Source: an uncultured bacterium
Lineage (GTDB): Bacteria > Patescibacteriota > Minisyncoccia > Phycocordibacterales > PALSA-1337
Length of the DNA stretch: 64,000 bases
Reading direction: 5' to 3'
Assembly: GCA_903839725.1 (NCBI GenBank)
Contig: CAIMDG010000002.1
Location: 1,078 to 65,077 of the forward strand
Shown here: piece after piece, positions 1 to 64,000 of the stretch
Layout: each line of letters begins with the position of its first letter
Position numbering within the stretch: position 1 is the stretch's first letter
The notes under the pieces: model-generated
Seen by the model: the letters and a program-made list of their open reading frames with translations, nothing else
Databases searched by the model: none
What the model was told of the DNA's origin: nothing
Translations under genes and position numbers: made by a program

Positions 1-96
1 CTCCCATTAGCTGTTCCTTCCAACTTATAGGATTCATTTCATGAATTCGGGAATTGCTGTTTCAAAAAAACAAACAAAGCAACCATAAAAAGCTGA

Positions 97-933
97 ATGA
101 AAAAACCCAAATGGATCAGTGTCGGCGGTGGACCGAACTGTGGCAAAACTACGGCGCTCAGGCTCCTGCAAAAGGCATCAATCTACGTGCATGGATTTGT
201 CTACGCGGACATATCTGATGACATCATCAAATTTCATCGCGATCCTCTGAACCAGTCACCTTTCAAAGAAGCCTTCGACAGCGTCGAGCATCTCCGGAAA
301 ATCGGCAAATTGCTGAGCAATGACCTTGTCTATGAGGCGCTGCTGTATTATCTGGACATTCGGAAATCGGCTATCGAAGCCGAGGACGGACATGTCCGTC
401 AAATCACACTTTCTGGATTTGGTCGCACATTCCCCCAAAAGGGGAAGATTTTGGAACAAGACCCTGAAGCTCGCTTTTTCCACATCACCTGCACCCGTGC
501 GATTGCCAACCAAAATCGCCTCGGGCGTATCAAGCGTGGTGAACCGCGTCCTGACGACCTCGACGAAAAGATCTTCAACGAACGTTGGGATAATTTCGAC
601 GAGAATGGTCTCAAAGTCCTTGAATCCTGCGAAGCAGAATACAAGGAGCTCGGCCGGTTCAATTCGGCACCGTTCATGAATTCACTCCGTAGCAAGGCCC
701 TGGCTCTGATGCGGACAATGAATCTGACCACTGCAGAACGTATCTCAATTCGCGGTCAGCTTTGTAATCCCAATTCAGAAGCTGGAAAATACATCACCGA
801 GATCGAAGGTGGCAGCAAACCCGCTCACCCGACTCGCCTGGCTCCAGCTGAAGGACACGACAAGGCGCGCACCGCGACCGTCAATATCCCAGCCGGCGCG
901 GACGCAAAAGTCCCCGCTCGCATGGCGACCTGA
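97..933 (+). CDS. P-loop nucleoside-monophosphate kinase (adenylate-kinase-like) with C-terminal extension
   Basis: ATG at 97. Walker A GGGPNCGKTT at the N-terminus. GFGRTFPQ (NMP-binding GFPRT-like) and RIKRGEPRPDDLDEKIFNERW (LID-like R..DD motif) resemble the adenylate kinase family. Coding GC is visibly higher than in most neighbouring genes. Confidence 0.5.
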   Translation: MKKPKWISVGGGPNCGKTTALRLLQKASIYVHGFVYADISDDIIKFHRDPLNQSPFKEAFDSVEHLRKIGKLLSNDLVYEALLYYLDIRKSAIEAEDGHVRQITLSGFGRTFPQKGKILEQDPEARFFHITCTRAIANQNRLGRIKRGEPRPDDLDEKIFNERWDNFDENGLKVLESCEAEYKELGRFNSAPFMNSLRSKALALMRTMNLTTAERISIRGQLCNPNSEAGKYITEIEGGSKPAHPTRLAPAEGHDKARTATVNIPAGADAKVPARMAT

Positions 934-1035
934 TCGCTTCTCGATCCTTAGAACAATAGCCCCACCGACCACCATATCGGCGGGGCTTTCTTTATTCCTA
1001 GTAAGATTACATTACTGAAAATGTAGGAAGCTCAC

Positions 1036-1153
1036 AGCCACAGGGGTGGCACATACTCATTTTCCTCAGAAGTTTGTAAACATTGGGGTACGCGGTGTAA
1101 TGTACATGTCTCTAAACTTCTGAGGAAAATGAGTATGTGCCACCCCTGTGGCT
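1036..1153. repeat. Palindromic element copy 1: 39-bp perfect inverted repeat (1036-1074 / 1115-1153) around a 40-nt conserved core
   Basis: The reverse complement of agccacaggggtggcacatactcattttcctcagaagtt equals aacttctgaggaaaatgagtatgtgccacccctgtggct exactly. The core is tgtaaacattggggtacgcggtgtaatgtacatgtctcta. A weaker outer inverted repeat (gtaagattacattac / gtaatgtaatcttaac) lies at about 1000-1192. Confidence 0.85.
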
Positions 1154-1256
1154 ACAGACTTTGACAAAATGCCTCATGTAATGTAATCTTAACGTTCCTT
1201 ATATACATTCATATATTCAGGTTTTATCAATTAAAAGCCCCAATTAAAGCTATTCT

Positions 1257-3044
1257 ATGGATATTCGAAACATCGCCATCATCGCACACGTGGACCACGG
1301 CAAGACCACACTCACCGACGCTATCATGACCCAATGCGGGCATGGTGATGAAGGATCCATGGACTCAAACGCTCTCGAACAAGAACGTGGTATTACTATT
1401 TACGCAAAGAATACATCGATCAACTACAAAGGTACCAAGATCAACATTGTGGATACTCCGGGTCACGCGGACTTCGGCTCAGAAGTTGAACGCGTGCTTC
1501 GCTCAATCGATACCGTTCTTCTCGTCGTTGATGCACAAGAAGGTCCGATGCCTCAGACTCGTTTCGTGCTCAAGAAATCTCTCGAACTTGGTCTCAAACC
1601 AATCGTCATTTTGAATAAGATCGACAAGCCTGCTGCAAACCCGGCTCGTGCACATGATGAAGTCCTCGAACTCTTCATGGAACTTGGTGCGAATGATGAA
1701 CAGCTCAACTTTCCTACTATTTATGCTATTGGTCGCCAAGGAGTTGCCATGAAAACACTCACTGAAACTCCGAAGGATCTCACTCCTCTTCTCGACATGA
1801 TCATCGAGCACGTCACCCCTGCAAACAAAAGTGCAACAGCACCTCTTACTGCACAAGTATTCAACCTCGGCTATGACAACTTCCTTGGTCGTCTCGCTAT
1901 TTGTCGTGTCTATGAAGGAACAATCAAAGATGGTCAGCAAGTGTTCGTAAAAGATATTCATGGCAAGACATTCACCGGAAAAATCACCAAACTCTTTACG
2001 TTCGAAGGTAAAAAGCGTGTTGAAATTCCACAAGCAGAGTCAGGAGATATTGTGACTGTTGCAGGAATCCCTGATATCTATATCGGAGAAACTATCGCTG
2101 ACAATGAAGCAACAGTCGCTCTTCCTGCTATTACTGTTGATGAACCAACTATTTCCCTCCAATTCCTCGTTAACAATTCACCATTCGCAGGACGTGAAGG
2201 TACGTTCGTCACTGGTCGTCAGATCCGCGAACGTCTCGAGAAGGAACTTGAAACAAACGTTGGTCTCAAAGTCGATTTTTCATCAAATGAATATTTCACC
2301 GTCTTCGGACGTGGAGAACTTCACATCGCTATTCTTTTGGAAAATATGCGTCGTGAAGGATATGAAGTTCAGATTTCTCAACCAAAAGTTATCATTCGTG
2401 AAGAGAACGGTGTGAAGCATGAACCATTCGAGGAAGTTATTATCGATACCCCTCAGGAAACATCAGGTGTTATCATCGAAAAGCTCGGTAAGCGCAAAGG
2501 TATTATGAGTAATATGACCACCCACGGAAACCAAGTCCGTATGGTTTTCGAAATACCAACTCGTGGTCTTCTTGGATATAAAAATATATTTACTATCGAT
2601 ACCAAGGGTGAAGGTATCATGTCGAGTCGCGTAGTCGGATTCAAGCCATACGCCGGCGAAATCGAGAAACGTGAAAGTGGTTCTATGACCTCGATGGAAT
2701 CTGGTAGAACATTTGGTTTCTCACTCTGGAATCTCCAAGACCGTGGTCGTCTCTATATTGGTCCAGCTATTGAAGTATATGAGGGTATGGTTATCGGTGA
2801 CACATCAAAGGGTGACGATCTCGACGTGAATCCATGTAAAGCAAAGGCTATGAGTAATATGCGTTCTTCTGGTAAGGATGAAGCTCTCATGCTTGTCCCA
2901 CCATTCGAACTTACTATCGAACGTGGTATCGAACTCATGCGTGATGACGAGTATCTCGAAATCACCCCTATCAATGTCCGTTTGCGTAGAAAATTCCTCA
3001 CGGAATTGGACAGAGCAAAATCACGAAGAACAGATTTGAAATAA
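1257..3044 (+). CDS. typA: Translational GTPase TypA/BipA
   Basis: N-terminus IRNIAIIAHVDHGKTTLTDAIM and DTPGHADFGSEVER G-domain motifs. Length 595 aa with an EF-G-like domain order typical of BipA. Confidence 0.9.
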   Translation: MDIRNIAIIAHVDHGKTTLTDAIMTQCGHGDEGSMDSNALEQERGITIYAKNTSINYKGTKINIVDTPGHADFGSEVERVLRSIDTVLLVVDAQEGPMPQTRFVLKKSLELGLKPIVILNKIDKPAANPARAHDEVLELFMELGANDEQLNFPTIYAIGRQGVAMKTLTETPKDLTPLLDMIIEHVTPANKSATAPLTAQVFNLGYDNFLGRLAICRVYEGTIKDGQQVFVKDIHGKTFTGKITKLFTFEGKKRVEIPQAESGDIVTVAGIPDIYIGETIADNEATVALPAITVDEPTISLQFLVNNSPFAGREGTFVTGRQIRERLEKELETNVGLKVDFSSNEYFTVFGRGELHIAILLENMRREGYEVQISQPKVIIREENGVKHEPFEEVIIDTPQETSGVIIEKLGKRKGIMSNMTTHGNQVRMVFEIPTRGLLGYKNIFTIDTKGEGIMSSRVVGFKPYAGEIEKRESGSMTSMESGRTFGFSLWNLQDRGRLYIGPAIEVYEGMVIGDTSKGDDLDVNPCKAKAMSNMRSSGKDEALMLVPPFELTIERGIELMRDDEYLEITPINVRLRRKFLTELDRAKSRRTDLK

Positions 3045-3056
3045 TATAGATCAATC

Positions 3057-3084
3057 AAAAACCCGACACTTTGTCGGGTTTTTG
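3057..3084 (+). terminator. Rho-independent terminator downstream of typA
   Basis: aaaaacccgacactttgtcgggtttttg: GC stem, small loop, flanking A and T tracts. Confidence 0.7.
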
Positions 3085-3234
3085 ATGTTTAAATCAAGAC
3101 AAACCTTAGTGAATACATTTAATATAATATTACAAATCTAAAAGGATATTTTGGTTTTATAAAACTAAACAACCAACAGGAATTAATTTGGATAAATAAT
3201 ACTCCAAATAAACTATCAATGACTATCAAAATTA

Positions 3235-4617
3235 TCAATTCCCCGTTGTGGTAATATGCAACTTCCAGCTCTCCAAATTACCTTCAGGACCACCACTGGC
3301 CCAGTCTCTAATCCATAAAAACCATATTCCGTTCGGTGATTTTCCATTAAATATTGATAGGTCATCTACAGGATGATATGTACCCGTAACAGGACTTATC
3401 AGTGGTGAATTTTGAATATTTACTTGGGCTGTATCCGCAAGTGTAACATCAAAACCTGCAATGTTATCGAGCATTTTCAAAACATCTCCATGATCTACAC
3501 CAAACAATCGCTGTCTAAGTGATGCAGGATAAGACCATGCCCCGAATATCACCTGTTGGACCTGATCTGGACTAAATAAAATCGCTTCTAAATCTCCATT
3601 AATACCTCCGTTAATTTTAACATCAACAGTCATATTTGATACAACACCAGATAGTCCGCTGACATTTAATTGATAAACATTGTACCTCCCATTAGGAATG
3701 ATTCCGCCACTAGAACTACTGAATACCATTGGTACCGGGTCTGCAACTGTCACCGTCACACCAAGTGTTTGTGTTTGTGCTGATCCGCCATTTCCAGTGA
3801 CTGTCGCAGTAACATTATATGTACCCGCCGCACTGTATGTATGAGTGAATGTGACTGGAGTTGTAATAGTATTTTGTGTACCTGTTGTTGTATCTCCCCA
3901 ATCGATAGAATACGTGAGCGAATCAGCATTTGGGTTTGAAACAGTTACTACCCATGTACCACCAGTAACAGTGGTAAGTGTACCTGGACCAGTGAAACTG
4001 CTTATTGTGGGTGCCGTAACAAACGTTTCTCCTGGATACCCATCACCAGAATATGATGAATAATTTGCATCACCGATCGGAATAGTTATAACTGTAGGAT
4101 TGTCTAGCGGATTAAGTGACTTGAGTTCACTTACATAATCAAAAGAAGCAGTTGGGGTGATTGCTACAGTAGTATCATTAGCTCCCGGAGTTACACCTGT
4201 CGAAGGTGCAGTTACGTAGGTGTATTCAAGACCACTTGTATTGATCATGTCGACAGGGATATGAGAGATGTATCCACCATCTACGAGAGGTTTGAGGACA
4301 CCTAGACCTAAATCAGGAACACCGTTTGCATTTGTAATACCTCTACATACAAATGAAGTTGTTCCGCTGATGATTTGAGGAGTACAACCTGCTACATTTT
4401 GCGCACCTGCTGGAACACCACCATGATCATTTGCGTATAAAGCCAACGCATTACGAACCTGAAGCGCATTTGAATTTCGCACAGAATCACGACCACTTGC
4501 TTGAGCAGCTCTAACTCCCACCAAAATCACTGAGGCAAGTGAGGCGATGATCGAGATGACGACCATGATTTCGATGAGGGTGAATCCTTTATTTTTGTAA
4601 TCTATAGCATGAATCAT
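3235..4617 (-). CDS. Type IV pilin-like protein with PKD-like repeat and C-terminal proprotein-convertase P-domain-like region
   Basis: N-terminal prepilin cleavage/methylation motif KGFTLIEIMVVISIIASLA. YSIDWGDTTTG PKD-like signature. C-terminal ...GDLEAILFSPDQV...GIWFLWIRDW...NLESWKLHI resembles a P-domain. Confidence 0.8.
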   Translation of the reverse strand: MIHAIDYKNKGFTLIEIMVVISIIASLASVILVGVRAAQASGRDSVRNSNALQVRNALALYANDHGGVPAGAQNVAGCTPQIISGTTSFVCRGITNANGVPDLGLGVLKPLVDGGYISHIPVDMINTSGLEYTYVTAPSTGVTPGANDTTVAITPTASFDYVSELKSLNPLDNPTVITIPIGDANYSSYSGDGYPGETFVTAPTISSFTGPGTLTTVTGGTWVVTVSNPNADSLTYSIDWGDTTTGTQNTITTPVTFTHTYSAAGTYNVTATVTGNGGSAQTQTLGVTVTVADPVPMVFSSSSGGIIPNGRYNVYQLNVSGLSGVVSNMTVDVKINGGINGDLEAILFSPDQVQQVIFGAWSYPASLRQRLFGVDHGDVLKMLDNIAGFDVTLADTAQVNIQNSPLISPVTGTYHPVDDLSIFNGKSPNGIWFLWIRDWASGGPEGNLESWKLHITTTGN

Positions 4618-4655
4618 ATGGTTTTATATATAAACCCGTACAACAAATGTGTTTC

Positions 4656-6170
4656 TTAACGTACACATCGAGCATATCTCAAATTATATTTATCATATGT
4701 TTCTATTTGTGGTGAACAACTAGTGGTTGAGAGCATCGGTACTCCATTTGCCCCCATAGACCACGATTTAGAACATGCCCATGCAAAACCACTTCTTCCT
4801 GAAAATTCTTCACTCGTCCAATACGGTGCAGTTTGTGTTGCTGATAACATTTTTGGTTGTACCAATGAGCCATCTTGCAGACCAGTCTGAAGCTCAGCTC
4901 GTGTAGGTAAATGCCATCCCGTCGTACCTCCACTACTTACACCAAAATTTGGGTCCGAACAAGTGCTTAAAGCATAATTCCATGAAGCAGAATTATACTG
5001 ACTAAAATCATATATAGACCACTTCGGTGCAAAGTACGCAACAACTGTTCGTGGAACACTCATGTCAACAACACACGTAGGATTGGTACCGGAAGAAGCA
5101 CAGTCACCTGCCCATCCATCAAAGAGACTAGCGTATGATGTTGATGCTGTAAGAGTAACTGATCCTGAGATTGTCGCCGAACAAGGATACTTGGATCCAA
5201 AAGAACCACTATTTTGACAATTGATACCACCGACCGAACTCGTAATAGTTCCGCCACCACCAAGTGATGAATAAGCTCCAGGACCTGGGAAACTAGGTAA
5301 ACCTGTCGTACTCACAGTAAGTAATTGTGTAACCGGCGCCGTCACAACTGTCTGCGTTGAAGCTGAAATCTGAGAATTAGACCCTGTCAAAGTCACGACA
5401 ATAGTGTAAGTACCCGCAGCTGCATATGCATGATAGGCATCAAACTTTGTACTTGATGATATAAGAAGATCACTTGTTGAATCTCCCCAATCATACGAAT
5501 ATGTCAGTGTAATCCCTGCTGGATTACGAACACTTGCAGTCCATGTTCCAGAAACACCAGACAAGATGGTAGAAGGTCCAGTAAAACCAGTGATTCCTGG
5601 TTGGATAACAATATTCGCAATTGGATATCCTCCATTTGGATACAATGCGGTGTTTTCTTCACCAATATATGTTGGAACAATCACAGGATCAGTAACCGGA
5701 TCAGCAGACTTGAACTCACTAACATAGTTGAATTCAGCTGTTGGTGTGATTGCTACAGTTGTACCGTTAGCTCCTGGGGTTACACCTGTTGTTGGTGCAG
5801 TTACGTAGGTATATTCAAGGCCATTGGTATTGATCATGTCGACAGGAATATGAGAGATGTATCCACCATCTACGAGAGGTTTGAGAACACCTGATTCCAA
5901 ATCACCTTTACATACATATGAAGTTGTTCCACCGATAGTCTGAGCATTACAACCTGCTACACCAGCACCTGATGGTACACCGCCATGGTCTGTTGCATAC
6001 AAAGCGAGTGCATTACGTACTTGCAAAGCACTTGATTGACGTGCAGAATCACGACCACTTGCTTGAGCAGCTCTGACTCCCACCAAAATCACTGAGGCAA
6101 GTGAGGCAATAATCGAGATAACAACCATAATTTCGATGAGGGTGAATCCGGTACGTAATGTGTGCTTCAT
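4656..6170 (-). CDS. Type IV pilin-like protein paralog with PKD-like repeat and C-terminal DUF1566/Lcl-like domain
   Basis: N-terminus TGFTLIEIMVVISIIASLASVILVGVRAAQASGRD is nearly identical to the neighbouring gene for about 165 aa. YSYDWGDSTS PKD-like. C-terminal WHLPTRAELQTGLQDGS...YWTSEEF is DUF1566-like. Confidence 0.8.
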   Translation of the reverse strand: MKHTLRTGFTLIEIMVVISIIASLASVILVGVRAAQASGRDSARQSSALQVRNALALYATDHGGVPSGAGVAGCNAQTIGGTTSYVCKGDLESGVLKPLVDGGYISHIPVDMINTNGLEYTYVTAPTTGVTPGANGTTVAITPTAEFNYVSEFKSADPVTDPVIVPTYIGEENTALYPNGGYPIANIVIQPGITGFTGPSTILSGVSGTWTASVRNPAGITLTYSYDWGDSTSDLLISSSTKFDAYHAYAAAGTYTIVVTLTGSNSQISASTQTVVTAPVTQLLTVSTTGLPSFPGPGAYSSLGGGGTITSSVGGINCQNSGSFGSKYPCSATISGSVTLTASTSYASLFDGWAGDCASSGTNPTCVVDMSVPRTVVAYFAPKWSIYDFSQYNSASWNYALSTCSDPNFGVSSGGTTGWHLPTRAELQTGLQDGSLVQPKMLSATQTAPYWTSEEFSGRSGFAWACSKSWSMGANGVPMLSTTSCSPQIETYDKYNLRYARCVR

Positions 6171-6201
6171 ATTATATTAATATTAAAAAAATAATGAATA
6201 A

Positions 6202-6405
6202 TTATACATTCAAGAATGACCAAATTTCACGCATAAACATAATATTGTATATAGCAAGAATAAGACATCCGACAATTATGACAAAAAGAAGGAGTATCGC
6301 TTCCCATTCTTTCTTAACAAAACCTCTTTCGAGTAACCAGGTTATAATTCGAGGAGGTGTACTACTGGGAGTGAAGCGGCCATACAGTATGTGTTTGTGT
6401 TTCAT
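6202..6405 (-). CDS. Small hypothetical membrane protein
   Basis: 67-aa ORF with one hydrophobic helix, ending 32 nt upstream of the pilin gene start, in an AT-rich region. Weak support. Confidence 0.25.
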   Translation of the reverse strand: MKHKHILYGRFTPSSTPPRIITWLLERGFVKKEWEAILLLFVIIVGCLILAIYNIMFMREIWSFLNV

Positions 6406-6503
6406 AATATAAAAAGGAGCGATGTATTGTTAATGAATCAATTATACCGTTATTGAACGCCATAAAGAAAGTGGGATATCCACTACTAACTTTCAGCTCA
6501 AAA

Positions 6504-7256
6504 TTATATTCCCGATGTAGGCAGATATACCTTCGTCCTCTTGATATTCAAAGCAAAAGCTCCAACTTTCAAGTCGGCACCAATTCTATGTACCAAAGAA
6601 CGCATATAGGTACCGCTCGAACATTTCACTCGAATAGTTATTCGTGGCCAAGACTCTCCTTTTTCGACAAGGGTAGACCTTGAAAATACCTCTTCCCACC
6701 TTCTTTTAATTTCTTCCTGACGGAAATCACCATGTACCAAAGCAATATTACTGAAAATACGTTGCTTCAATTCTAGACTTAAAATGTTTGAAGCTTTTCC
6801 GACTTGTACAATAGAATATATTTCAACTTCCTTTGTTGGCATTTCATCTGGCAACTCATTATTGCGAGCACGTTCGTGAAGTTGAATCCCATCAACCGTC
6901 TTCGATGAATACGCCGGATATTCTTGTAAAAATCGTCCAACATACTTTGAAAAATCTACAGTATTCAAATCATGTACCAATCTCTCATCTCGAACATCCG
7001 TAACTAGTCCCAATGCATCATATGTATCTGTAGAAATGCCACATACTATTTCAACTTCATATTCTTTGTCTAAACCAAGATATTTCTCTTTTTGTTTACA
7101 TTCCTCACCAATCAATATCAGTAATTCCCCTTCCGCCAAAGGATCGAGTCGACCAGCATATGTCATCGGAATACCTTCCAAATCAGGTCGTGTGGCACGA
7201 AAACGCTCCAATGCTTCAAGGGGTGTCTCACCGATGTTCTTGTAGATACTAACCAT
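6504..7256 (-). CDS. truB: tRNA pseudouridine(55) synthase TruB
   Basis: GRLDPLAEGELLILIGEECK ... GISTDTYDALG motifs of TruB. Start chosen at the internal ATG (MVSIYKNIGETPLEALERFR), not the longest ORF (7298), to avoid overlap with divergent hisS. Confidence 0.75.
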   Translation of the reverse strand: MVSIYKNIGETPLEALERFRATRPDLEGIPMTYAGRLDPLAEGELLILIGEECKQKEKYLGLDKEYEVEIVCGISTDTYDALGLVTDVRDERLVHDLNTVDFSKYVGRFLQEYPAYSSKTVDGIQLHERARNNELPDEMPTKEVEIYSIVQVGKASNILSLELKQRIFSNIALVHGDFRQEEIKRRWEEVFSRSTLVEKGESWPRITIRVKCSSGTYMRSLVHRIGADLKVGAFALNIKRTKVYLPTSGI

Positions 7257-7289
7257 CTTTTCTTGTTTACCATTCATATATTGGCTACA

Positions 7290-8597
7290 ATGTATCACAT
7301 GAGCTTACACAAACCCAAGAAACTTTCTACTGACGCTTACAAAGGCGTGCGTGATTTTTTTCCTACAGAAATGGCTGTTGAAAAAAAGATATTTGATATC
7401 TGGCGTACTACTGTCGAAACCTATGGCTATGAAGAGTACGGTGCTTCTGTTCTCGAACCAGCTGAACTCTATCGTGCAAAGTCTGGTGAAGAGATAGTGA
7501 ATGAACAAACATATACATTCACTGATCGTGGAGATCGTGAAGTCACACTTCGTCCCGAAATGACCCCAACTCTTGCGCGTATGGTAGCAGCCAAGAAACG
7601 CGAACTCGTTTTTCCTCTTCGTTGGTATTCGATTCCGAACTTATTCCGCTATGAACAACCTCAGCGTGGACGTGTCCGTGAACACTGGCAATTGAATGTC
7701 GACATATTCGGCGTCGAATCTATCAATGCTGAAATTGAAACCATCAATATTGCATGCGATATCACTCGAGCATATGGTCTCAAGGATACTGATTTTGAAG
7801 TACGTCTCAACAATCGCAAGGTCATGAATTATGTGACACGTGATGTGTATGGCTTGAATGAGGACGCAGCTCACAAACTTTCGAAACTGATAGACAAAAA
7901 AGACAAAATCAAACCTGAAGCATTCGAAATGGGTGCAACAGAACTTCTTGGTGATAAAGCACAGTCATTCTTGACTCTTCTCAACTCAAAGAACTTCGAA
8001 GATTTCACTTCAAATCTTCCTCAAACAAAGGAGGAGCATGTAGGACTTGCTGAGATTCGATCAGTTATTGATGGTCTCGAAAAACTTGGTATTACCAATG
8101 TGCGCTTTGATCAGACACTTATGCGTGGTTTTGACTACTACACAGGTGTTGTATTCGAAGTATTTGATCTCAACCCGATCAATCGTCGCGCAGTCTTCGG
8201 TGGTGGTCGTTATGATGACCTCCTTTCCCTTTTCGGTAATGGAAAAGTGTCTGCGGTTGGTTTTGGAACCGGTGACGTGATTGCTCGGGATCTCATGGAA
8301 ACATACAATACGGTACCAAGCTCAACCCCATCAGCTGATATTGCCCTCATTATTATTGGTGAGCAAAACACTCCTTTTGCTCTCGACCTTGCACAAACTC
8401 TTCGATCAAAGAAGATTCGCACGGTAGTGGACCTCTCCAACAAAAAGATTAGTGACCAAATAAAAAATGCTGACAAGCGTTCTATTCTGCGCATTATCTG
8501 TATTGGCGATGAAGAAGTAAAAACTGGAAAACTCAGAGTCAAGAATATGAGTACGGGTGAAGAGATTGTATGTACTGAAGAAACAATATCACTCTAA
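7290..8597 (+). CDS. hisS: Histidine--tRNA ligase
   Basis: KGVRDFFPTEMA ... TLRPEMTPTLARM ... FRYEQPQRGR ... GGGRYDDL class II aaRS motifs plus a C-terminal anticodon-binding domain. First in-frame ATG used; the ORF-track start at 7263 is TTG. Confidence 0.85.
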   Translation: MYHMSLHKPKKLSTDAYKGVRDFFPTEMAVEKKIFDIWRTTVETYGYEEYGASVLEPAELYRAKSGEEIVNEQTYTFTDRGDREVTLRPEMTPTLARMVAAKKRELVFPLRWYSIPNLFRYEQPQRGRVREHWQLNVDIFGVESINAEIETINIACDITRAYGLKDTDFEVRLNNRKVMNYVTRDVYGLNEDAAHKLSKLIDKKDKIKPEAFEMGATELLGDKAQSFLTLLNSKNFEDFTSNLPQTKEEHVGLAEIRSVIDGLEKLGITNVRFDQTLMRGFDYYTGVVFEVFDLNPINRRAVFGGGRYDDLLSLFGNGKVSAVGFGTGDVIARDLMETYNTVPSSTPSADIALIIIGEQNTPFALDLAQTLRSKKIRTVVDLSNKKISDQIKNADKRSILRIICIGDEEVKTGKLRVKNMSTGEEIVCTEETISL

Positions 8598-8729
8598 TTG
8601 AGTCATACCGGCCTCCGCCGGTATCCAGAATTACTAACATTATATTCTGTTTGTACTTCTGGACCCCGACCTTCGTCGGGGTGACACGCTTCATGCTATA
8701 ATTCAAGCACTATACATTAATATATATCT

Positions 8730-9581
8730 ATGGAACCAAAACCAACCAATCCACTCGTAAATCTTCCTGGTGCAATCATCATCGCTGCAGCCATCATTGC
8801 AATCGCCATCATCTGGGCAAAGCAACCTATTCCAAAACCAGTTGTTGCCGAACCTGCTGCCACAAATAAAAACATTGTCACTCTTTCACCGGTCAAAACT
8901 ACTGAACATGTTCTCGGCAATCCAGCAGCAGCTATTGTATTTGTTGAATTCTCGGACCCATCATGCCCATACTGCAAAAACTTTAACCCAACAATGGAGG
9001 ACGTTATAACAAAATATGGAGCAACGGGAGATGTTGCATGGGTCTATCGCCATTATCCACTTGATAAACCTGATGCAAATGGAAATGTTCTTCATGCCAA
9101 CTCAGGACAACAAGCAGAAGCACTCGAGTGTTCTGCATCACTCGGTGGTAATGCAAAATTCTGGGAATTTGAAAAAGCATGGTATGCATCTATCCCTCTC
9201 GATGGTGCTGGAAGATCAAGTACAGTAGACAAACAAGAGATTCTCAAAGTTGCAAAAAATGTTGGTCTCGACACTGTTGCTTTCAACGACTGTATCGCAA
9301 ACAATCGCTTCAAAGATGTTATTGATGCAAACTTCCTTGATGGTGTAAATGCAGGGGTTAATGGTACACCTTCAAGTTTCCTTGTTCTCAGTAAGCCAGC
9401 TGGTGCTTTTGTCGAAAAGTTCATCTCAAGTGCTACACTCCAATATCGTTTGAGTGCCGATCTACTCACACTGAGTGGTGACAAAAAAATTATCTCTATG
9501 AATGGAGCAATGCCTGCACCACTCGTTAAAAGTTTGATAGAAGCAATTCTTACAGAAAGAAAGGCTTCTGTTACTCAGTAA
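8730..9581 (+). CDS. Membrane-anchored DsbA-family thiol:disulfide oxidoreductase
   Basis: N-terminal TM helix, then FVEFSDPSCPYCKNF (thioredoxin-fold CxxC active site). DsbA-like length. Confidence 0.7.
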   Translation: MEPKPTNPLVNLPGAIIIAAAIIAIAIIWAKQPIPKPVVAEPAATNKNIVTLSPVKTTEHVLGNPAAAIVFVEFSDPSCPYCKNFNPTMEDVITKYGATGDVAWVYRHYPLDKPDANGNVLHANSGQQAEALECSASLGGNAKFWEFEKAWYASIPLDGAGRSSTVDKQEILKVAKNVGLDTVAFNDCIANNRFKDVIDANFLDGVNAGVNGTPSSFLVLSKPAGAFVEKFISSATLQYRLSADLLTLSGDKKIISMNGAMPAPLVKSLIEAILTERKASVTQ

Positions 9582-9660
9582 ACAAATTACCTTCTTTGAA
9601 TTTAACAAAAAAACGATTCTTCACTGAATTGTTTTTTTGTTAAGTCGATCCTATTCAAAA

Positions 9661-12606
9661 CTAGATATTTCGCATACCACACCATTCACATTTTTCATCA
9701 GAACATCTTCCTTCAAGAATCTTTCCACTCCACACACTTTTGATAAGTAATTGTATTTCACTTTGCACGCGAGTAATATCAGCAGTTTCAATATCGATTG
9801 CCACTATTGGACAACGACCCTTATCATCCGGTGATACGAATACCAAGGCAGGCAGAACATTCCTGCCTCTCCAGCGAATATCACCACCAACCAGCATCTT
9901 ATAGAAAATCAACTGACGAAAATAACTACCGTCATCTGATTTGGTGAGACCCTTGATCGCATTCACTGACATGGCTTGCTTTGTCTTGTAGTCAAACACA
10001 CGAGCCTCCGTACCAGTATCTACGAGTGCATCAAGTTTGCCGTGAATAGGAATACGGACTGATTGACCTTCATGTGTTCCTAGAAATTCGTGCTCAACCC
10101 AGGATTCCGTGAACACTGTTCCTTGTGTAGCAAAATGTGATTCCAGCTCTTTTGCAACATCTGACACTGTTTCGAGTAATTCTTTTTGTGCAGATTTCTT
10201 TTCAGAAATAGGCAAGAATGATTTCGCAAAAAATTCAGTAATTGTTGCACTCAATATTGTTTCAATTTCCTTCACAGTTCGAGACTCTGATTTCCAAACA
10301 CGCGATATACCTTCATGCATTGCCGTTCCCTTTTCCGCAGAAACTGAAGGAGCCTGTGGCAATTTCAATATACTGTTATATATAAAACGATTTGGACATT
10401 CCATAAAGTGACTGAGTGCAGTCACTGACAATCCTTTTTCTGTAAGTACGTGTTTGATAACATTGTGTAATGCTACATCCTCACTTTTTTTATACGAATC
10501 AGCAGAAGCAAGAGTATTATCGTGAATTTTATACACTTCTTCAATGCCAATTCGTGGAATAGTACTGCGAACAATATGCTCAACGGCCAATTCATCGATG
10601 AAGCGTAGTGGTGTGAGTATTTTTCCATCAGATTCTTCGAGAGCAGTGATGACAGTCACCTGTTTTCGCGCGCGAGTGAGGGCTACATAGAACAAACGTC
10701 TCACATCTCGAATATCACTGTCGGTTGTTTGTTTCTTTGGTAATACAAATGATGATCCTCGAGGTCTACCGACCCATGATTCTTCGGTAGCATATGGAAT
10801 AAAGACATAATCAAACTCAAGACCTTTACTTCCATGTGCAGTCATTGCTTTGATTGGTACATCAGGTGCACCAACAGTAACTTTCACGATTCTTGATTCT
10901 GCAGACGTTCGATATGCGAGCATAGCTTTGATGAGTTCAAGCGGATCATGAATATCACTTTCACGCACGACTGATTCCGCAAGAGAAATGATGCCACGCC
11001 ACACATATACATATGCAGGATCTTTTGAGATAAGAGAAATGAAACCAGATTCTTGTGCGGCATGAATAAGAAAACCAACCGCACTGTCATTCAAAATCTT
11101 TCTACGAATATGGAGAAGTTGTGGAAGCAATCGTTCAACAGTATCTTGACCACTTTTCAATGCTTTTACCAATTCGAGGCTTTTTTCAAATGGTAATCCC
11201 CACATACCAGAAACTACTGTCTTTGCCAATGCGTCAGCACGTGATGGATCAGCAATGTATTCGATCAAATCAAAAAATGTTCGACCGACGGGATGACTAA
11301 ACATATCAATACTTCGTTCAGATGAGACAGGAATAGCGTGCGACTCAAGTAAGCGGATTACACGATCGAGATCACGATTTCTACGTACAATAACCGCCAC
11401 ACTTGCATGAGGTTCATTCTTGGAAAGTGTCTGTAATTCACGCACAAGTTGAAGTTCACTTGCTGAAACATTTTCACCGGTCACAATACTGACTGCCTTT
11501 GCTGATCCATTATTTTCTTTTGCTCGACCTCCTTTCAAGCGAATACGCAAATCCTGATGTTCACCTTCTTCATAGTTATGTTCTATCATCGCAAAACTTG
11601 CTTCGAGAATACCTGTATGTGAACGATAGTTAGTATCGAGTGATATGAGTTTCATCATCGGCCAATGCTTTTGTAGTTTCAAGAAATTCTCAACAGACGC
11701 TCCTTGGAATCGGTAAATAGCCTGTTTCTCATCTCCGACAATAAAAATGTTTGGCGTTTCAAAGAATTCAGCAATAAGTCCAATAATAAAATTCTGAGCA
11801 TCGTTGGTATCTTGATGTTCATCAACGTGTATGTACAGATATTGTTCTTGAATGAGTCGGAGCAACAATTCATCATTACGTAATGCAAATAATAATTCGA
11901 AAATAAGATCATTGAAATCCATCTTATTTGCTTCACGTTTCTTGGTCTCATAGAGTTCATATACTTCTGCAAAAAGTTTTGTTCGTTCACATTTTTCAAT
12001 AGCATCTTTGGCATCAGCTTTGAGTTGACCTTTGGTTGCACCACGACTTGAAATAGAACTTTCATCATTCTTGATACGAGTAATTTCGTTGATAGCATGT
12101 TCACGTACCATATCAGGTGTCAGTGCTTCGCGTTTTGCATCATCAATACTTCGCATGATGCCCATAATATAGGCATCAGGCTTTCCTGCAGGACGAACAT
12201 CTGAGAAGTGTGGGTCAGAAATAATCGCACGGACCAATGATTCTTGCTCAATATCAGTCATCAGCTTCATATCACTCATCTGCACAAAATGATCGGGGTG
12301 TTGGTTGATGACCATCTGAGCAAAACCGTGAAATGTAAAAATACCCACATCGTGTGCACGCTCACCAATTACATTTTGTAATTTATGACGCATCGCTTTG
12401 ACTCCTGCGTCAGTGTACGTAATAGCGAGAATACCGTTTGCAGGAGTGTCAGTACGTTTCAAAATATTTGCAATACGAAGTGTGAGTATTGTGGTTTTAC
12501 CTGTGCCTGGACCAGCAATGACCATCACTGGACCTTCGATAGTATCCACTGCTTCCTTTTGTGCTTTATTTAGACGTGTATATTGCTCGGTGAATAGGTC
12601 GGTCAT
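9661..12606 (-). CDS. UvrD/PcrA-like superfamily-1 helicase fused to a C-terminal RecB-family (PD-(D/E)xK, DYKT motif) nuclease with a Cys cluster
   Basis: Walker A VIAGPGTGKTT, DEHQDTN (motif II), and UvrD-like motifs through about 650 aa. C-terminus has CPNRF..., ...FDYKTKQ (RecB nuclease DYKTG-like motif) and terminal CSDEKCEWCG cysteines, as in AddB/Cas4-type Fe-S nucleases. Confidence 0.8.
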   Translation of the reverse strand: MTDLFTEQYTRLNKAQKEAVDTIEGPVMVIAGPGTGKTTILTLRIANILKRTDTPANGILAITYTDAGVKAMRHKLQNVIGERAHDVGIFTFHGFAQMVINQHPDHFVQMSDMKLMTDIEQESLVRAIISDPHFSDVRPAGKPDAYIMGIMRSIDDAKREALTPDMVREHAINEITRIKNDESSISSRGATKGQLKADAKDAIEKCERTKLFAEVYELYETKKREANKMDFNDLIFELLFALRNDELLLRLIQEQYLYIHVDEHQDTNDAQNFIIGLIAEFFETPNIFIVGDEKQAIYRFQGASVENFLKLQKHWPMMKLISLDTNYRSHTGILEASFAMIEHNYEEGEHQDLRIRLKGGRAKENNGSAKAVSIVTGENVSASELQLVRELQTLSKNEPHASVAVIVRRNRDLDRVIRLLESHAIPVSSERSIDMFSHPVGRTFFDLIEYIADPSRADALAKTVVSGMWGLPFEKSLELVKALKSGQDTVERLLPQLLHIRRKILNDSAVGFLIHAAQESGFISLISKDPAYVYVWRGIISLAESVVRESDIHDPLELIKAMLAYRTSAESRIVKVTVGAPDVPIKAMTAHGSKGLEFDYVFIPYATEESWVGRPRGSSFVLPKKQTTDSDIRDVRRLFYVALTRARKQVTVITALEESDGKILTPLRFIDELAVEHIVRSTIPRIGIEEVYKIHDNTLASADSYKKSEDVALHNVIKHVLTEKGLSVTALSHFMECPNRFIYNSILKLPQAPSVSAEKGTAMHEGISRVWKSESRTVKEIETILSATITEFFAKSFLPISEKKSAQKELLETVSDVAKELESHFATQGTVFTESWVEHEFLGTHEGQSVRIPIHGKLDALVDTGTEARVFDYKTKQAMSVNAIKGLTKSDDGSYFRQLIFYKMLVGGDIRWRGRNVLPALVFVSPDDKGRCPIVAIDIETADITRVQSEIQLLIKSVWSGKILEGRCSDEKCEWCGMRNI

Positions 12607-12723
12607 GAAAGTATTATAGCAGGTATTCTAGAGCCGTATTAAGCTCTTCCCGAGAGATTGACTTTATATAGAAAAGTGATATAATACTGTCATCGGTTAG
12701 TTGAACATTCCCAATTACATATT

Positions 12724-13032
12724 ATGTGCACCAAAAAAAATGGCTTCCAAGCCCCGAAGTGGCTCTCCTTCACTGGTCAAGAGAGCATCGCGAGTGAACT
12801 CGATCGCCTCCAACTGTTCGTTGAAGAAAAGGTGATCGAAGTTCAGATCGTTCAAAGTGACGAGCGGATCATCGTCGGCGTGTTGCAAAGATCAACGCAC
12901 CCTGGACGCGTTCGTATCCAGTCAAACTGCCATGGACTGGTCATGGTCCTCTACACGCAAATTGTGGACCTGATCCACGACCTCACCCCGGACCGCACCT
13001 CGAGCTTGTCTCGGGAAGGTTCGAATTCTTGA
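12724..13032 (+). CDS. Hypothetical small protein in a GC-rich island
   Basis: 102-aa ORF preceded by a tataat at about 12682. No recognisable motifs. The region is about 10-15% higher in GC than its surroundings. Confidence 0.25.
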   Translation: MCTKKNGFQAPKWLSFTGQESIASELDRLQLFVEEKVIEVQIVQSDERIIVGVLQRSTHPGRVRIQSNCHGLVMVLYTQIVDLIHDLTPDRTSSLSREGSNS

Positions 13033-13125
13033 TGGCTCACACCATCAAACAAACCGCCAGTCTCGCAAGAGGCCGGCGGTGTTTTATTTACCCAACTGTC
13101 CTACATGCGTAGGTAGGTTTCCCTT

Positions 13126-14337
13126 TTAATAATTCTTCAATCTATTTATATTGTCATGCTGACGAATCTTTTCGTGAGCCTTCGCTTCAATCTGACGAAT
13201 ACGTTCACGAGTAACACCGAACTCTTTACCTACTTCTTCAAGTGTATGAGTGATGCCATCATTCAAGCCATGGCGCATCTCGAGAATCTTACGTTCCTTT
13301 TCAGAAAGGTCATTCAAAATGAGATTGACTTGATCACGGAGAATACGACGTGATGATTCTTGTTCTGGTGAAAGTATCTTGTCATCAGCAATGAAATCAC
13401 CGAGTGTAGACTTGCCATCATCATCGTCACCAACAGGATTTTCGAGTGAAAGAACGTCTTGTTCGATCTTTTCGATCTGATAGATCTTGTCGACATCCAT
13501 ACCCATCTCTGTTGCAATCTCGTCAGGAAGAGGTTCACGACCGAGGTCATTGGTCAAACGACGAACGACTTGTTTGTACTTTGCGATTGTTTCCACCATG
13601 TGCACAGGCACACGGATCGTACGTGATTGGTCAGCGAGGGCACGAGTGATGGCCTGACGAATCCACCAGGTAGCGTATGTTGAAAATTTAAATCCTTTTG
13701 TCCAATCGAACTTATCGACGGCGCGAAAGAGACCGAGGTTACCTTCTTGAATGAGGTCGAGCAAGGTAAGATCGGGACTGCGACCAACATATTTCTTGGC
13801 AATAGAAACAACGAGACGAAGGTTTGCTTTTGCAAGAAGATTTTTTGCTTCCATATCTCCTGCAAGAATACGCTTGGCAAGATCTTTTTCTTGACCAGCA
13901 TTGATGAGTGGATATTGACCGATCTCTTTCAAGTACATCTGAATAGAGTCATACGCAGAATCAGATCCACGAGATGAGTGGCTCGGTTTCTTTGGAGTTA
14001 AATCTTCTACTTCGAGCAAGCCTCCACCTTCGAGCACGTCAACATTGGCAGTAGTAAGTTTGGTATACAATTCATCGAGGAAAATAATATCATTTTCAAT
14101 TTGTGGAAATTCCTTCAGAATCTCGTCATAGGTAACGAAACCACGATCACGACCCTTGGTGATAAGCTTATTTGCTTTGGTTTCAAACTCACTCGCTTTA
14201 TTAGCTTTCGACTGCTTTCCTGCCTTAATAGGCTTCTTTCCTGCTTTCACAGGTGCCTTTTTAACTGGCTTGGCCTTTTTCACAGGACGGCGGACTGCTT
14301 TACGAACCTTATTGGTCGCTTTTTTGTTTTTACTCAT
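13126..14337 (-). CDS. rpoD: RNA polymerase sigma-70 factor RpoD with Lys/Ala/Pro-rich N-terminal tail
   Basis: Region 2 ([40 protein letters not shown]), region 3 and region 4.2 ([23 protein letters not shown]) signatures. Confidence 0.9.
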
Positions 14338-14400
14338 AAGGAGTGATTAGGGTTAAACGTAAGGGTTATTGTAAAGTATTTACGGAAAGGACGCAAGTTT

Positions 14401-16218
14401 TTATCTCTTCTTCCCTATTTCAGCCTTTTTAATAGATAATATCTGACATTTCTTGGCTAACTCAGAGACTCGAGCAGTATCACCAGCTTTTTCAGCTATT
14501 TTCAATTCTTGCATAGAATCAATAAGTTCTTGATTGACGAGATCTGTTTCAAAGTTGGTGATGAGTTCTGTCATGTGGATATTCCAACGATCTGTATCTG
14601 ATCCAAACATGGCATCAGCCTCGAATAGTATGTCACTTGAAATACTATCTATACGAGCACATCTATCTGCATATGATCCGTCACATATTTTTTGTATACG
14701 AGCACGATAGTCGGCTGCAATTGGTATTTGCTCTTTCTCCATTAACATCAAAAGACCGAACATGCGTCTTTCAACGAGGTCGATTCGGGAAGGGACAGCG
14801 ACACCGTCTCCTCTCGGCGACAGTGCATCTCTCTTCGTTCTCCCGTCGGTCGAAGTCGAGAGATCACTCTCGCCTGCGGAGACGGCTGACGTAGTACTTC
14901 CCGAATTTGAGACCCGCTCCTGTTTTATTTTTTCTTCGACAGCGCGAAGATCTTGCCAGATGGAGTCTTTGCCGATATTTGCTTTGTCGGCAATGAGTTG
15001 GACGAAATGATCTTTATCCATCTGACTATCTATTCTCGCCAAGAATGGAAAGACACGGTCGCGCAATGCCCGAGCGATTTTACGGTGATCTGGAGTGTCG
15101 TTGATAACATTACTCAATTCAAATTCAATAATAGGTTTTGCGGTACGAAGTGCAGTTTTCCAATCTTCAGGATTATTAAGGACGAGATCGGCAGGATCTT
15201 TGCCACCAACAAGGTCAGCAATCTTCACGTCCATACCCATAGAGAGGGCTATACCCGCTGCGCGTAATGCAGCCTTTCTTCCTGCAGTATCTGAATCAAA
15301 AGCGATAATAATATTTGGTGACAGACGACGAACGAGACCGAGATTACTGACGGCCCCTGTCTCACTGAATGCTTCATCAGTTAGAGCAGTTCCTGAAGAT
15401 GCTACAGTATTCTTGATACCTGCTTGATGTGACATAACCAAGTCCATCTGCCCTTCTACGAATATAGAATATCCGAGTCGACGAATATCACTCTTTGCCT
15501 TATCGAGTCCATAGAGCACTTGAGATTTGTCGTACAAAGGAGTATCAGGACTATTCAAGTACTTTGCTGACTTACCATCATCTTTAAGAATACGGCCAGA
15601 AAATGCGACGACACGGCCACTGGAATCATTGATTGGGAATACAACACGTCCTCGGAAACGATCATAGAATTTTCCATCTTCAGTCTTTTTTCCTAGACCA
15701 GCTTTTTCAATTAACATATCTGAATATTTCTTGGCACGTAAATGATCAATCAAATGTTGCCATCCTTCAGGAGCCCAACCAATACGAAATTCTGCACGAG
15801 TCTCATCTTTGATACCGCGACGCTTCACATAGTCCGTTGCTTCTGTATTTTTGGAAAATTGCCCTTCAAAGTATTGAGTAGCGTCTTCCATGATTTGGAA
15901 CAATCGCTCACGCTCCCCATCTGCCTTCTGATCAAAGACGAGTTTGACGCCAGCCTTCTCTGCGAGAATCTTGAGCGCACCACGAAAGTCGAGACCTTCG
16001 AATTGTTCGACGAATGAGAAAATATCACCCTTTGCTCCGCAGCCAAAACAATAGTATCCTCCACGATCTGGTGATACGAAAAATGATGGCGATTTCTCGT
16101 TATGAAATGGGCATCTCGCCTTGAATGACTTACCGGCCTTTTCAAGCTTCACATATGAGCCAATAAGCTCATCTATAGAAATGCGCTCTTTGATCTGTTC
16201 AACTGCGGTGCGGTTCAT
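14401..16218 (-). CDS. dnaG: DNA primase DnaG
   Basis: Zinc-ribbon CPFHNEKSPSFFV...YYCFGCGAKGD, TOPRIM region (VFVEGQMD...DSDTAGRKA). Start at ATG 16218 (MNRTAVEQIKERISIDEL); the longer ORF-track start at 16254 is TTG. Confidence 0.85.
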   Translation of the reverse strand: MNRTAVEQIKERISIDELIGSYVKLEKAGKSFKARCPFHNEKSPSFFVSPDRGGYYCFGCGAKGDIFSFVEQFEGLDFRGALKILAEKAGVKLVFDQKADGERERLFQIMEDATQYFEGQFSKNTEATDYVKRRGIKDETRAEFRIGWAPEGWQHLIDHLRAKKYSDMLIEKAGLGKKTEDGKFYDRFRGRVVFPINDSSGRVVAFSGRILKDDGKSAKYLNSPDTPLYDKSQVLYGLDKAKSDIRRLGYSIFVEGQMDLVMSHQAGIKNTVASSGTALTDEAFSETGAVSNLGLVRRLSPNIIIAFDSDTAGRKAALRAAGIALSMGMDVKIADLVGGKDPADLVLNNPEDWKTALRTAKPIIEFELSNVINDTPDHRKIARALRDRVFPFLARIDSQMDKDHFVQLIADKANIGKDSIWQDLRAVEEKIKQERVSNSGSTTSAVSAGESDLSTSTDGRTKRDALSPRGDGVAVPSRIDLVERRMFGLLMLMEKEQIPIAADYRARIQKICDGSYADRCARIDSISSDILFEADAMFGSDTDRWNIHMTELITNFETDLVNQELIDSMQELKIAEKAGDTARVSELAKKCQILSIKKAEIGKKR

Positions 16219-16270
16219 AGGTGCATTATAGAGGGAAATGCAGGATATCGCCAACTATATCTGTTGTGTA

Positions 16271-17125
16271 CTATTTAACAGCGATCGTGTGAGTCGGGAG
16301 ACCTTCGGCGTAAAGTTTTTGAACTTCAGAAGCAGTTAAGGTACTTCTGTATATCCTGAAAGTATCGAGATTGCCAACTATAGAACCATAGTAGTTGGGC
16401 CAAGAACAAGCTACAGCTATAGCTGTTATATTATTTACAGTACTCGAGATATCAATTATGGTTGGTCCAGATATTGCTACACCATCAACATATAAAGTAT
16501 TAGCTTTTGTTGTGTTGTTATAGTCCCATGTAATGTTATGCCATGTATTGATATCAGAACATGCAGGAGTTGGAATATCAAAGATTGTATTACTACTGAT
16601 TTTACCCAAGAACCTACCACCTAAACACGACAGATAACTAAAACTATTAACGCTGTTGAAGTTTACAGCAAACTCTTGAGGAGAGGGCCCAGAAACTGCT
16701 TGATTATTAATCCAGTAAGTAATTGTAAAACCATTTTGCGCCGTGCCCATAAGTGAGTCCTGTGGAAAAGATGCAAGAGTATAAGCATATGCTGTCGCAG
16801 TTGATTTTAAGGAAGAACCGTGACCATTGGGGGTATTTGTAGTATCAATTGAAATACTCGAGCCAGAAAAAGTCAAATTATAATTATTACCAGAGCTATC
16901 TAATCCGGGGTTCGAAGCACTATCAAACTGATAATCTACAAATTCATCTACACCTAATTTGTGGTGATTATGATCAGCAAAATTCAACCCTGCAGCAACT
17001 CGTGCTTTGGATTTTGCAGTACTTAATGCCGCCAAAACAACACTACTCAACAACCCAATAATAGAAATAACCACCAGAAGCTCAATGAGAGTAAATCCTT
17101 TTCTTTTTAAATGCAAAAGACCCAT
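16271..17125 (-). CDS. Type IV pilin-like protein (prepilin N-terminal domain plus lectin/LamG-like C-terminal region)
   Basis: KGFTLIELLVVISIIGLLSSVVLAA prepilin cleavage/methylation motif. Asn/Ser/Thr-rich beta-rich C-terminus. Confidence 0.7.
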   Translation of the reverse strand: MGLLHLKRKGFTLIELLVVISIIGLLSSVVLAALSTAKSKARVAAGLNFADHNHHKLGVDEFVDYQFDSASNPGLDSSGNNYNLTFSGSSISIDTTNTPNGHGSSLKSTATAYAYTLASFPQDSLMGTAQNGFTITYWINNQAVSGPSPQEFAVNFNSVNSFSYLSCLGGRFLGKISSNTIFDIPTPACSDINTWHNITWDYNNTTKANTLYVDGVAISGPTIIDISSTVNNITAIAVACSWPNYYGSIVGNLDTFRIYRSTLTASEVQKLYAEGLPTHTIAVK

Positions 17126-17149
17126 AGTTAAATTATATCACAATTGAAA

Positions 17150-17794
17150 CTATGGACTTGTTACACAATAGTAATAAAAAGGAGGGCCAAAACTAAAAAT
17201 ACTATCAGAATTATACCTATCAGTGACTGATCCATCAGGTGCTATCTCAGTAACATGCGGTAGACTAAGAGTCGCTGAAGGGCTACCAACATATAACACA
17301 TACAATTTTGAAAATGTTGATACCCCACCGCATCCATATGTATTATTGGCATTCCACCAGGTTCCAAGTCTGTTAAAGAGATCTGTCTCGTATTCAAAAT
17401 AATACTTTGTATTATTTGGATAACCAGGATAATCAACTATTTGAGAAATGAATTTATTTGTTACCAAGGGATTAAGTCCATTCCGAAAAGCAGGGCCCTG
17501 TCCATTAAGTGCGGAAATAGACAAATCATTTATATCAACACCATCTGGGTTTGCTACAGTTTTTTGTAAAGGATACTGTCCAAATTGACTGTAATACAAC
17601 TCCAACGCATTTTGTAATTGTTTGAAAGATGCAATAATCTGAGCATCTTGAGCTCGCTGTCGAGAAACAGAAAGAGAAGCAAAGACAATACTTGTAAGAA
17701 ATCCAACAATAGCAATCACCACCAATAGTTCAATGAGGGTAAATCCCTTGACACCTTCTTTGGATTTATTTTTAAACCTAGAAAAATATTTCAT
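17150..17794 (-). CDS. Type IV pilin-like protein
   Basis: KGFTLIELLVVIAIVGFLTSIVFASL prepilin motif after a short basic leader. Confidence 0.7.
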   Translation of the reverse strand: MKYFSRFKNKSKEGVKGFTLIELLVVIAIVGFLTSIVFASLSVSRQRAQDAQIIASFKQLQNALELYYSQFGQYPLQKTVANPDGVDINDLSISALNGQGPAFRNGLNPLVTNKFISQIVDYPGYPNNTKYYFEYETDLFNRLGTWWNANNTYGCGGVSTFSKLYVLYVGSPSATLSLPHVTEIAPDGSVTDRYNSDSIFSFGPPFYYYCVTSP

Positions 17795-17807
17795 ATATGT
17801 AATTATT

Positions 17808-18092
17808 CTATTGGGAAGATGGTGGTACTTTTAGGAAAAAACCCTTTTGGCTATTTGATTGTTCATTTGGACTTGTAATAGTCATACGATATATAAAAAT
17901 ACTAGCAATGATCAAAACAACCACTATTCCCAGCAATATAAAATTTGCCATCTGTTCTGACTTTACCCCCCTTCTCATCAACCACAAAACCATTGCAGGT
18001 GGTTGGCTACTTCTTTTAAAACTGCCGTAGAAAACACTTCCTCCTCTGCGTGGAGCATCCTGATTATCGCCATCAAAGATAACTTCTGACAT
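17808..18092 (-). CDS. Hypothetical small membrane protein
   Basis: 94-aa ORF with one TM helix, 14 nt upstream of the pilin gene on the same strand. Confidence 0.3.
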   Translation of the reverse strand: MSEVIFDGDNQDAPRRGGSVFYGSFKRSSQPPAMVLWLMRRGVKSEQMANFILLGIVVVLIIASIFIYRMTITSPNEQSNSQKGFFLKVPPSSQ

Positions 18093-18128
18093 ATAGACAA
18101 TAATACCAAGACTGGTTTGTATTAGCTA

Positions 18129-18620
18129 TCATTTCAACAAGGTCAATACCTCTTTCCATCCACGAACTACGGACACTTTTGGCAAGAAAACCTTGAATTC
18201 ATCTACTTCTTTCTGATCTGGTTGGAATAAGAATAAATGTGGTGTTGATTCAATCATATAACTCAATACTTCGAGACGATCATCAATAAAATGAGTAATT
18301 CCCAATTTCTGACATACTGCATCTTTCTCATTTCGTTCACGAACAAAATAAACGTTCTTCGTATCTATACCAGTCTTCTCAAAAAAATGATTATCTTCAA
18401 ACCATTTCATAATTTTTATTTCGGCCCATTCAGTACATTTTGATATGAGATACACTTCCCCTTTGAAAGAATGGTTAAGTTCATTCAAGGCTTCATAAAC
18501 GCCTTCACTTGCAGGAATAGTTGAATATCGCTCTTCATGAAGCGTTGTATCATGCGGATCAGAAAGACGGTGATTGATAATAACATTGCCAATATCAACA
18601 CCGAGTGCTTGTTTTTTCAT
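18129..18620 (-). CDS. Hypothetical protein, possibly HAD-like 5'(3')-deoxyribonucleotidase-like
   Basis: N-terminal LGVDIGNVII resembles a degenerate HAD motif I. Size 163 aa. Confidence 0.35.
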   Translation of the reverse strand: MKKQALGVDIGNVIINHRLSDPHDTTLHEERYSTIPASEGVYEALNELNHSFKGEVYLISKCTEWAEIKIMKWFEDNHFFEKTGIDTKNVYFVRERNEKDAVCQKLGITHFIDDRLEVLSYMIESTPHLFLFQPDQKEVDEFKVFLPKVSVVRGWKEVLTLLK

Positions 18621-18640
18621 AGGGATAATCTTAGCACATA

Positions 18641-18666
18641 AAAAAAGCCCCTGAGCGGGGCTTCTC
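18641..18666 (-). terminator. Rho-independent terminator after the DUF5684-like gene
   Basis: aaaaaaagcccctgagcggggcttct; on the minus strand the stem is followed by a T-tract. Confidence 0.6.
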
Positions 18667-18673
18667 TTACTAT

Positions 18674-19210
18674 TTATACTACTGGTGGAGGTGTTACTGG
18701 TGCCGAAGATTCTGCATATATATACGTCGACTTTCCAAACGCTAACATTGGATAGAAGATAAATGGTAATACTATAAGCCCGACAGTGAATCCAACATCC
18801 TTACCAAATGCTTTTGCAAATTCATAGGTAACCATAATACTAGTAATCATGTTCACAAATGGAATAAAGATACCAAAAACCCACCACGTTGGTTTACGTG
18901 CAATTTCCAGCATTACAATAAGATTATAAATGGGAATGATTGCAGCCCAACCCGGCTTGCCTGCTTTCTTGAAAACTTTCCACATAGAAGCAACCATGAT
19001 AACAGCAACTACAAGACCAAGTATCGAAAAAATAGCAAAAATACCCAAAAATGCTGGACCCAAATTATCTAACCACTCAGGACATTGGACTACTTGTCCA
19101 TTTACCTTACAAGTTGCTGCAGCACTCGCCAATGGAGAAAAAGCTGAGTATGTATTTGCTACTAAGTATGAGGCTATATCGTTCATATAAAATATAATAC
19201 TAATTACCAA
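18674..19210 (-). CDS. DUF5684-like integral membrane protein
   Basis: KVFKKAGKPGWAAIIPIYNLIVMLEIARKPTWW motif and multiple TM helices. Confidence 0.55.
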   Translation of the reverse strand: MVISIIFYMNDIASYLVANTYSAFSPLASAAATCKVNGQVVQCPEWLDNLGPAFLGIFAIFSILGLVVAVIMVASMWKVFKKAGKPGWAAIIPIYNLIVMLEIARKPTWWVFGIFIPFVNMITSIMVTYEFAKAFGKDVGFTVGLIVLPFIFYPMLAFGKSTYIYAESSAPVTPPPVV

Positions 19211-19290
19211 ACAACATTATTAACAGTATAATTATACAACAGACCTATCTTACTGTCTCAATAAATGCGCATCAATTCCCCCTCAGTATG

Positions 19291-19326
19291 ACAAAAAAGC
19301 CCCTGTACGGGGCCTTTTTGTTTCTT
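19291..19326. terminator. Bidirectional hairpin terminator downstream of rpoC
   Basis: aaaaaagcccctgtacggggcctttttg flanked by A and T tracts on both strands. Confidence 0.7.
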
Positions 19327-19335
19327 ATAAAATTA

Positions 19336-22300
19336 TTATTCTTCTGCTGGACGATTTGCACTGAGTGCATCAACCATCGCTTTCTTTGGTGATCCTGGAT
19401 AACCAGAACCAGCGGGAACGAGACGACCGATGATAACATTTTCCATAAGACCGGTGAGATCATCATCAGCACCACGAACGGCATTTGAGATGAGGACACG
19501 AGTGGTGTGCTGGAATGATGCGGCTGACAAGAAACTCTTACGTGAGAGAGATGTTTCTGTAATACCCATCACCAACTTCTCAACCTTTGCTGCAGAACCT
19601 CCAGCTGCCTTGGCGAGACTATTCTCTTCTGAAAGATGTGTCTCATCGACAATCATTCCTTCAGTGAGGTTTGTATCACCTGCATCCTTGACGCGACGGC
19701 GACTGAACATTTGCTTCACGATAAGCTCAATGTGCTTACGAGAAACTGTTTCACCCTGGAGTTCGTAAATCTTTCCAACTTCACCGATAACGTATTCCTT
19801 GGCACGCTCTTCACCGCCAAATTCAAATACTTCTTCAATATCAGCAGAACCGTCTGTGAGAAGATCTCCCTTCTTCACGCGATCACCAATCTTGACGAAG
19901 ACTGTACGGCGATATGCGAATGTGTATTCAACTTCAGCTGCCTTTTTATTGCCCTTATCTTCGAGCTCAGGAAGAACCTTGATAAGTTTTTCCTTGCCCA
20001 TTTCTTTGACGTCTGTAACAACACCGTCAACAGAAGCAACAACGGCTGGGTTCTTTGGACGACGCTTTTCGAAGATTTCTTCAACACGAGGGAGACCTTG
20101 AGTAATGTCTCCACCAGCTGAAGCGGCTCCTCCGGCGTGGAATGTACGCATTGTAAGCTGTGTTCCTGGTTCACCGATAGCTTGTGCAGCAACAGTACCG
20201 ACAGCTTCACCGAGTGCAATCATGCCATTTTTACCGAGGTCGAGACCGTAACATGTTGAACATACACCGCGTACTGTTTTACATGAGAGTGGTGAACGAA
20301 CTTGGACAGCAGTGATTCCCACTTCTTCTACCTTTGCAGCATCCAACTTTGAAAGTAGATGACCCTTCTCAAAGAGAACCTTGCCTGAAGCATCAGTGAT
20401 ATCTGCAGCGATCACGCGACCACGAATGTTCTTTGAAAGTGGAATTGCGAGACCTGACGCTGTTTGCTTCTTGATAGTAATAGAATCCTTTGTTCCGCAG
20501 TCTTCTTCAGAGACAACGACATCTTGAGCAACGACGAACAACTTACGAGTGAGGTATCCGGCCTTCGCTGTGTTGAGCGCTGTGTCTGTAAGACCCTTAC
20601 GTGAACCGTGTGTCGTAATGAAGTATTCAATTGGAGTCAAACCTTCCTTAGCACATGAGAGAATTGGGAATTCAATAGTTTCTCCTGAAACCGAAGCAAT
20701 GAGACCCTTCATACCTGCCATGATAGTGATCTGTGAGAGAGAACCGCGGGCTCCAGAGTTAACCATGTCATAGACTGATCCATTCTTATCGAGAGATGCA
20801 GGAATAGTCTTTTCAACTTCACTCTTGGCATGCTGCCAGATTTCAATATTCTTGCGGATACGTTCCTCTTCAGTGAGCAAACCGTCAGCAAACTGGTTTG
20901 TAACATTTTCTGCACGAACCTTAGCAGCCTTGATAATGGCATGCTTTGCTTCTGGAATCATGATGTCATCAATACCCCATGTTGTACCTGAAAATGTTGC
21001 ATACTTGAATCCGAATGCCTTGATGCTGTCCAAAATTGGAGCAACATGTTCTGCGCCACGAAGTGTGATCATGTCATCGATAATTGAAGAGATGCCCTTG
21101 CGACCCACTTCAGCATTGATGAATGCGTAATCTTCTGGAAGAACATTGTTGAGGAGGATACGGCCAACTGTTGTTTCGAAGATTTTGCCCTTGAATGCAG
21201 CGTACTTCTTTGTATCTGGTGCGAGCACGCGAACCTTGGCACGAAGATCAATATGCTTGAAACTGTGTGCAAGAATCGCAGCATCAGGAGTTTCGAACGC
21301 TTTACCTTCACCGAGAGATCCAGCCACCATCTTTGTAACCCAGAAACATCCGAGCACAATGTCGAGAAGCTTTGCAGCAACTGTTGGATCATTGTTACCT
21401 GGCTTCAAGATATTTCTATCAGATGCCATGATCATCTTTGCTTCGAGCTGAGCTTCTTCTGACAATGGAACGTGAACGGCCATCTGGTCACCGTCGAAGT
21501 CAGCGTTGAAGGCTGTACAGACGAGTGGGTGAACGTGAATAGCATTACCTTCGATAAGGATAGGCTGAAAGGCCTGAATACCGAGACGGTGCAATGTAGG
21601 AGCACGGTTCAAAAGAACGTACTTACCCTTGATAACTTCTTCGAGAATTTCCCAGACTTCCTTGGCACCATCATCGATGAGACGATTTGCACCGCGGATA
21701 TTGTATGCGAGTTCTCTCTTCAAAAGACCTGCAATAACGAATGGGCGGAATAGTTCGAGAGCCATGTGCTTTGGAAGACCACATTGATCAAGACGGAGTT
21801 CTGGACCAACCACGATCACTGAACGGCCTGAATAGTCCACACGCTTACCGAGCAAGTTTTGGCGGAAGAGACCACGCTTTGATTTCAAACTATCTGAGAG
21901 TGACTTGAGCGCACGCTTCTGAGCCGCAGCTGCAGCAGCACCTGCTGATGAACTGTGACGAATTGAGTTATCGATAAGAGCATCAACTGCTTCTTGGAGG
22001 ATACGCTTTTCATTGCGGAGAATAACTTCTGGAGCATTGATTTCTTTCAATTTCAAAAGACGATTGTTGCGGTTGATCACACGACGATAGAGGTCATTCA
22101 CGTCTGATGTCGCATAGCGACCACCTTCGAGGGCAACCATAGGACGGAGACCTGGTGGAATAACTGGAATACGAATGAGGAACATCCATTCTGGACGGAC
22201 CTTTGCTTTGATCATCTGCTTCACGAGTGAGAGACGCTTTGAAAGCTTCTCACGATCTGCTGAACCAGCATTGTCATGAGCTTCAGTGAGTTCTTTCTGG

Positions 22301-23004
22301 AGCTTGTCGAGATCAACTTTCTTCAAGAGATCATAGACTGCTTCTGCACCGATAGTAGCTTCAAAAAGTGAACCATACTTCATGGCAAACTTGTGATATG
22401 TTGCCTCATCCATAACTGTACCTGGTACGAGACTCTCGATTTCCTTGCGAGCATTGACGACAAGTTCTTTCAAAGCTTCCTTTGTCTTGTCATCTTGAGC
22501 TGTCTTCACCTTACTCTTGTATTCACTATCGAGATCCTTGAGGAACTGTTCTTTTTCTCCTTCATGAACCTTGTTGATCATGTATCCTGCGAAGTAAACA
22601 ACCTTTTCGAGATCAGATGTTGTCATGCCGAGCACGAGACCGATACGTGAAGGAACTGAACGGAGGAACCAGATGTGAGATACCGGTGATGCAAGTTCAA
22701 TGTGACCCATGCGTTCACGACGAACGATAGAACGAGTTATTTCAACTCCACATTTTTCACAGACAATTCCCTTGTAGCGAATGCCGCGATACTTTCCGCA
22801 GTAACACTCATAGTCACGATCTGGACCGAAGATGCGTTCATCGAAGAGACCACTCTTTTCAGAGCGCTGAGTACGATAGTTAATAGTTTCTGGCTTGGTA
22901 ACTTCACCATATGACCATTCGATGATCTTGTCAGGTGACGCCAATGTCAAACGAACGACATTGAAATTCTGAGGATCAAGTGCTTTTTTTGTGTTGATTT
23001 CCAT
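19336..23004 (-). CDS. rpoC: DNA-directed RNA polymerase subunit beta'
   Basis: Zn finger CYCGKYRGIRYKGIVCEKCGVE, NADFDGDQMAVH catalytic motif, full-length homology. Start set to ATG 23004 (MEINTKKALDPQNF), 11 nt after the rpoB stop, not the longest ORF (23055), which would overlap rpoB. Confidence 0.95.
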   Translation of the reverse strand: MEINTKKALDPQNFNVVRLTLASPDKIIEWSYGEVTKPETINYRTQRSEKSGLFDERIFGPDRDYECYCGKYRGIRYKGIVCEKCGVEITRSIVRRERMGHIELASPVSHIWFLRSVPSRIGLVLGMTTSDLEKVVYFAGYMINKVHEGEKEQFLKDLDSEYKSKVKTAQDDKTKEALKELVVNARKEIESLVPGTVMDEATYHKFAMKYGSLFEATIGAEAVYDLLKKVDLDKLQKELTEAHDNAGSADREKLSKRLSLVKQMIKAKVRPEWMFLIRIPVIPPGLRPMVALEGGRYATSDVNDLYRRVINRNNRLLKLKEINAPEVILRNEKRILQEAVDALIDNSIRHSSSAGAAAAAAQKRALKSLSDSLKSKRGLFRQNLLGKRVDYSGRSVIVVGPELRLDQCGLPKHMALELFRPFVIAGLLKRELAYNIRGANRLIDDGAKEVWEILEEVIKGKYVLLNRAPTLHRLGIQAFQPILIEGNAIHVHPLVCTAFNADFDGDQMAVHVPLSEEAQLEAKMIMASDRNILKPGNNDPTVAAKLLDIVLGCFWVTKMVAGSLGEGKAFETPDAAILAHSFKHIDLRAKVRVLAPDTKKYAAFKGKIFETTVGRILLNNVLPEDYAFINAEVGRKGISSIIDDMITLRGAEHVAPILDSIKAFGFKYATFSGTTWGIDDIMIPEAKHAIIKAAKVRAENVTNQFADGLLTEEERIRKNIEIWQHAKSEVEKTIPASLDKNGSVYDMVNSGARGSLSQITIMAGMKGLIASVSGETIEFPILSCAKEGLTPIEYFITTHGSRKGLTDTALNTAKAGYLTRKLFVVAQDVVVSEEDCGTKDSITIKKQTASGLAIPLSKNIRGRVIAADITDASGKVLFEKGHLLSKLDAAKVEEVGITAVQVRSPLSCKTVRGVCSTCYGLDLGKNGMIALGEAVGTVAAQAIGEPGTQLTMRTFHAGGAASAGGDITQGLPRVEEIFEKRRPKNPAVVASVDGVVTDVKEMGKEKLIKVLPELEDKGNKKAAEVEYTFAYRRTVFVKIGDRVKKGDLLTDGSADIEEVFEFGGEERAKEYVIGEVGKIYELQGETVSRKHIELIVKQMFSRRRVKDAGDTNLTEGMIVDETHLSEENSLAKAAGGSAAKVEKLVMGITETSLSRKSFLSAASFQHTTRVLISNAVRGADDDLTGLMENVIIGRLVPAGSGYPGSPKKAMVDALSANRPAEE

Positions 23005-23014
23005 GGTCGTGATG

Positions 23015-26000
23015 TTATTCCTCGTCAGAGGTCTTAGTCTTGTTAATAAGCTCAATGTTCAATGCCAATCCACGCAATGTCTTCAACAAAACGTTGAATG
23101 ATGCAGGAAGGTTCGGCAATCTCATATGTTCACCCTTCACGATTGCATCGAAGGTCTGTGAACGACCGATAATATCGTCGGACTTAACAGTAAGGATTTC
23201 ACGGAGTGTGTGTGCTGCACCGTGACCGAGCAATGCCCAGACTTCCATTTCTCCAAAACGCTGACCTCCTCCTTGAGCTTTACCTCCGAGTGGCTGTTGT
23301 GTAATGAGAGAGTATGGACCAACTGAACGCATGTGGATCTTGTCTTCCACCATGTGGTGCAATTTGAGGATATACATGTATCCGACAGCAATAGGCTTGT
23401 CGAAGTGTTCTCCTGTGCGACCGTCGCGGAGTAACATTTTTCCCGATGCATCGTAGCCTGCCTTCACCAATTCTTGCTTGATTTCAGCATCAGTTGCTCC
23501 AGTGAATGGAGGAACGATAGCTTGATATCCGAGAGCATTGGCAGCGAGACCGAGGTGCAATTCGAGAATCTGTCCGAGGTTCATACGTGATGGCACGCCG
23601 AGTGGTGTGAGGATCACATCAACTGGAGTTCCATCTTCCATGTATGGCATATCTTCTTCAGGAAGGATGCGTGAGATAACACCTTTGTTACCGTGACGTC
23701 CGGCCATCTTGTCACCAACTGAAATATTACGAACTTGAGCGATCTCAACATAAATCTTCTTGATGATACCTGATTCGAGCTTATCACCCTTCTCACGTGA
23801 GAATACTTTGACTGAAATAACGCGACCACGCTTGCCGTTTTCCATACGCTTTGATGTGTCCTTCACATCGCGTGCCTTTTCTCCGAAAATCGAACGGAGC
23901 AAACGCTCTTCAGGTGTGAGTTGTGTCTCACCCTTTGGAGAAATCTTACCGACGATAATATCGCCTGGACGAACTTCTGCACCGATGCGGATAATACCTT
24001 CTTCGGTGAGGTTCTTGAGTTTTGCTTCACCAACGTTTGGAATATCGCAGGTAGTAACTTCGGGACCAAGTTTGGTGTCGCGAACATTCACGACGAACTC
24101 TTCGATATGGATAGAACTCCACTTACTATTCTTGACGACACGTTCTGAAAGGATGATCGCATCTTCGTAGTTATTTCCAGACCATGACATGAATGCAACG
24201 AGTGCATTGTGACCGAGGGCAATCTGACCATTTTCTGATGTTGATGTATCAACGAGCACATCACCCTTCTTAACCTTATCGCCGAGATTGACGATTGGAC
24301 GCTGGTGGAATGCGGTGAAACCGTTGGTACGCTGGAAGAGGACGAGATCAAAGACATGACTCTTTCCTGTTTTCTTTGACTTGAATGTCAATTTCTTTGC
24401 ATCGATATGTGTGATTTCACCATCTTCTGGTGCAACGATCACGCGGCCAGTATCGATAACTGCCTTTGCTTCAATACCTGTAGCAACAAATGGTGCTTCA
24501 GGAACGAGACATGGAGTTGCCTGTTTCTGCATGTTAGATCCCATGAGTGCGCGGTTCGCATCGTCGTGGTTCAAGAATGGAATGAGTGATGTTGCAACTG
24601 AGAACGCTTGGTTCGCAGCGACGTCCATATAATCAACTTCATTCTTGTGGGCCATGACTGGCTTACCATTCAAACGAACTTCAACGTCTTCAACGGTGAT
24701 AGTTCCATCTGCATCGTGAGGAGTTGCGGCGTGTGAGATGCGGAAGTTCTCTTCTTCAAGAGCATTCATGTACACAATTTCCTTGGTGACCTTACCATTC
24801 TTAACCTTGGCATACGGAGTCTCGATCATGCCGAAATCGTTGATACGAGCATACATAGCAAGACGAAGCACGAGACCGATGTTCGGACCTTCTGGTGTGT
24901 GGATAGGACAGAGGCGACCATAGTGAGATGGGTGCACGTCACGAACTTCGAAGCCTGCACGTTCACGTGAAAGACCTCCGGGTCCGAGAGCAGTGAGCTG
25001 ACGAAGGTTTTCGATTTCAGCAAGCGCATTTTCTTGTCCCATGAATTGAGACAATTGGTTGGTGGTGAAAAATTCCTTGATACGTGCCTGGAGAGGACGT
25101 GGATAAATAAATGAAACAGGAAGAGTCACATCAGGTTCAACAGTAGACATCTTGTCCTGAATGTTACGCTTCATCTGTGTAAGACCGAGACGGATACGCT
25201 GTTCGAGGAGTTCACCAACATATCTCACGCGGCGTGAACCGAGGTGATCGATGTCGTCAGCCTGCATGTCAGGAGTGATCGAAAGAGTTACCACGTGAGC
25301 AATGGTTGTTGCAATATCGTCGAGAGACAATGTCTTGCGTTCGAGTTCCTTTTCTTCCATAGACTTACCAAAACGCTTGTTGAAACGGAAACGACCAACA
25401 CGTGAGATATCATAACGATCTGGTGCGAGCAATGCTTGCATGAAGTTGCGTGCATTGTCTGCAGTTGCCAAATCACCATCACGAAGACGCTTGTGTATCT
25501 CTATATATGCTTCATCAACAGTCTTTGCATGATCCTTTGAAAGAGACTGTTCGATAGATTTGAGAGCATCAGGATTTCCCTTGAAGAGGTCAAGGATATC
25601 AGCATTTGTCTTTGCACCGAGGATGCGGAGCAATGATGTAACGGGAAACTTTCTCTTACGATCAATACGACAATAGATAGTACTATCACTATCGGTTTCA
25701 ATTTCCATCCAGACACCGCGAGCTGGAATGATCTTGGCACCGAAGTAATTCTTGCCCTTGAGTTCAGTAGCAGTAAAGAAAATACCAAATGAACGAGCAA
25801 GTTGAGGAGTGATGACACGTTCAACACCATTGATGATGAATGTACCGTGATCAGTCATAAGAGGAAAATCAGCCAAGAACATCTCTTGTTCTTTGACGAC
25901 ATTCAAGGACTTGTTCTTCAAAATAACCTTGACCTTGATTTGACCCTCGTAGTTCAACTTATTGTCCTTGGCGTAATGTTCACCAAATTTTGGACGAACG

Positions 26001-26206
26001 AGTTCGAGACCTCCGATCGAGAGTTCGAACTTTTTGTTGGCATAATCTGAAATAGGAGAAAACTCCTTGAGCAGATTTGAAAAGCCGTGCTCCATGAGCC
26101 ATGCGAACGAGGTGAGTTGTGACTCAACCAAGTGTGGCATCTCTGTGAGAGGTGCTTGGTAGCGTGAAAAGAATTTCTGCGGACGTGCGGTGTTGTGTAT
26201 CGACAT
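23015..26206 (-). CDS. rpoB: DNA-directed RNA polymerase subunit beta
   Basis: Full-length beta subunit: rifampicin-cluster region, GRHGNKGVIS and C-terminal conserved blocks. Confidence 0.95.
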   Translation of the reverse strand: MSIHNTARPQKFFSRYQAPLTEMPHLVESQLTSFAWLMEHGFSNLLKEFSPISDYANKKFELSIGGLELVRPKFGEHYAKDNKLNYEGQIKVKVILKNKSLNVVKEQEMFLADFPLMTDHGTFIINGVERVITPQLARSFGIFFTATELKGKNYFGAKIIPARGVWMEIETDSDSTIYCRIDRKRKFPVTSLLRILGAKTNADILDLFKGNPDALKSIEQSLSKDHAKTVDEAYIEIHKRLRDGDLATADNARNFMQALLAPDRYDISRVGRFRFNKRFGKSMEEKELERKTLSLDDIATTIAHVVTLSITPDMQADDIDHLGSRRVRYVGELLEQRIRLGLTQMKRNIQDKMSTVEPDVTLPVSFIYPRPLQARIKEFFTTNQLSQFMGQENALAEIENLRQLTALGPGGLSRERAGFEVRDVHPSHYGRLCPIHTPEGPNIGLVLRLAMYARINDFGMIETPYAKVKNGKVTKEIVYMNALEEENFRISHAATPHDADGTITVEDVEVRLNGKPVMAHKNEVDYMDVAANQAFSVATSLIPFLNHDDANRALMGSNMQKQATPCLVPEAPFVATGIEAKAVIDTGRVIVAPEDGEITHIDAKKLTFKSKKTGKSHVFDLVLFQRTNGFTAFHQRPIVNLGDKVKKGDVLVDTSTSENGQIALGHNALVAFMSWSGNNYEDAIILSERVVKNSKWSSIHIEEFVVNVRDTKLGPEVTTCDIPNVGEAKLKNLTEEGIIRIGAEVRPGDIIVGKISPKGETQLTPEERLLRSIFGEKARDVKDTSKRMENGKRGRVISVKVFSREKGDKLESGIIKKIYVEIAQVRNISVGDKMAGRHGNKGVISRILPEEDMPYMEDGTPVDVILTPLGVPSRMNLGQILELHLGLAANALGYQAIVPPFTGATDAEIKQELVKAGYDASGKMLLRDGRTGEHFDKPIAVGYMYILKLHHMVEDKIHMRSVGPYSLITQQPLGGKAQGGGQRFGEMEVWALLGHGAAHTLREILTVKSDDIIGRSQTFDAIVKGEHMRLPNLPASFNVLLKTLRGLALNIELINKTKTSDEE

Positions 26207-26430
26207 GTTGTTGATAAAAATTATTAAACGGACATCGTTGCCATTGAATAGTAGTTTCGCAGAACGTAAAAGGCGCTCTCAGGGACGAGAACGTTAGAGA
26301 TGCACGTTACTGCAATTGAATATTCACTGGGTAGGATTAATGATAGACCTTTCTAATCCCTCGCTGTAAGGCAGAACACAATCTGCGAAGTTAGGAGAAC
26401 CCTATCATATAGGCAGAGAAAGTCAAGTAA

Positions 26431-26554
26431 ACAAGGCGGGAGGGGTGTGCATACTCATTTTCTGCACTAGTTTAGAGACATGTACATTACACCACGTACC
26501 TCGATGTTTACAAACTTGTGCAGAAAATGAGTATGCACACCCCTCCCGCCTTGT
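26431..26554. repeat. Palindromic element copy 2: 37-bp perfect inverted repeat around the conserved core in inverted orientation
   Basis: acaaggcgggaggggtgtgcatactcattttctgcac / gtgcagaaaatgagtatgcacacccctcccgccttgt are exact reverse complements. The core tagtttagagacatgtacattacaccacgtacctcgatgtttacaaactt is the reverse complement (about 90% identity) of the copy 1 and copy 3 core. Confidence 0.85.
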
Positions 26555-26665
26555 TTGAAATGACCTGCAATTAGGTCTGCTATTACCAATATATTGACAT
26601 CATACAATTAATATGATTATATTTCATCAAACAACCGAACATTACCAACAAGAAAGGCTACTACT

Positions 26666-27154
26666 ATGGTCTGGAATAGTGCAACAATTTCACAGGCAAG
26701 TAAGACGGACGCCCGATTGATGACACACGTAACACAAGCCAGGGCCTGCATTGAAGAGTGGAATGATGATCCGAAACAGTCCGATGCTTTCCTAGATTAT
26801 CAGTGTCACTCTATCTGTATTGCTTTAGCATCAATTATTCCTGGCCTAACTGTAGTTCACGGATGCTATTGCGGCTTAAAACAAAAATGGCACAAGGGTA
26901 AATTTGTAGACCTTGCATGGACCGCCAAAGATCATTCTTGGTTAACGACCCCAAATGGCAACATCATTGATCCTCATCCCGTAGGCATCATTGCCACAGA
27001 ACCGTTGCTGGTAATCGGCCGAGGTAAAAATGTAGCCTTCGGTGCTGGTCTATACTTCAAAGGTCATATCCAGAAAAGAAAATACTGTAACAAAAAAGTT
27101 GCGCAACAAGTAAAGGTTCTCATAACATTTTTGGAGAGTCGTCGCGCGAAATAA
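26666..27154 (+). CDS. Hypothetical Cys/His-containing protein
   Basis: 162-aa ORF with CH..C...HGCYCG residues. No confident family assignment. Confidence 0.4.
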   Translation: MVWNSATISQASKTDARLMTHVTQARACIEEWNDDPKQSDAFLDYQCHSICIALASIIPGLTVVHGCYCGLKQKWHKGKFVDLAWTAKDHSWLTTPNGNIIDPHPVGIIATEPLLVIGRGKNVAFGAGLYFKGHIQKRKYCNKKVAQQVKVLITFLESRRAK

Positions 27155-27174
27155 TCCAAGCGAAAAACTTTCAC

Positions 27175-27202
27175 GAGGCACCTCACGGTGGCCTCGTTTT
27201 TT
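27175..27202 (+). terminator. Hairpin terminator between convergent genes
   Basis: gaggcacctcacggtggcctcgttttttatt. Confidence 0.6.
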
Positions 27203-27224
27203 ATTACCAACCTTTCGACAAGGC

Positions 27225-27941
27225 CTACCCTTGTCGTTTCTTCTGATCCCCATCAGCCCGAACCGCTGTTCGCCACTCCTCTATATCCTTGTGATTCCCT
27301 CCCAAAAGCACCTTCGGCACACGATATTTCTTCTTTTTATACTCAATTACTTCAGGACGTGTATACACATCAGGACTAGCCACACGTTCTTCTTCGAGTG
27401 ACTGAATATCACCCAATACTCCAGGAATACGGCGAGTGATCGTATCAATCATAATCATGGCGGGAAGTTCGCCGCCCGTAAGTACGTACGGACCAACTGA
27501 TATATCGATCATAGGAAATGCTTTTTTCACACGAGCATCGATGCCTTCATAGCGGCCACAAACAAAAACAATATCTGTATACACCTTGAATGAGTCAGCA
27601 ATCTCATTGGTAAACTGTTGACCTGATGGACTAAAGAAAATAATTTTGACTGACTTTTTCCCTTTGGCTGTTTTAATTTTATTCCCAACCGCTTTTTCGA
27701 TTGCCTTAATAATGGGAAGTGCTTCAATCACCATTCCTGGACCTCCTCCATATGGGCGATTGTCGACACGTCGATCTGCATAACTTTGTTCTTTGTTCTT
27801 TTTTGATGAAACCGTAAAGTCACGAGGATTGTAGTATTTGATAGCGATTGCGCCTTTTTCTTGGGCACGCTTAACAATAGAGGCATTGAGATATGACTCG
27901 AACGATTCCGGGAATAGGGTTATAAGGTGAAAGGTAATCAT
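27225..27941 (-). CDS. trmD: tRNA (guanine37-N1)-methyltransferase
   Basis: MITFHLITLFPESFESYL ... GGGPGMV ... VCGRYEGIDAR SPOUT/TrmD motifs. Confidence 0.9.
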   Translation of the reverse strand: MITFHLITLFPESFESYLNASIVKRAQEKGAIAIKYYNPRDFTVSSKKNKEQSYADRRVDNRPYGGGPGMVIEALPIIKAIEKAVGNKIKTAKGKKSVKIIFFSPSGQQFTNEIADSFKVYTDIVFVCGRYEGIDARVKKAFPMIDISVGPYVLTGGELPAMIMIDTITRRIPGVLGDIQSLEEERVASPDVYTRPEVIEYKKKKYRVPKVLLGGNHKDIEEWRTAVRADGDQKKRQG

Positions 27942-28020
27942 GAATTAAAAAATCGTAGCACAGAGACTGTACCACGATTTCACGAACCTGTCAGCAAGCA
28001 CGATATTATCAGAGAAATAA

Positions 28021-28377
28021 TTATGGTAACGGAGGATGAATGACCATCGGGTTACGTTCCATAGCAAGACGATTTTGTTCGGTGAACCATTGCTCAACTT
28101 CGGGTGAAAAGCTTGTTCTAACCGCAACAACTTCCCTGCAATCAAGGCAGAATTTTGAATGTGGACCAGGAACAACAGCGTTTCCATGTGAACAAGTATC
28201 CTTCATCACTTGAATCTCCTGCGCAACCAATGTTGCTTCATGGAACAGTTTTTCGAAGCGTTCATTAAGCTCCCCGAGACGCGTTTGGAACTTGAGTGAA
28301 TCCATCTCTAGAACTGATTTCTTAATTCGATTCTTTTCGTCTGGACGAAGTTCAACAGTGCTATTTATAATATTCAT
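28021..28377 (-). CDS. Hypothetical small protein with Cys/His cluster (position usually held by rimM)
   Basis: 118 aa; CSHGN...C..C residues. Predicted coiled N-terminal half. No PRC-barrel/RimM signature. Confidence 0.4.
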   Translation of the reverse strand: MNIINSTVELRPDEKNRIKKSVLEMDSLKFQTRLGELNERFEKLFHEATLVAQEIQVMKDTCSHGNAVVPGPHSKFCLDCREVVAVRTSFSPEVEQWFTEQNRLAMERNPMVIHPPLP

Positions 28378-28414
28378 ACTAAAATAAAGCGTACACTAAG
28401 ATATTTATATAGTC

Positions 28415-28450
28415 AAAAAACAGAGCACGTTCATGCTCTGTTTTTTATTC
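28415..28450. terminator. Hairpin terminator between the KH gene and the downstream gene
   Basis: aaaaaacagagcacgttcatgctctgttttttatt. Confidence 0.65.
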
Positions 28451-28466
28451 AAGTAAATTTGACGTA

Positions 28467-28820
28467 TTAATCTAATTTCAAATCCGCCATAGCCTCATCA
28501 ACTGTCTTTGAGTTTGGAGTTGAAAGTGGAACTGCAGGTGCTGTCATACCCATGCGCTCTGGATCCTTGAGTCCACCTACTGGTTCGTTAATCTTCAAGT
28601 TGACGCGTGAATTGTGCTTCATACCCACAACGCGAAGAAGGGTTCTAACTGCCTTGGCAGTATTGCCCTGACGACCAATGATCTTACCCATATCTGCTGC
28701 ACCACATTCGAGAGTGAGAAGAACTCCCATCTCATCTACTGTGCGAACTACCTTTACCTGATCTGGATTGTCGACTAATGCCTTAATAACGTATTCGAGA
28801 AACTGCTGATCTGTCTGCAT
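28467..28820 (-). CDS. KH-domain RNA-binding protein (YlqC/UPF0109-like)
   Basis: GKIIGRQGNTAKAVRTLL GxxG KH motif. Conserved position downstream of rpsP. Confidence 0.7.
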   Translation of the reverse strand: MQTDQQFLEYVIKALVDNPDQVKVVRTVDEMGVLLTLECGAADMGKIIGRQGNTAKAVRTLLRVVGMKHNSRVNLKINEPVGGLKDPERMGMTAPAVPLSTPNSKTVDEAMADLKLD

Positions 28821-28913
28821 AATCGTAATATTAAATTTCGTAATCGTACAGATGACTGCTGTACTGAAAGTATTGTAACAAAACCCCTATATTGAGCAAA
28901 CTGAGACTGTTGA

Positions 28914-29273
28914 CTACGCAGCTGGTGTAGGAACAACTTCTGGAGCTGGAGCGGCAGCTGGCTTTGCAGCTTCTGGTGCAACTTCCTTCTTGATAGGAGT
29001 GTGCAATGGGAGAGCATTCAACTTCTTGCCTGTGATAACTTTGTTATGAACGAGGTAATTGTGAAGTGTAAGAGAAAGCTTTGCACCCTTTGACATCCAA
29101 TACTTGATTGCTTCTGTATCTATCTGCTCTGGCTTATTTTTAATACGAGTATCATACCAACCCAAATTCTTGAGATATTTTCCACTCTTTGGACCATTCT
29201 TGGAATCGGTTAATACAACACGGAATGTTGGTTCGTGTTTGCGGCCTGTTCTTTGTAAGCGGATCATTAACAT
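28914..29273 (-). CDS. rpsP: 30S ribosomal protein S16 with Ala/Pro-rich C-terminal extension
   Basis: MLMIRLQRTGRKHEPTFRVVLTD matches the S16 N-terminus. The longest ORF (to 29354) runs into the palindromic element, so the start is set at ATG 29273. Confidence 0.85.
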   Translation of the reverse strand: MLMIRLQRTGRKHEPTFRVVLTDSKNGPKSGKYLKNLGWYDTRIKNKPEQIDTEAIKYWMSKGAKLSLTLHNYLVHNKVITGKKLNALPLHTPIKKEVAPEAAKPAAAPAPEVVPTPAA

Positions 29274-29321
29274 ATGTGGGTGAAAGCTTATCAGAATCGA
29301 TAATAAAACGCAAGATGTAGA

Positions 29322-29437
29322 GGCACACAGGGTACATGCACTCATTTCTCGCACAAGTTTGTAAACATTGTGGTACGCGGTGTAATGTACATGTCTCTAA
29401 ACTTGTGCGAGAAATGAGTGCATGTACCCTGTGTGCC
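29322..29437. repeat. Palindromic element copy 3: 38-bp perfect inverted repeat (29322-29359 / 29400-29437) around a 40-nt core; outer imperfect inverted repeat 29303-29456
   Basis: ggcacacagggtacatgcactcatttctcgcacaagtt / aacttgtgcgagaaatgagtgcatgtaccctgtgtgcc are exact reverse complements. The core tgtaaacattgtggtacgcggtgtaatgtacatgtctcta differs from copy 1 at one base. Confidence 0.85.
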
Positions 29438-29481
29438 CTGCTACTTTGCGTTTTATATAGTTCTGATATACTTTCACCATT

Positions 29482-30171
29482 ATGAAAGTACTCATCGTAG
29501 AAGACGACGTTGCAACAGCAGAAATGGTACGCAATGGTTTGGCGTCGTATCTATATACGACTGACGTCTCATTCGACGGTGCTGATGGTTCATTCATGGC
29601 TCGTAGCTATGAATACGACGCTATTGTACTCGATCATTCCCTACCAAAGAAAAGTGGTCTCACTGTATGCAAAGATATTCGTGCGGCCGGCAAAACTACA
29701 CCGATTATTTTCTTATCAGGACTTGATGCAGTAGAAACAAAGATAGAAGCACTCGAACATGGTGCTGATGATTATATGACAAAACCGTTTTCTCTCGACG
29801 AACTTGATGCACGTCTCAAGGCTCTTGCGCGTCGTCCTATTCAAATCCAAGAACGTATTCTGCAAGTACATGACCTTACACTCGATACACAGACACATGT
29901 AGTCACACGTGGAGGAAAAACGATTCATATGACCAAAAAAGAATTTGGTTTACTTGAATATATTATGAAGCACAAAGGCATCGTACTCTCACGAACATCA
30001 ATTATTGAGCATGTATGGGCTGCCGAAAATGACCCATTCTCAAATACAGTTGAAGCTCATCTACGCAACCTTCGTAAGAAAATAAATTTTGGTAATAAGC
30101 CAGACCTCATACGCAATCTCCCTGGTAGAGGTTATATTATAGACACTCCTGAACATCTTGCGCGTCTATAA
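29482..30171 (+). CDS. OmpR-family two-component response regulator
   Basis: MKVLIVEDDVATAEM receiver N-terminus, conserved Asp in VLDHSLP, K in MTKPF. C-terminal winged-helix (LTKKEFGLLEYIMKHKG...PGRGY). Confidence 0.85.
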   Translation: MKVLIVEDDVATAEMVRNGLASYLYTTDVSFDGADGSFMARSYEYDAIVLDHSLPKKSGLTVCKDIRAAGKTTPIIFLSGLDAVETKIEALEHGADDYMTKPFSLDELDARLKALARRPIQIQERILQVHDLTLDTQTHVVTRGGKTIHMTKKEFGLLEYIMKHKGIVLSRTSIIEHVWAAENDPFSNTVEAHLRNLRKKINFGNKPDLIRNLPGRGYIIDTPEHLARL

Positions 30172-30465
30172 TACCCAATAATCACATGATAAAGGATATT
30201 TCTTCATCAAAATTTTATCCTTTCTTCATTACATCTTCATTTCACATTGTTACGATGCATGTGGTTACTTGTCGAAGTAACTTTTATAAACACAAAGTGG
30301 TAGGCCTGATATGCGTAGTATTTCGTATTCTACAGACCCGAACTGTGCGGATACATCTTCCCACTTATAACTGCGTGAATAGCCGAGAGCGTATATCGTT
30401 GGCAGACGCATGTACGCACCCAATCCACCGACCTTCATTTTCATCACAGTGGTCGGTGAGGCTAT

Positions 30466-31389
30466 TTGCTTTATATGACATTCAATTTTGAACTACTTAC
30501 TTATACAGGTATTACCTCATGTGTTGGGTTTATTTTTCTATTGTTCAATAAGCGTATCCATTCATCGTCAAAATTCACGCAACAATCTGATGATATGCTT
30601 ACACAAGAAATGAATCAACTTGAAAAACGTATATCTGAGCGTACTCAAGAATTACTTCATGTTGAAAAAGAGAGATACCAAGAATTGGAACGAGTTGCAC
30701 AATTCGGTGCACTTTCACAAGGATTATTTCATGATCTTATGAGTCCACTTACGTCCATATCACTCTATTTGGAACGCATCAAAACAACTCATGATACAAA
30801 TGAAGTTCAAGATATGTTACAAAAAACTGTACAGGCTTCACGTCGCATGAATTCATTCATGCACAACATACGGAAATCAATCGAGATACCGGAACATCAC
30901 GCAACTACATCCGCTAACGTATATGACGAACTTTCTGTTGTTCGAGATATGTTGATATACAAAGCACGAACAACAGGAACAACTATTCGTATTCCTGACC
31001 AATCTACAGATCACCCAATTCATATTAGTATTCATCCTGTCAGAATTCAACAACTTTTTATAAACCTTATTTCAAATGCAATCGACGCATGTGAACAAAT
31101 ACAGATAGAACATACAAAAGAAAACGAGCAATCTGTTACTGTTTCCCTTCTGGAACATACTGAAGGTATTACTATCAAGATAATAGATACCGGCTGCGGA
31201 ATATCTCCGGAGCATGTGGATCATATTTGGACACACTCTTTTACTACAAAACCAAAAGGAACAGGGATGGGACTTGCGACTGTGAAAACTATTGTGGAGC
31301 ATGAGCTTCATGGTTCAATCACTGTTCAAAGTCGTAAAAAACAAGGAACAACCTTCACTATTCATATTCCAACGAGCCAGCTGGCATGA
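30466..31389 (+). CDS. Sensor histidine kinase
   Basis: N-terminal TM. HisKA H-box FHDLMSPL. HATPase_c N-box (LISNAIDA) and G-boxes (DTGCGI, GTGMGL). Confidence 0.8.
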   Translation: MLYMTFNFELLTYTGITSCVGFIFLLFNKRIHSSSKFTQQSDDMLTQEMNQLEKRISERTQELLHVEKERYQELERVAQFGALSQGLFHDLMSPLTSISLYLERIKTTHDTNEVQDMLQKTVQASRRMNSFMHNIRKSIEIPEHHATTSANVYDELSVVRDMLIYKARTTGTTIRIPDQSTDHPIHISIHPVRIQQLFINLISNAIDACEQIQIEHTKENEQSVTVSLLEHTEGITIKIIDTGCGISPEHVDHIWTHSFTTKPKGTGMGLATVKTIVEHELHGSITVQSRKKQGTTFTIHIPTSQLA

Positions 31390-31435
31390 ATAAAATACTG
31401 TGCTAGCATTGATACATACAAGCTAATATACACAT

Positions 31436-31840
31436 ATGTCAATCAATATATGGTCAATTCTCGTAGCGGCTGTTGTTAGTTTTATTATCGGAGCAGTTTG
31501 GTATTCACCAGCTCTCTTCGGAAAGCAGTGGATGACCCTCACCAATACAGGGATTATTACCCCTGAACAAAAGAAAGGAATGTGGAAACTATACGTAACA
31601 CAGTTTCTACTTTCAGTTGTAACCATGTGCATTCTTGGTTTTGGTATTGCTGCAATGCAAATTTCTAGTGCAATTGATGGCGCAACACTTGGACTGCTCG
31701 CATGGATTGGTTTCTACGCCACAACTGGTGCCGGAAATCTTCTCTGGGAACGCAAGCCTCTCAAACTTGTCCTTATCGCTACAGGATCAATACTTCTCAT
31801 CCTAATTGTCGGTGGAGCAATCATTGGTGGTTGGAGATAA
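31436..31840 (+). CDS. DUF1761-like membrane protein
   Basis: GAVWYSPALFGKQW motif and four predicted TM helices. Confidence 0.55.
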   Translation: MSINIWSILVAAVVSFIIGAVWYSPALFGKQWMTLTNTGIITPEQKKGMWKLYVTQFLLSVVTMCILGFGIAAMQISSAIDGATLGLLAWIGFYATTGAGNLLWERKPLKLVLIATGSILLILIVGGAIIGGWR

Positions 31841-31862
31841 TTCTTCTACACATACAGTTAAC

Positions 31863-31895
31863 AAAAAAGAGACCTCAGTGGGTCTCTTTTTTATT
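31863..31895. terminator. Bidirectional hairpin terminator
   Basis: aaaaaagagacctcagtgggtctcttttttatt. Confidence 0.7.
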
Positions 31896-31902
31896 TGACA
31901 CA

Positions 31903-32901
31903 CTATCCTTGAATCGGAGGTGTATTTTTTCTGAACTTTCTAAATGCCTTTACAAAAACTTTGACAATAACCCATACAATTCCAACAAATATTGCTATCT
32001 TGATAAGAATTCCAGGTAATGCAAATACAAACCATACCAACCAATCAACTATTCCTGTAAGATCGCTTAATAGATTTTTGAATGATTGCTTCACAACAGT
32101 GAGAGGTCTCCATGTAATACCAAATACCTGAACTTCAGCTTCTGATGTAAGTGAAATACTGATAGTCGACATTGAAACTTGGCGAGTAAGATAATTCATC
32201 TGCGCCTGCAACCTCTCTATTTCTTCACGAACTGAATCAAGATACTGGTGAACCTGGATGATTTCGTCTACTTTGACAGCCATATTCAACAATACTACAT
32301 ATTGGGATTCGACTGATTTTTTATTCTTCAATCGAGCTTCGAGATCAACATATTGAGCTGAGACATCCTGACTTGAAACAACTTCTCTATTTACTTTGGT
32401 ACCAAGTGCTTTTATTGCTTCAAATACAGTATCGAATTGTTCATTGGGGACGCGAATGGTGATTGAGCCAGCTTTTGTATCACTACTTACATTATAAATA
32501 TTTGTACCTTCAACAATTCCGCTATATTTTAATGCTATAGCTTGGACATTATTTGCAGTATCTTCAACCTTTGTTACAAGCATATCGATTGAACCTGATC
32601 TTACGATCTTTCTATCAGCAGCAGGAATACTTGCACTAGAGCCACTCTTTGAACTTACAGGTGAATATGAATTATTCACCGCCATCATAGGAGCAGCAGT
32701 TGGAGCATATGACTCACTTGAATAATCGGCCATTGTATTTGAATAGCCTGATCGATATGAGCCTGAGGTATTACTCATCATGAACAAAACTGCCATGATG
32801 ATAGCAACAATAACGAGGACAATGAGAATAATGAGAGGAAGAATAAACAACACTTTCTTTCCTGACATATCCGCGAGCAATTGACGTAGTCTATTAGGCA
32901 T
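31903..32901 (-). CDS. DUF4349-like membrane-anchored protein
   Basis: N-terminal TM, central coiled region (EARLKNKKSVESQYVVLLNMA...EIERLQAQMNYL) typical of DUF4349, C-terminal TM pair. Confidence 0.55.
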   Translation of the reverse strand: MPNRLRQLLADMSGKKVLFILPLIILIVLVIVAIIMAVLFMMSNTSGSYRSGYSNTMADYSSESYAPTAAPMMAVNNSYSPVSSKSGSSASIPAADRKIVRSGSIDMLVTKVEDTANNVQAIALKYSGIVEGTNIYNVSSDTKAGSITIRVPNEQFDTVFEAIKALGTKVNREVVSSQDVSAQYVDLEARLKNKKSVESQYVVLLNMAVKVDEIIQVHQYLDSVREEIERLQAQMNYLTRQVSMSTISISLTSEAEVQVFGITWRPLTVVKQSFKNLLSDLTGIVDWLVWFVFALPGILIKIAIFVGIVWVIVKVFVKAFRKFRKNTPPIQG

Positions 32902-32986
32902 AATATTTGTATTTATAAATATGCATAATTATACTACGCATTCCTCCTCTACGAGGAATACTTATGCACAGATACATATACAAATA

Positions 32987-33436
32987 CTACAAGGCGCTTT
33001 TTATATTATCTCGAACTTTCAATAATTCCTGTTCACTCGTAGGTTCACGATCTCCTGTCCGATACAACATACTTCGAGGATCGTAGCCGAGAAGTCCCGT
33101 ATCACCTTCTTTACGAGGAATAATATGCAAATGAAAATGGGGTACTGATTGTCCTGCAAGTTTTTCCTGATTCCAAGCACAATTGAAACCTTCCACGCCA
33201 TATATTTTTTTCAGAGCATTCATCACCTGATCTGCAAGATCAAGAACTGCCAACCTCTCCTCTGTTGTCAGATCTGAAAGCGTCTTTGCACAACGAATCG
33301 GAGAAATAAGTGTATGTCCTGGAGTAATAGGAATATTCGTCGGAAATGCCCATGCCAAATCATTGTGAGCAATTTCACGATTTTTTATTTCAGGGAGAGT
33401 GCAGTACGCACAGGGTTTTAGAGTTTGTGATGTCAT
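32987..33436 (-). CDS. HIT-family (histidine triad) nucleotide hydrolase
   Basis: HFHLHIIPR histidine-triad motif. GHTLISP upstream. Confidence 0.8.
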   Translation of the reverse strand: MTSQTLKPCAYCTLPEIKNREIAHNDLAWAFPTNIPITPGHTLISPIRCAKTLSDLTTEERLAVLDLADQVMNALKKIYGVEGFNCAWNQEKLAGQSVPHFHLHIIPRKEGDTGLLGYDPRSMLYRTGDREPTSEQELLKVRDNIKSAL

Positions 33437-33469
33437 TGTGGTATGTAGGATACGTGAACAAAGAATTAT

Positions 33470-34261
33470 TTACAAATGTGAGAAGAGTGGATGTGCATCT
33501 TCATCGTCAATACGAATACTGCCCTCAAGATAACCTCTCATCTTTTCAATAATACCGCGTATAACTGATTCTTCTTTTTCTGATATATAGTCTGGTAACG
33601 GAGCGTCGAGAATTTGTTGAATAACATCTCGAGCTTCAGTAAACTCTGTACCATATTTCTTTTCAGCTGATGACATATGACGAAAAAGCCATACGACAAC
33701 ATTATATAAAGCAAATTTTTCACTTCTAATATACAAATCTGTATCGACTAAATATATCTTTGGTATTTCATCACCTTTTCTTTTTCCATATACATATTGA
33801 GTCGTATTATTTAGATCCGCTAAATATGGTTCATCTTTTTTTGAAAGCTTGCTTAAATAATACCGAGCGATCTTTGCGTACAATTTTTCTACTTGTTCAG
33901 TTATTTCTGGAGTTGGTTCAATCTTATTCAAATCTGCGCCCTCAATTTTATCTGTAATGCCATAAATAACATCTTTATTACGACCATGTTTTCCAATAAC
34001 AAATTCAACTGGTACAACAACCCCGTAATCACGTTCAAATTCTGCATATAATTTTTGTCCCAATTCAGCCACAGCAATCGGATCAATTGCTCCTTTATAC
34101 CTCTTCTCGAGATCTTTAAAACTTTCCATTCTGACAATTTTGTCAGGATTATTCCTAATCTCAAATAATTTATCTCTACCTTCATGCGCCGAAGATATGT
34201 TGCTCTCAACCAAATGATCACTGAATGATATTTCTCGAGGTTGTGATTCAAAATCTTTCAT
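33470..34261 (-). CDS. Hypothetical protein, separated by 1 nt from the livF-like stop codon (possible translational coupling)
   Basis: ATG 34261 sits 1 nt after the upstream gene stop (34263). No confident motif. YLVDTDLYIRSEKF could be a kinase-like catalytic segment (speculative). Confidence 0.4.
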   Translation of the reverse strand: MKDFESQPREISFSDHLVESNISSAHEGRDKLFEIRNNPDKIVRMESFKDLEKRYKGAIDPIAVAELGQKLYAEFERDYGVVVPVEFVIGKHGRNKDVIYGITDKIEGADLNKIEPTPEITEQVEKLYAKIARYYLSKLSKKDEPYLADLNNTTQYVYGKRKGDEIPKIYLVDTDLYIRSEKFALYNVVVWLFRHMSSAEKKYGTEFTEARDVIQQILDAPLPDYISEKEESVIRGIIEKMRGYLEGSIRIDDEDAHPLFSHL

Positions 34262-34262
34262 A

Positions 34263-34985
34263 CTATTTATTTCCAAGAAATACTTGTTCCAACACTTTTT
34301 TTTCAATCAATTCTTTTGGATTACCCTCTGCATATATTTTTCCTTTATCCAATACATATGCTCTTGTAGTTATTTCGAGAAGTGACTTCAAATTGTGTTC
34401 GACGATGAATATGGCCGTCTTTCTGCGTTCATTAATTTCTCTGATTTTCTGGAAAACTTCCTTAACAATCTTTGGTGATAATCCAAGTGATGGTTCATCA
34501 AGCAGAAGTACCTTGGGATCCGTCATGAGTCCTCGGGCGATAGCGAGCATCTGTTGTTGTCCACCAGAGAGAGTACCTGACTTTGCTTTGAGTTTTCCTC
34601 GAAGTGCCGGGAACAATTCAAGTACATTTTCGATTCGCTCCTTACGTTCATTACTACTTTTAACATTAAATCCTCCGATCTCAAGATTTTCAAGGACAGT
34701 AAGGTGGTGAAAAACTCGGCGACCCTGCGGTACGAATGATACACCTCGTTCAACTACCTCATGCGATATAGGTTTGAACTGTTGACCTTCCCAAAAAATA
34801 TGTCCAGAACCAATAGGAGCTAAACCAAATATAGCTTTGAGAATAGTAGATTTTCCAGCACCATTTGGACCCATAAGTGCAACAATTTCTCCTTCATCGA
34901 TGAATACCGATGCTCCATCGAGTGCTTTAACGCCACCGTAATGGACGTGAATATTTTTGAGTTCGAGGAGATTTTTTTGTTTCAT
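34263..34985 (-). CDS. livF: Branched-chain amino acid ABC transporter ATP-binding protein (LivF-like)
   Basis: GPNGAGKST Walker A, LSGGQQQM signature, LLDEPSLGL Walker B. LivF-like length (240 aa). Confidence 0.85.
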   Translation of the reverse strand: MKQKNLLELKNIHVHYGGVKALDGASVFIDEGEIVALMGPNGAGKSTILKAIFGLAPIGSGHIFWEGQQFKPISHEVVERGVSFVPQGRRVFHHLTVLENLEIGGFNVKSSNERKERIENVLELFPALRGKLKAKSGTLSGGQQQMLAIARGLMTDPKVLLLDEPSLGLSPKIVKEVFQKIREINERRKTAIFIVEHNLKSLLEITTRAYVLDKGKIYAEGNPKELIEKKVLEQVFLGNK

Positions 34986-35065
34986 GGACTGAATTACGAT
35001 ACTACTTTATCTAGTAGGCATATTCTACCATGTATACCTGAAATGAGAATATTGTGAACTGAAAC

Positions 35066-36136
35066 CTATTTTTCGAACATTTTGAGATATTGATCTGCCA
35101 TTACTTCACCATTTTTGGTAAATGAATAACTAGACATACCACCAGTTACTCCGCCGAGAAAATATGTCTTGAGTCCAGAAGCAATATTGTTTGTCGAGTG
35201 ACTTTTTGCATATACATCAATGAGTTTGAAAATATCATACGTTACGGAATCATAAAATGGCGACGCAGATTCTATTCCGTACTGTGTTTTGTATACCACC
35301 AAGAAATCTTTGTAAGCTTGAGTTTCTGTAGTAAATCCAGCATCAAAGCAAACTGACTTTAAACCAAATTCTTTTGGTGTAGGTGTATATTCACAGGCAT
35401 TCACATCGCCTATCAGAAGTGGCCTATAATTCAGGACGTCCAATTCCTTGTAAACCAATCCTACTGCTTTGCCACTCGTTGGAACATAAAACAAATTATT
35501 GATGCCTTGCGACTTTAATTTCATGAGTTGTGTGCGGAATGTATTGTCAGTTGCTGAATATGTTTCCTGGCTAATAATTTTTGCACCTAGTTTGTCTTGC
35601 AATGTCATCGCCACGGACTTTGAATAATCTTGCGCTTCATACAAAAGACCAATTTTTGAATCCACTGGTAATTTCAAGGCATAATTTGCCATTGCTCCAG
35701 CGATCGAGAGTGCGTCTGGTATAAATCGGATAACTTCGTCGCCTGTCTTGCGTATTTCAGATGAACCCGCGTATGCGGTGAGAATAAGATTACCACCAGT
35801 TTTTGCAAGTGGTGCCAGGGCCAGAACACTTCCACTGCAACTTACATAGAATACATGAACGTCTTGTTGTGTGAGTTTCAAATATAATGATACAGCTTTC
35901 TTGGTATCACATTGATCATCTTCGAAAATGAGTTGGAATGAAGTCGAACTTGCGAGCTTGATAGAGTTCGCAACTTCCTCGCCAATAAGTCCTGCCGGAC
36001 CACTGAGTGGACCAATTATGCCGATCTTTATTGGCTGATCAATAGAATGGTTTTGCTTTTTAGTAGTGATTACCCAAATAAGAGCCATTATAATAAGAAT
36101 GGAAATTATAATTAGACTAGTGCGAGATGGTTTCAT
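35066..36136 (-). CDS. ABC transporter substrate-binding protein, type I (LivK/Peripla_BP_6-like), membrane-anchored
   Basis: N-terminal TM anchor then IKIGIIGPLSGPAGLIGEEVANSIKLA, the typical start of Leu/Ile/Val-binding-protein family receptors. Confidence 0.75.
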   Translation of the reverse strand: MKPSRTSLIIISILIIMALIWVITTKKQNHSIDQPIKIGIIGPLSGPAGLIGEEVANSIKLASSTSFQLIFEDDQCDTKKAVSLYLKLTQQDVHVFYVSCSGSVLALAPLAKTGGNLILTAYAGSSEIRKTGDEVIRFIPDALSIAGAMANYALKLPVDSKIGLLYEAQDYSKSVAMTLQDKLGAKIISQETYSATDNTFRTQLMKLKSQGINNLFYVPTSGKAVGLVYKELDVLNYRPLLIGDVNACEYTPTPKEFGLKSVCFDAGFTTETQAYKDFLVVYKTQYGIESASPFYDSVTYDIFKLIDVYAKSHSTNNIASGLKTYFLGGVTGGMSSYSFTKNGEVMADQYLKMFEK

Positions 36137-36149
36137 ATATCAAAAATAA

Positions 36150-36902
36150 TTATTCCCCCAAATAAGCTTCAATAACATCCTTCCTCGCCAACACCACACT
36201 TGGTGCACCTTCTGCCAAAAGTTCACCAGAATCTAGAACGTAAATATGATCCGACAATTCACGGATAAGTTCCATATTGTGTTCCACTAGAATGACAGCT
36301 TTACCTTGATCGCGAAGTTCCCTCATGACAGTTACAACCGTTTTGACCATTTCTGGAAAGAGTCCGGCAAATGGTTCATCGAAGAAAATAACATTAATAT
36401 CTCCAACTCCCGAATGAATGATAGCAAGAATACGCGCAATCTCGAGAAGTTTACGTTGTCCATATGAAAGATTTTTAGCGAGTTCACCTCTCTTTTCCCA
36501 GAGACCAACTTTCTTCAACACTTCTTCGGCTTTTTCGAGGTGAAGTTTGCTGTGCTTTTCGAACAATGATTTCCAAATACTTCTTTCGGTGAGTACGACA
36601 AGAATATTGTCGAGGACGAGCATCTGCTCGAATAATCTCACATCTTGGAATGTTCTCGTAATACCAAAGAGTGGTACCTCGTGGGCATTCATTCTCTTGA
36701 GTGTTTCAACACCAGCAATGATTATTTCCCCACCATCCGCAGGAATCATACCTGTCAAAGTGTTGATGAGTGTAGACTTACCCGAACCATTTGGACCGAT
36801 GATGCCCGTAATTTTTCCTGCCTCAAATGAAATCGAAAGTTTGTTAACAGCATGAACGCCGTCGAAGTTTTTGCTTAGTTTGTTGGTGGAGAGGATGGGC
36901 AT
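36150..36902 (-). CDS. livG: Branched-chain amino acid ABC transporter ATP-binding protein (LivG-like)
   Basis: GPNGSGKST Walker A, LSYGQRKLLEIAR signature, IFFDEPFAGL Walker B. Start at ATG 36902 (MPILSTNKLSKNF) to match the LivG N-terminus and avoid overlap. Confidence 0.85.
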   Translation of the reverse strand: MPILSTNKLSKNFDGVHAVNKLSISFEAGKITGIIGPNGSGKSTLINTLTGMIPADGGEIIIAGVETLKRMNAHEVPLFGITRTFQDVRLFEQMLVLDNILVVLTERSIWKSLFEKHSKLHLEKAEEVLKKVGLWEKRGELAKNLSYGQRKLLEIARILAIIHSGVGDINVIFFDEPFAGLFPEMVKTVVTVMRELRDQGKAVILVEHNMELIRELSDHIYVLDSGELLAEGAPSVVLARKDVIEAYLGE

Positions 36903-36916
36903 GTTACACAAATTAC

Positions 36917-38077
36917 CTATTTCAATTCCTGCCACATTTCTTGACCTTTACTGTCAAAATAATGAAGACCAATAGGAACAACAGGATTAACATTCGAGCC
37001 GAGCGTCAATGATCCTGCAGCCCCATTCCAATCCTTAATGGCAGCTAGGTAGTTTTTTATACATACTGTATCTGTTGAACTCTTACATGATTCCATTGCT
37101 TCTTTTACGAGATATACTGCATCATACGAAGTTGCCAAATACGCAATATTTGTTGGAGGTAATTGTTTGTATGCAGTTTTATATGCTTCTATGAATGCAG
37201 CTGTTTTTGAGTTGGCTGAACTTACGAAAGCGTCAGTCGTGAATATGCGAGGATTATTAAGCAATCCACCAGATTGATCATTGATAGCTGCGGACAATGA
37301 TTGTGCACCAGCAATTATTGGATACGTACTGAGCAGACCGAGCTCTTTCATTTGCTTGTAGAATGTAACACTTGCACCCGCACCCTGAGATGCAAATAAT
37401 ATTGCATCTGGCTTTTGTTTATTGATCTTCAATATATATGATCGCAAATCATTTACATCAGAATTGAATGCATCATTCGAAATGACTTGTCCACCCAATT
37501 TCACGAATTCGGCCAAGAATGCTTTGTACACTCCAACTGGAAAATCTTTATTTTCATATAATGCAGCTACTTTTCTATATCCCTGTGAATATGCATACGC
37601 AGCTGACTTGGCAGTATAGAACTCACTCGAAGGAGAATTTCGGAAAATATAACTGCCTGAATTCGTGACTGCAGGTGAAGAAGTAATTGAGGCAATAATG
37701 ACTACTTTGGCTTTTTCTACGATTGGGGCGATAGCGAGAGTCTCGGTACTACAATGTCCACCAAGAATAACATTAACCTTATCTATATTGATCAACTTAT
37801 TTGCAACAGTTGCTGAAGTTGCCCCATCACACTTACCATCTTCAACTATGAGATTCAATTTCTTTCCGAGAATACCTCCGGCTTGATTAATTTCATTCTG
37901 AGCGATCAAAACTGACTGCATTGCTGGTTCTCCGTAACTTGCAGCAGAGCCAGTGAGTGGTGATATAAGACCGATACTAATTTGATTACCCTGATCTTTT
38001 TTGAAGACACCAGAAACCGCAATCACAATAATAATGATAACAATAATCCCCCAAGTTACTTTTTTATTCATGCTCAT
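36917..38077 (-). CDS. ABC transporter substrate-binding protein, type I (LivK-like), membrane-anchored
   Basis: TM anchor then ISIGLISPLTGSAASYGEPAMQSVLIAQNEINQAGGILGKKL. Confidence 0.75.
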   Translation of the reverse strand: MSMNKKVTWGIIVIIIIVIAVSGVFKKDQGNQISIGLISPLTGSAASYGEPAMQSVLIAQNEINQAGGILGKKLNLIVEDGKCDGATSATVANKLINIDKVNVILGGHCSTETLAIAPIVEKAKVVIIASITSSPAVTNSGSYIFRNSPSSEFYTAKSAAYAYSQGYRKVAALYENKDFPVGVYKAFLAEFVKLGGQVISNDAFNSDVNDLRSYILKINKQKPDAILFASQGAGASVTFYKQMKELGLLSTYPIIAGAQSLSAAINDQSGGLLNNPRIFTTDAFVSSANSKTAAFIEAYKTAYKQLPPTNIAYLATSYDAVYLVKEAMESCKSSTDTVCIKNYLAAIKDWNGAAGSLTLGSNVNPVVPIGLHYFDSKGQEMWQELK

Positions 38078-38130
38078 AAATTAGGTTGTAATACCTAAAA
38101 TATACCAAGAATACGATCTTTGAGCTATAG

Positions 38131-39246
38131 CTACCTCCACACCCCTAACACCCCATCTTTCATCACCTGAACCTGTACGTTGATATCTTCAACTGAATGA
38201 TTTGGTGCAAAACTGATCGTACCATTTGGAGTCGTGAACTTTGTTTTGGCGATATAACTAGCAACCTGTGAATTATCAGAACTATGTGCAATAGCTTGTG
38301 CCAAGACGTACGTAGCATCAAAGAATTTATCAACGGACTTTGTAGCCGTCATGTTATAAGCCTTCTGGTACATATCCGCGAATAATTTCGTGGTAACTTC
38401 CCAGTTCAAGATTACAACATTGTTGAGTGGACTCTTGTCAGTCTCATTGGCAAAAGCATCGAGCGCTCCGTTGTATGACATAACGATTGGGGTGAAACCA
38501 AGTTGCTTCGCTTGTTTGAGGAACGTGAGCGGATCATTTCCGACCATGTCGAGGAATACGCCATCCACACCTTTATTCTTTAATTTGATAATTGTAGTTT
38601 TCCAATCATTGTCACCAATCTGTGTATATGGGTTGTCGATAACATCTGCACGACCAAGATCCTTCATGACACCAGCGAGCGTCTTTTCGATTTCAACACC
38701 GAAGCTCGACTGATAATGAACAACAGCCAATTTCTTGATTGTGCTTGAGGCGATGAATGGTTTGATCTTCTGAATTGTCTTGTCGAAGTCTGTAAGCATC
38801 ACGAAACTCTGATCATTCAAGTCAAAGCCACCCGCAATACGGAAGTTCGAAGGAGAAACAAAGGCAATCTTGTCATTCAAGGCAATTGGCAGAATAGGTT
38901 GGGCGGTGAAGTCAAAGACGCCACCAATAACACCGTTTACATGATCGATAGTTACCAGTTTGTTAAAAGCTGAAACTGCCAACTTACCGTCAGTGTGATC
39001 ATCTTCGAAAATGACTTCAACTTTTCTACCGTTGATTCCACCTGCGTCATTGATATTCTTTACTGCCAAGTTAATACCATTCTTGCCATATTCACCCCAA
39101 GGTGCAGCGAAACCTGACAAAGATAATACAGCCCCAATCTTTATTGGATTATTACTTTGTGGCTTTTGACTAGGTCTTGAAACAGAAACACCGATAATCA
39201 CAATGATAATAATAGCGACGACGGTCCATATAATTTTTTTATTCAT
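38131..39246 (-). CDS. ABC transporter substrate-binding protein, type I (LivK-like), membrane-anchored
   Basis: Start at ATG 39246 (MNKKIIW...). IKIGAVLSLSGFAAPWGEYGKNGINLAVKNINDAGGINGRKVEV. Confidence 0.75.
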   Translation of the reverse strand: MNKKIIWTVVAIIIIVIIGVSVSRPSQKPQSNNPIKIGAVLSLSGFAAPWGEYGKNGINLAVKNINDAGGINGRKVEVIFEDDHTDGKLAVSAFNKLVTIDHVNGVIGGVFDFTAQPILPIALNDKIAFVSPSNFRIAGGFDLNDQSFVMLTDFDKTIQKIKPFIASSTIKKLAVVHYQSSFGVEIEKTLAGVMKDLGRADVIDNPYTQIGDNDWKTTIIKLKNKGVDGVFLDMVGNDPLTFLKQAKQLGFTPIVMSYNGALDAFANETDKSPLNNVVILNWEVTTKLFADMYQKAYNMTATKSVDKFFDATYVLAQAIAHSSDNSQVASYIAKTKFTTPNGTISFAPNHSVEDINVQVQVMKDGVLGVWR

Positions 39247-39342
39247 ATATTTTAGGTACATTAAAAGCCGCTTGTGGCGACTTGCACATAGTATATACTC
39301 GTGATATATTATGTCCATAATTCGGCGAAAAGCGAATACTAT

Positions 39343-40107
39343 ATGAATACAAGCTTTCTAGATATATTCAATTTAGGAGACACGTCCAAGGAGGTGCTTC
39401 TTGATATCATCGCCCATGGCGTTTCCTCTGTGGCTGTTATTGCCCGTCGCCTCGGTATGCCAAAGTCGACTGTATATGACGCCATTACCCCCCTTTTGGA
39501 CCAGAGTTTGGTGAATGAATACAGCAATAACCACGGTAAAACCTTTGGTATCTCCGACAATGAACAGCTCAAGCGTGCCCACGAAGAAAAGATCAATGAG
39601 CTCAAAAAGGCCCAGTCTTCCCTGCTCTCATTCATCGGTACACATAACCAAAAAGAAAGTTCAGTTTCTCCGAAGGTAAAATTCTATGCGGGTAATCTGG
39701 GTATCAAGCAGGCGTTCCGCGATATGATGTGGGAAAAGAACATCACCGAAACGTATCTTTTTTGGCCAGCCAAAGAGATGCTCGATATCGACGAAGACTT
39801 CTTCAAATGGCACGGTACTCAGCGTTTCAAATATGGTGTTTACATATATGCGATCGAGACATACAAGGACCGTATCATTCAACGCAATGCGAAACAGAAA
39901 TGGATGCACAATACCAAAGATAGTTTGTCTGAAGCTCGCTATCTACCAAAAGGTGTAAATTGCAAAATGAGTTTCTGGATTTATGGTGACAAATGTCTCT
40001 TTGCTTCTGGCGGTAAAGAAAAGATTGCGTTTGCAGTTCACAGCAAAGAATTCTCGTCCCTGATGAAACTCCTCTGGAAAAATATGTGGGAGAATGCGGA
40101 GAAATAA
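39343..40107 (+). CDS. TrmB-family transcriptional regulator
   Basis: N-terminal HTH LGDTSKEVLLDIIAHGVSSVAVIARRLGMPKSTVYDAITPLLDQSLV plus about 170-aa TrmB-type C-terminal domain. Divergent from the SBP gene at 39246. Confidence 0.7.
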   Translation: MNTSFLDIFNLGDTSKEVLLDIIAHGVSSVAVIARRLGMPKSTVYDAITPLLDQSLVNEYSNNHGKTFGISDNEQLKRAHEEKINELKKAQSSLLSFIGTHNQKESSVSPKVKFYAGNLGIKQAFRDMMWEKNITETYLFWPAKEMLDIDEDFFKWHGTQRFKYGVYIYAIETYKDRIIQRNAKQKWMHNTKDSLSEARYLPKGVNCKMSFWIYGDKCLFASGGKEKIAFAVHSKEFSSLMKLLWKNMWENAEK

Positions 40108-40136
40108 AAAACACCGAATGATCGGTGTTTTTTATT
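40106..40136. terminator. Bidirectional hairpin terminator
   Basis: aaaaaacaccgaatgatcggtgttttttattttt. Confidence 0.7.
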
Positions 40137-40137
40137 T

Positions 40138-41217
40138 TTAATTCGGCAACTTTCCTCCCTCAATCGTTCCAATCTTTAATTCTGGAATGCGCACACCATT
40201 TTCATCAAACACAATCTTTCCATCAGCCCCGACGAGGGTGACATGCTTCATATTGTTCACCCATGTAGCCTTATCTGAATTGTAACTTTGAGCTAGAAGC
40301 ATAAAAGCATTGTAACCAGTCTCTGAACCGATCGCCGGTTCGACACCATACATTTTCTTGTAAGCCTCATTGAACGTACTGCGGTACACGTTTGGAACGG
40401 TATAGAGAATACTTCCATTTAACACATTCATATTTCCGAGCACTTTCGCATAGTCACCAAATCCTGTTTGGATATTTGCGTCGAATACATACCGATATTT
40501 TGTGTGTGAGATTGAACCGAGCTCCTTTGCAAGAAGTCCGCCAGAAGTTGGTTTGACGATAAACACGATTACGTCTGGCTTGAATGAGATCGCTTTCAAA
40601 GCACTTGATTTGATATCCCGACCATCAGCTGAAACTTGGATTTCGTTGTATGGCATAGCAAATCCTTTTTCAAAACCTTGAGCAAAACGTTCAAAAGCCG
40701 AAGATCCTTTGTCGACAAACACAACGGCATTCTTGAATCCTTTACCAGCAACGTATTTACCAAGCTCAACTTCAGCTGGCACACTTCCTGGCCACAACTG
40801 AACAATGTTGTCATTCGCCGCTTCAATTCCTTGTTCAAAACCGAGAGCAACTGGCATACCAGTCTGCACAACGTCTCCATAGATCGAATCAATTGTAACC
40901 GTTGTCATGTTAATGAGACCATCAACATGATCAATACTTACAAGTTTCTTGTAGGCCGAAAGTCCTTTCTTGGAATCAAAACTGTCATCTTCAGTTATAA
41001 GCGAAATCTGTTGATTTATATGTGAACTATTCCATTCAGCCTGAGCGAGCTTTGCACCTTTGGCAAAACTATCACCGACAGCGGCATAATCACCGGTCAT
41101 TCCAGCAATCATGCCAAATGTGAGCTGTGTGGTTGGTTTCTTCGTATTAAACAAACCAATCATCACAATAACTAGAATTACCACAACTAGGCCTGAAATT
41201 TGATATTTTTTATTCAT
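40138..41217 (-). CDS. ABC transporter substrate-binding protein, type I (LivK-like), membrane-anchored
   Basis: Start ATG 41217 (MNKKYQISGL...). LTFGMIAGMTGDYAAVGDSFAKGAKLAQAEWN. Confidence 0.75.
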   Translation of the reverse strand: MNKKYQISGLVVVILVIVMIGLFNTKKPTTQLTFGMIAGMTGDYAAVGDSFAKGAKLAQAEWNSSHINQQISLITEDDSFDSKKGLSAYKKLVSIDHVDGLINMTTVTIDSIYGDVVQTGMPVALGFEQGIEAANDNIVQLWPGSVPAEVELGKYVAGKGFKNAVVFVDKGSSAFERFAQGFEKGFAMPYNEIQVSADGRDIKSSALKAISFKPDVIVFIVKPTSGGLLAKELGSISHTKYRYVFDANIQTGFGDYAKVLGNMNVLNGSILYTVPNVYRSTFNEAYKKMYGVEPAIGSETGYNAFMLLAQSYNSDKATWVNNMKHVTLVGADGKIVFDENGVRIPELKIGTIEGGKLPN

Positions 41218-41387
41218 ATAATGTGATTTATTTGTAACAATATTAGTATACATATATCAAATATAATCAAGAAATAAATCATAACTTTGAATATATACAT
41301 GAATTATATCCATATGTATCAATCCATATCTAAATATTAGTATGTCAGGAATATTGACACTTTCATACATAATGCTAGAATCTACAC

Positions 41388-42203
41388 ATGAAAATCAAAC
41401 AAAGTTCAATCATAGACCTCCTACAGCTCAGCAAAAAAGAGCAGGTCATTTTCAACCTACTCAACAATGAATCATCCACACCTGTATCACTAGCCAAGAA
41501 ATGCTCTATCCCCCGCCCTACCATATATATCACTCTCGAAAAGCTCCACAACCGTGGCTTAATCATAAAAAAGAAAATCTCACACAAAACCTACTGGCAA
41601 AAGAATTCTGATGATGAAATCGAGAGTCTCGCCTACCGATTCAAGGAGTTGCTTTCAGCAAGTAGTGCTACAAAGCAAGAAAAGATTTCCATCACTGATT
41701 CTTCACAGGTCGTTGTTCATCGTGGACAAAAAGCTATCTTCAAACTATTCTCCAGTCTAGTTGACGAACACGCTGGTGAAAAGATGATCGCACTTCAGGG
41801 AAATCTTGCAGGATATGCGTGGAGTAAGTTATTTAACGTGCAAGAAATTAACATCATCAACCAGAAGATTAAGAAAAATAAAGTTATTACGGAACTTGTT
41901 ACTTCTAGGGAGTGGTTCAAGAGTCAAACTGAACTCTTTGGTACAGGTTGGGCCAAAAACTTTGAAGGTAGAACGATTCGTATGCAGGATGTTGGGAACC
42001 AGTACTTGAATTACGCTAGTCAGATATTTATTTTCAGAGACAAAGTATATATTGACGCAATGTCGGATAAAGTCTTCATCGAAATAAAGAACCCAGAGAT
42101 TGCGAAGCTGCTGGTTTCAATTACGCAGTTTGTTCAAGATCATTCGGAGGTGTTGGATGCGAATAAACTTCTCAGAGAACTGATCAGTAACAATTCAAAA
42201 TAG
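41388..42203 (+). CDS. TrmB-family transcriptional regulator
   Basis: HTH LSKKEQVIFNLLNNESSTPVSLAKKCSIPRPTIYITLEKLHNRGLI plus TrmB C-terminal domain. Confidence 0.7.
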   Translation: MKIKQSSIIDLLQLSKKEQVIFNLLNNESSTPVSLAKKCSIPRPTIYITLEKLHNRGLIIKKKISHKTYWQKNSDDEIESLAYRFKELLSASSATKQEKISITDSSQVVVHRGQKAIFKLFSSLVDEHAGEKMIALQGNLAGYAWSKLFNVQEINIINQKIKKNKVITELVTSREWFKSQTELFGTGWAKNFEGRTIRMQDVGNQYLNYASQIFIFRDKVYIDAMSDKVFIEIKNPEIAKLLVSITQFVQDHSEVLDANKLLRELISNNSK

Positions 42204-43070
42204 TTATAACCTATACTCCCCAACCAAACCCTGTGGCCTATACAACATCAACAGTATCAATATAACACCATACACCACTTGACGCATTTGCGCTGCAATG
42301 TCATCTGGAAAACCGACGAAGCGCAGGACTTCCGGCAAAAGGATGAGACATATTGCCCCGATAACTGCACCCTTGTTATTCGCCATACCACCCAAGATAA
42401 CCACAGCCAGAATGAAGATGGATTCCGTCAAAGTGAAACTCGATGGATCGATAAATGTAATGTACGAAGCAAAAAGTGAGCCTGCCACTGCCGCCATTCC
42501 TGCCGAGACAACGAAGATGGCGAGCTTGTACCAGAGAACGCGGTAACCAAAGACTTGAATAGCTTTTTCATCTTCACGGATAGCCTTGAGCACACGACCA
42601 AACGATGAATTCGTAATGTAGTGACAAACACCAAAAACAATCAGAGCACAGACAACCGCAAGAACAAGGAACCAACTATTTTCAGAGAAAGTAAAACCGA
42701 ATATGCTTGGGCGAGGAATTCCAGGAATACCGAGCGGACCACGTGTGAGCGACTGCCAATTCAAGAAAATACTATAAATGATGACGTTGAAACCAAATGA
42801 ACCCAGTGCATAATAATCATCTTTGAATTTTGAAAGCACAAAACCTATCGCTAGACTCAACACTGCGGTAATGATAATACTGAAAAGCATAGCGAGAAAG
42901 AAATTCATGCCAACTGAAGTAAGCAGGATTGCTGTCACATATGCACCAATACCATAGAATGCTGCTTGAGTAATACTGAGCAGACCTGTGAATCCTACAA
43001 TCAAGTTCAAAGAAAGACCGAGAATGGCGTAGATCGAGATCAGGATGGCAATGTGTATGAGATATTCCAT
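42204..43070 (-). CDS. livM: Branched-chain amino acid ABC transporter permease (LivM-like)
   Basis: Eight or more TM helices. GIPGIPRP and EAAFYGIGAY-type motifs of the LivM family. Confidence 0.8.
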   Translation of the reverse strand: MEYLIHIAILISIYAILGLSLNLIVGFTGLLSITQAAFYGIGAYVTAILLTSVGMNFFLAMLFSIIITAVLSLAIGFVLSKFKDDYYALGSFGFNVIIYSIFLNWQSLTRGPLGIPGIPRPSIFGFTFSENSWFLVLAVVCALIVFGVCHYITNSSFGRVLKAIREDEKAIQVFGYRVLWYKLAIFVVSAGMAAVAGSLFASYITFIDPSSFTLTESIFILAVVILGGMANNKGAVIGAICLILLPEVLRFVGFPDDIAAQMRQVVYGVILILLMLYRPQGLVGEYRL

Positions 43071-43071
43071 A

Positions 43072-43938
43072 TTATTTCTTTAATATTCCCTGTGGTCTAA
43101 ACAACAAAAAAATAATCAATACTCCGAAGGCAATCGCATCTTTCCATTCACCGGAAATCTGCCAGATACCAAAGTTCTCGATAAAGCCGAGGAGGAATGC
43201 ACCGAGTACACCGCCATATACATTGCCGATACCACCGATGATACACGCAATCACACCTTTCAAGAGAAGTGACAATCCCATCGTTGGTTCTATACCAGTA
43301 TCAAAGCCAACGAGAATACCAGCGAGACCGGCGATCGCTGAGCCTATAAAAAATGTCCATCCGATAACTCTAACAGTATTGATACCAACGATCTTCGAAA
43401 CTTCCTCATCATCCCCCACTGCTTTGATAGCTTTACCGAACAATGTGTACCTGAACATGAGACCAATACCAACCATGATGAGAATTCCGAGAATGAGAAT
43501 GATAAGTTGTGTCTGCGTGATCACTCCGCCAAAAACGGTATATACCATTTCACTACCCGCATTTTTCGAAAGTGTCTGGAATTGACTCGTAAATAAAATA
43601 GCAATAATAGCCTGTAATGCTGTCATCACTCCGAGAGCAGCAACCAGAAGAACCATGCTTGATGATTTGCGAGTACGTAGTGGTGCGTATACAAAATGAT
43701 ATATAAGTACCCCAATAGTTCCTGCAATGAGAATACCGAGAGCAACAGAAACGAATATATCTAAACCGAGTATTTTATAGAAGAAGAAAACAGTATATCC
43801 ACCAACCGCCGCAAGAGCACCGTATCCCAAATCAAAGAATTTAGCTGTACCGTAAATCAGATTGAAACCGAGAGCGACCATGGCATATATCGCTCCAGCA
43901 ATGATTGAGTTGACGATGAGTTGAGGGATGATGTCCAT
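43072..43938 (-). CDS. livH: Branched-chain amino acid ABC transporter permease (LivH-like)
   Basis: Polytopic membrane protein. GYGALAAVGGY and EPTMGLSLLLKG motifs of the LivH family. 1-nt gap to livM. Confidence 0.8.
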   Translation of the reverse strand: MDIIPQLIVNSIIAGAIYAMVALGFNLIYGTAKFFDLGYGALAAVGGYTVFFFYKILGLDIFVSVALGILIAGTIGVLIYHFVYAPLRTRKSSSMVLLVAALGVMTALQAIIAILFTSQFQTLSKNAGSEMVYTVFGGVITQTQLIILILGILIMVGIGLMFRYTLFGKAIKAVGDDEEVSKIVGINTVRVIGWTFFIGSAIAGLAGILVGFDTGIEPTMGLSLLLKGVIACIIGGIGNVYGGVLGAFLLGFIENFGIWQISGEWKDAIAFGVLIIFLLFRPQGILKK

Positions 43939-44160
43939 GAATGTATGTAATACAGCTAAGTATACCCATTAAATAGGTACTTGAAAATAGACCATTATTT
44001 GATATCCTAAAGACTGAAAGGACCTCTATGAAATACGATCGACCAACGTGCACCTCAGCAACAACAACTCGGCCACCCATTTCGGCGAATTTTTCACCGC
44101 CACCCGCGGAACCCCGCCCGAAACCGGCTGCCAAACCGAAAAAGTAGGGACCGAAGCTGC

Positions 44161-44194
44161 ACAACAAAAGCCCACGAACTTGTTCGTGGGCTTT
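44161..44194 (-). terminator. Rho-independent terminator after the SBP gene
   Basis: 11-bp stem agcccacgaac/gttcgtgggct followed, on the minus strand, by ttttgttgtg. Confidence 0.65.
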
Positions 44195-44220
44195 CATACT
44201 AATACAATTAACTAATCAAC

Positions 44221-45333
44221 TTACTGAACATCTACAAACTTACCATCTTTGGCGATTTTTATCATTGCAGGTTTCTGAACATCTCCATTTGATTCAAATG
44301 TAATAACGCCACTTGCGCCTTGATAATTATTACCAATCTTTAATAAATTTTCTTTTATTGAATCACCAGAAGTTCCCCCAGCTTTGATAGCTCTAAGTAA
44401 CAAGGTCATAGCATCATACCCTTCTGCGGTATACATTGTTGGAGCATTTCCAAAACGAGCCTTGTATCTTTCCGTAAAAGTTTTACTTGCTTCATTTGTT
44501 GGAACCACAGTGGCTGAAACTAAAACCCCATTTACATCCTTTCCTCCAACATCGAAGAATTCTTTTGTATCTACCGATTCGTCCAGAGCTGCAAATTGAA
44601 CATGTAAACCTAGATTCTTTGCTTGCTTAAAGATTAAATTGAATTGCTTATAAAATGACGCGACGAAGATTACATCAACTCCAGCCCCCTTCGCCTTTAA
44701 TAATTGAGTTCTAAAATCTGTGTCTTTTGCATTAAAGGTATCTTTTGTCACAACTTGACCACCTGCTTTAGCAAAAGTATCACTAGCATCACTAACTTCT
44801 TGGACCATCGTATCCTGACTATTGTCGTTTATGAAAGCTGCTTTTTTAAAGCCTTTTGAATACACGTACTCTGCCAAAGAATTTGCCCTGACTGAATCTG
44901 AAGCAATTGTTCTGAACATATATTTACCAGCATTAGTCAAAGTCTTTGAAGTTGCTGCTGGTGTAATTATCAATATTTTTTTAGGATCGGTAATTGGTAA
45001 TACTGATAAAACTTCAGAAGAACATACTGGGCCATACAAAGCATCTACCTTATCAATATTTAATAACTTAGATACAGCAGTAACACCATCTGCTGAGGCA
45101 CAATTGTGATCATCTTCAATAATGAAATTAACCTTATCTTTCATACCACTTTCTTCAATTGCCATAATAGCAGCATTGCGAGAACTTTCAGCATATGAAG
45201 CCAAATCTCCAGAAAGTGGCAATACGGCTCCAATCTTAACAGGACCAATCTCAGTATTTGAATTACGTGTTGCAGAAATAATGATTATCACAACCACAAC
45301 AATTCCAATCACCCACCAAATACCTTTTTTCAT
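44221..45333 (-). CDS. ABC transporter substrate-binding protein, type I (LivK-like), membrane-anchored
   Basis: TM anchor then VKIGAVLPLSGDLASYAESSRNAAIMAIEESG. Confidence 0.75.
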   Translation of the reverse strand: MKKGIWWVIGIVVVVIIIISATRNSNTEIGPVKIGAVLPLSGDLASYAESSRNAAIMAIEESGMKDKVNFIIEDDHNCASADGVTAVSKLLNIDKVDALYGPVCSSEVLSVLPITDPKKILIITPAATSKTLTNAGKYMFRTIASDSVRANSLAEYVYSKGFKKAAFINDNSQDTMVQEVSDASDTFAKAGGQVVTKDTFNAKDTDFRTQLLKAKGAGVDVIFVASFYKQFNLIFKQAKNLGLHVQFAALDESVDTKEFFDVGGKDVNGVLVSATVVPTNEASKTFTERYKARFGNAPTMYTAEGYDAMTLLLRAIKAGGTSGDSIKENLLKIGNNYQGASGVITFESNGDVQKPAMIKIAKDGKFVDVQ

Positions 45334-45390
45334 AATAAAGAATAATTACAAATAATATGTCAATTATAGTTGATACTCCCATTTCTGCAA

Positions 45391-45422
45391 CAACAAAAAA
45401 CCACCCTCTCGAGTGGTTTTTT
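45391..45422. terminator. Hairpin terminator (sequence duplicated at 47512)
   Basis: caacaaaaaaccaccctctcgagtggtttttt. The identical 32-mer recurs at 47512-47543. Confidence 0.7.
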
Positions 45423-45437
45423 ACTGTTCAAATTAAC

Positions 45438-46538
45438 TTATGGCTGTATTGTTATTGGTTTACCATCTTTAATCATACGTATTACCGCTCCAGAAACAAC
45501 AAGTCCATCAGAATCAATACTAAGATTCCCCAAGGCCCCTTGAACGTTTTTGATTGTATACAATTTTTCAGCAATCTGTTCTGACGTCGGCAATGTATTT
45601 GAGTCTACTTTTTCTGCAGCATCTGAAATTAAATGAATTATATCGTAAGCGTTTCCTGCCCCGAGTGAAGGTGGTTTATTATAGATTTTTGAATAAGAAT
45701 CTATAAATGATAATGTTGTATCAGCACCATTTACGTACCAATCTCCTTCATATATTTCAGGATGATCACTTTGTTCAAACGATTCTATAGAAGTAACAGG
45801 CGTAGTGATTCCATTTTCTTTAAGTTGTTTTGCAATAAGATCCAATTCTGGACTAAAGGCAAACAATACGTATATATCCGGATGATTGGATTGTGCCTTA
45901 GCAATCATCGTTCTAAAATCTTTTGTGCCAAAATCAAACATTTCTTGATCTACTATCTGTATGTCTGTATTTTGTATATCTTTTTGCAAAGAATGTATCA
46001 CGGCCGTTACACCTTGTATTTTAGCACCCAATATTGCCACCCTATGATATCCTCGCTTTTGTAATTCTGGCACAAAGATCTTCGTCTCCTCATAAGGTGG
46101 GGTCCAGTGAATAAAATTATAATGGCCATTTGCGACATTTGGATCAGAAGCAATACCAAACTGAATAACACGTGCTTTTTCAGCAACTGGATTGACCGCA
46201 TTACCTGCTGCCGAAGCAAGTGTGACGATTGCCGCTACATGATCAATAGATATAAGTTTTTGGGCTGCACTTACTGCCTTTGACGCATCAAATGAATCAT
46301 TTTCAAGTATTACCTTGTATTGCCATTTATTATTTGTAGTTGAAGCCAACTCAGCTTCAGCCATGCGAACCGCGTATTTAATCCCATCGCCCAAAAAGGC
46401 AACATTTCCAGTTAAAGGTGCGATGACACCAATTTTTATTATTTTATTATCATTTAATACTATGTGCTTAGAGTAATTAGCTCCAATCAAAATACCGGCC
46501 AAAATGACGATTATTACGACAAAAATCTTTGTTTTCAT
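45438..46538 (-). CDS. ABC transporter substrate-binding protein, type I (LivK-like), membrane-anchored
   Basis: TM anchor then IKIGVIAPLTGNVAFLGDGIKYAVRMAEAE. Confidence 0.75.
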   Translation of the reverse strand: MKTKIFVVIIVILAGILIGANYSKHIVLNDNKIIKIGVIAPLTGNVAFLGDGIKYAVRMAEAELASTTNNKWQYKVILENDSFDASKAVSAAQKLISIDHVAAIVTLASAAGNAVNPVAEKARVIQFGIASDPNVANGHYNFIHWTPPYEETKIFVPELQKRGYHRVAILGAKIQGVTAVIHSLQKDIQNTDIQIVDQEMFDFGTKDFRTMIAKAQSNHPDIYVLFAFSPELDLIAKQLKENGITTPVTSIESFEQSDHPEIYEGDWYVNGADTTLSFIDSYSKIYNKPPSLGAGNAYDIIHLISDAAEKVDSNTLPTSEQIAEKLYTIKNVQGALGNLSIDSDGLVVSGAVIRMIKDGKPITIQP

Positions 46539-46714
46539 ATATACATATTATTAGTAGTAATATGTATCCTTAATATCATTACCCCAAAACTTGTTTATAT
46601 CTTTAGAAGAGTAGCTAAATATATATTCATATTTAAAGCCATATTTTGATATAAAATTTAATAGTGTGCGTCCATAGTGACAAAATCTGTATATGTGATA
46701 ACATATATATCATT

Positions 46715-47509
46715 ATGTCAATGGATACAAAAATATACAAAGAATTAAACAGGTTCGGCTTATCAGATAAATCAGCCAAAGTGTATGCTGTTCTACTTGA
46801 TCTTGGTGGAGCCTACCCTTCACGTATAGCTGAATCAGCCCATCTAAACCGTACAACTGTTTATAAAATATTAATTGATCTTTCCATAAAAGGTCTAATA
46901 AATGAAATAAACAAAAATGGTAAAGTCTTCTATCAAGTAGAACGTCCATCTCAGCTTATTAAATATGCAAAAAATCGTAGGGATACAGCGGATGAACAAT
47001 ACGAGAGAATAAAGAATCTTATGCCAGAAATAGAAGGTCTGTACTCACTCACGCCCAATAAACCAAAGATACGATACTTTGAGGATAGCTCTAGTGTCGC
47101 CTCTATATTCGAAGATCAAGTCGATGTAAAGAAACCTTACGAAATGGTGGGTTTTGCAAATATTGAAAGGCTTGAAAAATTTCTAAAACCTTCATTTATA
47201 AAATGGTATATAAAAGAAAAGGAAAGAAAAGGAATTACTACCAGAGGAATTCTGCCTGACACCAAATTAAACAGAACATACAATGAACGTGTATACAAAG
47301 TTATAAACAAAAAATTCCAGTTAAATAACATTCGCTACATTCCGAAAGAAGAATTTCCTTTTAATGGTGAGATAACGATTTACGGAGAAAACAAGATGTC
47401 TATAATTAATTTTATTGACGAACAAGCTGTGGGGATTATTATCGAAGACAAAGCAATTCACGACATGATGGTTAGAATATTTGAGCTCTCTTGGAAAGGT
47501 TCCCAGTAA
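46715..47509 (+). CDS. TrmB-family transcriptional regulator
   Basis: HTH LSDKSAKVYAVLLDLGGAYPSRIAESAHLNRTTVYKILIDLSIKGLI. Start at the internal ATG (MSMDTKIYKEL), not the longest ORF. Confidence 0.7.
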   Translation: MSMDTKIYKELNRFGLSDKSAKVYAVLLDLGGAYPSRIAESAHLNRTTVYKILIDLSIKGLINEINKNGKVFYQVERPSQLIKYAKNRRDTADEQYERIKNLMPEIEGLYSLTPNKPKIRYFEDSSSVASIFEDQVDVKKPYEMVGFANIERLEKFLKPSFIKWYIKEKERKGITTRGILPDTKLNRTYNERVYKVINKKFQLNNIRYIPKEEFPFNGEITIYGENKMSIINFIDEQAVGIIIEDKAIHDMMVRIFELSWKGSQ

Positions 47510-47511
47510 CC

Positions 47512-47545
47512 CAACAAAAAACCACCCTCTCGAGTGGTTTTTTGT
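47512..47545. terminator. Hairpin terminator (duplicate of 45391)
   Basis: caacaaaaaaccaccctctcgagtggttttttgt. Confidence 0.7.
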
Positions 47546-47562
47546 TCTACGACTTTTACCTT

Positions 47563-48681
47563 TTACTGTCCTAACGTAACCGGCACACCACCTTTGATCA
47601 TTCTGACAACCGCCTTTGAGTTAACTAGATGGTCAGTTCCCATATTCAAGCCTGTTCCGAGAGCCCCATCAAAGTTTTTGATACTTGAAACCTTGGCATT
47701 GATTTGCTGACTGGTTGGGATGGTCTTTCCATCACCTGCTGCTTCGATAGATTGTACGAGCATGTTGAGTGAGTCGTATCCGTTGGCCGCACCGAACTTT
47801 GGTGCTTGACCGTATGTCTTTGTGTAGAGATCTACGAACCACTGTGTCGCGTCCGCATTATTCACGTACCACATACCTTCGAAGAGTGAGAGCTGATCTG
47901 AGAACTCGAATGTTTCCATTGTACTTACTGCGGTTTTAACACCTGCTGTGCGTAACTGTGTTGTAACCAATTCCAATTCTGGTGAAGAAAGTTCGAGGAC
48001 ATAGAGTTCAGCACCGAGATCTTTCACTTTACTGATCTGAGTACGGAAGTCGCGTGTTCCGGTAGTGATCATTTGAGTCGAAACTACTTGAATCCTTGAT
48101 TTACCGATTTCACTCAAGAAAGCATTAATGATCGCTGCACTTCCTGGGTTATCCTGCTGACCGAAGAAGACAATCTTATTGATATTACGTCTCTGTAATT
48201 CAGCAACGAACAACTTGGCATCTTCGTACGCTGGAGTGTAGTCAACATAGTTATATTCACCTGTTGCTACATGTGGATCTGAAGCAAAGTCATTGATATG
48301 AGGTATTTTTGCAGCTTCTGTGATTGGACTCACTACATTACCAACTGGTGAACCAAATGAGATGAGTGCATTCGCCTTATCAACACTGATGAGCTTATTT
48401 ACTACAGTTGCTGCATTTGATGGCTTGAATCCATCATCTTCAATCACAAGCTTGTAACTATACTTGAGATTCTTTGTGTCCAACTTACTGTATGCGAGCT
48501 CAATAGCATTTTTATTACTTTGACCAAGCATTGCTATGTTTCCGGTAAGTGGCAATGTAACTCCGATAGTAACAACTGGCTTTTGTGTGTTCGTACCTGG
48601 ATTTCTTGTAGAAAAACCTATAATACAAGCCACGATTACTATTCCAATAATACCTAATATGATTTTTGTTGTTTTATTCAT
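47563..48681 (-). CDS. ABC transporter substrate-binding protein, type I (LivK-like), membrane-anchored
   Basis: TM anchor then VTIGVTLPLTGNIAMLGQSNKNAIELAYSK. About 50% identical to the 45438 paralog. Confidence 0.75.
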   Translation of the reverse strand: MNKTTKIILGIIGIVIVACIIGFSTRNPGTNTQKPVVTIGVTLPLTGNIAMLGQSNKNAIELAYSKLDTKNLKYSYKLVIEDDGFKPSNAATVVNKLISVDKANALISFGSPVGNVVSPITEAAKIPHINDFASDPHVATGEYNYVDYTPAYEDAKLFVAELQRRNINKIVFFGQQDNPGSAAIINAFLSEIGKSRIQVVSTQMITTGTRDFRTQISKVKDLGAELYVLELSSPELELVTTQLRTAGVKTAVSTMETFEFSDQLSLFEGMWYVNNADATQWFVDLYTKTYGQAPKFGAANGYDSLNMLVQSIEAAGDGKTIPTSQQINAKVSSIKNFDGALGTGLNMGTDHLVNSKAVVRMIKGGVPVTLGQ

Positions 48682-48855
48682 ATATTTACTATTAATTATT
48701 AATGTGGTGAAATTATAACACGCAAATTGATTTTGTTATTTTTAAATATTAAATTGATGTATAAATACGGCTTATAATATAGGGTATTGTAGTTATCCAC
48801 ATATTTTGTTCGTTAAAAGTGACAAAATACATCATTCCTGCTATACTGTATACAT

Positions 48856-49653
48856 ATGAAAAATGAAACTATTATTCGTCATTTACAAAAGACTGGTCTG
48901 AGTGAAAAAACAGCTATAATTTACGCTACTCTCCTTGAATTGGGCGGTGCCTACCCTTCCCGCTTGGCTGAAGTGACCAAGCTCAATCGTAGTACCATAT
49001 ATAAAATTCTCCTTGAATTATCGATCAAAGGTCTCATTACCGAAATTGAACGTGGTAAAAAACTCTTCTACCAGATCGAAAATCCTGCGAAGCTCATTCG
49101 TTTTACAAAAACTCAGTCAGACATGGCACAAGAAGCATATGAAAAGACCCGTGACCTCATTCCTGAACTCGAAGGTATCTTTGCCATGAATCCAAACAAA
49201 CCTATCATCAGATACTTCAATGATGCTGATGGTATTATTTCCATCTATGAAGAAATGGTCTCACAAAAAAAGAAATACGAGATGATTTCATTCTCGCATG
49301 GTCAGGCTTTCAAGAATTATCTACCAGCAAAATCACTGTATACATTCGTCAAAGCAAAAGAGCGCTTTGGTATTACAACTCGCGCTATCATCCCAGATAC
49401 TGCCGAAAACAGAAAATATGACGAAGAAGTATTCAAGGGCCTAGACAAAAAAGCTTGGCCGGATATTCGTTACGTACCAAAGGAAGTATTCCCCTTTGAA
49501 GCGGAAATGACTTTGTACGACAATGACAAGCTTGCCATCACCAAACTTACTGGCGAAAAACTTATCGGTATTGTTATCGAAGACAAACTTGTTCACGACA
49601 TGTTCAAAATGATTTTTGAACTCCTCTGGAAGTCAGATCAAGTTAAGAAATAA
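48856..49653 (+). CDS. TrmB-family transcriptional regulator
   Basis: HTH LSEKTAIIYATLLELGGAYPSRLAEVTKLNRSTIYKILLELSIKGLI. About 55-60% identical to the 46715 paralog over full length. Confidence 0.7.
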   Translation: MKNETIIRHLQKTGLSEKTAIIYATLLELGGAYPSRLAEVTKLNRSTIYKILLELSIKGLITEIERGKKLFYQIENPAKLIRFTKTQSDMAQEAYEKTRDLIPELEGIFAMNPNKPIIRYFNDADGIISIYEEMVSQKKKYEMISFSHGQAFKNYLPAKSLYTFVKAKERFGITTRAIIPDTAENRKYDEEVFKGLDKKAWPDIRYVPKEVFPFEAEMTLYDNDKLAITKLTGEKLIGIVIEDKLVHDMFKMIFELLWKSDQVKK

Positions 49654-49665
49654 ATCTATATCTAC

Positions 49666-50019
49666 TTATTTCTGCACAGTCGCCTGAGGAGGAGTTTGGG
49701 GAGGATTCTGAGTATTTTGTGTTGCACCAGATTGATTGATGGCTCCGGTTATAGCTCCTCCTATAGTATTTCTTACGCTTGAAGTGATACTCCCTCCTGT
49801 TCTGCCGATAGCAGCATCTATAACTGCTCCAGTAATATTACCTCTGAGAATATCATTTCGAACATTATTATTCATAAGTGTGCTTTTTATAACTGGATCT
49901 TGCACCTTATTAATGGCTGTGTTGATGACGTTGTTGGTCATCTTGCGGAAGTACGAGCGTACCCAAGAAATGACGACTGCAATAATAATTAATACCACTA
50001 TTCCGAGAATTTGATTCAT
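49666..50019 (-). CDS. Hypothetical small membrane-anchored protein with Gly/Thr-rich repeats
   Basis: 117 aa. N-terminal TM, then repeated ...AI(D/T)GA... segments. Confidence 0.4.
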   Translation of the reverse strand: MNQILGIVVLIIIAVVISWVRSYFRKMTNNVINTAINKVQDPVIKSTLMNNNVRNDILRGNITGAVIDAAIGRTGGSITSSVRNTIGGAITGAINQSGATQNTQNPPQTPPQATVQK

Positions 50020-50052
50020 GGGAACATTATAACATATTCAATTTTTCGCTTG

Positions 50053-50139
50053 CGGAGGGTAAGAGATTTGAACTCTTGATACCCTTTCGGGTATACCACC
50101 TTTCCAAGGTGGCGCACTAGACCACTATGCGAACCCTCC
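50053..50139 (-). tRNA. tRNA-Ser (anticodon GGA)
   Basis: Minus-strand sequence GGAGGGT..ACCCTCC acceptor stem. Anticodon stem CCACC/GGTGG with loop TTGGAAA (anticodon GGA). Long variable arm TATACCCGAAAGGGTATC. T-arm AAGAG-TTCAAAT-CTCTT. Discriminator G. CCA not encoded. Confidence 0.85.
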
Positions 50140-50175
50140 TTCGAAATACCATCGTATCATAAAAGATACACAACA

Positions 50176-51060
50176 CTACCACTTCCCACTCGCTCCACCA
50201 CCACCTGAAGATCCACCACCAAAACCTCCGAATCCACTACCCCCTGAACCACCGCGACCGCCACCAAAGAAGATAGGCCAGAATCCTCCGCCACTACCAG
50301 GACCTGGTGGATGCTTCGAGACAATGTAGTCAAATATCAAACCAATGATAGTCAGAATAACAATTGCACCAAAACCGATGAATACGAATCCGAAGATAAG
50401 ACCAATAACGATTCCTACCCCAGCACCGAGCACACCACCGAGCCACCATGATTTGGTACTACCGAGAATACGAGCAAGAGCATTTGCGGCAATAATTATA
50501 AAGAAGAAAACAACACTCAGATTTACATGCGAACCAGAGGTATTCGACTGAGTTTGGGTTGAATAATACCGCTCGGCTTCAGGAGAACCTTGAATAAGTA
50601 AACTAACTCCCGCAACTGCACTTTTTATTCCCACACCATAATCCCCCGCCTTGAATGCGGGAATCATCGTCTTGTTTACTATATTTCCTGCTTGAATATC
50701 AGTAACAGCACCTTCAAGTCCATATCCTACTTCAATACGTGCAGCACGATCATTGGGAGCGACGAGAATGAGGAGACCATTATCTTTTCCTTTTTGGCCA
50801 ATTCCCCATTCTTGGAATAACTTCGTCGCATAGGTTTCAATAGTTTCGTTACCAAGAGCTTGAATAGTCACAACGGCAACTTGAGCACTGCTTGAATTCT
50901 GAAGTGCCTGTAGCTGACTATTCATCGTCTGAATATCAACCGCTGACAAAATACGCGCAAAATCACTCACAAATCCTTGAGGTTTGCCTGGACTGGTATA
51001 GGCGAAAAGACTTACAGGAAATACGATGAACACGCCGATACATAGGAGGATTTTTTTCAT
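50176..51060 (-). CDS. TPM-domain (TLP18.3/YgcG-like) protein with C-terminal TM segment and Gly-rich tail
   Basis: Signal/TM, then FVSDFARILS...QVAVVTIQAL...GLLILVAPNDRAARIEVGYGLEG TPM signature. Terminal GGGRGGSGGSGFGGFGGGSSGGGG. Confidence 0.7.
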   Translation of the reverse strand: MKKILLCIGVFIVFPVSLFAYTSPGKPQGFVSDFARILSAVDIQTMNSQLQALQNSSSAQVAVVTIQALGNETIETYATKLFQEWGIGQKGKDNGLLILVAPNDRAARIEVGYGLEGAVTDIQAGNIVNKTMIPAFKAGDYGVGIKSAVAGVSLLIQGSPEAERYYSTQTQSNTSGSHVNLSVVFFFIIIAANALARILGSTKSWWLGGVLGAGVGIVIGLIFGFVFIGFGAIVILTIIGLIFDYIVSKHPPGPGSGGGFWPIFFGGGRGGSGGSGFGGFGGGSSGGGGASGKW

Positions 51061-51075
51061 ACCACAAAACGAAGT

Positions 51076-51630
51076 TTAGAACTTCACCTGAGGAGCATTT
51101 TCAGCACCAGCAGCGGCGTTGAAATACTGTCGCTGAGAGAAACCGAAGATTGATGCGATGATCGAACTTGGAATACGCATTACTTTGAGATTGTATGCCT
51201 GAACACTTTCGTTAAAGCGCATACGTTCAACACTGATACGATTTTCAGTTCCTTCGAGAGATACCATGAGTGCTTGAACTGTTTCAGATGATTTGAGTTG
51301 AGGATAGTTTTCAGTGATAACCAAGAGTCTTCCAAGAGCACTTTCAACCTGACTAGCAGCCGCAGCTTTCTGGTCTGGAGTTGTGGCACCAGCATAATGA
51401 GTACGAGCATCAGCAATAGCAGTGAAAACTGCTTGTTCCTGCTTCATGACTCCTTTTGCAGACTCTACAAGGTTAGGAATCAAATCAAAACGAAGTTGAT
51501 AGCGAGCCTCGACTTGTTTCCACTGCGTATCAGCACCAACGTTGAGTGTAACGAGACTGTTATATGTACCAAATCCATAGAGGACAACCAGTACGACAAT
51601 GACACCAATGATAATGAGTGTTTTCTTCAT
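51076..51630 (-). CDS. lemA: LemA-family protein
   Basis: TM then YNSLVTLNVGADTQWKQVEARYQLRFDLIPNLVE, characteristic of LemA. Conserved pairing with the TPM-domain gene. Confidence 0.8.
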   Translation of the reverse strand: MKKTLIIIGVIVVLVVLYGFGTYNSLVTLNVGADTQWKQVEARYQLRFDLIPNLVESAKGVMKQEQAVFTAIADARTHYAGATTPDQKAAAASQVESALGRLLVITENYPQLKSSETVQALMVSLEGTENRISVERMRFNESVQAYNLKVMRIPSSIIASIFGFSQRQYFNAAAGAENAPQVKF

Positions 51631-51635
51631 ATATG

Positions 51636-52322
51636 TTATTTCTTTACTGGAGCAACTGTTGACTCATCAACACCGACAGCACTCGCAACGAAGGTGAATG
51701 ACTTGACCATGTCTGTGAATGCAGTATCTACAGTATTGATGATTGCCTTGTTGTTATTTTGAGCTTGAATAATATTTGAGCCAGTAAGATTCTTGGTCTC
51801 TGGAGCAAGAGTGACAGATGAGAATGTGAAGACGTAACAAACATTACCCTTTTGGAGGGAGTACATGCGATTGAAATATCCACGACCTTGAACTGTATTT
51901 GAGATTGAAATTGTATTGAAGGTATTATCTCCGACAACAACTGTGCCACGATCCTTCACAGTTATAACTGGTGGGAATGAACACTTTCCTGAACCAACAC
52001 CAATGTCGATTTGAAGTTTATTGAGTGTTGAAACTTGCGTATTGTCGATAGGAACAATGAATGAGACTCCATCATTTGCCCCTTCCTTTTCCCATGCTGT
52101 TGGGTATTTAACTGAAAAACCAAGTTCAGCATTTTGATAACTTGAGAGTTTGTCTGAAACCTTTGTCACCGCTGTTGCGGGTACAGATGTAGCATTTCCG
52201 GAATTGTCCGTAGCTACTGATGTAGTATCGGTAGTTGTTGGAGATGATGCGGACTTAAACCATATAATTGCAATAACGATGACGACAATAATAACGATGA
52301 TACTTATAGTTGTTTTTTTCAT
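51636..52322 (-). CDS. Hypothetical membrane-anchored secreted protein
   Basis: N-terminal TM anchor, Thr/Ser-rich linker, beta-rich body. No family assignment. Confidence 0.5.
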   Translation of the reverse strand: MKKTTISIIVIIVVIVIAIIWFKSASSPTTTDTTSVATDNSGNATSVPATAVTKVSDKLSSYQNAELGFSVKYPTAWEKEGANDGVSFIVPIDNTQVSTLNKLQIDIGVGSGKCSFPPVITVKDRGTVVVGDNTFNTISISNTVQGRGYFNRMYSLQKGNVCYVFTFSSVTLAPETKNLTGSNIIQAQNNNKAIINTVDTAFTDMVKSFTFVASAVGVDESTVAPVKK

Positions 52323-52416
52323 ATAATTACGGTTAATGTTTAATACCCCTTCGTGTACAATGATTTCGCTATTATAACATATAGCTCCTTTTTGGGAATG
52401 AGGTTGAAATTACACA

Positions 52417-53121
52417 CTATAACTGACCAACAATACGAAACTTCGTAACCACCTCATTAAATAGTTCGATAATTGTCTTCATATGTGTAGCATGAGCATC
52501 GTCGTATCGTTTGATAAACGCTTGATCATCAACATACAGACCTGCACCATTTGAGCCATGATCAAATAAGTAGATGCTATAGCATATGCCCTCCTGACTT
52601 GTTGTTGTATACATAACTTCTAGGTAGCGATTGCCTGCAGCAACATCCTGACTTATATGACGAGTGAATGTATACCCATTCAATTCAACAGAAGATGATG
52701 TTGCCATAGCGTCATTCAACAGACTTGAACATGTTGAACTCGCGGCGATAGTAATTTTTACATCATCGAGAAGTGGCCAAGAAAAATACGTTTCTTTTGG
52801 AAAGGCGAGTATGGTACTTGATTGATCACCATTCAAGATGAGATCAGGTGGATATGAAACCTGAAATCCCAACGTATCGTGTGTATATGTTTTCCATGAA
52901 GAAGTATCGAGCGTTGAAGATGCCATAGTGCCCACATCGGCTCCAAATAGTGAAATTGTACTCGTGGCTTGTTGGTCGCTAACTGTTATAGAAGAATCTA
53001 TTGGTGTGAACAATGGCGTTCGCTTCTTATTCACATATTGATAGCCCAGCCAAACAACCAAAGCAATAATCAAGACGACAATAAGTACAGCTATAGATTT
53101 AAATAGAGATTTCATGCACAC
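52417..53121 (-). CDS. Hypothetical membrane-anchored secreted protein
   Basis: N-terminal TM anchor. No family assignment. Confidence 0.5.
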   Translation of the reverse strand: MCMKSLFKSIAVLIVVLIIALVVWLGYQYVNKKRTPLFTPIDSSITVSDQQATSTISLFGADVGTMASSTLDTSSWKTYTHDTLGFQVSYPPDLILNGDQSSTILAFPKETYFSWPLLDDVKITIAASSTCSSLLNDAMATSSSVELNGYTFTRHISQDVAAGNRYLEVMYTTTSQEGICYSIYLFDHGSNGAGLYVDDQAFIKRYDDAHATHMKTIIELFNEVVTKFRIVGQL

Positions 53122-53171
53122 AATTGTAGCAATTCGTTCCCCAATATACTATTCCTTGTTACAATTCAAAT

Positions 53172-54089
53172 ATGAAATTACGTGCAAAGGAAATATATAC
53201 TGTATGTATTCTCTTTATTGTACTGATCATTATTCTCGGAATAGCTGATATAAAAAAACAACGTGTAGCCTCTTTGGATACCACATCGATGAAAAGGCAT
53301 GTTGTGGACATTATACTGTCACCGCACTATGACGATGCAGTACTTTCCCTCGGCGGAATGATAGATGCGCATACAAATAAAAAAGTAATCGCTACATTCT
53401 TCACGTCCGACTCACGCGGTGTATCACATACACAGTGGGATACGTGGTCAGGATTTTCGAATAGCCTTGAATTGGTGCGTGCGCGAGCACAAGAGAATGC
53501 CAATGCGCTTTCACATTTCAAAGATACAAATCTCGTCAATTACACATATTCTGATTTTCAATACGACAATAGAACAAGCTCGAGTTCAGAATCACTTAGA
53601 AAAAATATAGTAACTGATATCAATCACCTTCTCACCATGTATGGCGACACTGAAATACACATATATGGGCCATCATATTTCGGCACACGTATCACACACC
53701 CCGATCACGCCCTGTTACACAGTGCATTTATCGAACTATTCAAAAACACACACAATACTCATATAACATTTTATCTGTATGAGGATTTCCCCTATATAAA
53801 CCGTTATTTGAAAGAAGTACCGAATGTACAGCTAGATACGTATATTGCAAACAGTGACGGGGTCGATCTACATCCGTATCCGGTATATCTGAATCAAGAA
53901 AATGTATTACACAAAAATGATGCTCTGCATGAATATGTGTCACAAATACGAGCACTTTCACGTGGGGTAAAATCTGACATAACGACCTTAGATACTATTT
54001 TCAACGAACAAAGATGTTCAAAGGACCCCATAAAGCCATATGCATGCGAGATTGTGTATGAACTATCTCATAAAATAGAGACTCGATAG
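53172..54089 (+). CDS. PIG-L/LmbE-family N-acetylglucosaminyl deacetylase-like protein
   Basis: TM anchor, SPHYDDAVLSLGG (HxDD zinc-binding motif) and HPDHALLHSA (second His motif). Confidence 0.6.
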   Translation: MKLRAKEIYTVCILFIVLIIILGIADIKKQRVASLDTTSMKRHVVDIILSPHYDDAVLSLGGMIDAHTNKKVIATFFTSDSRGVSHTQWDTWSGFSNSLELVRARAQENANALSHFKDTNLVNYTYSDFQYDNRTSSSSESLRKNIVTDINHLLTMYGDTEIHIYGPSYFGTRITHPDHALLHSAFIELFKNTHNTHITFYLYEDFPYINRYLKEVPNVQLDTYIANSDGVDLHPYPVYLNQENVLHKNDALHEYVSQIRALSRGVKSDITTLDTIFNEQRCSKDPIKPYACEIVYELSHKIETR

Positions 54090-54352
54090 TATTATAAATG
54101 CCAATAACTTAAGACGATTATTATTAACCACAAAGGTCAAATCTGTTGTGCTTCAAGTTGAATCTGTTCCTGATGTGAATATTTGACTTATACTATAATA
54201 TATGTCATTATTGCACAGTAATAGTTTTTTGACATCCCTATTGGTGTTGGACGTATCTTCAAGCACATAATTATGTTCTGGAAGATACGGCTAACTGAGT
54301 TGCGAAACACAAACATCAACCAATACATATAGACGAAAGGATAAGAATACTT

Positions 54353-54847
54353 ATGGATAGAAATCAAATCATTGCAATAATCATATTAGTTCTTGGTGCA
54401 GTTGGATTTATTATCTGGTGGTTATTCTACGGAATGCCCGAATCTCGCTATAAAATTCCTTCAAAGGAAGAATCTGAGCAAGAAGAACTACAGGGAAAAC
54501 GTGGAAGCAAAAAAGAAGAGTTTATCTCAACTTTTGGATTCGAACCGGGTCTATTGTCCCAAGATAGATACAAGAAGGAGGTCTTGATAAAACTCGGACT
54601 ACTCGCAGAAGCATTGCAAGTAGCTGGACAGGAAGCATTAAAAAACCCTGGTTACTCATATTATAGAGGGTTCTACGACGAGCGCTCCGCATCATACAGT
54701 GAAATGCTTCAGCTTATAGGTCTTTATGATGCTGAATTCCAAAGAAACATCCCTCACTGGACAGAACTGCCAGTGTTTGCTCATGGATGGCTCGATGGGA
54801 AAAAGACCCGGAATAAAAATAGTAAAGCAACAGTCGAATGTGACTAA
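54353..54847 (+). CDS. Hypothetical membrane-anchored protein
   Basis: N-terminal TM (IIAIIILVLGAVGFIIWWLFY). No family assignment. Confidence 0.45.
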   Translation: MDRNQIIAIIILVLGAVGFIIWWLFYGMPESRYKIPSKEESEQEELQGKRGSKKEEFISTFGFEPGLLSQDRYKKEVLIKLGLLAEALQVAGQEALKNPGYSYYRGFYDERSASYSEMLQLIGLYDAEFQRNIPHWTELPVFAHGWLDGKKTRNKNSKATVECD

Positions 54848-55096
54848 TGACAAACACGAAAGCCCCGCGCTACGTTCTAATCGTAGGCGGGTTTTCTTTT
54901 ATATAAACAACGATATTAACGACATATTCCCCACCACAACAGAAAGATAAATCAAACTAATGAAAGTAAATAAGTGACCCTCTTTTTTGTTGTTTCTAAA
55001 TCACCGAAAACTTTGAACTACTCAAAAGTATGAAAATTAGCCCTCCAAACGAGTAAACTTGCAAAAAAATAGTCAAAATGATACGATATTTCTCAC

Positions 55097-55318
55097 ATGA
55101 AGTCCCTTCTCCCCTATATTCAGATAATCATATCCGTTATTTTAGTTGCACTCATCCTTCTTCAGCGTACTGGAGCACAAGTAGGTGGCGCATTTGGCGG
55201 TAGTGACAATCTCAGTTCTGCATATCATACCCGTCGTGGATCGGAAAAAGGACTTTTCATTGCAACAATTGTACTTGCTATTATTTTTGCTGTTTCAGCT
55301 TTGATTAACTTATTGTAA
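55097..55318 (+). CDS. secG: Preprotein translocase subunit SecG
   Basis: 73 aa, two TM helices flanking a Gly-rich loop (LQRTGAQVGGAFGGSDNLSS), matching SecG topology and motif. Confidence 0.7.
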   Translation: MKSLLPYIQIIISVILVALILLQRTGAQVGGAFGGSDNLSSAYHTRRGSEKGLFIATIVLAIIFAVSALINLL

Positions 55319-55438
55319 TTTTTAATTACTCAACTATATAGTATCGATGCGACTGCGATTATTCGCACATATGCGGATATATCGCATTATCCTACAATTC
55401 CAGGAAACTCAATCGCATTGATATAATAAACAATCAAC

Positions 55439-57178
55439 GTGTCTACACAACCACACAAAGAATTACGCATTAAACGCGGTTCTCATATACTTGAATATAT
55501 TCGCGCATTTTCAGCTACCGAAAAAGCAATCTTCGGTGTATGTGTATTGATTGCGCTGTATACATCCCTTATGTTGCTTTCTTCAGTCAATACATATTTT
55601 ATGACTGATATTCCTGCACACGGTGGTGAATTACGCGAAGGTATGATCGGTCTTCCTCGAACCATCAACCCTATATTTGCACTTTCAGGAACTGATCGGG
55701 ACATATCGACACGTGTATATTCTGGCCTCATGAAATACCAAGGTGACACGTTGGTAGGTGATATTGCAAAATCATACAATGTATCAAGTGATGGTCTCAC
55801 CTATTCATTTGTTCTTCGTACGGACGTACAATTCCAAGATGGTACACGTCTCACTGCAGATGATGTGGCATTTACGATCCAGAAAATTCAAGATGCAGCT
55901 CTCAAGAGTCCTCACAGATCTGATTGGTTGAATGTTGGAGTCAAAGTAACTTCACCTTCAGAAATACAATTCATCCTCAAACAGCCATACAGTCCATTCT
56001 TGGCAAATACAACTATCGGTATTATTCCAAAACATATTTGGGGAGGTGTGAGTGATGATCAATTTATTTTCAGTCAATACAATATCGAACCAGTTGGTTC
56101 CGGACCTTACAAAGTGACAGGAATTGTTCGCGATGCCGGTGGTATCCCCACAACATACACCCTTTCAACATGGAACGGATACTACGGAACAATACCGTAT
56201 ATACAAACTATCACTCTCGTATTCATAGCTGACGAAACAAATGCCATGAGTGCAATCGATGCAGGAACTATAGATAGTCTTGCGTCGGTATCACCACTTG
56301 AAGCAAAGCGTCTTGCAGGCGAAAAAGCAGGCAGTTACAGCGTACTTTCAAGTCCACTCCCAAGAGTGTTTGGTGTCTTTTTCAATCAAAATCAAAACAT
56401 TGTTCTTGCTGACAAGAATGTACGCCAAGCTCTCGATATGTCTGTCGATCGTACGGGCATTGTCCAAAAGATACTTGGTGGATACGGCGAACCTATTCAA
56501 GGACCTTTGCCTCACGGCATGGGCACGACAGTCGACACAAATGATCTTCCTGATATTGCCGGTGCACAAGCACTTCTCGAAAAAAATGGCTGGAAGAAAA
56601 ATGCTGATGGTATTTACGCGAAGATAAGTAAAGATAAAAAGACTTCTCAACTACTTTCATTTGATATTGATACCGCAGATACTCCTGACCTGAAACAAAC
56701 TGCAGAGCTCGTGAAAAATTCATGGACGGCTCTCGGTGCTCAGGTAGATATCAAAATATTTGAATCAAGTGACCTCTACCAAAACATTATTCGCCCACGA
56801 AAATATGATGCACTCTTATTTGGAGAGCTCATCGGAAAAGATCGTGATCTCTATGCATTTTGGCACTCTTCACAGAGAAATGCCCCAGGTTTGAATGTCT
56901 CAATGTATACAAATACAAAAGCAGACAAACTGCTTGATGACATTAGAACGACAAGTGACGAATCAGTACAAACACAAAAATACACACAGTTCGAAAAAAT
57001 TATTCACGATGATATCCCCGCAGTCTTCCTCTACACTCCAGATTTCATCTACGTAGTTCCCAAATCAATCCACAATATTTTTATTAATAACATATCAACA
57101 CCAGCAGATCGATGGAATTCCATGCAATCATGGTACCTAGAAACAGAAGCTGTATGGAATATATTCGCTAATAAGTAA
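55439..57178 (+). CDS. ABC transporter substrate-binding protein, family 5 (oligopeptide/nickel-type), membrane-anchored
   Basis: TM anchor. PRTINPIFALSGTDRDISTRVYSGLM ... YSFVLRTDVQFQDGTRLTADDVAFT, typical of SBP_bac_5. No cognate permease or ATPase genes nearby. Confidence 0.7.
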   Translation: MSTQPHKELRIKRGSHILEYIRAFSATEKAIFGVCVLIALYTSLMLLSSVNTYFMTDIPAHGGELREGMIGLPRTINPIFALSGTDRDISTRVYSGLMKYQGDTLVGDIAKSYNVSSDGLTYSFVLRTDVQFQDGTRLTADDVAFTIQKIQDAALKSPHRSDWLNVGVKVTSPSEIQFILKQPYSPFLANTTIGIIPKHIWGGVSDDQFIFSQYNIEPVGSGPYKVTGIVRDAGGIPTTYTLSTWNGYYGTIPYIQTITLVFIADETNAMSAIDAGTIDSLASVSPLEAKRLAGEKAGSYSVLSSPLPRVFGVFFNQNQNIVLADKNVRQALDMSVDRTGIVQKILGGYGEPIQGPLPHGMGTTVDTNDLPDIAGAQALLEKNGWKKNADGIYAKISKDKKTSQLLSFDIDTADTPDLKQTAELVKNSWTALGAQVDIKIFESSDLYQNIIRPRKYDALLFGELIGKDRDLYAFWHSSQRNAPGLNVSMYTNTKADKLLDDIRTTSDESVQTQKYTQFEKIIHDDIPAVFLYTPDFIYVVPKSIHNIFINNISTPADRWNSMQSWYLETEAVWNIFANK

Positions 57179-57180
57179 TT

Positions 57181-59235
57181 ATGAACCCAATAACACCACA
57201 ACCCAATAACGCTCCCGAAGCCAAGAAGACGACACCAGCAGGTGCACCTCGTCCTACCGGACAGACGCATAGTCGTAATGCATTCTTCCATAAGCATCGT
57301 CATTCGAATTCAACTCTTCATACCCGCACACTTCGTGCACCAGAATCCCCTGCACGCGCAAGTTCATCTACGTCACAGCACGGAGCTGCTGCGCCTCGTA
57401 TGGTGCTCGGTAAAGGTGCTCACAAGCATCCAGAAGTAGTGAAACATATTGCAGGCGCTCGCATGCAAATCGTCCGCCCAGATGCTGCTCGACCAATGCG
57501 TCGCAGTACTCCAAAACCTCTCGTACGTCGTGAGGGAGACACAATTCCTGCTCCTGCAGCTGATACCGTTCGTATCATTCCTCTTGGTGGTGTTGAGGAA
57601 ATCGGCAAGAATATGACCGCCATCGAATATGGTGGTGAAATTATCGTTATTGATATTGGGTTCGGATTCCGTGATGAAACTACACCAGGTATCGATTTCA
57701 TATTGCCCAATACAAAATATCTCGAAGAAAGACAAGATAAAGTTCGTGCAGTTATTATTACACACGGACACTTGGACCATATCGGAGGTATTCCATTCGT
57801 CATGCCACGTATAGGCAATCCACCGATCTATACTCGTCTACTTACCTCTGTACTTATTTCAAAGCGCCAAGAGGAATTCCCTCATGTACCGAAGCTCAAC
57901 ATCAAGATTGTTGAGAAAAATGAAACTATTACTGTTGGTAAGCTCCGCATCAAATTCTTCGCAGTGACCCACACGATTCCTGATGCTATGGGAGTTATCA
58001 TTGAGACTCCATATGGATCAATCGTTCACACAGGAGACTTGAAACTCGACCACGTCGCTGGTGTTCCTACGGAAGAGGAAGAGGCCGAATATGATCGCGT
58101 ATTCAAGAATGAAAAAGTACTCATGCTCATGGCTGACTCAACCAACGTCGAAAACCCAGGCTTCTCTATTCCTGAAAAGACTGTTCACAAAAATATCGAG
58201 GAAATCATTCGTACAGTTCAGGGTCGTCTCATCATCAGTACATTCTCATCCCTTCTTGAACGCTTGCTCAAGATCGTTGAATTCGCGGAGAAATACAATA
58301 AAAAAGTTATTGTCGAAGGACGAAGTCTCAAACAAAATATTGAAATCTGTAAACATATTGGTCTTCTCAAAGCCAAAAAAGAAACCCTCATTTCAAGTGA
58401 TGATATAGACAGTTACCCACCAGACCGTATCATCATTCTTGCTACAGGAGCTCAAGGCGATGAATTCGGAGCTATCATGCGCATGTCGAACAAAACACAT
58501 ACCAAGATTTCCATCAACCCTCGCGATACCATCATGCTCTCTTCATCAGTTGTCCCTGGCAATGAACGTGCAGTGCAGAAGCTCAAAGATAACCTTTCAC
58601 GCCAAGGTGCAAAGATTATCCACTATCGTATGGCAGAAATTCACTCATCTGGTCACGCCAATCGTGATGAGACAGCCTGGATTCATCGCAAGATACATCC
58701 GAAGTTCTTCATGCCTGTGCACGGCTATCACTACATGCTCCGCGTTCATGCAGATATTGCAAAGGAGACCAATGGTCTCACCGAAGCTGATGTTGTCATT
58801 CCAGACAATGGAAGTGTTATCGAAATTCAAAATGCCGGAACCAAGCTCGCTCGTCTCAAAGAGAAGGCTGCTTCAGGACTCGTGCTTGTGGATGGATTCT
58901 CTGTCGGAGATGTGCAGGATGTTGTCATTCGTGACCGTCAGGCCCTCGCCAAGGATGGTATATTCATCATCTTCGGTATCATGAATGGTCAGACTGGTAA
59001 ACTCAAAAAGTCTCCTGATATCATCTCTCGTGGTTTCGTCTATCTCCGTGAGTCACAAGATTTGCTCCATGAAGTACGTCTCCTCATCAAAGATACTGTT
59101 GAAAAGTCAGCTCGTGGACAAAATCCGATCAACATTGATTTCATTAAAGACAATGTCACTGACGCCGTCGCCAAATTCTTGATGCAAAAGACTGCAAAGA
59201 GACCGATGGTTATCCCCGTTATCCTTACTATATAA
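57181..59235 (+). CDS. rnj: Ribonuclease J with about 125-aa basic/His-rich N-terminal extension
   Basis: IIPLGGVEEIGKNMT ... ITHGHLDHIGG metallo-beta-lactamase motifs, beta-CASP and C-terminal domain. N-terminal 125 aa is low-complexity (R/K/H/P/A-rich). Confidence 0.85.
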   Translation: MNPITPQPNNAPEAKKTTPAGAPRPTGQTHSRNAFFHKHRHSNSTLHTRTLRAPESPARASSSTSQHGAAAPRMVLGKGAHKHPEVVKHIAGARMQIVRPDAARPMRRSTPKPLVRREGDTIPAPAADTVRIIPLGGVEEIGKNMTAIEYGGEIIVIDIGFGFRDETTPGIDFILPNTKYLEERQDKVRAVIITHGHLDHIGGIPFVMPRIGNPPIYTRLLTSVLISKRQEEFPHVPKLNIKIVEKNETITVGKLRIKFFAVTHTIPDAMGVIIETPYGSIVHTGDLKLDHVAGVPTEEEEAEYDRVFKNEKVLMLMADSTNVENPGFSIPEKTVHKNIEEIIRTVQGRLIISTFSSLLERLLKIVEFAEKYNKKVIVEGRSLKQNIEICKHIGLLKAKKETLISSDDIDSYPPDRIIILATGAQGDEFGAIMRMSNKTHTKISINPRDTIMLSSSVVPGNERAVQKLKDNLSRQGAKIIHYRMAEIHSSGHANRDETAWIHRKIHPKFFMPVHGYHYMLRVHADIAKETNGLTEADVVIPDNGSVIEIQNAGTKLARLKEKAASGLVLVDGFSVGDVQDVVIRDRQALAKDGIFIIFGIMNGQTGKLKKSPDIISRGFVYLRESQDLLHEVRLLIKDTVEKSARGQNPINIDFIKDNVTDAVAKFLMQKTAKRPMVIPVILTI

Positions 59236-59260
59236 TTCACAGAAACAATAAAAACCGCCA

Positions 59261-59291
59261 CAGCGATGTGGCGGTTTTTAGTATAAAGGAA
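59261..59291 (+). terminator. Rho-independent terminator downstream of rnj
   Basis: aaaaaccgccacagcgatgtggcggttttta. Confidence 0.75.
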
Positions 59292-59306
59292 TACTTTCAC
59301 GAGTAG

Positions 59307-59428
59307 AGAACAGACGTAATATGCACGGTTTTTAAGACCCTTCGGAGCCACGAAGAGTGGCGAGAATGAGTGCGCGTTCAGCAGAACGCGACACGTGTCT
59401 TAAAAACCGTGCATATTACGTCTGTTCT
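59307..59428. repeat. 122-bp palindromic element with nested internal hairpins (candidate structured ncRNA)
   Basis: 32-bp perfect inverted repeat agaacagacgtaatatgcacggtttttaagac / gtcttaaaaaccgtgcatattacgtctgttct enclosing 58 nt with two sub-hairpins (cttcg-gagcca-cgaag and cgcgttc-agca-gaacgcg). Confidence 0.7.
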
Positions 59429-59442
59429 AAACCAAAAACGTA

Positions 59443-60822
59443 CTACAACTGGTTTATATTCTGCTGAATTATATTCGCCTGATTTATTGCATTGGTACCA
59501 TACCCAGCAATCGCTCTTGATTTAGTACATGAACTACCTGAATAATATTTACATGCAGCATTTCTTTCGGCTGTATATCCACCATTTCCTGCACCAAGAT
59601 CATCTAGATACAATGCTGAAGCCATGAATGCATGCGCAGGGTTCCATGGGTTTGGTTCGTCAGCTATACCAAGAGCTCCACGAAGACGATCGGTAAACAA
59701 TGCCCACGTTGAAGGAATAAACTGCGCAGGACCCATCGCACCTCCCCAACCACCGACAGATGCCTGCTGACATGAAACAACTGTCTTCATCGGATCAAAA
59801 CCAAGTGATTTCGTAATTTCCAAGAATGGTTGAATGTCACGAGTTGGTTTCATAACATTCGGACTGAAACTCCCTGTCTTAATATTGATGCCATCTCCAG
59901 TTGAAAGATTTGAAATATAACACTGACCAACGTTCGCCCCGAGAGCTGATTCATTCGTAAGGATGGCGAGCAAGAATGCAGGTCGTACACCAGTCTTCGC
60001 TGATGCAGCTTGTGCATAGGTGAGAGCCTGACCAAACGGAATCTTTACTCCACCAGCCAATGGGAATAATGCCGCACGAATCTTCGCAGCTTGTGATGCC
60101 TTTTGCGCAGCAAGAGATGAGTACGCCTTTTCATTATCCTTACTCAGTGCAAGAAGTTGTTTCTGGGTCTTCTTATCAGTCTCTATATTCTTTTGTTGCT
60201 GTTGAATAATATATCGCGCATCCATTTCAGTATTTTGTCGCACTTCAAGAGCGTCTTTTTCAGCGGTAGTACTTGCTTGATCTGTGCGAAGTTGTTCGAA
60301 TACTGTTTTTAAACTTTCTTGCACAGACTGAAATGTATCAAGATCTTGGAAGAAACCAGCCACTGATGTTTGAGATAAAGCAACTTCAGGGAATGAGTAT
60401 GCATCGACTTCATTTGTCTTGCGCATAATGGCGGCGAGAGTCGCTTTGCCTGAATCAATACGACTTTCTAAATCATCAATATGAGCTTGCTTCTGAGTAA
60501 TGTTATTACTCAATGTTTGTATCAAGAGATTCTTTGCTTTTATTTGTAGTTCAGCCGCCTTGATCTTTGCATCAAGCACTGCAATATCATTCGTCAACGA
60601 AGAACTCTTGGCTTGAGCGGCAGTGAGTTGATCTTGAGCTGCCTGATATTCAGCATTACATGCATTGTATACAGCCGTCAGACGGTCTTTACGTTGCTGA
60701 GAACTCTCACCTGGCAATGAGTCAGGCGCCTCACTACATGTCACCGCTTGTGCATGTGCAAAAAAAGGTGTGGTGAACAATAAGAAAACCGCCAGAACGG
60801 TGAAGCGAACATGCATTTTCAT
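59443..60822 (-). CDS. Secreted coiled-coil protein with C-terminal MltB-like lytic transglycosylase domain
   Basis: Signal peptide, about 230-aa coiled-coil. C-terminal ...AILTNESALG...GAMGPAQFIPSTW motif of the family-3 (MltB/Slt35-like) lytic transglycosylases. Confidence 0.6.
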   Translation of the reverse strand: MKMHVRFTVLAVFLLFTTPFFAHAQAVTCSEAPDSLPGESSQQRKDRLTAVYNACNAEYQAAQDQLTAAQAKSSSLTNDIAVLDAKIKAAELQIKAKNLLIQTLSNNITQKQAHIDDLESRIDSGKATLAAIMRKTNEVDAYSFPEVALSQTSVAGFFQDLDTFQSVQESLKTVFEQLRTDQASTTAEKDALEVRQNTEMDARYIIQQQQKNIETDKKTQKQLLALSKDNEKAYSSLAAQKASQAAKIRAALFPLAGGVKIPFGQALTYAQAASAKTGVRPAFLLAILTNESALGANVGQCYISNLSTGDGINIKTGSFSPNVMKPTRDIQPFLEITKSLGFDPMKTVVSCQQASVGGWGGAMGPAQFIPSTWALFTDRLRGALGIADEPNPWNPAHAFMASALYLDDLGAGNGGYTAERNAACKYYSGSSCTKSRAIAGYGTNAINQANIIQQNINQL

Positions 60823-60874
60823 ATGTATATATTATAGCAACAAGGTCTACCCTTGTCGCTATAATTCTGTATCA

Positions 60875-60903
60875 AAAAATCAGCCCACCTGGGCTGATTT
60901 TTC
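60875..60903 (-). terminator. Rho-independent terminator downstream of rplY
   Basis: aaaaaatcagcccacctgggctgattttt. Confidence 0.7.
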
Positions 60904-60916
60904 GTAAAATTAAAAC

Positions 60917-61591
60917 TTACTTTTTCTCTTCCTTTGCTGGAGCATCAGCACCAGCTTCACCTTCCTTCACTTCCTTGCCCTTTGCATCAGAAACTTCAAT
61001 AGCTGACATATCGATAGCTGTAGGAGCCTCTTCCTTCTCTTCCTTAGGCTCAGAAACTGAGGCGACAACTTCTTCTGGACTGATCTTGAGATCAACACCT
61101 GCGGGAAGCTTCAAATCCTTTGCATGAATAACATCGGAAATTTCGACGAGCTTTGAAATATCAACTTCAATCTCGTGTGGGAGATCCTTTGGAGCTGCTT
61201 CAATTTCGATTTCACGCTGAACCTTCACGAGGATACCGCCCTTGTCCTTGATAGCTGGAGCAACACCAACGAACACAAGCTGAACTGCAACCTGAACTTT
61301 CTTGCCCTTTTCGAGAACATAAAAATCAGCATGGCGAGGTTCGCCTGAAAGTGGATGAACATCAACTTCATGAATGAGAGTCTCGTGTTCACTTGAACCT
61401 TCTTTGATGATAACAACTGATGATTCACCTGCCTTTTTCCAGACTTTCTTGAATTCTACCAATGATACTGAAACAGGAGTTGAAGACTCTTTGGGACCAT
61501 AAAATACAGCGGGCATACGGCCAGCCTTACGAAGTACATCGAGATTTACCTTTACGTCACGCTTTTCTGCGGTTAGATTGAATGTTGCCAT
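60917..61591 (-). CDS. rplY: 50S ribosomal protein L25 (Ctc/general stress protein form)
   Basis: MATFNLTAEKRDVKVNLDVLRKAGRMPAVFYG N-terminus. Long form with acidic C-terminal tail. Confidence 0.85.
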   Translation of the reverse strand: MATFNLTAEKRDVKVNLDVLRKAGRMPAVFYGPKESSTPVSVSLVEFKKVWKKAGESSVVIIKEGSSEHETLIHEVDVHPLSGEPRHADFYVLEKGKKVQVAVQLVFVGVAPAIKDKGGILVKVQREIEIEAAPKDLPHEIEVDISKLVEISDVIHAKDLKLPAGVDLKISPEEVVASVSEPKEEKEEAPTAIDMSAIEVSDAKGKEVKEGEAGADAPAKEEKK

Positions 61592-61686
61592 AGGTCTCTA
61601 AGAATAATATAAGTCAGCCAAAAAGGCAAGTTCCTTGGCTATAATTCATGAAAATATGAATCTTGCGAGAAATTGAGTAACTACTG

Positions 61687-61893
61687 TTAGAACACGAAGA
61701 AATAAATAACTGAAGCAGCAATAGCAAAATTGATGACAACAATTGCTATGAGAATTGGTTTTGCTCCTGCGTCGTCTTTCACAATACCACGACGAATGAG
61801 CCAACCTGCTATACCTGACTCACGAGACTGGCCAGGAAATTGTCGCGAGGTAAATTGACGTGCTTGTTGATCTGTATCAAATTCAATAGACAT
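61687..61893 (-). CDS. Hypothetical small protein with C-terminal TM helix
   Basis: 68-aa ORF. Weak support. Confidence 0.3.
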   Translation of the reverse strand: MSIEFDTDQQARQFTSRQFPGQSRESGIAGWLIRRGIVKDDAGAKPILIAIVVINFAIAASVIYFFVF

Positions 61894-61919
61894 ACGAGTA
61901 ATAATTACTTTGTATATTT

Positions 61920-62888
61920 CTAGTATACCATGTTTGCAGGAATACCACTTTCGAGAGTTGTGATGATATTTTGAGCTGACAAAATAGCCATATCCAGCCG
62001 AGCTTGTTCAGTTGCTGAGGCAATATGAGGTGTAATAACAACATTTGACAACCCTACGAGACCGGGAGTAAGAGCGGGTTCATTTTCAAATACATCTAAC
62101 CCTGCACCAGCGATCACCTTATTCTTGAGAGCATTCACCAATGCCGCCTCATCAACGATTGGTCCGCGTGCAGTATTGATCAAGAGTGCACTTGGCTTCA
62201 TCAATTTCAAATGACTTTCATTGATAAGGTGATGGGTTGATTCATTCAAAGGCACATGAATCGAAACAACATCAGCCTGCTTCATAACATCTTCGATCAT
62301 TGGCCAAAATGAAGCTCCGTGAATACTTTCTATTTTTTCATTACGAGTTATATCGTGATACACGACACGCATACCAAATCCTCGAGAAGCTATCCGAGCA
62401 ACTTCTGTACCAATTCTTCCTGCGCCGATAAGTCCCATCGTCTTTCCTGCAATCTTGGTTCCGTGGAATATCATCGGATCCCAGCCCTTATATTTCCCTG
62501 CACGAAGAAATGTATCCCCTTCAACAATCCTACATGACAATGCAAGGATAAGTGCCCATGCATGTTCCGCAACACGATCTGCTCCACCTCCGGGAGTATT
62601 GGTCAAATATACACCACGCTTCTTACCTTCTTCTACATTAAAATTATTGAAACCTATAGCGTAGTTAGCAAATATTTTAACAGAGGGTGCCGCCGCAAAT
62701 ACTTCAGCATCAATAGTATCAGTCAACAAAGTAAGCACTGCATCATATGGTTTTGCTTTCAAGGCCACAATCACTTCTTGCTTGGTAAGTGGGCGATCAA
62801 GTGGACTTACATCTACCGCATACCCACGATTCGTGAGCATTGATATACCAATATCGGGAATTTTTCTTGTGATAAATACTGATTTCAT
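61920..62888 (-). CDS. D-isomer-specific 2-hydroxyacid dehydrogenase (glycerate/hydroxypyruvate reductase-like)
   Basis: NAD-binding GLIGAGRIGTEVA, catalytic region ...NTARGPIVDE...ITPHIASAT. Confidence 0.8.
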   Translation of the reverse strand: MKSVFITRKIPDIGISMLTNRGYAVDVSPLDRPLTKQEVIVALKAKPYDAVLTLLTDTIDAEVFAAAPSVKIFANYAIGFNNFNVEEGKKRGVYLTNTPGGGADRVAEHAWALILALSCRIVEGDTFLRAGKYKGWDPMIFHGTKIAGKTMGLIGAGRIGTEVARIASRGFGMRVVYHDITRNEKIESIHGASFWPMIEDVMKQADVVSIHVPLNESTHHLINESHLKLMKPSALLINTARGPIVDEAALVNALKNKVIAGAGLDVFENEPALTPGLVGLSNVVITPHIASATEQARLDMAILSAQNIITTLESGIPANMVY

Positions 62889-62892
62889 AAAA

Positions 62893-63753
62893 CTATAATC
62901 CGTTTACGATTCTCAACTTCTCTTCAACTACCTTTCGCATTGCCATCTTGGCTGGTCTCAAATATTTGTATGGAGCGACTTCATCAGGATTTTCAGAAAG
63001 AGCTTTCACAAGTCCTCCACGATACGCCACACGAAGTTCGGTATTCACATGAACAATAGCTACACCGCCCTTGATACAGCCGCGTATATCATCAGCTGTA
63101 TTCCCTGAAGCACCATGAAGAACCAACGGCACCTTGGTTACTGTAGAGATTTCTTGAACACGCCCGATATTCAATGCAGGCTCACCTCCGCGAATCAAAC
63201 CATGAATATTACCGACAGCAGGAGCAAGCATGTCGACACCAGTTTCTTGAATGAAAGACAGTGCTACTTCAGGTTTTGTCATATTCTCAGCACCAACGAT
63301 AGCGCCGGCAGGAATAGCATCAAGTAATTTCGAAGAAGTTCCAATAAACCCAAGCTCACCTTCAACGAGCACGTCACGTCCAGAAGCGCGCGCATATGCA
63401 ACACACTTTTTTGCGGCCGCCACATTGTCTTCAAAAGAAAGTTGTGCCCCGTCAAAAATAACTGAATCAAAACCAGCATCAATCGCTTCCTTAACTCGTT
63501 CGAATGAGTAGGTGTGATCTGCATTCAAGAAAATTGGCTGTTTTCTCTGTTCACGAATACTTTTGACTACAGCTGCGATTTCATTCACGCCAACATAATC
63601 ACGTTCACCTTCTGAAACACCAATAATAACTGGGACCTTGAGTTCCTTTGCTGCATCAGCAACTGCCCAAACTCCATCGAGTGTTGAAATATTGAAATGT
63701 CCTATCGCTACCTTTTTACTAATGGCTTCTTGAATATGTTCACGTAATGTCAT
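62893..63753 (-). CDS. Class II fructose-bisphosphate/tagatose-bisphosphate aldolase family protein
   Basis: VAIGHFNISTLDG, NADHTYSFE, LVLHGASG, IVHVNTEL motifs of class II aldolases. ATG 63753 (MTLREH...) is preferred from N-terminal alignment logic; a GTG at 63774 would give the longer ORF-track product. Confidence 0.75.
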   Translation of the reverse strand: MTLREHIQEAISKKVAIGHFNISTLDGVWAVADAAKELKVPVIIGVSEGERDYVGVNEIAAVVKSIREQRKQPIFLNADHTYSFERVKEAIDAGFDSVIFDGAQLSFEDNVAAAKKCVAYARASGRDVLVEGELGFIGTSSKLLDAIPAGAIVGAENMTKPEVALSFIQETGVDMLAPAVGNIHGLIRGGEPALNIGRVQEISTVTKVPLVLHGASGNTADDIRGCIKGGVAIVHVNTELRVAYRGGLVKALSENPDEVAPYKYLRPAKMAMRKVVEEKLRIVNGL

Positions 63754-63783
63754 GTGATTATTATACCTTGCCACAGTTGTTTC

Positions 63784-63903
63784 GCGAAGCAGGAGGGTGT
63801 GTACTCATTTTTCTCTTATAGGTTAGAGGCCCTCACATCACTCCGCATACCACATTGTTTTTAACCTATGAGAGAAAAATGAGTACACACCCTCCTGCTT
63901 CGC
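63784..63903. repeat. Palindromic element copy 4: 42-bp inverted repeat (1 mismatch) with homologous arms but a different 36-nt core
   Basis: gcgaagcaggagggtgtgtactcatttttctcttataggtta / taacctatgagagaaaaatgagtacacaccctcctgcttcgc. Arms share the GGGTGTG.ACTCATTTTC motif with copies 1-3. Core gaggccctcacatcactccgcataccacattgtttt. Confidence 0.8.
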
Positions 63904-63923
63904 CCCTATGATATAATCAACAC

Positions 63924-64000
63924 ATGTTCAAGAAGTCACTCGATGTTCTCGCTATAGGCGACCTCGCCACCGATGCTTTTATTCGTCTCGAAAAAGCAGA
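63924..64000 (+). CDS. Partial CDS (5' end only), possibly PfkB-family carbohydrate kinase
   Basis: ATG 63924 preceded by tataat at 63912. N-terminus MFKKSLDVLAIGDLATDAFI resembles a ribokinase/PfkB N-terminal beta-strand. Truncated by the window end. Confidence 0.3.
   Translation, partial: MFKKSLDVLAIGDLATDAFIRLEKA

Follow-up and report, generated by a model that had tools for sequence, protein, structure and literature searches.

Apparent in-place reversal of the centre in a dispersed palindromic repeat family of an uncultivated freshwater bacterium

Introduction

The intergenic region upstream of rpoB in an uncultivated bacterium contains a palindromic element, copy 2, whose conserved core runs opposite to the core of two other copies (copies 1 and 3) in the same window. 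By window we mean the whole stretch of DNA analysed here, 64,000 nucleotides in length. Does the core invert between its arms, or was the whole element inserted in that orientation? If the core does invert, is the inversion programmed?

Palindromes that exist in two states are known from the ITRs of parvoviruses, in which flip and flop differ by inversion of an asymmetric interior. The attC sites of integrons keep their hairpin structure although much of the stem differs in sequence.

Template switching between the arms of an inverted repeat homogenises the arms, can extend them and reversibly inverts the spacer, and long arms are favoured (PMC8604942). The same process preserves perfect inverted repeats in Proteobacteria (PMC5941160). 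In plastid DNA, "flip-flop" of hairpin loops between stems is recurrent, with spacers of 5 and 9 nt in the plastid example (PMC6342102).

Results

An inverted-repeat search delimited copy 2 as an imperfect palindrome of 128 nt at window positions 26429–26556, where the covariance model also matched, with the conserved core on the minus strand. Its arms (left, 26429–26481; right, 26504–26556) are 53 nt each, 92% complementary and separated by a gap of 22 nt. The outer 33 nt of the arms, GGCGGGAGGGGTGTGCATACTCATTTTCTGCAC, are perfect on both strands: positions 26435–26467 are perfectly palindromic with their exact complement at 26518–26550, and the number of chance matches expected is 0. The left arm includes the family motif GGGGTG..CATACTCATTTTC. 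Between the perfect parts lies an asymmetric centre of 46 nt (26470–26515, minus strand), made up of the imperfect inner arm ends GTTTGTAAACAT and ATGTCTCTAAAC and the 22-nt loop TGGGGTACGCGGTGTAATGTAC. This centre is the only part of the element that defines an orientation, and the remainder mirrors itself. The DNA hairpin of copy 2 has folding energies of -57.1 and -56.7 kcal/mol on the two strands, with a z score of about -16.

Copies 1 and 3 have the core, GGTACGYGGTGTAATGTACATG, on the plus strand, and copy 2 has it on the minus strand. Alignment of the copy-2 centre with those of copies 1 and 3 gave identity at 21 of 46 positions directly and at 43 of 46 (93%) as the reverse complement, which confirms the reversal described in the first-pass annotation. 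The centres of copies 1 and 3 are identical at 45 of 46 positions. The covariance model gave the same result, as copy 2 scored 146.7 bits on the minus strand and 93.3 bits on the plus strand, with the reverse preference for copies 1 and 3. It had also been noted that the arms keep their polarity. This is true, but it is uninformative, as it follows automatically for any two mutually inverted arms. Because the arms are reverse complements of each other, copy 2 alone cannot tell a flipped core from a flipped whole element.

Copy 2 is one member of a dispersed family of ∼120–155-bp DNA palindromes in this uncultivated freshwater bacterium. A covariance model built from eight copies found exactly four of them in the window. 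Copy 1 (1036–1153, plus strand) has a 278-aa ORF and its terminator on one side and the typA promoter on the other; contigs L107/L108 contain a diverged orthologous copy. Copy 3 (29303–29456, plus strand) is located between rpsP, which encodes S16 (minus strand), and a gene for an OmpR-type response regulator (plus strand); its palindrome extends weakly to 29279–29478. The diverged copy 4 (63784–63903, minus strand) is located between the class-II fructose-bisphosphate aldolase gene fba (minus strand) and a gene starting at 63924 (plus strand). It scored 117.3 bits on the minus strand versus 77.1 bits on the plus strand and thus has the orientation of copy 2. Over the four copies, the model preferred one strand by 40–55 bits, the plus strand for copies 1 and 3 and the minus strand for copies 2 and 4.

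Beyond the window, one GTDB MAG has a family copy (L016, 2261–2380). Further copies were found on the related metagenome contigs L093, L094, L095 (two copies) and the L096/L099/L102/L106 group, and a diverged subfamily is represented by L107/L108 and L095 1325–1464. Scans of the GTDB genomes and IMG/VR with the exact core returned no match. A scan of the GTDB genomes with the arm motif returned 79 stretches, with L016 as the sole true member; the other stretches were rejected as chance matches or unrelated palindromes. Only 3 copies came from the JGI metagenome scan. No Rfam family matched at its gathering score, and the sub-threshold matches were all to generic miRNA hairpins with E values of at least 0.1.

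Eight copies were aligned by their centres. Hardly any variation is seen in the loop or in the inner-arm motif (C)RTACTCATTT(T), a G-rich block (GGGGTG / GGAGG) is loosely conserved, and the outer 15–25 nt of the arms are different in every copy. The core subtype is genome-specific, as seen in the window versus L096/L016. The conserved ATGAGTA in the arms was considered as the start of a small peptide and rejected; it has no upstream ribosome-binding site, and the downstream "codons" vary freely with the arms.

Although the arms vary between copies, they remain complementary within each copy. Across the 8 copies, 97% of the arm cells are paired. Both sides have changed in 28 of 50 pairs, and only 1 of 41 long-helix pairs shows variation on one side only. 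None of 500 shuffles reached the observed counts of arm compensation. In the variable part of the long helix (alignment columns 15–50), G-T mismatches occupy 4 cells and A-C mismatches also 4, so that the two are equally rare. Selection on a one-strand RNA would allow G-U pairs on the RNA strand alone. The compensated arms, the absence of a G-T bias and the equal folding of both strands therefore argue for homogenisation of the arms at the DNA level, and not for a one-strand RNA.

The same pattern is seen between orthologous copies. Copy 1 differs from its counterpart in L107 at ∼10 arm positions and copy 3 from its counterpart in L096 at ∼7, and all of these differences are mirrored in the opposite arm; in the former case a perfect 40/40 palindrome remains. 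The centre is better conserved than the arms, with 43–45 of 46 positions identical among copies 1–3 and a loop that is nearly invariant between genomes. Pure neutrality does not predict such conservation, and either a function or a factor that recognises the centre is indicated.

We compared the loci with those of related lineages. The region upstream of rpoB in L003/L004/L005 is near-identical to that of the window but lacks copy 2, and the two promoters there stand almost back to back. L096 has a short hairpin, ACAAGG-GTAGA-CCTTGT, at the copy-2 site, where the window has ACAAGG-[element]-CCTTGT. These empty sites mean that copy 2 was recently gained or lost and that its own orientation has no orthologue to be compared with. 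The orientation of copy 2 could equally date from its insertion, given the empty site in two related lineages.

At the copy-1 locus, the flanks in L107/L108 are near-identical to those of the window and the arms are orthologous, with a strongly diverged centre. We rejected a second orthologous flip at this locus (copy 1 versus L107), as the centre is too diverged (67.5 versus 63.9 bits).

The copy-3 locus was informative. The centres of the window and L096 match at 28 of 44 positions directly and at 39 of 44 when one is flipped. The centre faces the response regulator in the window and in L001, L002, L110, L111, L113, L114 and L115, and it faces S16 in four independent assemblies of the sister lineage (L096, L099, L102 and L106). 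The window lineage has a single orientation in every assembly seen. The flanks of copy 3 and its asymmetric outer arm ends (AAAGTRGCA on one side and AAGATGTRGAG on the other) align directly between the window and L096, and both copies have the locus-specific arm sequence CACACAGGG in common. Since the flanks and outer arm ends are unreversed and the centre is reversed, the exchange points would be inside the 38–39-bp perfect part of the arms. From this comparison of orthologous sequences, in-place reversal of the centre by exchange within the arms appears to happen in this family. The first-pass annotation had offered two readings, a core that is invertible between its inverted repeats or one that functions symmetrically. 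The first of these is partly borne out at the copy-3 locus, but the reasoning from copy 2 that had led to it does not hold.

Another history of the copy-3 locus has to be considered. The arm differences between the L096 lineage and copy 3 far exceed the differences in the flanking DNA, so the interior may have been converted from another copy instead of flipped. In L003 the slot between the S16 and response-regulator genes is filled by an unrelated branched palindrome of 186 nt, and L104/L105 have just a short palindrome there. With such variable occupants the site is dynamic, and independent insertion or conversion is a live alternative.

Over 2151 nt, contigs L101 and L099 differ in nothing but the first 17 nt of L101. 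This stretch reads as the reverse complement of the centre's far half and is joined to the S16-side arm, and the covariance scores were 34.2 versus 19.1 bits. This single contig end suggests the opposite centre state in an otherwise identical strain, and hence heterogeneity within the population. The perfect palindromic stretch is 38 nt, shorter than the k of 55 that we assumed from the style of the scaffold, so the junction would need real reads to support it. The end of L101 is exactly 55 nt from the outer arm boundary, which would fit a mixed population in a k=55 graph. Other contig ends, at 57, 53 and 10 nt, do not fit, and the distance was given no weight as evidence.

Copy 2 is located in an intergenic region of 459 nt (26207–26665). 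The first-pass annotation had described this region as ∼450 nt long and AT-rich; the length is right, but the AT-richness is only marginal, with a GC content of 0.399 (0.378 without the element) versus 0.411 for the whole window. It had correctly stated that rplKAJL does not precede rpoB. In this lineage rpsP-KH-trmD precede it, with or without a small divergent ORF.

Within the region, copy 2 is between back-to-back candidate promoters of rpoB (minus strand) and a 162-aa ORF (plus strand). The candidate rpoB promoter (26399–26431, minus strand) consists of TTGACT at 26426–26421, a 16-nt spacer and TAGGGT, and it abuts the left end of copy 2. TTGACT...TAGGKT is conserved in L006, L010 and L096, and TTGACT-16-TAGGGT probably acts as the rpoB promoter; a promoter scan made the alternative call TTTACT-16-TATGAT. 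The candidate promoter of the divergent 162-aa ORF (26594–26623, plus strand) is TTGACA-18-TATATT, is conserved in L003 and starts 38 nt to the right of copy 2.

The other copies have comparable positions. Copy 3 is between the extended -10 boxes of rpsP and the response-regulator gene, copy 4 is between two TATAAT-N6-ATG arrangements belonging to fba and the next gene, and copy 1 comes after a terminator and ahead of the typA promoter. Divergent intergenic regions hold 7 of the 9 independent loci with a resolved context (copies 2, 3 and 4, L016, L094, L095b and L107b), immediately upstream of the candidate promoters; the non-divergent loci are copy 1 and L095a. In the window, ∼11 of ∼60 intergenic regions are divergent. 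This bias towards divergent promoter regions may stem from a role in regulation or simply from tolerance.

In the core-forward direction, copy 2 faces rpoB, copy 1 typA, copy 3 the response regulator and copy 4 fba. No consistent gene class was found downstream of this direction among the copies. The GC skew has one sign over nearly the whole window, which puts all four copies on one replichore. As they are divided 2:2 in orientation on that replichore, orientation is independent of the direction of replication.

A sigma-70 consensus scan of the four centres, which was limited to canonical signals, found no promoter. The candidate TTGTAA-16-TGTAAT in the centre was rejected as weak: it has no A at -11, and the scan did not call it. 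With at least 40 bp between the centre and the nearest candidate -35 box, the known promoter elements would be unaltered by a flip. Among the ∼47 ORFs of the window that were scanned, none has a recombinase, transposase or Y1/HUH Pfam domain.

Discussion

We interpret the family, with a probability of roughly 0.6, as selfish or neutral palindromic repeats that undergo unprogrammed, reversible inversion of the spacer, and not as a regulated switch. The element would have only two distinguishable states, with the centre forward or reverse and the arms mirroring each other, and the state of the centre would not be fixed by the locus. Exchange inside the long perfect arms would reverse the centre in place. 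The likely route would be template switching of the DNA polymerase between the arms during replication, or recombination or conversion from arm to arm. The same process would copy one arm onto the other, such that the arms stay Watson-Crick complementary while they drift between copies, and the copying could also lengthen the arms outward. Arms that are perfect but drifting, unequal arm lengths with locus-specific outer parts and a reversed spacer together favour the template-switch reading. That template switching is the mechanism, that orientation is neutral and how the family spreads are our inferences.

It is unlikely, in our judgement, that orientation was set only at insertion and that the opposite states at the S16/response-regulator locus reflect independent insertions or copy replacement at a hot spot. 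The copy-2 site is indeed empty in two related lineages with near-identical flanks, the S16/response-regulator slot is dynamic (the branched palindrome of L003 and the short one of L104/L105), and a genome-specific core subtype would follow from intragenomic spread or from one copy converting another. However, CACACAGGG and the asymmetric outer ends, which have the same orientation in copy 3 and L096, indicate one ancestral insertion, L101 differs from L099 solely in the state of its centre, and copies 1–4 show neither the target-site duplication nor the conserved termini of a cut-and-paste insertion. Assemblers could also produce opposite states, since long identical inverted repeats may make the short unique stretch that they enclose unorientable and its orientation arbitrary. 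Contigs do break in or at the edge of elements (L095, L097, L098, L101, L103, L111, L112 and L116), and L100 has an N-gap. An artefact is nevertheless extremely unlikely: the perfect palindromic stretches of 33–39 nt are shorter than the k-mers suggested by contig names with k141, k119 and k99, shorter than the assumed k=55 of SPAdes-style scaffolds and far shorter than the reads, and independent assemblies of each lineage agree in orientation (the window and seven contigs for one; L096, L099, L102 and L106 for the other).

The remaining explanations assign the element a function. The annotation had envisaged a programmed, phase-variation-like inversion, in which the direction of a signal in the centre would decide which divergent gene is favoured, for example rpoB or the 162-aa ORF. 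The position between divergent promoters at most loci, the strong conservation of the centre and the existence of both states, with one lineage apparently polymorphic (L101, one contig end), are all compatible with such a switch. We regard it as very improbable, as the window ORFs scanned contain no invertase or recombinase, the invertible part contains no sigma-70-type promoter, the distance to the -35 boxes would leave promoters untouched by a flip, and the window lineage is in one state in all assemblies seen. To our knowledge, moreover, the 22–46 bp between the arms fall well below the length of the segments that known site-specific invertases turn, are several-fold shorter than the invertible segments of known invertons and are too short for synapsis of the known invertases. 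We give equally little credence to a structured RNA, a small RNA or the hairpin of a 5' leader, transcribed from the minus strand in copy 2 and the plus strand in copies 1 and 3, whose orientation would be that of the transcribed strand. It would account for a very stable hairpin with strong covariation and for the core-forward direction towards rpoB, typA, the response regulator and fba, but G-U is no commoner than A-C among the mismatches, changes on one side are almost absent and both strands fold equally well. Copies 2–4 are upstream of the candidate -35/-10 boxes of both neighbours and so outside the predicted transcripts, the element has no internal promoter and no Rfam match above chance, and its direction changes from the response regulator to S16 at the orthologous locus. 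Somewhat less improbable, though still doubtful, is a functional hairpin or cruciform module between divergent promoters, whose apical loop would be recognised by a protein and whose recombinase-independent flip-flop would bias the flanking genes, including rpoBC; under the same heading we place a substrate of a new hairpin-specific mobilising enzyme.

Unprogrammed inversion of the spacer agrees with published template-switch and flip-flop cases in its long perfect arms around an asymmetric spacer and in orthologues, those of copy 3, that differ by the reverse complement of the spacer. A reversed spacer within unreversed flanks (copy 3/L096) and mirrored arm differences were both found. The published cases differ in being mostly single-locus hairpins with spacers of a few nt, whereas the centre here is 22–46 nt and part of a conserved multicopy element; compared with published template-switch spacers, mostly a few nt in yeast, this is at the large end.

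REPINs and REP sequences are likewise extragenic, non-coding and present in many copies, with inverted halves around a spacer that form a long hairpin, and they are maintained by vertical descent, with gains and losses among relatives (PMC3116915, PMC3337134). In contrast to REP-RAYT systems, the 64-kb window has no RAYT or Y1 transposase, and the outer arms are not conserved between copies. Unlike REPINs, the family is found mainly between divergent promoters and in another lineage, and it has no sequence similarity to them.

MITEs such as Correia/CREE, ERIC and RUP are also intergenic hairpin repeats of 100–160 bp that occur in both orientations, often near promoters (PMC3184786). Empty and filled sites between relatives, which are typical of MITEs, were found for copy 2 (L003/L004/L005 and L096). 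However, target-site duplications are absent at copies 1–4, and the junction of the filled versus the empty site is palindromic and not duplicated. The termini of the family are variable, its arms co-vary instead of being conserved, and a cognate insertion sequence or transposase is absent from the ∼47 window ORFs. The family fits neither the MITE nor the REPIN definition.

Invertons such as fimS and hin resemble the family in that inverted repeats flank a segment of two orientations upstream of genes. They differ from it in having an invertase gene, which the window lacks, and a promoter inside, where the family has none of the sigma-70 type. The arms of the family are far longer than typical inverton repeats and variable between copies. 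Unlike attC sites and viral ITRs, the family has no integrase or cassette context and is internal to the chromosome, not at replicon ends. Its apical part is conserved and its base varies, which is the opposite of attC. We class it as an intergenic palindromic repeat with a known mutational behaviour, spacer inversion, which is unusually large in scale here and a property of the family as a whole.

The analysis documents a multicopy palindromic repeat family in an uncultivated freshwater bacterium with a small genome. It also provides a clean case from nature, in bacteria, of the in-place reversal of a 22–46-nt spacer flanked by long, concertedly evolving arms. Elements of this kind cause breaks in metagenome assemblies; they look like structured RNAs when covariation is tested and like phase-variable invertons when orientations are screened. 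Should the conservation of the centre and the bias towards divergent promoters prove functional, the family would represent a new type of promoter-proximal DNA structure element.

Other features of the window and related contigs

The lineage carries several palindrome families. A different palindrome at 59307–59428 has perfect 32-nt arms and a 58-nt interior that apparently contains two small hairpins (T-shaped). It is located in a convergent intergenic region just past a terminator, and its GAGAATGAGTG is reminiscent of the family arm motif. The branched 186-nt palindrome in the copy-3 slot of L003 (8180–8365) folds with -72 kcal/mol (z -10.5) and is enclosed by the outer arms ATAAAACGCAAGA and CTTTGCGTTTTAT, the same ones as those of copy 3 in the window. 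A second subfamily, with the same arm motif and the centre GATAACACGTACCCAG..., and a further long palindrome with unrelated arms are represented by L107 2769–2908, L095 1325–1464 and L107 1543–1670. L095 1325–1464 and L107 1543–1670 are in divergent intergenic regions, and L107 2769–2908 is between two plus-strand genes. In L104/L105, positions 1–18 upstream of the S16 gene form a perfect palindrome with the halves AGGGTGCAT and ATGCACCCT, in an intergenic region of only 124 nt. This palindrome may be the remnant of an element that has lost its centre.

The rpoB leader of ∼190 nt (window 26207–26400, minus strand) is conserved even in rather distant relatives, namely in L003 (5680–5870), L006, L007, L010 and L096 (5905–6118). 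One block, AACTTCGCAGATTGWGTTCTGCC...AGCGRRGGATTA, is invariant, and downstream of it come a terminator-like hairpin with a lineage-specific stem sequence and a T-run. A comparison of this leader with Rfam returned no match. The leader resembles a still unnamed attenuator or cis-regulatory RNA upstream of rpoBC.

The 162-aa ORF (window 26666–27154, plus strand) has no Pfam domain and only five detectable homologues, and it is absent from the L096 lineage. It is 58% identical to its L003 orthologue even though the adjacent intergenic DNA is near-identical, so this protein evolves fast.

In both neighbours of copy 4, a TATAAT (63763–63768, minus strand; 63912–63917, plus strand) precedes the ATG by 6 nt, and this spacing suggests leaderless mRNAs for the two flanking genes. 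The response-regulator gene is similar, with its -10 box at 29467–29472 and its ATG at 29482. A consensus-like promoter, TTGCCA-17-TAAATT, stands on the right-hand side of the L016 copy, and the next ∼500 nt have no ORF of at least 80 aa; this stretch (L016 2438–2960) may be a structured RNA gene.

Two 32-nt terminator-like sequences, CAACAAAAAACCACCCTCTCGAGTGGTTTTTT (45391–45422 and 47512–47543), are 100% identical and mark the ends of two paralogous periplasmic-binding-protein gene units. Their surroundings include seven Peripla_BP_6 paralogues and three TrmB-like regulators. The source freshwater-lake bacterium has many type-IV-pilin-like genes. Two of the pilin-like genes in the window (4108–4587 and 5697–6149), with an N-terminal methylation motif and PKD domains, are adjacent and share DNA blocks of 84–85% identity, which indicates a recent tandem duplication.

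Follow-up and report, generated by a model that had tools for sequence, protein, structure and literature searches.

Between the divergent genes for ribosomal protein S16 (rpsP) and for an OmpR-family response regulator (RR) lies a spacer of 208 nt, nearly all of which is taken up by a palindrome built in layers. The locus raises the question of what kind of element this is, and of where its successive layers have come from. We followed the palindrome through the whole stretch of DNA analysed, which is 64 kb long and is here called the window, and through the genomes of its relatives. The results indicate that the rpsP/RR palindrome behaves as a DNA-level structure, and as neither an RNA leader nor a classic transposon. 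We consider it probable, at about 0.6, that it combines two components of different origin, a core belonging to a dispersed repeat family and layers of promoter sequence around it, and that it has been shaped by template switching.

A nested palindrome of 200 nt in the rpsP/RR spacer

The palindrome, which is copy 3 of its family in the window, was delimited by repeat search to 29279-29478, i.e. 200 nt and nearly the entire spacer. Its innermost perfect arms measure 39 bp (29322-29360 and 29399-29437, 39/39 Watson-Crick), one more than the 38 bp counted in an earlier note on this DNA. These arms enclose a conserved central module (29361-29398), made up of an internal loop GTAA/CTCT, a 4-bp mini-stem ACAT/ATGT and a 22-nt loop TGTGGTACGCGGTGTAATGTAC, and form with it a core of 116 nt (29322-29437). 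The outer layer described in the earlier note is present, as the inverted repeat continues beyond the core to 29303-29368 / 29391-29456, with arms of 66 nt that are 85% complementary and a gap of 22 nt. A third layer, at 29279-29296 / 29461-29478 (18 nt, 89% complementary), lies outside the 66-nt arms and brings the span to 200 nt, so that the hairpin of more than 150 nt claimed before is even longer than was thought.

That the element occupies the divergent spacer holds, and its distance of 26 nt from the RR gene (29482-30171, plus strand; Pfam Response_reg and Trans_reg_C) is correct, with the ATG at 29482. The distance to rpsP has to be corrected. In the list of open reading frames, rpsP (minus strand) begins either with the ATG at 29273 (MLMIRL...) or with the ATG at 29267 (MIRL..., the 117-aa call); public gene calls are of 117 and 119 aa, with the Pfam domain Ribosomal_S16, and the 117-aa call (29267) is that of the public assemblies. 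Measured from these start codons, the edge at 29303 lies at a distance of 29-35 nt, and not 49 nt.

The palindrome is far above chance expectation. The 208-nt spacer gives an RNA fold of -124 kcal/mol, against -50.5 +/- 4.6 for shuffles (z = -16.2), and a DNA fold of -75.4 kcal/mol (z = -17.1). The flanks outside the core reach an inverted-repeat alignment score of 24, against 8.0 +/- 1.5 for shuffles (0/2000), and in a comparable test five other divergent gene pairs of the window score 7-10, against 23-24 for this locus. Two assemblies of the same strain (L001, L003) are identical to the window. The palindrome was judged to account for an ORF of 49 aa at 29336-29485, for which conservation was only spot-checked in the other copies.

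The outer layers coincide with two predicted promoters

The outer layers are specific to this locus and stand apart from the repeat; they are predicted to be the two divergent promoters of the locus. The word TAAAACGCAA occurs in the window solely at 29304 and, reverse-complemented, at 29446, and the words of the outer layers (such as TAAAACGCAAG... and TTCTGATAnnCTTTCACC) have no other occurrence there. The second layers would correspond to the -35 regions, and the outermost layers to the extended -10 and start region of both predicted promoters. On the left side (minus strand), the second layer at 29303-29319 carries the predicted rpsP -35, TTGCGT (29313-29308), 17 nt upstream of the -10, and the outermost layer at 29279-29296 carries the predicted rpsP extended -10, TGATAAGCT (29293-29285), along with the first transcribed bases. 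On the right side (plus strand), the second layer at 29442-29456 carries the predicted RR -35, TTGCGT (29446-29451), and repeats the rpsP -35 region in inverted form, and the outermost layer at 29461-29478 carries the predicted RR extended -10, TGATATACT (29464-29472), which is followed by 9 nt to the ATG at 29482. Both outermost layers were assigned from the inverted repeat and from conservation among orthologues.

A generic sigma-70 scan reported neither the rpsP nor the RR promoter, because the -35 boxes are weak and the RR spacer is only 15 nt. The assignment rests instead on conservation across orthologues: TGnTAnnnT stands 11 nt from the rpsP ATG in 5/5 orthologues and 7-9 nt before the RR ATG in 5/5 orthologues, and TTGCGT/TTGCAT-17 nt-TGnTAnnnT is found upstream of rpsP (minus strand) in all five relatives, L092, L094 and L095 among them. 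Near-leaderless promoters appear to be the local norm, since TAnnnT precedes the start codon by 6-9 nt, most often by 6 nt, in 15 of the 26 first genes of the window. As 9-11 nt separate the predicted extended -10 boxes from the start codons, and both promoters point outwards, the 116-nt core is placed upstream of both predicted starts and outside the leaders. It would sit at about -45 to -160 of both genes, going by the predicted promoters, and is probably not transcribed from either of them; inspection of the core showed no promoter of the TGnTAnnnT type inside it. The earlier claim that the element must overlap both promoters or leaders is accordingly borne out in one half, as the outer layers coincide with the predicted promoters, and is not supported in the other, as the core lies outside the predicted leaders.

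The core as a member of a dispersed palindrome family

The core is one of four copies of a palindrome family in the window. Copy 1 (core 1036-1153, whole element 1001-1193) lies upstream of typA. Copy 2 (26429-26556), whose centre has the opposite orientation, lies between the rpoB upstream region and an ORF of 162 aa; the block conserved upstream of rpoB has itself a fold z of -1.4 and -1.7. Copy 4 (63784-63903), from a divergent subfamily with a 36-nt loop, occupies the spacer from which fba and a pfkB-like gene diverge. Eight copies served to build a covariance model, which found no copies in the window beyond these four and in relatives matched L008, L087, L088 (two), L089, L097, L100 and L101. 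The copies in L089, L097, L100 and L101, contigs of sister species, were reached via protein homologues. A scan of the GTDB species representatives with TACTCATTTT-N50-80-AAAATGAGTA returned 81 stretches, nearly all of them chance matches in unrelated phyla, with L008 as the only true relative, and a family-specific pattern matched only two JGI metagenome contigs, L087 and L088. Pattern searches did not find the palindrome in viral contigs or in phage and plasmid collections. Among named homologues, those closest to the flanking proteins come from metagenome-assembled genomes of Paceibacterota, Taylorbacteria and Parcubacteria. The family was found in a few related Paceibacteria-like genomes of the candidate phyla radiation and is rare in public data.

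Each copy consists of a conserved central module of ~44 nt and of long arms. The module reads TTTGTAAACAT, then a 22-nt loop (GGTACGCGGTGTAATGTAC), then ATGTCTCTAAA, with a fixed 4-nt mismatch of GTAA against CTCT; it is 90-98% identical among family copies, and both of its orientations occur. In the stem, conserved boxes (AAGTTT, ACTCATTTT) are interleaved with variable segments, and alignments of 7-8 copies show that conservation peaks in the centre and falls towards the outer ends. All copies with a determinable context lie immediately upstream of at least one gene start, the majority of them between divergent genes (the contexts being rpoB region/ORF, rpsP/RR, fba/pfkB, tgt/LDcluster4, ORF/rpsB, typA, and near rpsA). 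In a sister species, here called species B, three copies have one variant of the centre and two copies have another, which suggests exchange between copies or recent seeding.

The arms change in step and the centre flips

Over nine copies, the long stem contains 371 Watson-Crick pairs, 3 G·T pairs and 3 other mismatches (377 pairs), and the arms are only ~65-78% identical between copies where they are well anchored. Changes on both sides were found at 28 of 49 pairs, against 14.6 +/- 2.1 in shuffles (0/500) and at most 13 in controls with the partner slid; one-sided changes of the arms are nearly missing. Pairs of orthologous copies show 16 mirrored arm changes versus 7 in one arm. The G·T pairs are no commoner than other mismatches (3 versus 3 of 377). 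A selected RNA helix would be expected to carry G·U pairs above other mismatches, and a stem with no such excess therefore points to covariation as DNA.

The centre, in turn, inverts. The orthologous rpsP/RR copy of species B (L089, RR 85% identical) has near-identical flanks, and its central module is the reverse complement of that in the window. Between two strains of species B, L100 and L101, there are 1570 differences over 20.9 kb; at their tgt/LDcluster4 copies the centre of one is inverted relative to the other, and the arms show a mirrored T>C/A>G change; the L100 copy also has three changes in one arm that are not yet mirrored. If the centre is inverted while its sequence is kept, a fixed promoter outside it would transcribe the complement, and a strand-specific RNA would not tolerate this. 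The near absence of wobble pairs and the flips of the centre between orthologues and between strains together argue for a palindrome at the level of DNA, and not for an RNase III substrate.

A palindrome of the window that is unrelated to the family (59307-59428) shows the same mode of evolution. Its 58-nt centre is 54/58 identical to that in species B, and its arms have changed at ~10 positions, nearly all of them mirrored.

Empty sites and other loci point to copied promoters

The rpsP/RR pair is syntenic in five relatives (L089, L092, L094, L095 and L096). The spacer is 59 nt in L095/L096 (RR 69% identical) and 124 nt in L094 (RR 72% identical), and none of these has a palindrome; L089 has the same family core in the slot, and L092 (RR 80% identical) has in the same slot an unrelated palindrome with perfect 40-bp arms. 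L094, L095 and L096 have a single copy of AAATGCAAG/AAACGCAAG. AAA(C/T)GCAAG is found in these empty-site genomes only on the rpsP side, and TAAAACGCAA is missing from the RR side in L094 and L095. The RR and rpsP promoters of the window resemble each other with a score of 20, as compared with 2-4 for RR versus rpsP within L094 and within L095, while the RR promoter of the window scores 4 against that of L094 and 3 against that of L095. Since the empty-site relatives have the rpsP copy only, together with an unrelated RR promoter, the RR promoter of the window resembles the rpsP promoter copied in reverse orientation, or the product of a conversion towards it. In the empty-site relatives the two promoters stand back-to-back and overlap within 59 nt; in the window they are separated by the core.

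The typA locus has a comparable arrangement. The similar outer layer that had been noticed at copy 1 is real (1001-1015 / 1178-1193; score 15 versus 7.0 +/- 1.5, p about 0.0005) and is again specific to its locus. Its right arm coincides with the -10 region of the promoter of typA, TTGACA-17-TAATCT, which is conserved in four species, and the inverted copy of this promoter, TAAGATTACATTA, on the far side of the palindrome is found only in the window and in L097. L097 has a different palindrome in this slot, with 32-bp arms; L098 has only a 12-bp hairpin where copy 1 sits, and L099 has nothing. The species B counterpart of copy 4 is orthologous in its outer arms, where substitutions are mirrored, and differs in its inner arms and centre. 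An origin of the L097, L092 and 59307-59428 palindromes from local sequence was considered and rejected, as the shared 11-mers were at chance level (~8.6 expected per query); blastn found no further copies of these three palindromes.

Template switching as the probable origin of the layers

Three signatures of template switching were seen in comparisons of the relatives, namely homogenisation of the arms, inversion of the spacer and outward expansion into the promoter flanks. As these occur together, we take template switching to be the process at work, and the cause is inferred from its signature. Template switching during replication between the arms, or an equivalent conversion within the palindrome, would have built the layers: it would make the arms identical, flip the spacer and push the palindrome outwards into its flanks. 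At the rpsP/RR locus, the RR promoter would have been turned into an inverted copy of the rpsP promoter, in its -35 region (TTGCGTTTTAT) and over much of the -10 and start region. The insertion of the core would have moved the overlapping promoters apart, and the RR operon would have been left with a copied ribosomal-protein promoter.

Template switching between the arms of inverted repeats is known to homogenise the arms and to invert the spacers (PMC8604942), and it enlarges inverted repeats at promoters (PMC13100816). Imperfect inverted repeats are preferentially corrected in bacteria, as has been argued for proteobacteria (PMC5941160). All three published signatures (PMC8604942, PMC13100816, PMC5941160) are also found here. 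The published cases are mostly of short repeats, typically well under the 39-53 bp arms of this family, whereas the present locus goes beyond them in the size of its structure (200 nt), in belonging to a dispersed family whose centre is conserved, and in the apparent copying of a whole promoter to the other side. Template switching does not account for the way in which a conserved core has reached several loci, for unrelated palindromes in one slot (L092 at rpsP/RR, L097 at typA), or for the 4-nt mismatch of the internal loop that is never 'corrected'.

Alternative explanations

The reading that fares best beside template switching concerns what the element does. It holds that the palindrome is a DNA element acting from upstream, either as a cruciform under the negative supercoiling that two outward-firing promoters produce between them or through a centre bound by protein, and serving housekeeping promoters as an insulator, a supercoil sink or a regulatory site. 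It is compatible with the main explanation of how the layers arose, to which it adds a function for the host, and we regard it as a tentative but real possibility. Copies 3 and 4 are kept at orthologous sites in species B, although the window species and species B agree at no more than 46-73% of their four-fold degenerate sites. Retention over such a divergence, with a centre that remains 90-98% conserved as the arms drift, would imply selection on the element or its recognition in trans, and either would lie outside the template-switching account. With both orientations of the centre tolerated, a double-stranded or cruciform target is more plausible than a strand-specific RNA. The copies also lie just upstream of gene starts, mostly between divergent genes; position is nevertheless weak evidence, because the slot upstream of promoters is almost the sole survivable place for an insertion in a compact genome. 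Retention is moreover uneven, as no counterpart of copy 2 was found in species B or in L092, and a different palindrome fills the slot of copy 1 in L097.

Rather less likely, in our judgement, is nested insertion, according to which a mobile hairpin, comprising about 80-116 nt of the centre, enters palindromes that already exist at their loop or centre, so that the layers would be older hairpins specific to each locus. Copy 2 is its best case. The outermost stem of this copy, AAACAAGG/CCTTGTTT, is identical to that of a small hairpin met repeatedly in these genomes, so that copy 2 reads AAACAAGG[core]CCTTGTTT and its core may lie in the loop of such a hairpin. The small hairpin, ACAAGG-N5-CCTTGT, is found in the window at 6667, 27218 and 60840 (3 found versus 0.07 expected) and also in relatives. 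For this copy, insertion into an existing hairpin fits better than expansion of the arms. Some insertion sequences target REP hairpins. The unrelated palindromes that sister species carry in the same slots, and the 12-bp hairpin of L098 exactly at the position of copy 1, can be read in the same way. The rpsP/RR locus itself speaks against nested insertion, as the empty sites of L094, L095 and L096 have no earlier palindrome and an RR promoter unrelated to the rpsP promoter. Sites without a long palindrome have no outer repeats, the 64 kb yielded neither an integrase nor a transposase, and inspection of the flanks showed no consistent target duplication.

Slightly more doubtful still is a wider proposal, in which the palindromes would form a new class of selected DNA-structure elements in bacteria of the candidate phyla radiation. 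Their centre, functional in either orientation, would be bound by a factor of the host or of the element, and their long, extrudable stem, set directly upstream of near-leaderless housekeeping promoters, would tune or insulate divergent promoters via supercoiling. As a side effect it would copy promoters across itself and so give nearby genes, here those of a two-component system, promoters of ribosomal proteins.

A transcribed leader or small-RNA hairpin, whose long double-stranded stem would overlap the leaders and serve as a substrate of RNase III, had been the reading of the earlier note; we hold it to be improbable. Its attraction lies in the very stable RNA fold (-124 kcal/mol), in the abundance of compensatory changes and in a weak, sub-threshold likeness to generic models of microRNA-precursor hairpins. 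These models are all that the core matches at a relaxed E-value, with 21-52 bits against gathering scores of 76-101. In the Rfam scan of the window only a tRNA-Ser passes its gathering score, and no Rfam family does so at the core. The leader reading is further disfavoured by stems with hardly any wobble pairs (3 G·T in 377), by a centre that is inverted between orthologues and strains with its sequence kept, and by the predicted extended -10 boxes, which lie 9-11 nt from the start codons and point away from the core. No promoter was seen inside the core by inspection, and with the core upstream of both predicted start sites, processing of a leader by RNase III is not supported.

Just as improbable is a MITE or a foldback-type transposon, in which the nested terminal inverted repeats would all be parts of one mobile unit. 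The copies are dispersed and differ in presence or absence between relatives, and their length of ~120-150 nt and palindromic shape are like those of known bacterial MITEs. Their pattern of conservation, however, with the outer ends least and the centre most conserved, is the reverse of that expected for terminal repeats bound by a transposase, and the outer layers are unique to each locus. Pfam showed no transposase, integrase, recombinase or HUH domain in any of the larger ORFs of the 64-kb window, the window has no RAYT gene, and the phage and plasmid collections gave no match. Inspection of the sequences around copies 1, 2 and 4, L008, L087 and the second L088 copy (L088b) showed no consistent direct repeat that could be a target-site duplication, the ends being so blurred that a duplication of 2-3 bp could escape notice. 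The likeness to foldback elements drawn in the earlier note is not upheld. Eukaryotic foldback (FB) transposons share with the family long inverted arms and a short middle, but their arms are kilobase-sized and made of tandem sub-repeats. A search for direct-repeat families at 29200-29560 found none, so the arms have no tandem sub-repeats. The outer layers, for their part, are predicted promoter sequence of the host: relatives free of any palindrome have a homologous rpsP promoter.

An inverton likewise has a segment bracketed by inverted repeats that occurs in both orientations among close relatives, but was rejected here, as the flipped segment is ~22-44 nt and shorter than the arms, no TGnTAnnnT-type promoter was seen in it by inspection, and no recombinase gene is encoded nearby or elsewhere in the window; a dif/Xer-like loop was also rejected, given its weak resemblance to the E. 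coli dif sequence and the absence of a recombinase gene nearby.

Relation to known palindromes and biological meaning

The closest kind of element is that of bacterial interspersed palindromes shaped by template switching. REP/BIME, REPINs, ERIC and Correia/NEMIS elements are non-coding intergenic repeats of ~100-150 nt that form hairpins and are present in several copies. In palindromes of the REP, ERIC and Correia types, compensatory change maintains the hairpin; Correia elements adjoin genes and can supply promoter boxes, and REPs are typically located in 3' regions. The family described here is also an intergenic, non-coding, multi-copy hairpin with compensatory change. It differs from them in being conserved in the centre and not at the termini, and in having long, perfect and variable arms in place of conserved REP units. 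We found with it no RAYT or transposase in the 64-kb window, no consistent target duplication, of TA or any other kind, on inspection, and no evident sequence similarity to the known elements. In contrast to REPs, its copies lie upstream of promoters, and the host is a bacterium of the candidate phyla radiation. Among interspersed palindromes, the conserved centre that flips, the variable yet perfect arms and the mirror duplication of a promoter are unusual.

The palindrome family was not found described in the literature searched, and its host group, the Paceibacteria, is poorly studied. Short-read assemblies of independent origin (L002, L004, L005, L091 and L093) terminate inside the palindrome. 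As such palindromes break short-read assemblies exactly at promoters, they would be systematically under-represented in metagenome-assembled genomes. The conserved centre, kept across species whose four-fold sites have diverged so far, hints at a partner acting in trans. If template switching has indeed shaped the rpsP/RR palindrome, the locus would offer a clean natural example, in a bacterium, of a palindrome that grows outwards and duplicates a promoter in mirror image, a kind of promoter evolution documented so far mainly for short repeats in yeast. A signalling operon, that of a two-component system, would thereby have been rewired onto a promoter of the ribosomal-protein type.

Results and Discussion

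Two of the slots held by the dispersed palindrome family in the window are occupied in sister species by palindromes that are unrelated to the family. Contig L092 carries a perfect palindrome at 9840-9955 (arms of 40 bp, loop of 36 nt) in the slot of copy 3, i.e. between the divergent rpsP and response-regulator genes, and contig L097 carries another at 7473-7589 (arms of 32 bp, loop of 53 nt) in the slot of copy 1, at typA. The outer flanks are the same as at window copies 3 and 1, and at the typA slot the positions of the two palindromes agree to approximately 3 nt. Additional copies of the L092 and L097 palindromes were not found in the sequence searched. Independent short-read assemblies of the source species and its relatives end inside the palindrome between rpsP and the response-regulator gene (L002, L004 and L005, which start at window position 29408, and L091 and L093), and therefore such elements will be under-represented at the contig ends of metagenome-assembled genomes.

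We identified a second long palindrome unrelated to the family at 59307-59428, where the gene for RNase J and an SLT-domain gene converge, with an orthologue in species B (L100, 15207-15328). It consists of perfect arms of 32 bp around a 58-nt centre; compared with species B, the centre is identical at 54 of 58 positions, and the arms have changed at about 10 positions, nearly all of them mirrored. Two small hairpins form when the centre is folded, so the element could be a structured RNA or a further DNA palindrome of the same kind as the family.

The ~190-nt non-coding block immediately upstream of rpoB (26236-26428) shows ~95% identity across the window, L089 (species B) and L092, far above the four-fold sites of the adjacent genes, and is missing in the relative L095. 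Searching Rfam at E<=1 gave no match to the block, and its single-sequence folding did not stand out (z = -1.4 and -1.7). The block may be the leader of rpoB or an RNA that has not been described before. A structured RNA gene may also lie on L008, the contig of a GTDB species representative, where positions 2440-2520, on the right-hand side of the family copy, contain a good predicted promoter, TTGCCA-17-TGcTAAATT, followed by GGGGTGTCGGGTTGGAGAC... and by no ORF.

The small hairpin motif ACAAGG-N5-CCTTGT, usually with the loop nnTAC, occurs three times in the window (6667-6683, 27218-27234 and 60840-60856; 0.07 expected) and also in L089 (7895), L097 (16253) and L100 (13786). These hairpins are positioned close to gene ends or immediately upstream of promoters, and copy 2 of the family, in the rpoB region, has an outermost stem that matches the motif. 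A terminator-like hairpin of 32 nt, CAACAAAAAACCACCCTCTCGAGTGGTTTTTT, is present in two identical copies (45391-45422 and 47512-47543) inside a cluster of paralogous genes for periplasmic-binding proteins and TrmB-like regulators. Two neighbouring paralogous genes at 3235-6170 each encode an N-terminal methylation motif and PKD domains (pilin-like surface proteins), and have common stretches of ~200 nt that are 84-85% identical.

In 15 of the 26 first genes examined in the window, an extended -10 element (TGnTAnnnT) or a TAnnnT hexamer ends 6-9 nt upstream of the start codon without a Shine-Dalgarno sequence, for example upstream of 12606(-), 41388(+), 48856(+), 53172(+), 60822(-), 63753(-) and 63924(+). 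A few genes, such as that at 26666, have a leader and a GAAAGG-type ribosome-binding site instead. The proximity of these -10 boxes to the start codons, together with the missing Shine-Dalgarno sequences, suggests from sequence that the mRNAs of the window are mostly leaderless or near-leaderless.

Follow-up and report, generated by a model that had tools for sequence, protein, structure and literature searches.

Evidence for local receptor-regulator cassettes around one LivHMGF-type pump in a Patescibacteria bacterium

In this work, we analyzed the region at positions 33470-49653 of a 64-kb stretch of DNA, referred to below as the window. Taken as a whole, the best explanation, and one that we consider probable, is that the locus encodes an amino-acid-type (HAAT/LivHMGF) ABC importer of an ultra-small Patescibacteria (CPR) bacterium, with local receptor-regulator cassettes around one LivHMGF pump. 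Named homologues belong to the Patescibacteria, and the surrounding window carries bacterial housekeeping genes. According to this explanation, one pump set (livH, livM, livG, and livF) is interleaved with seven diverged type-I receptors, and a cassette pairs the gene of a substrate-binding protein (SBP) with that of a TrmB-family regulator across a short divergent control region, with a terminator in some cases. The likeliest function of such cassettes would be local transcriptional control of single receptors; in the scheme we favor, both divergent promoters would be repressed until relieved by some signal. The gene order and the four divergent SBP-TrmB pairs were found by Pfam exactly as an initial annotation had described them, so that observation is confirmed, and its interpretation is partly supported.

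One pump gene set and seven receptors

Pfam searches of the region identified seven SBPs of the Peripla_BP_6 family, one permease pair and one ATPase pair, all on the minus strand, together with four TrmB-HTH proteins encoded on the plus strand, which pair divergently with one SBP each. The ATPases are of the livF type (34263-34985; ABC_tran, E 5.9e-35) and the livG type (36150-36935; ABC_tran, E 4e-24); the latter has a BCA_ABC_TP_C tail that is borderline at 25.2 bits vs. a cut-off of 25.5, and that we took as the LivG-type C-terminal extension. The permeases are livM-type (42204-43070; BPD_transp_2, PF02653, E 2.9e-50) and livH-type (43072-43938; BPD_transp_2, PF02653, E 1.5e-41). Two permeases, two ATPases and a type-I receptor are thus all present, as in the HAAT/LivHMGF family (TC 3.A.1.4). 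The initial annotation had placed livF at 33470, but the minus-strand ORF at 33470-34261 is an unrelated one of 263 aa from its ATG, which lies 1 bp past the livF stop, or 278 aa from an upstream TTG. This ORF directly follows livF, returned no matches in Pfam and NCBIfam searches, and had no homologue beside liv genes in related loci; it is distinct from livF, and we do not count it as a demonstrated member of the system.

All seven SBPs exceeded the PF13458 gathering score and carry an N-terminal membrane anchor, and they form one strongly diverged family. SBP3 (38131-39246, E 1.6e-47), SBP4 (40138-41217, E 2.3e-19), SBP6 (45438-46538, E 7.5e-40), and SBP7 (47563-48681, E 2.1e-38) are the receptors of cassettes 1, 2, 3, and 4, respectively. 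SBP1 (35066-36136, E 5.1e-17) and SBP2 (36917-38077, E 6.8e-55) have no adjoining regulator, although SBP2-like proteins in other genomes have a divergent TrmB-like gene. SBP5 (44221-45333, E 1.7e-54), also without a regulator, is canonically LivJ-like and matches solved LIV-binding proteins, its best PDB match by sequence being 3td9 (E 8e-44). When the LivJ ligand-contact residues listed in PMC6983066, which anchor the alpha-amino and carboxylate groups of an amino acid, were aligned at only 17-25% identity, they were kept in SBP5 (C78-S79 and A100-A101-T102) and mostly kept in SBP1 (which retains Cys78/Ser79), SBP2, SBP6, and SBP7; SBP3 and SBP4 diverge at these positions, and SBP4 has the most divergent binding-site residues of the seven.

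The proposal of one shared translocator held within the 64-kb window, inside which alone it is verifiable: no second ABC permease or ATPase was found among the scanned ORFs, which were those of 120 aa or more other than the ORFs from 49666-50019 to 51076-51630 and small overlapping ones, with 55439-57178 and 57181-59235 covered through precomputed Pfam entries for the identical contig. The window also contains an orphan SBP_bac_5 gene without a cognate permease there. It is conceivable that some of the seven SBPs deliver to another translocator elsewhere, or have a sensory role, rather than feeding the LivHMGF pump of the window. Our view of the genome is limited to 64 kb, the SBP_bac_5 orphan shows that SBPs are not always encoded beside their pumps, and ten related loci (including L056, L058, and L064) have SBP-regulator pairs with no liv genes within 10 kb. 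Nevertheless, a second livH or livM was absent from all 29 related loci with at least two SBPs, the cassettes are physically interleaved with pump genes, these genomes are small, and the use of one LivHMGF by both LivJ and LivK provides a precedent in the family. On balance, we regard a second destination for some receptors as quite improbable and retain the single shared pump.

TrmBL2-type architecture of the regulators

The four regulators, Trm1 (39343-40107), Trm2 (41388-42203), Trm3 (46715-47509), and Trm4 (48856-49653; the modelled protein), all on the plus strand, scored 26.9, 35.0, 46.5, and 45.3 bits, respectively, against PF01978 (TrmB HTH; gathering cut-off 25.6 bits), bearing out the annotated families. 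They are 20-50% identical to one another, and hhalign related Trm1 and Trm2 to the Trm3/4 family with probabilities of 99.6% (247 columns) and 97.8% (237 columns). A profile of the regulator family matches residues 6-92 of TrmB (3qph, E 1.3e-5), and beyond the HTH no Pfam match was found. In their architecture, a wHTH is followed by a long dimerisation helix and then by a PLD-like alpha/beta domain, which is the counterpart of the effector domain's N-terminal subdomain in TrmB. This is the TrmBL2 type; indeed, the best full-length Foldseek match is TrmBL2 (5bpi, 5bpd, 5bqt, 5box; E 5e-14, ~270 columns).

Sugar-sensing TrmB and TrmBL1 are defined by an additional C-terminal sugar-binding subdomain (PMC4877046). 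Trm1-4 end right after the PLD-like domain, at 254-271 aa, and are without this subdomain; against the NCBIfam TrmB/TrmBL1 equivalogs, they reached 18-31 bits vs. cut-offs of 600-650. We therefore rejected their assignment as sugar-sensing TrmB/TrmBL1 in the strict sense. The initial annotation had described TrmB regulators as classically sugar-responsive and had itself named the lack of a TrmB-type effector domain as counting against its view; no complete one is present. Since the effector domain is incomplete, the ligand-specific induction that it proposed is weakened to a supposition. Polar residues of the C-domain are conserved inside a subfamily and different between subfamilies, a pattern that would fit subfamily-specific ligands or partners.

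That the regulators nonetheless respond to sugars by classical TrmB logic, with the paired SBPs importing sugars, would agree with the name of the PF01978 family and with the precedent of TrmB controlling an adjoining ABC sugar transporter (PMC4877046). However, the SBPs belong to Peripla_BP_6, the ligands of their solved relatives, as judged by sequence, are amino acids, urea or aromatic acids, and the permeases and ATPases are of LivHMGF type. We consider sugar control here to be highly improbable, and amino-acid-type transport to be the better reading.

Candidate operators, promoters and transcription units

The arrangement of the divergent control regions suggests how such local control might operate. 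All promoters named here are consensus predictions from a scan that gave 60 promoter-like sites vs. 55 expected by chance. In cassette 1, the candidate operator is an imperfect palindrome, ATTCGGCGAAAAGCGAAT (39320-39337), which is conserved immediately ahead of the Trm1 ATG in three related loci (L006, L063, and L077) and abuts the -35 element TGGACA (39317-39312) of the candidate SBP3 promoter. That of cassette 2, TGTCA-N7-TGACA (41343-41359; conserved in L078 and L054), has its right arm inside the -35 of the candidate Trm2 promoter TTGACA-16-TAGAAT (41354-41381) and also abuts the -35 of the candidate SBP4 promoter. Cassettes 3 and 4 have a different type of candidate operator, termed O1, on the plus strand. 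In cassette 4 it reads TATTTTGTTCGT-N5-GTGACAAAATAC (48802-48830; PWM score 35.7 bits), and its right arm coincides with the -35 of the candidate Trm4 promoter GTGACA-17-TATACT. The cassette 3 copy (46660-46688) is a degenerate version overlapping the Trm3 -35; a PWM derived from other genomes gave it 21.8 bits, compared with 9.5 for the runner-up in the window. In the 64 kb, the PWM of this family matches the Trm4 and Trm3 sites alone. The block ATTTTGTTCGT-N5-KTGACAAA occurs in 31 of 35 orthologous intergenic regions, mostly 46-50 bp 5′ of the regulator ATG, and distinct palindromes are conserved for six further regulator subfamilies. Judging from sequence comparison, each of at least seven regulator subfamilies has its own predicted palindromic operator at its own promoter and its own SBP subfamily; these operators come from the present analysis.

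Each regulator subfamily would recognize its own operator, which lies over or right next to the -35 of the promoter predicted for the regulator itself, implying autoregulation, and which is within a region common to the predicted SBP promoter. For cassettes 1 and 2, the operator would directly adjoin the SBP-promoter -35. For cassettes 3 and 4, the start predicted for SBP transcription is ~110 bp downstream of the strong operator, and a weaker second site 73 bp away overlaps the SBP-promoter -35. The candidate SBP7 promoter ATAACA-16-TGnTATAAT (48712-48740, minus strand) has a -35 that overlaps such an auxiliary TTTGT site (O2), which precedes the TTTGT of O1 by 73 bp; an offset peak of TTTGT at -73 was found in 59 loci, and this second TTTGT is conserved and overlaps the candidate-promoter -35 for SBP7 as well as for SBP6. 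Control of the adjoining SBP genes by the regulators, the direction of such control and a possible ligand response are inferences, whereas the gene families, protein architecture, synteny, co-divergence, terminators and conservation of the operators are demonstrated. Trm3 and Trm4 have one operator type in common by PWM, so their cassettes would not be insulated from each other.

Because TrmBL2, an archaeal chromatin protein for which no ligand is known, is the best full-length structural match, has the same architecture and likewise no effector subdomain (PMC4877046), the regulators could instead be ligand-independent, oligomerising silencers and not nutrient sensors; they would nucleate at a specific site, coat the DNA and shut down the whole divergent region or cassettes of recent acquisition. 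A tetramer bridging the two sites, which lie 73 bp apart, would be in keeping with this. TrmBL2 is, however, abundant and present as one highly conserved protein per genome (PMC4877046), whereas up to seven highly diverged TrmB-like paralogues occur within a 20-kb locus here. Moreover, each paralogue has a distinct, conserved palindrome, a pattern typical of specific local regulators, and the subfamily-specific C-domain residues also speak against silencing of this kind, to which we accord a small chance. Specific local regulation agrees better with these observations.

Several of the cassettes are delimited by terminators, none of which was detected by a generic terminator scan. The initial annotation had placed bidirectional terminators between the units, and these were found at two of the four convergent junctions: an A6-hairpin-T6 element between Trm1 and SBP4 (40108-40135; dG -15.8 and -16.9 kcal/mol, z -7.0 and -8.8) and one between Trm3 and SBP7 (47516-47545; dG -15.1 and -20.5 kcal/mol). 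Both consist of an A-run, a hairpin and a T-run, with RNAfold dG of -15 to -20.5 kcal/mol and z of -5 to -8.8 over both strands. No bidirectional terminator was seen at the Trm2/livM junction (0-bp gap) or the Trm4/orf117 junction (12-bp gap, z about -1). One-way minus-strand terminators lie 3′ of SBP5 (44164-44197; dG -20.8 kcal/mol, z -6.5) and 3′ of SBP6 (45391-45427; dG -19.0 kcal/mol). SBP5, livHM and probably livF would be expressed from their own candidate promoters, which are TTGCAG-16-TATAAT (45390-45363), TTTTCA-17-TATACT (43987-43959), and TTCTCA-16-TAGAAT (35049-35022), respectively, all on the minus strand. On the other hand, the gaps from SBP3 through SBP2 and livG to SBP1 measure 53, 0, and 13 bp, with no terminator in between; SBP3, the partner of Trm1, may therefore head a unit containing livG, in which case Trm1 may affect a pump subunit too, and the pump is perhaps not fully regulator-independent.

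Co-divergence in relatives and comparison with known systems

The pairing is widespread among relatives and goes beyond chance. Across 80 related loci from Patescibacteria, a divergent TrmB-like partner accompanies 76 of the 125 SBPs (61%), and 76 of the 143 TrmB-like genes stand in such pairs, upholding the synteny of SBP-TrmB pairs; SBP3 and Trm1 orthologues are paired in five loci (L006, L026, L063, L076, and L077), and those of SBP4 and Trm2 in L078 and L054. Partners also diverge together (Mantel r 0.751, a value that no shuffle of partners within loci attained in 2000 trials): when best matches in another locus were compared, regulator and SBP agreed in 713 of 837 cases, and the clusterings of regulators and SBPs agree with an adjusted Rand index of 0.751. 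Regulator and SBP subfamilies correspond nearly one-to-one over at least seven types, and the order and position of cassettes inside the liv locus vary among genomes. Within the window, SBP6 and SBP7 are 43% identical and Trm3 and Trm4 50% identical, and the first 32 nt of 45391-45427 are identical to 47512-47543 (100% direct repeat D7), in the terminators of the two units. By these similarities, SBP6/Trm3 and SBP7/Trm4 are a co-duplicated cassette. The claim of one-to-one pairing does not hold strictly, since Trm3 and Trm4 have the same predicted operator type.

The modularity of the cassettes is likewise borne out by an operator for each subfamily but weakened by the Trm3/4-type upstream module of 150 bp, which also occurs in about 28-40 loci without an adjacent SBP, such that autoregulation alone suffices to explain the conservation of the operator. 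The TrmB-like proteins might then be autoregulated and merely be neighbors of the SBPs, with targets elsewhere if any, and the SBPs might be constitutive from their own promoters. Consistent with this, the module is equally conserved beside an aminotransferase, a radical-SAM enzyme and other unrelated genes, the strong operator overlaps only the regulator -35 and is far from the predicted SBP7 start, and positional conservation of the SBP-proximal promoter sequences was sought and not found. Yet linkage alone explains poorly why so many SBPs keep a divergent partner despite varied cassette order, why subfamilies match nearly one-to-one, and why partners duplicate and move together, and both the abutting operators of cassettes 1 and 2 and the second TTTGT of SBP7 and SBP6 touch SBP-promoter -35 elements. 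Mere adjacency is unlikely in our estimation, though not negligibly so, and control of the receptor gene by its neighbor is the reading we prefer.

Among the systems compared, the archaeal TrmB/TrmBL1 of Thermococcales have the PF01978 HTH and the same wHTH, dimerisation helix and PLD-like domain, and are local regulators encoded beside an ABC transporter with a binding protein; they differ in the extra C-terminal sugar-effector domain, missing in the CPR proteins (PMC4877046), whose partners are type-I amino-acid-type receptors. TrmBL2 shares the three-part architecture at about 265 aa, but its trait of a single conserved chromatin protein of low sequence specificity does not apply to Trm1-4, each of which has a specific palindrome and a specific gene partner. 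The use of more than one receptor per translocator is seen in E. coli LivJ/LivK-LivHMGF, of the same HAAT family and with LivJ ligand-anchoring residues kept in SBP5, and in P. aeruginosa DppA1-A5 with DppBCDF (PMC4206461). In contrast to the present locus, E. coli has two receptors rather than seven, no cassette amplification and no divergent regulator gene in the part of the livJ/livK region that was inspected. The closest precedent for the design principle that the initial annotation put forward, several diverged receptors on one pump, is the Opp system of Borrelia burgdorferi, a reduced-genome amino-acid auxotroph in which five OppA receptors serve one translocator; the receptors are subject to differential, independent regulation, and the permeases and ATPases to constitutive expression (PMC5736914). 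The claimed novelty is narrowed accordingly, to the regulator-receptor cassette, which seems undescribed: Borrelia Opp belongs to the oligopeptide family with cluster C SBPs instead of type-I LivJ-like ones, and its description includes neither a dedicated local regulator gene per receptor nor a duplicating receptor-regulator-operator cassette (PMC5736914).

Receptors, pump and transcription units

In the current analysis, we characterized a region of sixteen genes, assigned from Pfam families and ORF calls. Seven minus-strand genes encode type-I, LivJ-like receptors of the Peripla_BP_6 family, all with an N-terminal hydrophobic anchor: SBP1 (35066-36136), SBP2 (36917-38077), SBP3 (38131-39246), SBP4 (40138-41217), SBP5 (44221-45333), SBP6 (45438-46538) and SBP7 (47563-48681). 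The pump genes are a pair of BPD_transp_2 permeases (42204-43070 and 43072-43938) and the ABC ATPases livG (36150-36935) and livF (34263-34985); no second ABC translocator was seen among the window ORFs scanned. Four plus-strand genes with a TrmB helix-turn-helix, Trm1 (39343-40107), Trm2 (41388-42203), Trm3 (46715-47509) and Trm4 (48856-49653), are divergent from SBP3, SBP4, SBP6 and SBP7, respectively, and each pair with its control region is referred to here as a cassette (1-4). The initial annotation had described seven receptors, one translocator and four divergently paired regulators, and as an observation this stands, except that the region had been started with livF at 33470, where an unrelated 263-aa ORF (33470-34261) is located instead. 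No Pfam or NCBIfam family was assigned to this ORF, and no related locus was found to have it next to liv genes. Since it begins 1 bp past the livF stop, it is probably co-transcribed with livF.

A generic terminator scan returned nothing at the gene junctions, but junction sequence and RNAfold showed terminators where that scan had none. Those of the bidirectional A-run/hairpin/T-run form lie between Trm1 and SBP4 (40108-40135) and between Trm3 and SBP7 (47516-47545). The earlier view that such elements separate the units therefore applies to these two junctions, but not to Trm2/livM (0-bp gap) or Trm4/orf117 (12-bp gap), where neither sequence nor RNAfold gave a terminator. One-way terminators follow SBP6 (45391-45427) and SBP5 (44164-44197). 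Candidate promoters precede SBP5 (45390-45363), livH (43987-43959) and livF (35049-35022), all of them consensus matches only, from a scan that gave 60 promoter-like sites vs. 55 expected by chance. No position-conserved SBP promoter was found by anchoring on the SBP start codon. Based on the terminators and candidate promoters, the predicted transcription units are [SBP7], [SBP6], [SBP5], [livH-livM], [SBP4] and [SBP3-SBP2-livG-SBP1(-livF)], the last having gaps of 53, 0 and 13 bp between SBP3, SBP2, livG and SBP1 and no internal terminator. This layout predicts expression of most of the pump without input from the regulators, but livG may be read from the SBP3 promoter.

Two features of the junctions deserve mention in their own right. 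A 32-nt terminator sequence, CAACAAAAAACCACCCTCTCGAGTGGTTTTTT, is 100% identical after SBP6 (45391-45422) and after SBP7 (47512-47543), with no further copy in the window or in the loci of other species. That the element is identical although SBP6 and SBP7 share only 43% identity points to gene conversion or to strong constraint on it. In addition, ~120 bp at 60% GC (44040-44160) lie within a ~38% GC region between the SBP5 terminator and the livH promoter. Rfam gave no match to the segment, and among the related loci retrieved, a homolog occurs only in L003, a contig of the same organism. The segment may represent an insertion, a sequence remnant or a small structured RNA.

Cassettes as inherited units

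Identity is 43% between SBP6 and SBP7 and 50% between Trm3 and Trm4, as compared to 20-32%, or a barely detectable level, for the remaining paralog pairs of either family. These values indicate that cassettes 3 and 4 are one duplicated unit, which even has the 32-nt terminator in common. A broader pattern emerged when regulator and SBP distance matrices were compared for 80 pairs (Mantel r = 0.751), with partners shuffled inside loci as a control for the species tree: over 2000 such shuffles, r averaged 0.13 and peaked at 0.41, always short of the observed value. Moreover, best regulator and best SBP matches in another locus coincided in 713 of 837 comparisons (chance, ~0.36), and independent clusterings of regulators and SBPs agreed with an adjusted Rand index of 0.751, the larger clusters being nearly one-to-one. 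Taken as a comparison of sequences, this co-divergence establishes the cassette as the unit of inheritance and duplication, although by itself it is no proof of a functional link.

To follow the arrangement in other genomes, we scanned one genome per species with a profile of the Trm3/4 family (Trm3, Trm4 and relatives) and searched the window proteins against the ORFs of the 80 loci recovered. All record titles that name a lineage, automatic bin labels aside, name Patescibacteria groups. Divergent SBP-regulator pairs are widespread and often repeated (L006, L010, L016, L052, L055, L063, L071, L075 and L079), with seven SBPs and six regulators within 20 kb in L079. Among genes with enough flanking sequence, such pairs account for 76 of the 143 TrmB-like genes and 76 of the 125 SBPs, and synteny of the pairs holds in many relatives. 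Placement of the cassettes relative to livH, livM, livG and livF is variable, and they even occur between livM and livH (L010, L070). In the 29 loci with at least two SBPs, livH and livM never occur more than once. In the simple loci L022 and L051 (similarly L012 and L031), one SBP6/7-type gene heads a full SBP-livH-livM-livG-livF operon that a Trm3/4-type gene adjoins; a local regulator with a divergent transporter operon is plausibly the ancestral state. Cassettes are also found in loci without livH or livM (L056, L058, L064, L013, L017, L029, L039, L044, L054 and L078), an absence that for the first three covers ~10 kb on each side; the source of L058, OZ246403.1, is a closed 716-kb chromosome. 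Cassettes are thus able to sit away from pump genes.

Operators and the nature of the regulators

The Trm3/4-family operator was defined by anchored alignment and a PWM. A block, ATTTTGTTCGT-N5-(G/T)TGACAAA, is highly conserved in 31 of 35 orthologous SBP6/7-Trm3/4 intergenic regions, and in most of the 31 its distance to the regulator ATG downstream is 46-50 bp. The right arm doubles as the -35 of the regulator promoter, with an extended -10 after it. A PWM built from other genomes only finds exactly two sites in the 64-kb window, at 48802-48830 before Trm4 (35.7 bits) and at 46660-46688 before Trm3 (21.8 bits), the third-ranked site scoring 9.5 bits. Other regulator subfamilies have conserved palindromes of their own in the same position, namely ATTCGGCGAA-N-CGAAT (Trm1-type), TGTCA-N7-TGACA (Trm2-type) and, in further clusters, CTCTCCT-N5-AGGAGAG, GTTG-N10-CAAC, CTGTT-N12-AACAG and GTCATCAAAAnTATTGAC. 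The operators of cassettes 1 and 2, at 39320-39337 and 41343-41359, are immediately next to the -35 of a candidate SBP promoter. For cassettes 3 and 4, another TTTGT that is also conserved lies 73 bp upstream of the first and overlaps with the -35 predicted for the SBP. Such patterns are those expected, from sequence, of autoregulated, sequence-specific local regulators, and not those of a general chromatin protein like TrmBL2.

Two further elements were observed in these regions. A semi-conserved inverted element resembling GGCY-N6-9-RGCC lies between both TTTGT sites (48765-48785 in the window; AGGCTATATTTTAGCCT in L076), and in L005-L084 it occurs ~25-40 bp upstream of the Trm3/4-type operator with or without an adjacent SBP; it may be the site of another factor or part of the divergent promoter. 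The operator position ~40 bp upstream of a Trm2-like gene in L020 (15867-16613, minus strand) is taken up by GAATTACAAATAACCAAATTTGGTTATTTGTAATTC, a perfect palindrome of 36 bp.

How far the regulators are dedicated to the receptors must be weighed against the distribution of the Trm3/4-family operator pattern, whose 67 matches in 1.28 Mb are nearly all directly before a Trm3/4-type gene and include ~30 loci without an SBP nearby. The 80 central Trm3/4-type genes comprise 34 that are SBP-linked and 40 that are unlinked, and linkage clusters on the protein tree, nearest neighbors having the same state in 63 of 74 cases. Neighbors of the unlinked genes in the related loci are diverse, including Aminotran_5, radical SAM and PNPase, and none is recurrent. 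The ~150-bp upstream module (the main operator, the GGCY-N-RGCC-like element and TTTGT at -73) is conserved in both sets, so that autoregulation accounts for the strongest conservation. That the regulators control the SBP promoter is what we infer from geometry and co-inheritance. On sequence grounds, cassettes 3 and 4 are likely to show cross-talk, since Trm3 and Trm4 have one operator type and their recognition helices are nearly the same (NRTTVYKIL and NRSTIYKIL). One-to-one insulation, as the pairing in the initial annotation would imply, is doubtful for these two cassettes.

Only the N-terminal wHTH is recognizable in Trm1-4 by sequence searches. In an AlphaFold2 model of Trm4 (48-sequence alignment, mean pLDDT 88.6), residues 1-73 form the wHTH, 79-110 a long helix and 117-258 an alpha/beta domain. 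Polar residues of Trm4 whose conservation is specific to its subfamily are E142, K168, T175, R176, E217, Y221, K225, E242 and D243. The C-terminal sugar-recognition subdomain of TrmB is missing from all four proteins. Trm1-4 are thus TrmB family members with the TrmBL2 architecture, not strict sugar-sensing TrmB. Of the earlier interpretation, the cassettes with cognate local regulators have good support from comparative data, but sugar or effector sensing of the TrmB type is not supported; a putative ligand-specific induction is still plausible. On the receptor side, the SBPs were aligned with E. coli LivJ and LivK, using published LivJ contact residues (PMC6983066). SBP5 retains Cys78-Ser79 and Ala100-Ala101-Thr102 of LivJ, SBP1, SBP2, SBP6 and SBP7 retain part of this anchor, and SBP3 and SBP4 are the most divergent at the contact positions. 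Positions of the side-chain pocket are different in each paralog, which fits differing ligand specificities as far as alignments at 17-25% identity can indicate.

Precedents, significance and genomic setting

Service of one translocator by several receptors is known from E. coli LivJ/LivK and P. aeruginosa DppA1-A5 (PMC4206461), and the Opp system of Borrelia burgdorferi is closest in logic to the present locus (PMC5736914), so the design principle is not new. What appear to be new are the pairing of LivJ-type receptors with TrmB-family regulators of TrmBL2 architecture, its organization as duplicating cassettes with private operators, and its breadth across Patescibacteria. Within an incomplete coverage of the full-text literature, we found no link of TrmB to Patescibacteria, CPR, Parcubacteria or Saccharibacteria, and no relevant link of the family to LIV-type transporters. 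To our knowledge, transcriptional regulation in CPR/Patescibacteria is almost unexplored.

It is conceivable, if rather doubtful as a whole, that Patescibacteria possess a large, unrecognized family of plug-in cassettes of at least seven types, each a type-I receptor with a cognate TrmBL2-architecture regulator and a private operator, which duplicate, diverge and insert in or beside a single LivHMGF pump, and whose regulators sense the receptor's metabolite or a related one through a PLD-like domain with a binding mode unlike that of TrmB. Such cassettes would form a modular, ligand-by-ligand nutrient-scavenging circuit for organisms with very few transcription factors. For at least seven subfamilies of regulators, the analysis gives a defined operator and a defined receptor partner, and these parts are testable in heterologous hosts without cultivation. 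If the regulators are ligand-responsive, the cassettes would show which nutrients these obligate scavengers monitor, and the TrmB/PLD-like fold would prove to have a new mode of effector binding; if they are not, the locus remains a clear case among bacteria of many receptors around one pump, arrived at by the accretion of cassettes within an operon.

The remainder of the window carries bacterial housekeeping genes (rpoB, rpoC, sigma-70, dnaG, hisS, bipA and trmD), the same locus is present in several metagenome assemblies, those of the source samples being the BUCK21 ENA assemblies, and regulator homologs bearing names belong to Patescibacteria/CPR (Taylorbacteria, Paceibacterota, Parcubacteria and others). 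An archaeal origin, as TrmB might suggest, was rejected in view of the bacterial rpoB/rpoC, sigma-70 and dnaG and of these named homologs. Elsewhere in the window, an orphan SBP_bac_5 binding protein (Opp/Nik/Dpp-like; 55439-57178) lies beside RNase J; neither a cognate permease nor a cognate ATPase was found for it in the window. PKD or Laminin_G domains accompany an N-terminal methylation (type IV pilin-like) motif in several genes at 3235-6170 and 16271-17794, whose products probably serve an episymbiotic lifestyle as parts of pili or adhesins.

Follow-up and report, generated by a model that had tools for sequence, protein, structure and literature searches.

How do two paralogous gene pairs, whose proteins are at most 50% identical, come to carry a non-coding element that is the same at every one of its 32 positions, together with a shared motif upstream of their regulator genes? 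The question was raised by an earlier note on a 64-kb stretch of DNA (the window, 64,000 nt in full), which described two tandem modules, each made of a substrate-binding protein (SBP) gene and a TrmB-type regulator gene. The modules belong to a Liv-type (branched-chain amino-acid type) ABC uptake locus on a Patescibacteria/CPR chromosome. One such locus is found in the window, consisting of a LivHMGF set and seven SBPs, and it has the components of a Liv-type (HAAT) importer, namely a Peripla_BP_6 SBP, two BPD_transp_2 permeases and two ABC ATPases, one of which has a BCA_ABC_TP_C tail. In E. coli, several binding proteins, LivJ and LivK, share the single translocator LivHMGF. The genes are as follows.

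34263–43938, minus strand: remaining Liv-type ABC locus (domain searches), with the next six entries
34263–34985, minus: LivF
36150–36935, minus: LivG
42204–43070, minus: LivM
43072–43938, minus: LivH
35066–36136, 36917–38077, 38131–39318 and 40138–41253, minus: four other SBPs
39343–40107 and 41388–42203, plus: two more TrmB-like genes
44221–45333, minus: SBP0, a further LivJ-type SBP, with a putative promoter of its own (TTGCAG at 45383–45388, a spacer, TATAAT; read from the sequence) just after terminator T1
45438–46538, minus: SBP1, LivJ-type SBP, 366 aa (Peripla_BP_6, E 7.5e-40; L020 and L029 orthologues 68–71% identical)
46715–47509, plus: TrmB1, TrmB-family regulator, 264 aa, or 262 aa if the start is 46721 (PF01978, E 2.8e-12)
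47563–48681, minus: SBP2, LivJ-type SBP, 372 aa (orthologues 64–80% identical in L025, L028 and L020)
48856–49653, plus: TrmB2, TrmB-family regulator, 265 aa (orthologues P0043, 83%, and P0032, 77%)

The earlier SBP gene coordinates are correct and the description of paralogous modules is borne out, there being four divergent SBP/TrmB pairs in the window. The protein identity of ~50–60% given for the two modules was overstated: SBP1 and SBP2 are 41% and TrmB1 and TrmB2 50% identical, with 62–66% identity at the DNA level. Each unit runs from terminator through SBP and divergent promoters to TrmB, and the two units measure 2121 and 2142 nt; SBP1-TrmB1 and SBP2-TrmB2 would be the halves of an old tandem duplication with a unit of ~2.1 kb. 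Both modules are found in identical order in the related species L020, and the duplication therefore predates the split from it.

The 32-nt repeat as a predicted terminator

Exact copies of the 32-mer, CAACAAAAAACCACCCTCTCGAGTGGTTTTTT, are present at both positions reported earlier (45391–45422 and 47512–47543), and no third copy was found in the window even with 3 mismatches allowed, nor any in 100 shuffles. Sequence identity falls steeply to either side of the element, to the 62–66% of the surrounding DNA. The repeat was found in >10 independent metagenome contigs of the same organism and is therefore not an assembly artefact. In several metagenome assemblies of the locus the contig ends coincide with the 32-nt repeat; these ends are best read as assembly breaks, and such breaks matter for binning and synteny calls.

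44160–44194, minus: T0, terminator downstream of SBP0 (terminator scan), with another stem and only the CAACAAAA flank in common with T1 and T2
45391–45422, minus: T1, 32-nt terminator copy downstream of SBP1, with the SBP0 promoter directly after it (exact repeat, fold, terminator scan)
47512–47543, minus: T2, identical copy between the convergent TrmB1 and SBP2, which would work two-way (exact repeat, fold, scan)

The 32-mer is built from A6, a 6-bp stem, a GAGA loop of the GNRA type and U6. In the SBP sense T1 reads AAAAAACCACUC-GAGA-GGGUGGUUUUUUGUUG, and the fold is AAAAAACCACUC-GAGA-GGGUGGUUUUUU, with an energy of −22 to −23 kcal/mol (z −4.9 to −6.3). On the minus strand T1 folds at −23 kcal/mol (z −6.3) and T2 at −22.1 kcal/mol, against −13.6 and −16.3 kcal/mol, respectively, on the plus strand. 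The hairpin itself is asymmetric: only when read in the SBP sense does it contain a G-U pair and a GNRA loop. A standard terminator scan missed both copies by counting the T-run as part of the stem; a purpose-made scan detected them on both strands. About 13 terminators of the A-tract/hairpin/T-tract shape are present in the window, and all of their stems differ except those of T1 and T2. Rfam searches at the hairpins and promoters returned nothing above threshold, the RNAI match at T2 being sub-threshold (25 bits; gathering score 47).

T1 lies between the SBP1 stop (45438), from which 15 nt separate its end, and the SBP0 promoter. T2 lies between the convergent TrmB1 and SBP2, 2 nt past the TrmB1 stop (47509) and 19 nt from the SBP2 stop (47563). 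A stable stem-loop with a U-tract, just past stop codons at the end of a transcription unit, identifies the 32-mer as a predicted Rho-independent terminator that marks a transcription-unit boundary, in agreement with the earlier proposal. With its A6 and U6 flanks, the element could halt transcription from both sides, more strongly for the SBP transcript. T1 would insulate SBP1 from the SBP0 promoter, and T2 would prevent transcription of the convergent genes TrmB1 and SBP2 from continuing, antisense, into the opposite gene.

The predicted promoter region of the TrmB genes

The shared motif, AGTGACAAAAT, had been placed at about −40 nt of the two TrmB genes. It is indeed exact at both and lies 39 nt before the TrmB1 ATG (46715) and 38 nt before the TrmB2 ATG (48856), but occupies 46676–46686 and 48818–48828 rather than starting at 46679 and 48820. 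The earlier note had also raised the possibility that it occurs at random frequency. Allowing one mismatch yields 4 occurrences where 3.0 are expected, a chance-level count; it is the homologous placement of the motif, together with its conservation among orthologues, that makes it non-random. The longer pattern TGTnYGT-N5-GTGACA is found exactly once before every TrmB1- or TrmB2-type gene (9 promoters in 7 distinct loci), and at no other site in those 7 loci or in the window.

46665–46704, plus: TrmB1 promoter region, with TGTGCGT box (46665–46671), −35 GTGACA (46677–46682, inside AGTGACAAAAT) and extended −10 TGaTAACAT (46696–46704); ATG 10 nt after the −10
48807–48847, plus: TrmB2 promoter region, with TGTTCGT box (48807–48813), −35 GTGACA (48819–48824) and extended −10 TGcTATACT (48839–48847); ATG 8 nt after the −10
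48712–48739, minus: predicted promoter of SBP2 (ATAACA-16-TATAAT, TG upstream), in back-to-back arrangement with that of TrmB2

A promoter scan called GTGACA/extended −10 promoters at both TrmB sites, and a sigma-70 (RpoD) gene is present in the window. By eye, the −10 and −35 of the SBP2 promoter are kept in the L025 and L028 intergenic regions. AGTGACAAAAT is thus predicted to contain the −35 hexamer, GTGACA, of a conserved TrmB promoter, in which the extended −10 would follow 16–17 nt later and the ATG 6–10 nt beyond the −10. Because the ATG is only 6–10 nt past the −10, the TrmB mRNAs are probably leaderless or nearly so. The arrangement TGTnYGT-N5-GTGACA-extended −10-ATG is a well-defined promoter common to these regulators and is directly testable.

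The earlier note suggested the motif as a TrmB operator, but its primary part is that of a predicted −35 region. A regulator (auto-regulatory) site is best sought in the conserved TGTnYGT box, 5 nt upstream of that −35, for which an operator role is plausible. A TGT-N12-ACA dyad with T-rich and A-rich flanks is present at the TrmB promoters, and its arms pair at 2.22 of 4 positions within a promoter versus 2.19 of 4 between promoters, no better than when slid by 1–2 nt. A dyad operator of the form ATTTTGT-N12-ACAAAAT, which looked good by eye in W2 and L020b, was rejected when the arm-swap and sliding controls gave no excess complementarity. A TGM-like GTGATA/TATCAT near the TrmB1 start was also rejected, as it is not conserved in L029 or L020.

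Origin of the identical copies

The earlier note held that the 32-mer is either homogenised or under strong selection. The 32-mer is absent at the orthologous positions in five related species (L025, L028, L020, L023 and L031), and long-term selection therefore does not explain the identity of T1 and T2. The terminator position has no hairpin in L025 (SBP2 orthologue 80% identical), a different terminator, CAACAAAGCCCACTC...GAGTGGGCTTTG, in L028 (SBP2 orthologue 74%) and other hairpins in L020 (SBP1 orthologue 68%, SBP2 orthologue 64%); L023 has only the 5′ arm AACAAAAACCACCCT in common with the 32-mer, and L031 has none. In L020, moreover, the SBP1 and SBP2 orthologues are 83% identical over their final 81 nt, compared with ~50% elsewhere, and the SBP1 orthologue ends in an SBP2-type C-terminus, DSKAVVRMIKGGVPVT, a pattern that indicates 3′-end gene conversion within this pair of SBP paralogues. 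Homogenisation fits these observations; strong selection on the exact sequence is unsupported. The identity of T1 and T2 most likely stems from recent copying between paralogous positions and not from a need for the exact sequence. The copying may have proceeded by short-tract gene conversion or, at the hairpin, by template switching during replication. Counting against the copying reading, the DNA beside the 32-mer is only ~55–60% identical, whereas conversion of the RecA type normally depends on homologous flanks. A literature search on bidirectional terminators with gene conversion returned nothing.

Beyond the window, a 22-nt core of the 32-mer recurs identically in six contigs of other taxa, with one copy per foreign locus. 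Two of the matches are from the GTDB representatives (a set that does not include the source genome) and four from JGI metagenomes; viral contigs gave none. Five of the six lie behind NYN, flagellin, L27 and unknown genes. The sixth, in a Saccharibacteria MAG (L014), has 28 of 28 hairpin bases identical and is flanked by two SBP genes that have TrmB partners as well. The proteins of L014 are only 22–29% identical to any window protein and its locus lacks the TrmB promoter motif. Within the window the 32-mer is confined to the two modules, but the sequence itself is not specific to such modules, as its core stands behind unrelated genes in unrelated genomes. We read the core in these genomes as convergence, and the L014 match is an odd coincidence if the hairpin sequence has no link to SBP-TrmB modules. 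That the hairpin travels with such modules across the CPR was rejected as the main reading, given the low identity and missing motif at L014 and the unrelated genes at the other five matches.

The same matches bear on two explanations that we regard as very improbable. Purifying selection could have kept the exact 32-mer for an extra role, such as a protein or RNA binding site that co-ordinates both SBP transcripts. The identity of 32 of 32 positions, including a loop and a CAAC flank that a plain terminator does not need, speaks for such a role, as does the recurrence of the same 28 nt behind an SBP gene in the Saccharibacteria TrmB-SBP locus; the orthologues of both SBPs in the five related species, however, lack it, the core also follows flagellin, L27 and NYN genes in other organisms, and at L014 the proteins share only 22–29% identity with any window protein and the TrmB promoter motif is missing. 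Slightly less probable still is that the 32-mer reached its two sites independently, as a small mobile or dispersed palindromic element (REP- or MITE-like). Its palindromic build, its sharp borders and the core in six foreign contigs would suit this, but the 64 kb contain just two copies, which occupy paralogous positions, each foreign locus has a single copy, viral contigs have none, and no target duplication or terminal repeats lie outside the hairpin. By order-of-magnitude reasoning, the sequence space of such terminators is small enough that a few identical cores would be expected by convergence in ~10^12 bases.

Alternatively, the hairpin could be a recombination site, the SBP1-TrmB1 unit having been inserted, or being open to excision or amplification, by crossover between terminators that would act as joints for shuffling SBP-regulator cassettes. 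We consider this unlikely. The direct 32-nt repeats, which recur with a 2121-nt period, do bracket precisely one whole module, and 32 nt is near the minimum length for homologous recombination. Every relative has a different set of genes between livH and TrmB2 (livH-SBP2o-TrmB2o in L025, livH-SBP-SBP2o-TrmB2o in L028, two extra genes between the modules in L020), and the GC3 of SBP0-SBP1-TrmB1 (0.24–0.29) is below that of the flanking livH/livM and SBP2-TrmB2 (0.38–0.44). Yet ~30 same-species contigs with SBP0, SBP1 or SBP2 contain no deletion, circle-junction or amplification variant, the same module order in L020 makes the juxtaposition old, and no integrase or transposase is found among window ORFs of at least 150 aa. 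The GC3 values, though low, are inside the window range (z −0.7 to −1.5), and a foreign origin of SBP0-SBP1-TrmB1 was rejected for this reason. An integron-like (attC) cassette was rejected as well, since the same ORFs include no integrase and the modules carry their own promoters. The broader idea that terminators of CPR Liv loci double as recombination joints, with SBP-plus-regulator units copied, swapped or lost via short identical hairpins and the T1/T2 pair as the footprint, is likewise doubtful; if true, a genome-reduced symbiont with a single permease could alter what it takes up by exchanging one cassette at a time.

We therefore favour, as rather likely though by no means certain, two SBP-TrmB modules that arose in an old ~2.1-kb tandem duplication, a 32-mer terminator recently copied between them and a TrmB promoter with a GTGACA −35. 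The identical terminators and shared promoter motif are tidy but ordinary genome biology, and they provide a worked example in which a perfectly conserved non-coding 32-mer between diverged paralogues is most likely a recently homogenised terminator, not a new regulatory element.

Comparison with known systems

Several Peripla_BP_6 proteins clustered with a single LivH/LivM/LivG/LivF set recall the E. coli LivJ/LivK-LivHMGF system; here, however, there are seven SBPs, four of them with dedicated TrmB-type regulators instead of Lrp-type control. Both regulators carry an N-terminal TrmB winged-helix domain (46.7 bits in TrmB1 and 45.3 bits in TrmB2, above the Pfam cut-off of 25.6), and an alignment-profile search of PDB sequences returned TrmB (3qph, E 4.8e-5). 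The C-terminal sugar-binding effector domain of TrmB/TrmBL1 is absent, with no Pfam match past residue ~75 at E ≤ 0.01. The AF2 model of TrmB1 (pLDDT 92) has TrmBL2 as its best full-length fold match (PDB 5bpd, E 7e-14) and matches TrmBL2 and PLD-like folds; TrmBL2 is itself described as having no sensor domain (PMC3419521).

As in the trehalose/maltose ABC cluster of Thermococcus litoralis and Pyrococcus furiosus (PMC4158304), a winged-helix regulator gene lies beside the SBP gene of an importer, and each TrmB-type regulator presumably controls the adjoining SBP gene and itself. Unlike that system, the present one is bacterial (CPR), its SBPs are LivJ-type (Peripla_BP_6) and not MalE-type, its regulators lack the sugar-binding C-terminal domain, and no TACT-N3-AGTA or TGM palindrome was seen at its TrmB loci. 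With TrmBL2 of the Thermococcales (PDB 5bpd, 5box) the regulators share a length of ~262 aa and the layout of winged helix, long helix and PLD-like C-terminal domain, but only 14–16% sequence identity. Moreover, TrmBL2 is an abundant, largely non-specific chromatin protein, whereas each of the four paralogues here goes with one SBP gene, and the promoter motif is specific to the subfamily. Short TrmBL2-like regulators and LivJ-type binding proteins appear to be matched one-to-one in CPR genomes; a full-text literature search on TrmB in Patescibacteria or the candidate phyla radiation found no papers on such SBP-regulator pairing.

The 32-mer resembles the bidirectional Rho-independent terminators of convergent bacterial genes in its G+C-containing stem-loop, preceding A-tract, following T-tract and distance of 2–19 nt from the stops. 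It differs from them in its asymmetric hairpin and in that two copies are 100% identical at paralogous sites while the genes are 41–50% identical. An identity patch inside diverged duplicates is also the mark of concerted evolution (gene conversion) of tandem paralogues, of which the 81-nt converted 3′ end in L020 would be a further case; compared with the usual examples, the tract in the window is just 32 nt long, is purely non-coding and coincides with a hairpin.

The repeated modules and their terminators

The stretch from SBP0 to TrmB2 forms the right-hand end of a longer Liv-type ABC locus that encodes four Peripla_BP_6 proteins beyond SBP0, SBP1 and SBP2, which brings the window to seven binding proteins, with four SBP/TrmB pairs in divergent orientation. 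According to ORF listing and Pfam, the order is SBP0, T1, SBP1, TrmB1, T2, SBP2, TrmB2, in which T1 and T2 are the two copies of a 32-mer.

Genes of the Liv-type ABC locus (SBP0 to TrmB2 from ORF listing and Pfam)
34263-34985, LivF
36150-36935, LivG
39343-40107, further TrmB-like gene
41388-42203, further TrmB-like gene
42204-43070, LivM
43072-43938, LivH
44221-45333, minus strand, SBP0, LivJ-type substrate-binding protein
45438-46538, minus strand, SBP1, LivJ-type substrate-binding protein
46715-47509, plus strand, TrmB1, TrmB-family regulator
47563-48681, minus strand, SBP2, LivJ-type substrate-binding protein
48856-49653, plus strand, TrmB2, TrmB-family regulator

The window, which also contains rpoB, rpoC, rpoD, dnaG, hisS and typA, is chromosomal DNA of an uncultured Patescibacteria/CPR bacterium; the nearest named homologues belong to "Patescibacteria group", "Candidatus Taylorbacteria" and "Parcubacteria group", and same-species contigs come from an ENA groundwater-type metagenome series. 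A gap of 283 nt without genes (43939-44220) separates the livH start from the SBP0 stop; in it, a G+C-rich patch of ~120 nt (about 44040-44160), unusual in a 41% GC genome, has a fold z-score of only -1.5 and is not conserved in the orthologous loci L020, L023, L025 or L028.

The 32-mer CAACAAAAAACCACCCTCTCGAGTGGTTTTTT is found in exact copies at 45391-45422 (T1) and 47512-47543 (T2), as the earlier note reported. Allowing three mismatches brings up no third copy in the 64-kb window, and 100 shuffles gave none; the observation of 32-mer and upstream motif is real and non-random. Read in the SBP sense (minus strand), the 32-mer forms A6-CCACUC-GAGA-GGGUGG-U6, a hairpin whose 6-bp stem contains one U-G pair and whose loop is of the GNRA type (-22 to -23 kcal/mol; z -4.9 to -6.3), the plus-sense hairpin being weaker (-13.6 to -16.3 kcal/mol). 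Flanked by a 5' A-tract and a 3' T-tract, the 32-mer has the predicted form of a two-way intrinsic terminator. The distance from the SBP1 stop to T1 is 15 nt, and on the SBP strand T1 is directly followed by a promoter-like TTGCAG-spacer-TATAAT of SBP0, as read from the sequence; T2 lies between convergent genes, 19 nt past the SBP2 stop and 2 nt past that of TrmB1. A standard terminator scan overlooked the two copies, counting the T-run into the stem, and both were recovered by a separate A-tract/hairpin/T-tract scan. The latter returned about eleven other terminators in the window, every one with a different stem, and the 32-mer is therefore not a generic terminator of the source genome, at least within the 64-kb window, contrary to a possibility that the earlier note had raised.

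Another two-way terminator, AAAAAACACCGA-ATGA-TCGGTGTTTTTT (40105-40135), is unlike T2 and takes the equivalent position, where the TrmB-like gene 39343-40107 and the SBP gene 40138-41253 converge; in contrast, the TrmB-like gene 41388-42203 adjoins livM without a spacer. Independent same-species metagenome assemblies (L002, L007, L012, L033 and L034) end in or exactly at the 32-mer, a short repeat at which assemblies of this locus apparently break, and the same-species contig mjUihQBG has two small ORFs in the place expected for TrmB2.

The modules, each an SBP gene with its divergent TrmB gene and terminator, are more diverged than the protein identities of about 50-60% first noted: 41% for SBP1 and SBP2 and 50% for TrmB1 and TrmB2. 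At the DNA level the SBP genes are 62%, the TrmB genes 66% and the intergenic regions 66% identical. In a sliding comparison, SBP1 and SBP2 are 53-57% identical as far as the stop codon, 94-100% over the 32-mer and 29-53% past it, a sharp border on either side. Near-equal unit lengths (2121 and 2142 nt) would fit an old tandem duplication in which the unit comprised terminator, SBP gene, intergenic region and TrmB gene. Elsewhere in the window, the tandem pilin-like paralogues 3235-4617 and 4656-6170 (N_methyl, PKD) are 84-85% identical across about 450 nt of their 3' parts, which would indicate recent duplication or conversion.

Orthologous loci and the identity of T1 and T2

Orthologous loci were fetched via TrmB1 homologues, and orthology was assigned by identity.

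Orthologues of the two SBP genes
SBP1: L020_8571 (68%), L029 (71%), L023_8727 (47%, SBP1-like)
SBP2: L025 (80%), L028 (74%), L020_13161 (64%)

The 32-mer is absent from all compared SBP1 and SBP2 orthologous loci. L025, whose SBP2 orthologue directly adjoins livH, is without any hairpin, as is L031; L028 has CAACAAAGCCCACTCTTTGTGGAGTGGGCTTTG at the SBP2-orthologue position, L023 has AACAAAAACCACCCTTTGGGGAGGGTGG, with only the 5' arm in common with the 32-mer, and L020 has other hairpins. Because both modules are present in L020 in unchanged order, the paralogues split before the species did, and the terminators appear to have turned over between species after that split. Such turnover after an old split suggests that purifying selection cannot explain the 32/32 identity, which would then have to be recent. 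Independent support for recent homogenisation comes from L020, where the SBP1 and SBP2 orthologues reach 83% identity over their 3'-terminal 81 nt (8571-8651 and 13161-13241), compared with about 50% in the rest. There, the SBP1 orthologue has an SBP2-type C-terminus, DSKAVVRMIKGGVPVT, not the SBP1-type VSGAVIRMIKDGKPIT; the latter is taken as ancestral because the SBP1-like gene of L023 ends in a similar DGKP-containing sequence, ITKAVLRTIKDGKPTT. The patch represents a gene-conversion tract, in a relative, between the same pair of paralogues. The flanks of the 32-mer are too diverged for ordinary RecA-dependent conversion; the hairpin might instead be a self-maintaining island of identity, or the 32-mer might be copied through template switching at the hairpin.

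The 22-nt core AAACCACCCTCTCGAGTGGTTT has two matches among 185,579 species genomes, four in JGI metagenomes and none in viral contigs. At 2303-2333 of L014 (Saccharibacteria MAG CAZIEY010000001.1) the hairpin matches at 28/28 nt between two convergent LivJ-type SBP genes, each with its own TrmB-like partner; the L014 proteins are only 22-29% identical to any window protein, and the TrmB promoter motif (TGTnYGT-N5-GTGACA) is absent from this locus. Other matches lie behind an NYN-domain gene, between two flagellin genes and behind ribosomal protein L27, and two are without assignable context (L015, a contig from Absconditabacterales, and L017, a short contig). For a terminator whose shape is fixed at A3, 6-bp stem, tetraloop and T3, about 10^6 sequences are possible by order-of-magnitude reasoning, and public genomes hold an estimated ~10^7 to 10^8 terminators, so a few identical cores would be expected by convergence. 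The L014 match is treated as coincidence, and is still counted as evidence against the convergence/copying reading.

That estimate would explain the foreign cores without a mobile palindromic element, a reading also disfavoured by the presence of only two window copies and the lack of viral matches. Selection for a special function of the 32-mer, the other option of the earlier note, is likewise disfavoured, given that terminators differ among orthologous loci and the core also lies behind unrelated genes. Direct repeats bracketing one module, variable gene order among relatives and the lower GC3 of SBP0-SBP1-TrmB1 speak for cassette recombination at the terminators, but we consider this improbable: about 30 same-species contigs contain no junction variants, no recombinase gene is nearby among window ORFs of at least 150 aa, and L020 shows the module pair to be old. 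The original reading of a terminator that marks a module boundary and has been homogenised is right in outline, but needs correction in its divergence figures and in the role given to the upstream motif.

An element of about 128 nt also occurs twice, upstream of typA (1036-1163) and of a response-regulator gene (29321-29448), as a perfect long hairpin with 39-nt arms and a conserved 46-nt centre, GTAAACATTG(G/T)GGTACGCGGTGTAATGTACATGTCTCT. Its arms differ between copies with complementarity kept, the only Rfam matches are sub-threshold and of a generic long-hairpin (miRNA precursor) kind, and the element could be a structured ncRNA or MITE-like palindrome.

The TrmB promoter motif

The 11-mer AGTGACAAAAT is present before both TrmB genes, at 46676 and 48818 rather than the 46679 and 48820 first noted; the distances to the ATGs (46715 and 48856) are 39 and 38 nt. 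Alignment of nine TrmB1-/TrmB2-type promoters, drawn from seven distinct loci, gives an invariant pattern: TGTnYGT, N5, GTGACA and a further 16-17 nt that include an extended -10 (TGnTAnnnT). The annotated ATG is 6-10 nt past the pattern in eight of the nine and 18 nt past it in L029, where an alternative start is possibly in play. The composite pattern occurs once before each such gene and nowhere else in the seven loci or the window, at odds with the random occurrence that the earlier note had contemplated.

Promoter scanning gives GTGACA-17-TATACT and GTGACA-16-TAACAT, both with TG upstream, and an RpoD gene is encoded in the window; the 11-mer thus reads as a -35 hexamer with its A-rich downstream flank. 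With the -10 so near the ATG, the TrmB mRNAs would be leaderless or near-leaderless. The TGTnYGT box is missing from the promoters of the other two TrmB-like genes (39343-40107 and 41388-42203), which suggests that the box is specific to the TrmB1/TrmB2 subfamily, and it is the strongest candidate for a regulator site. A T-rich-TGT-N12-ACA-A-rich dyad can be seen, but arm-swap and sliding controls give no covariation (2.22 vs 2.19 complementary positions of 4). The motif would be a promoter first and an operator, as proposed earlier, only possibly, that role being unproven.

Predicted SBP2 promoter
48739-48712, minus strand, ATAACA-16-TATAAT, back to back with the TrmB2 promoter, about 70 nt off

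The -10 and -35 of this promoter are retained in both L025 and L028. The leader of the TrmB-like gene 39343-40107 contains a 26-nt stretch, GTCCATAATTCGGCGAAAAGCGAATA (39311-39336), which recurs nearly unchanged upstream of the corresponding L020 gene (about 4065-4100) and might represent either a small upstream ORF or a conserved hairpin in the 5' leader.

The regulators and related systems

The SBP-TrmB repeat is a new instance of known things, and its significance is modest. The only Pfam match in TrmB1 and TrmB2 is the N-terminal TrmB winged helix. An AlphaFold model of TrmB1, built from 48 homologues (mean pLDDT 92), has TrmBL2 as its best full-length match (5bpd, E 7e-14), and its C-terminal domain best matches PLD-like folds. 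The two are therefore predicted to be short, TrmBL2-type TrmB proteins without a sugar-binding domain. TrmB and TrmBL1 are described with such a domain (PMC4158304; PMC3419521), which the window regulators would lack; TrmBL2 appears to share their full-length fold, yet at only 14-16% identity.
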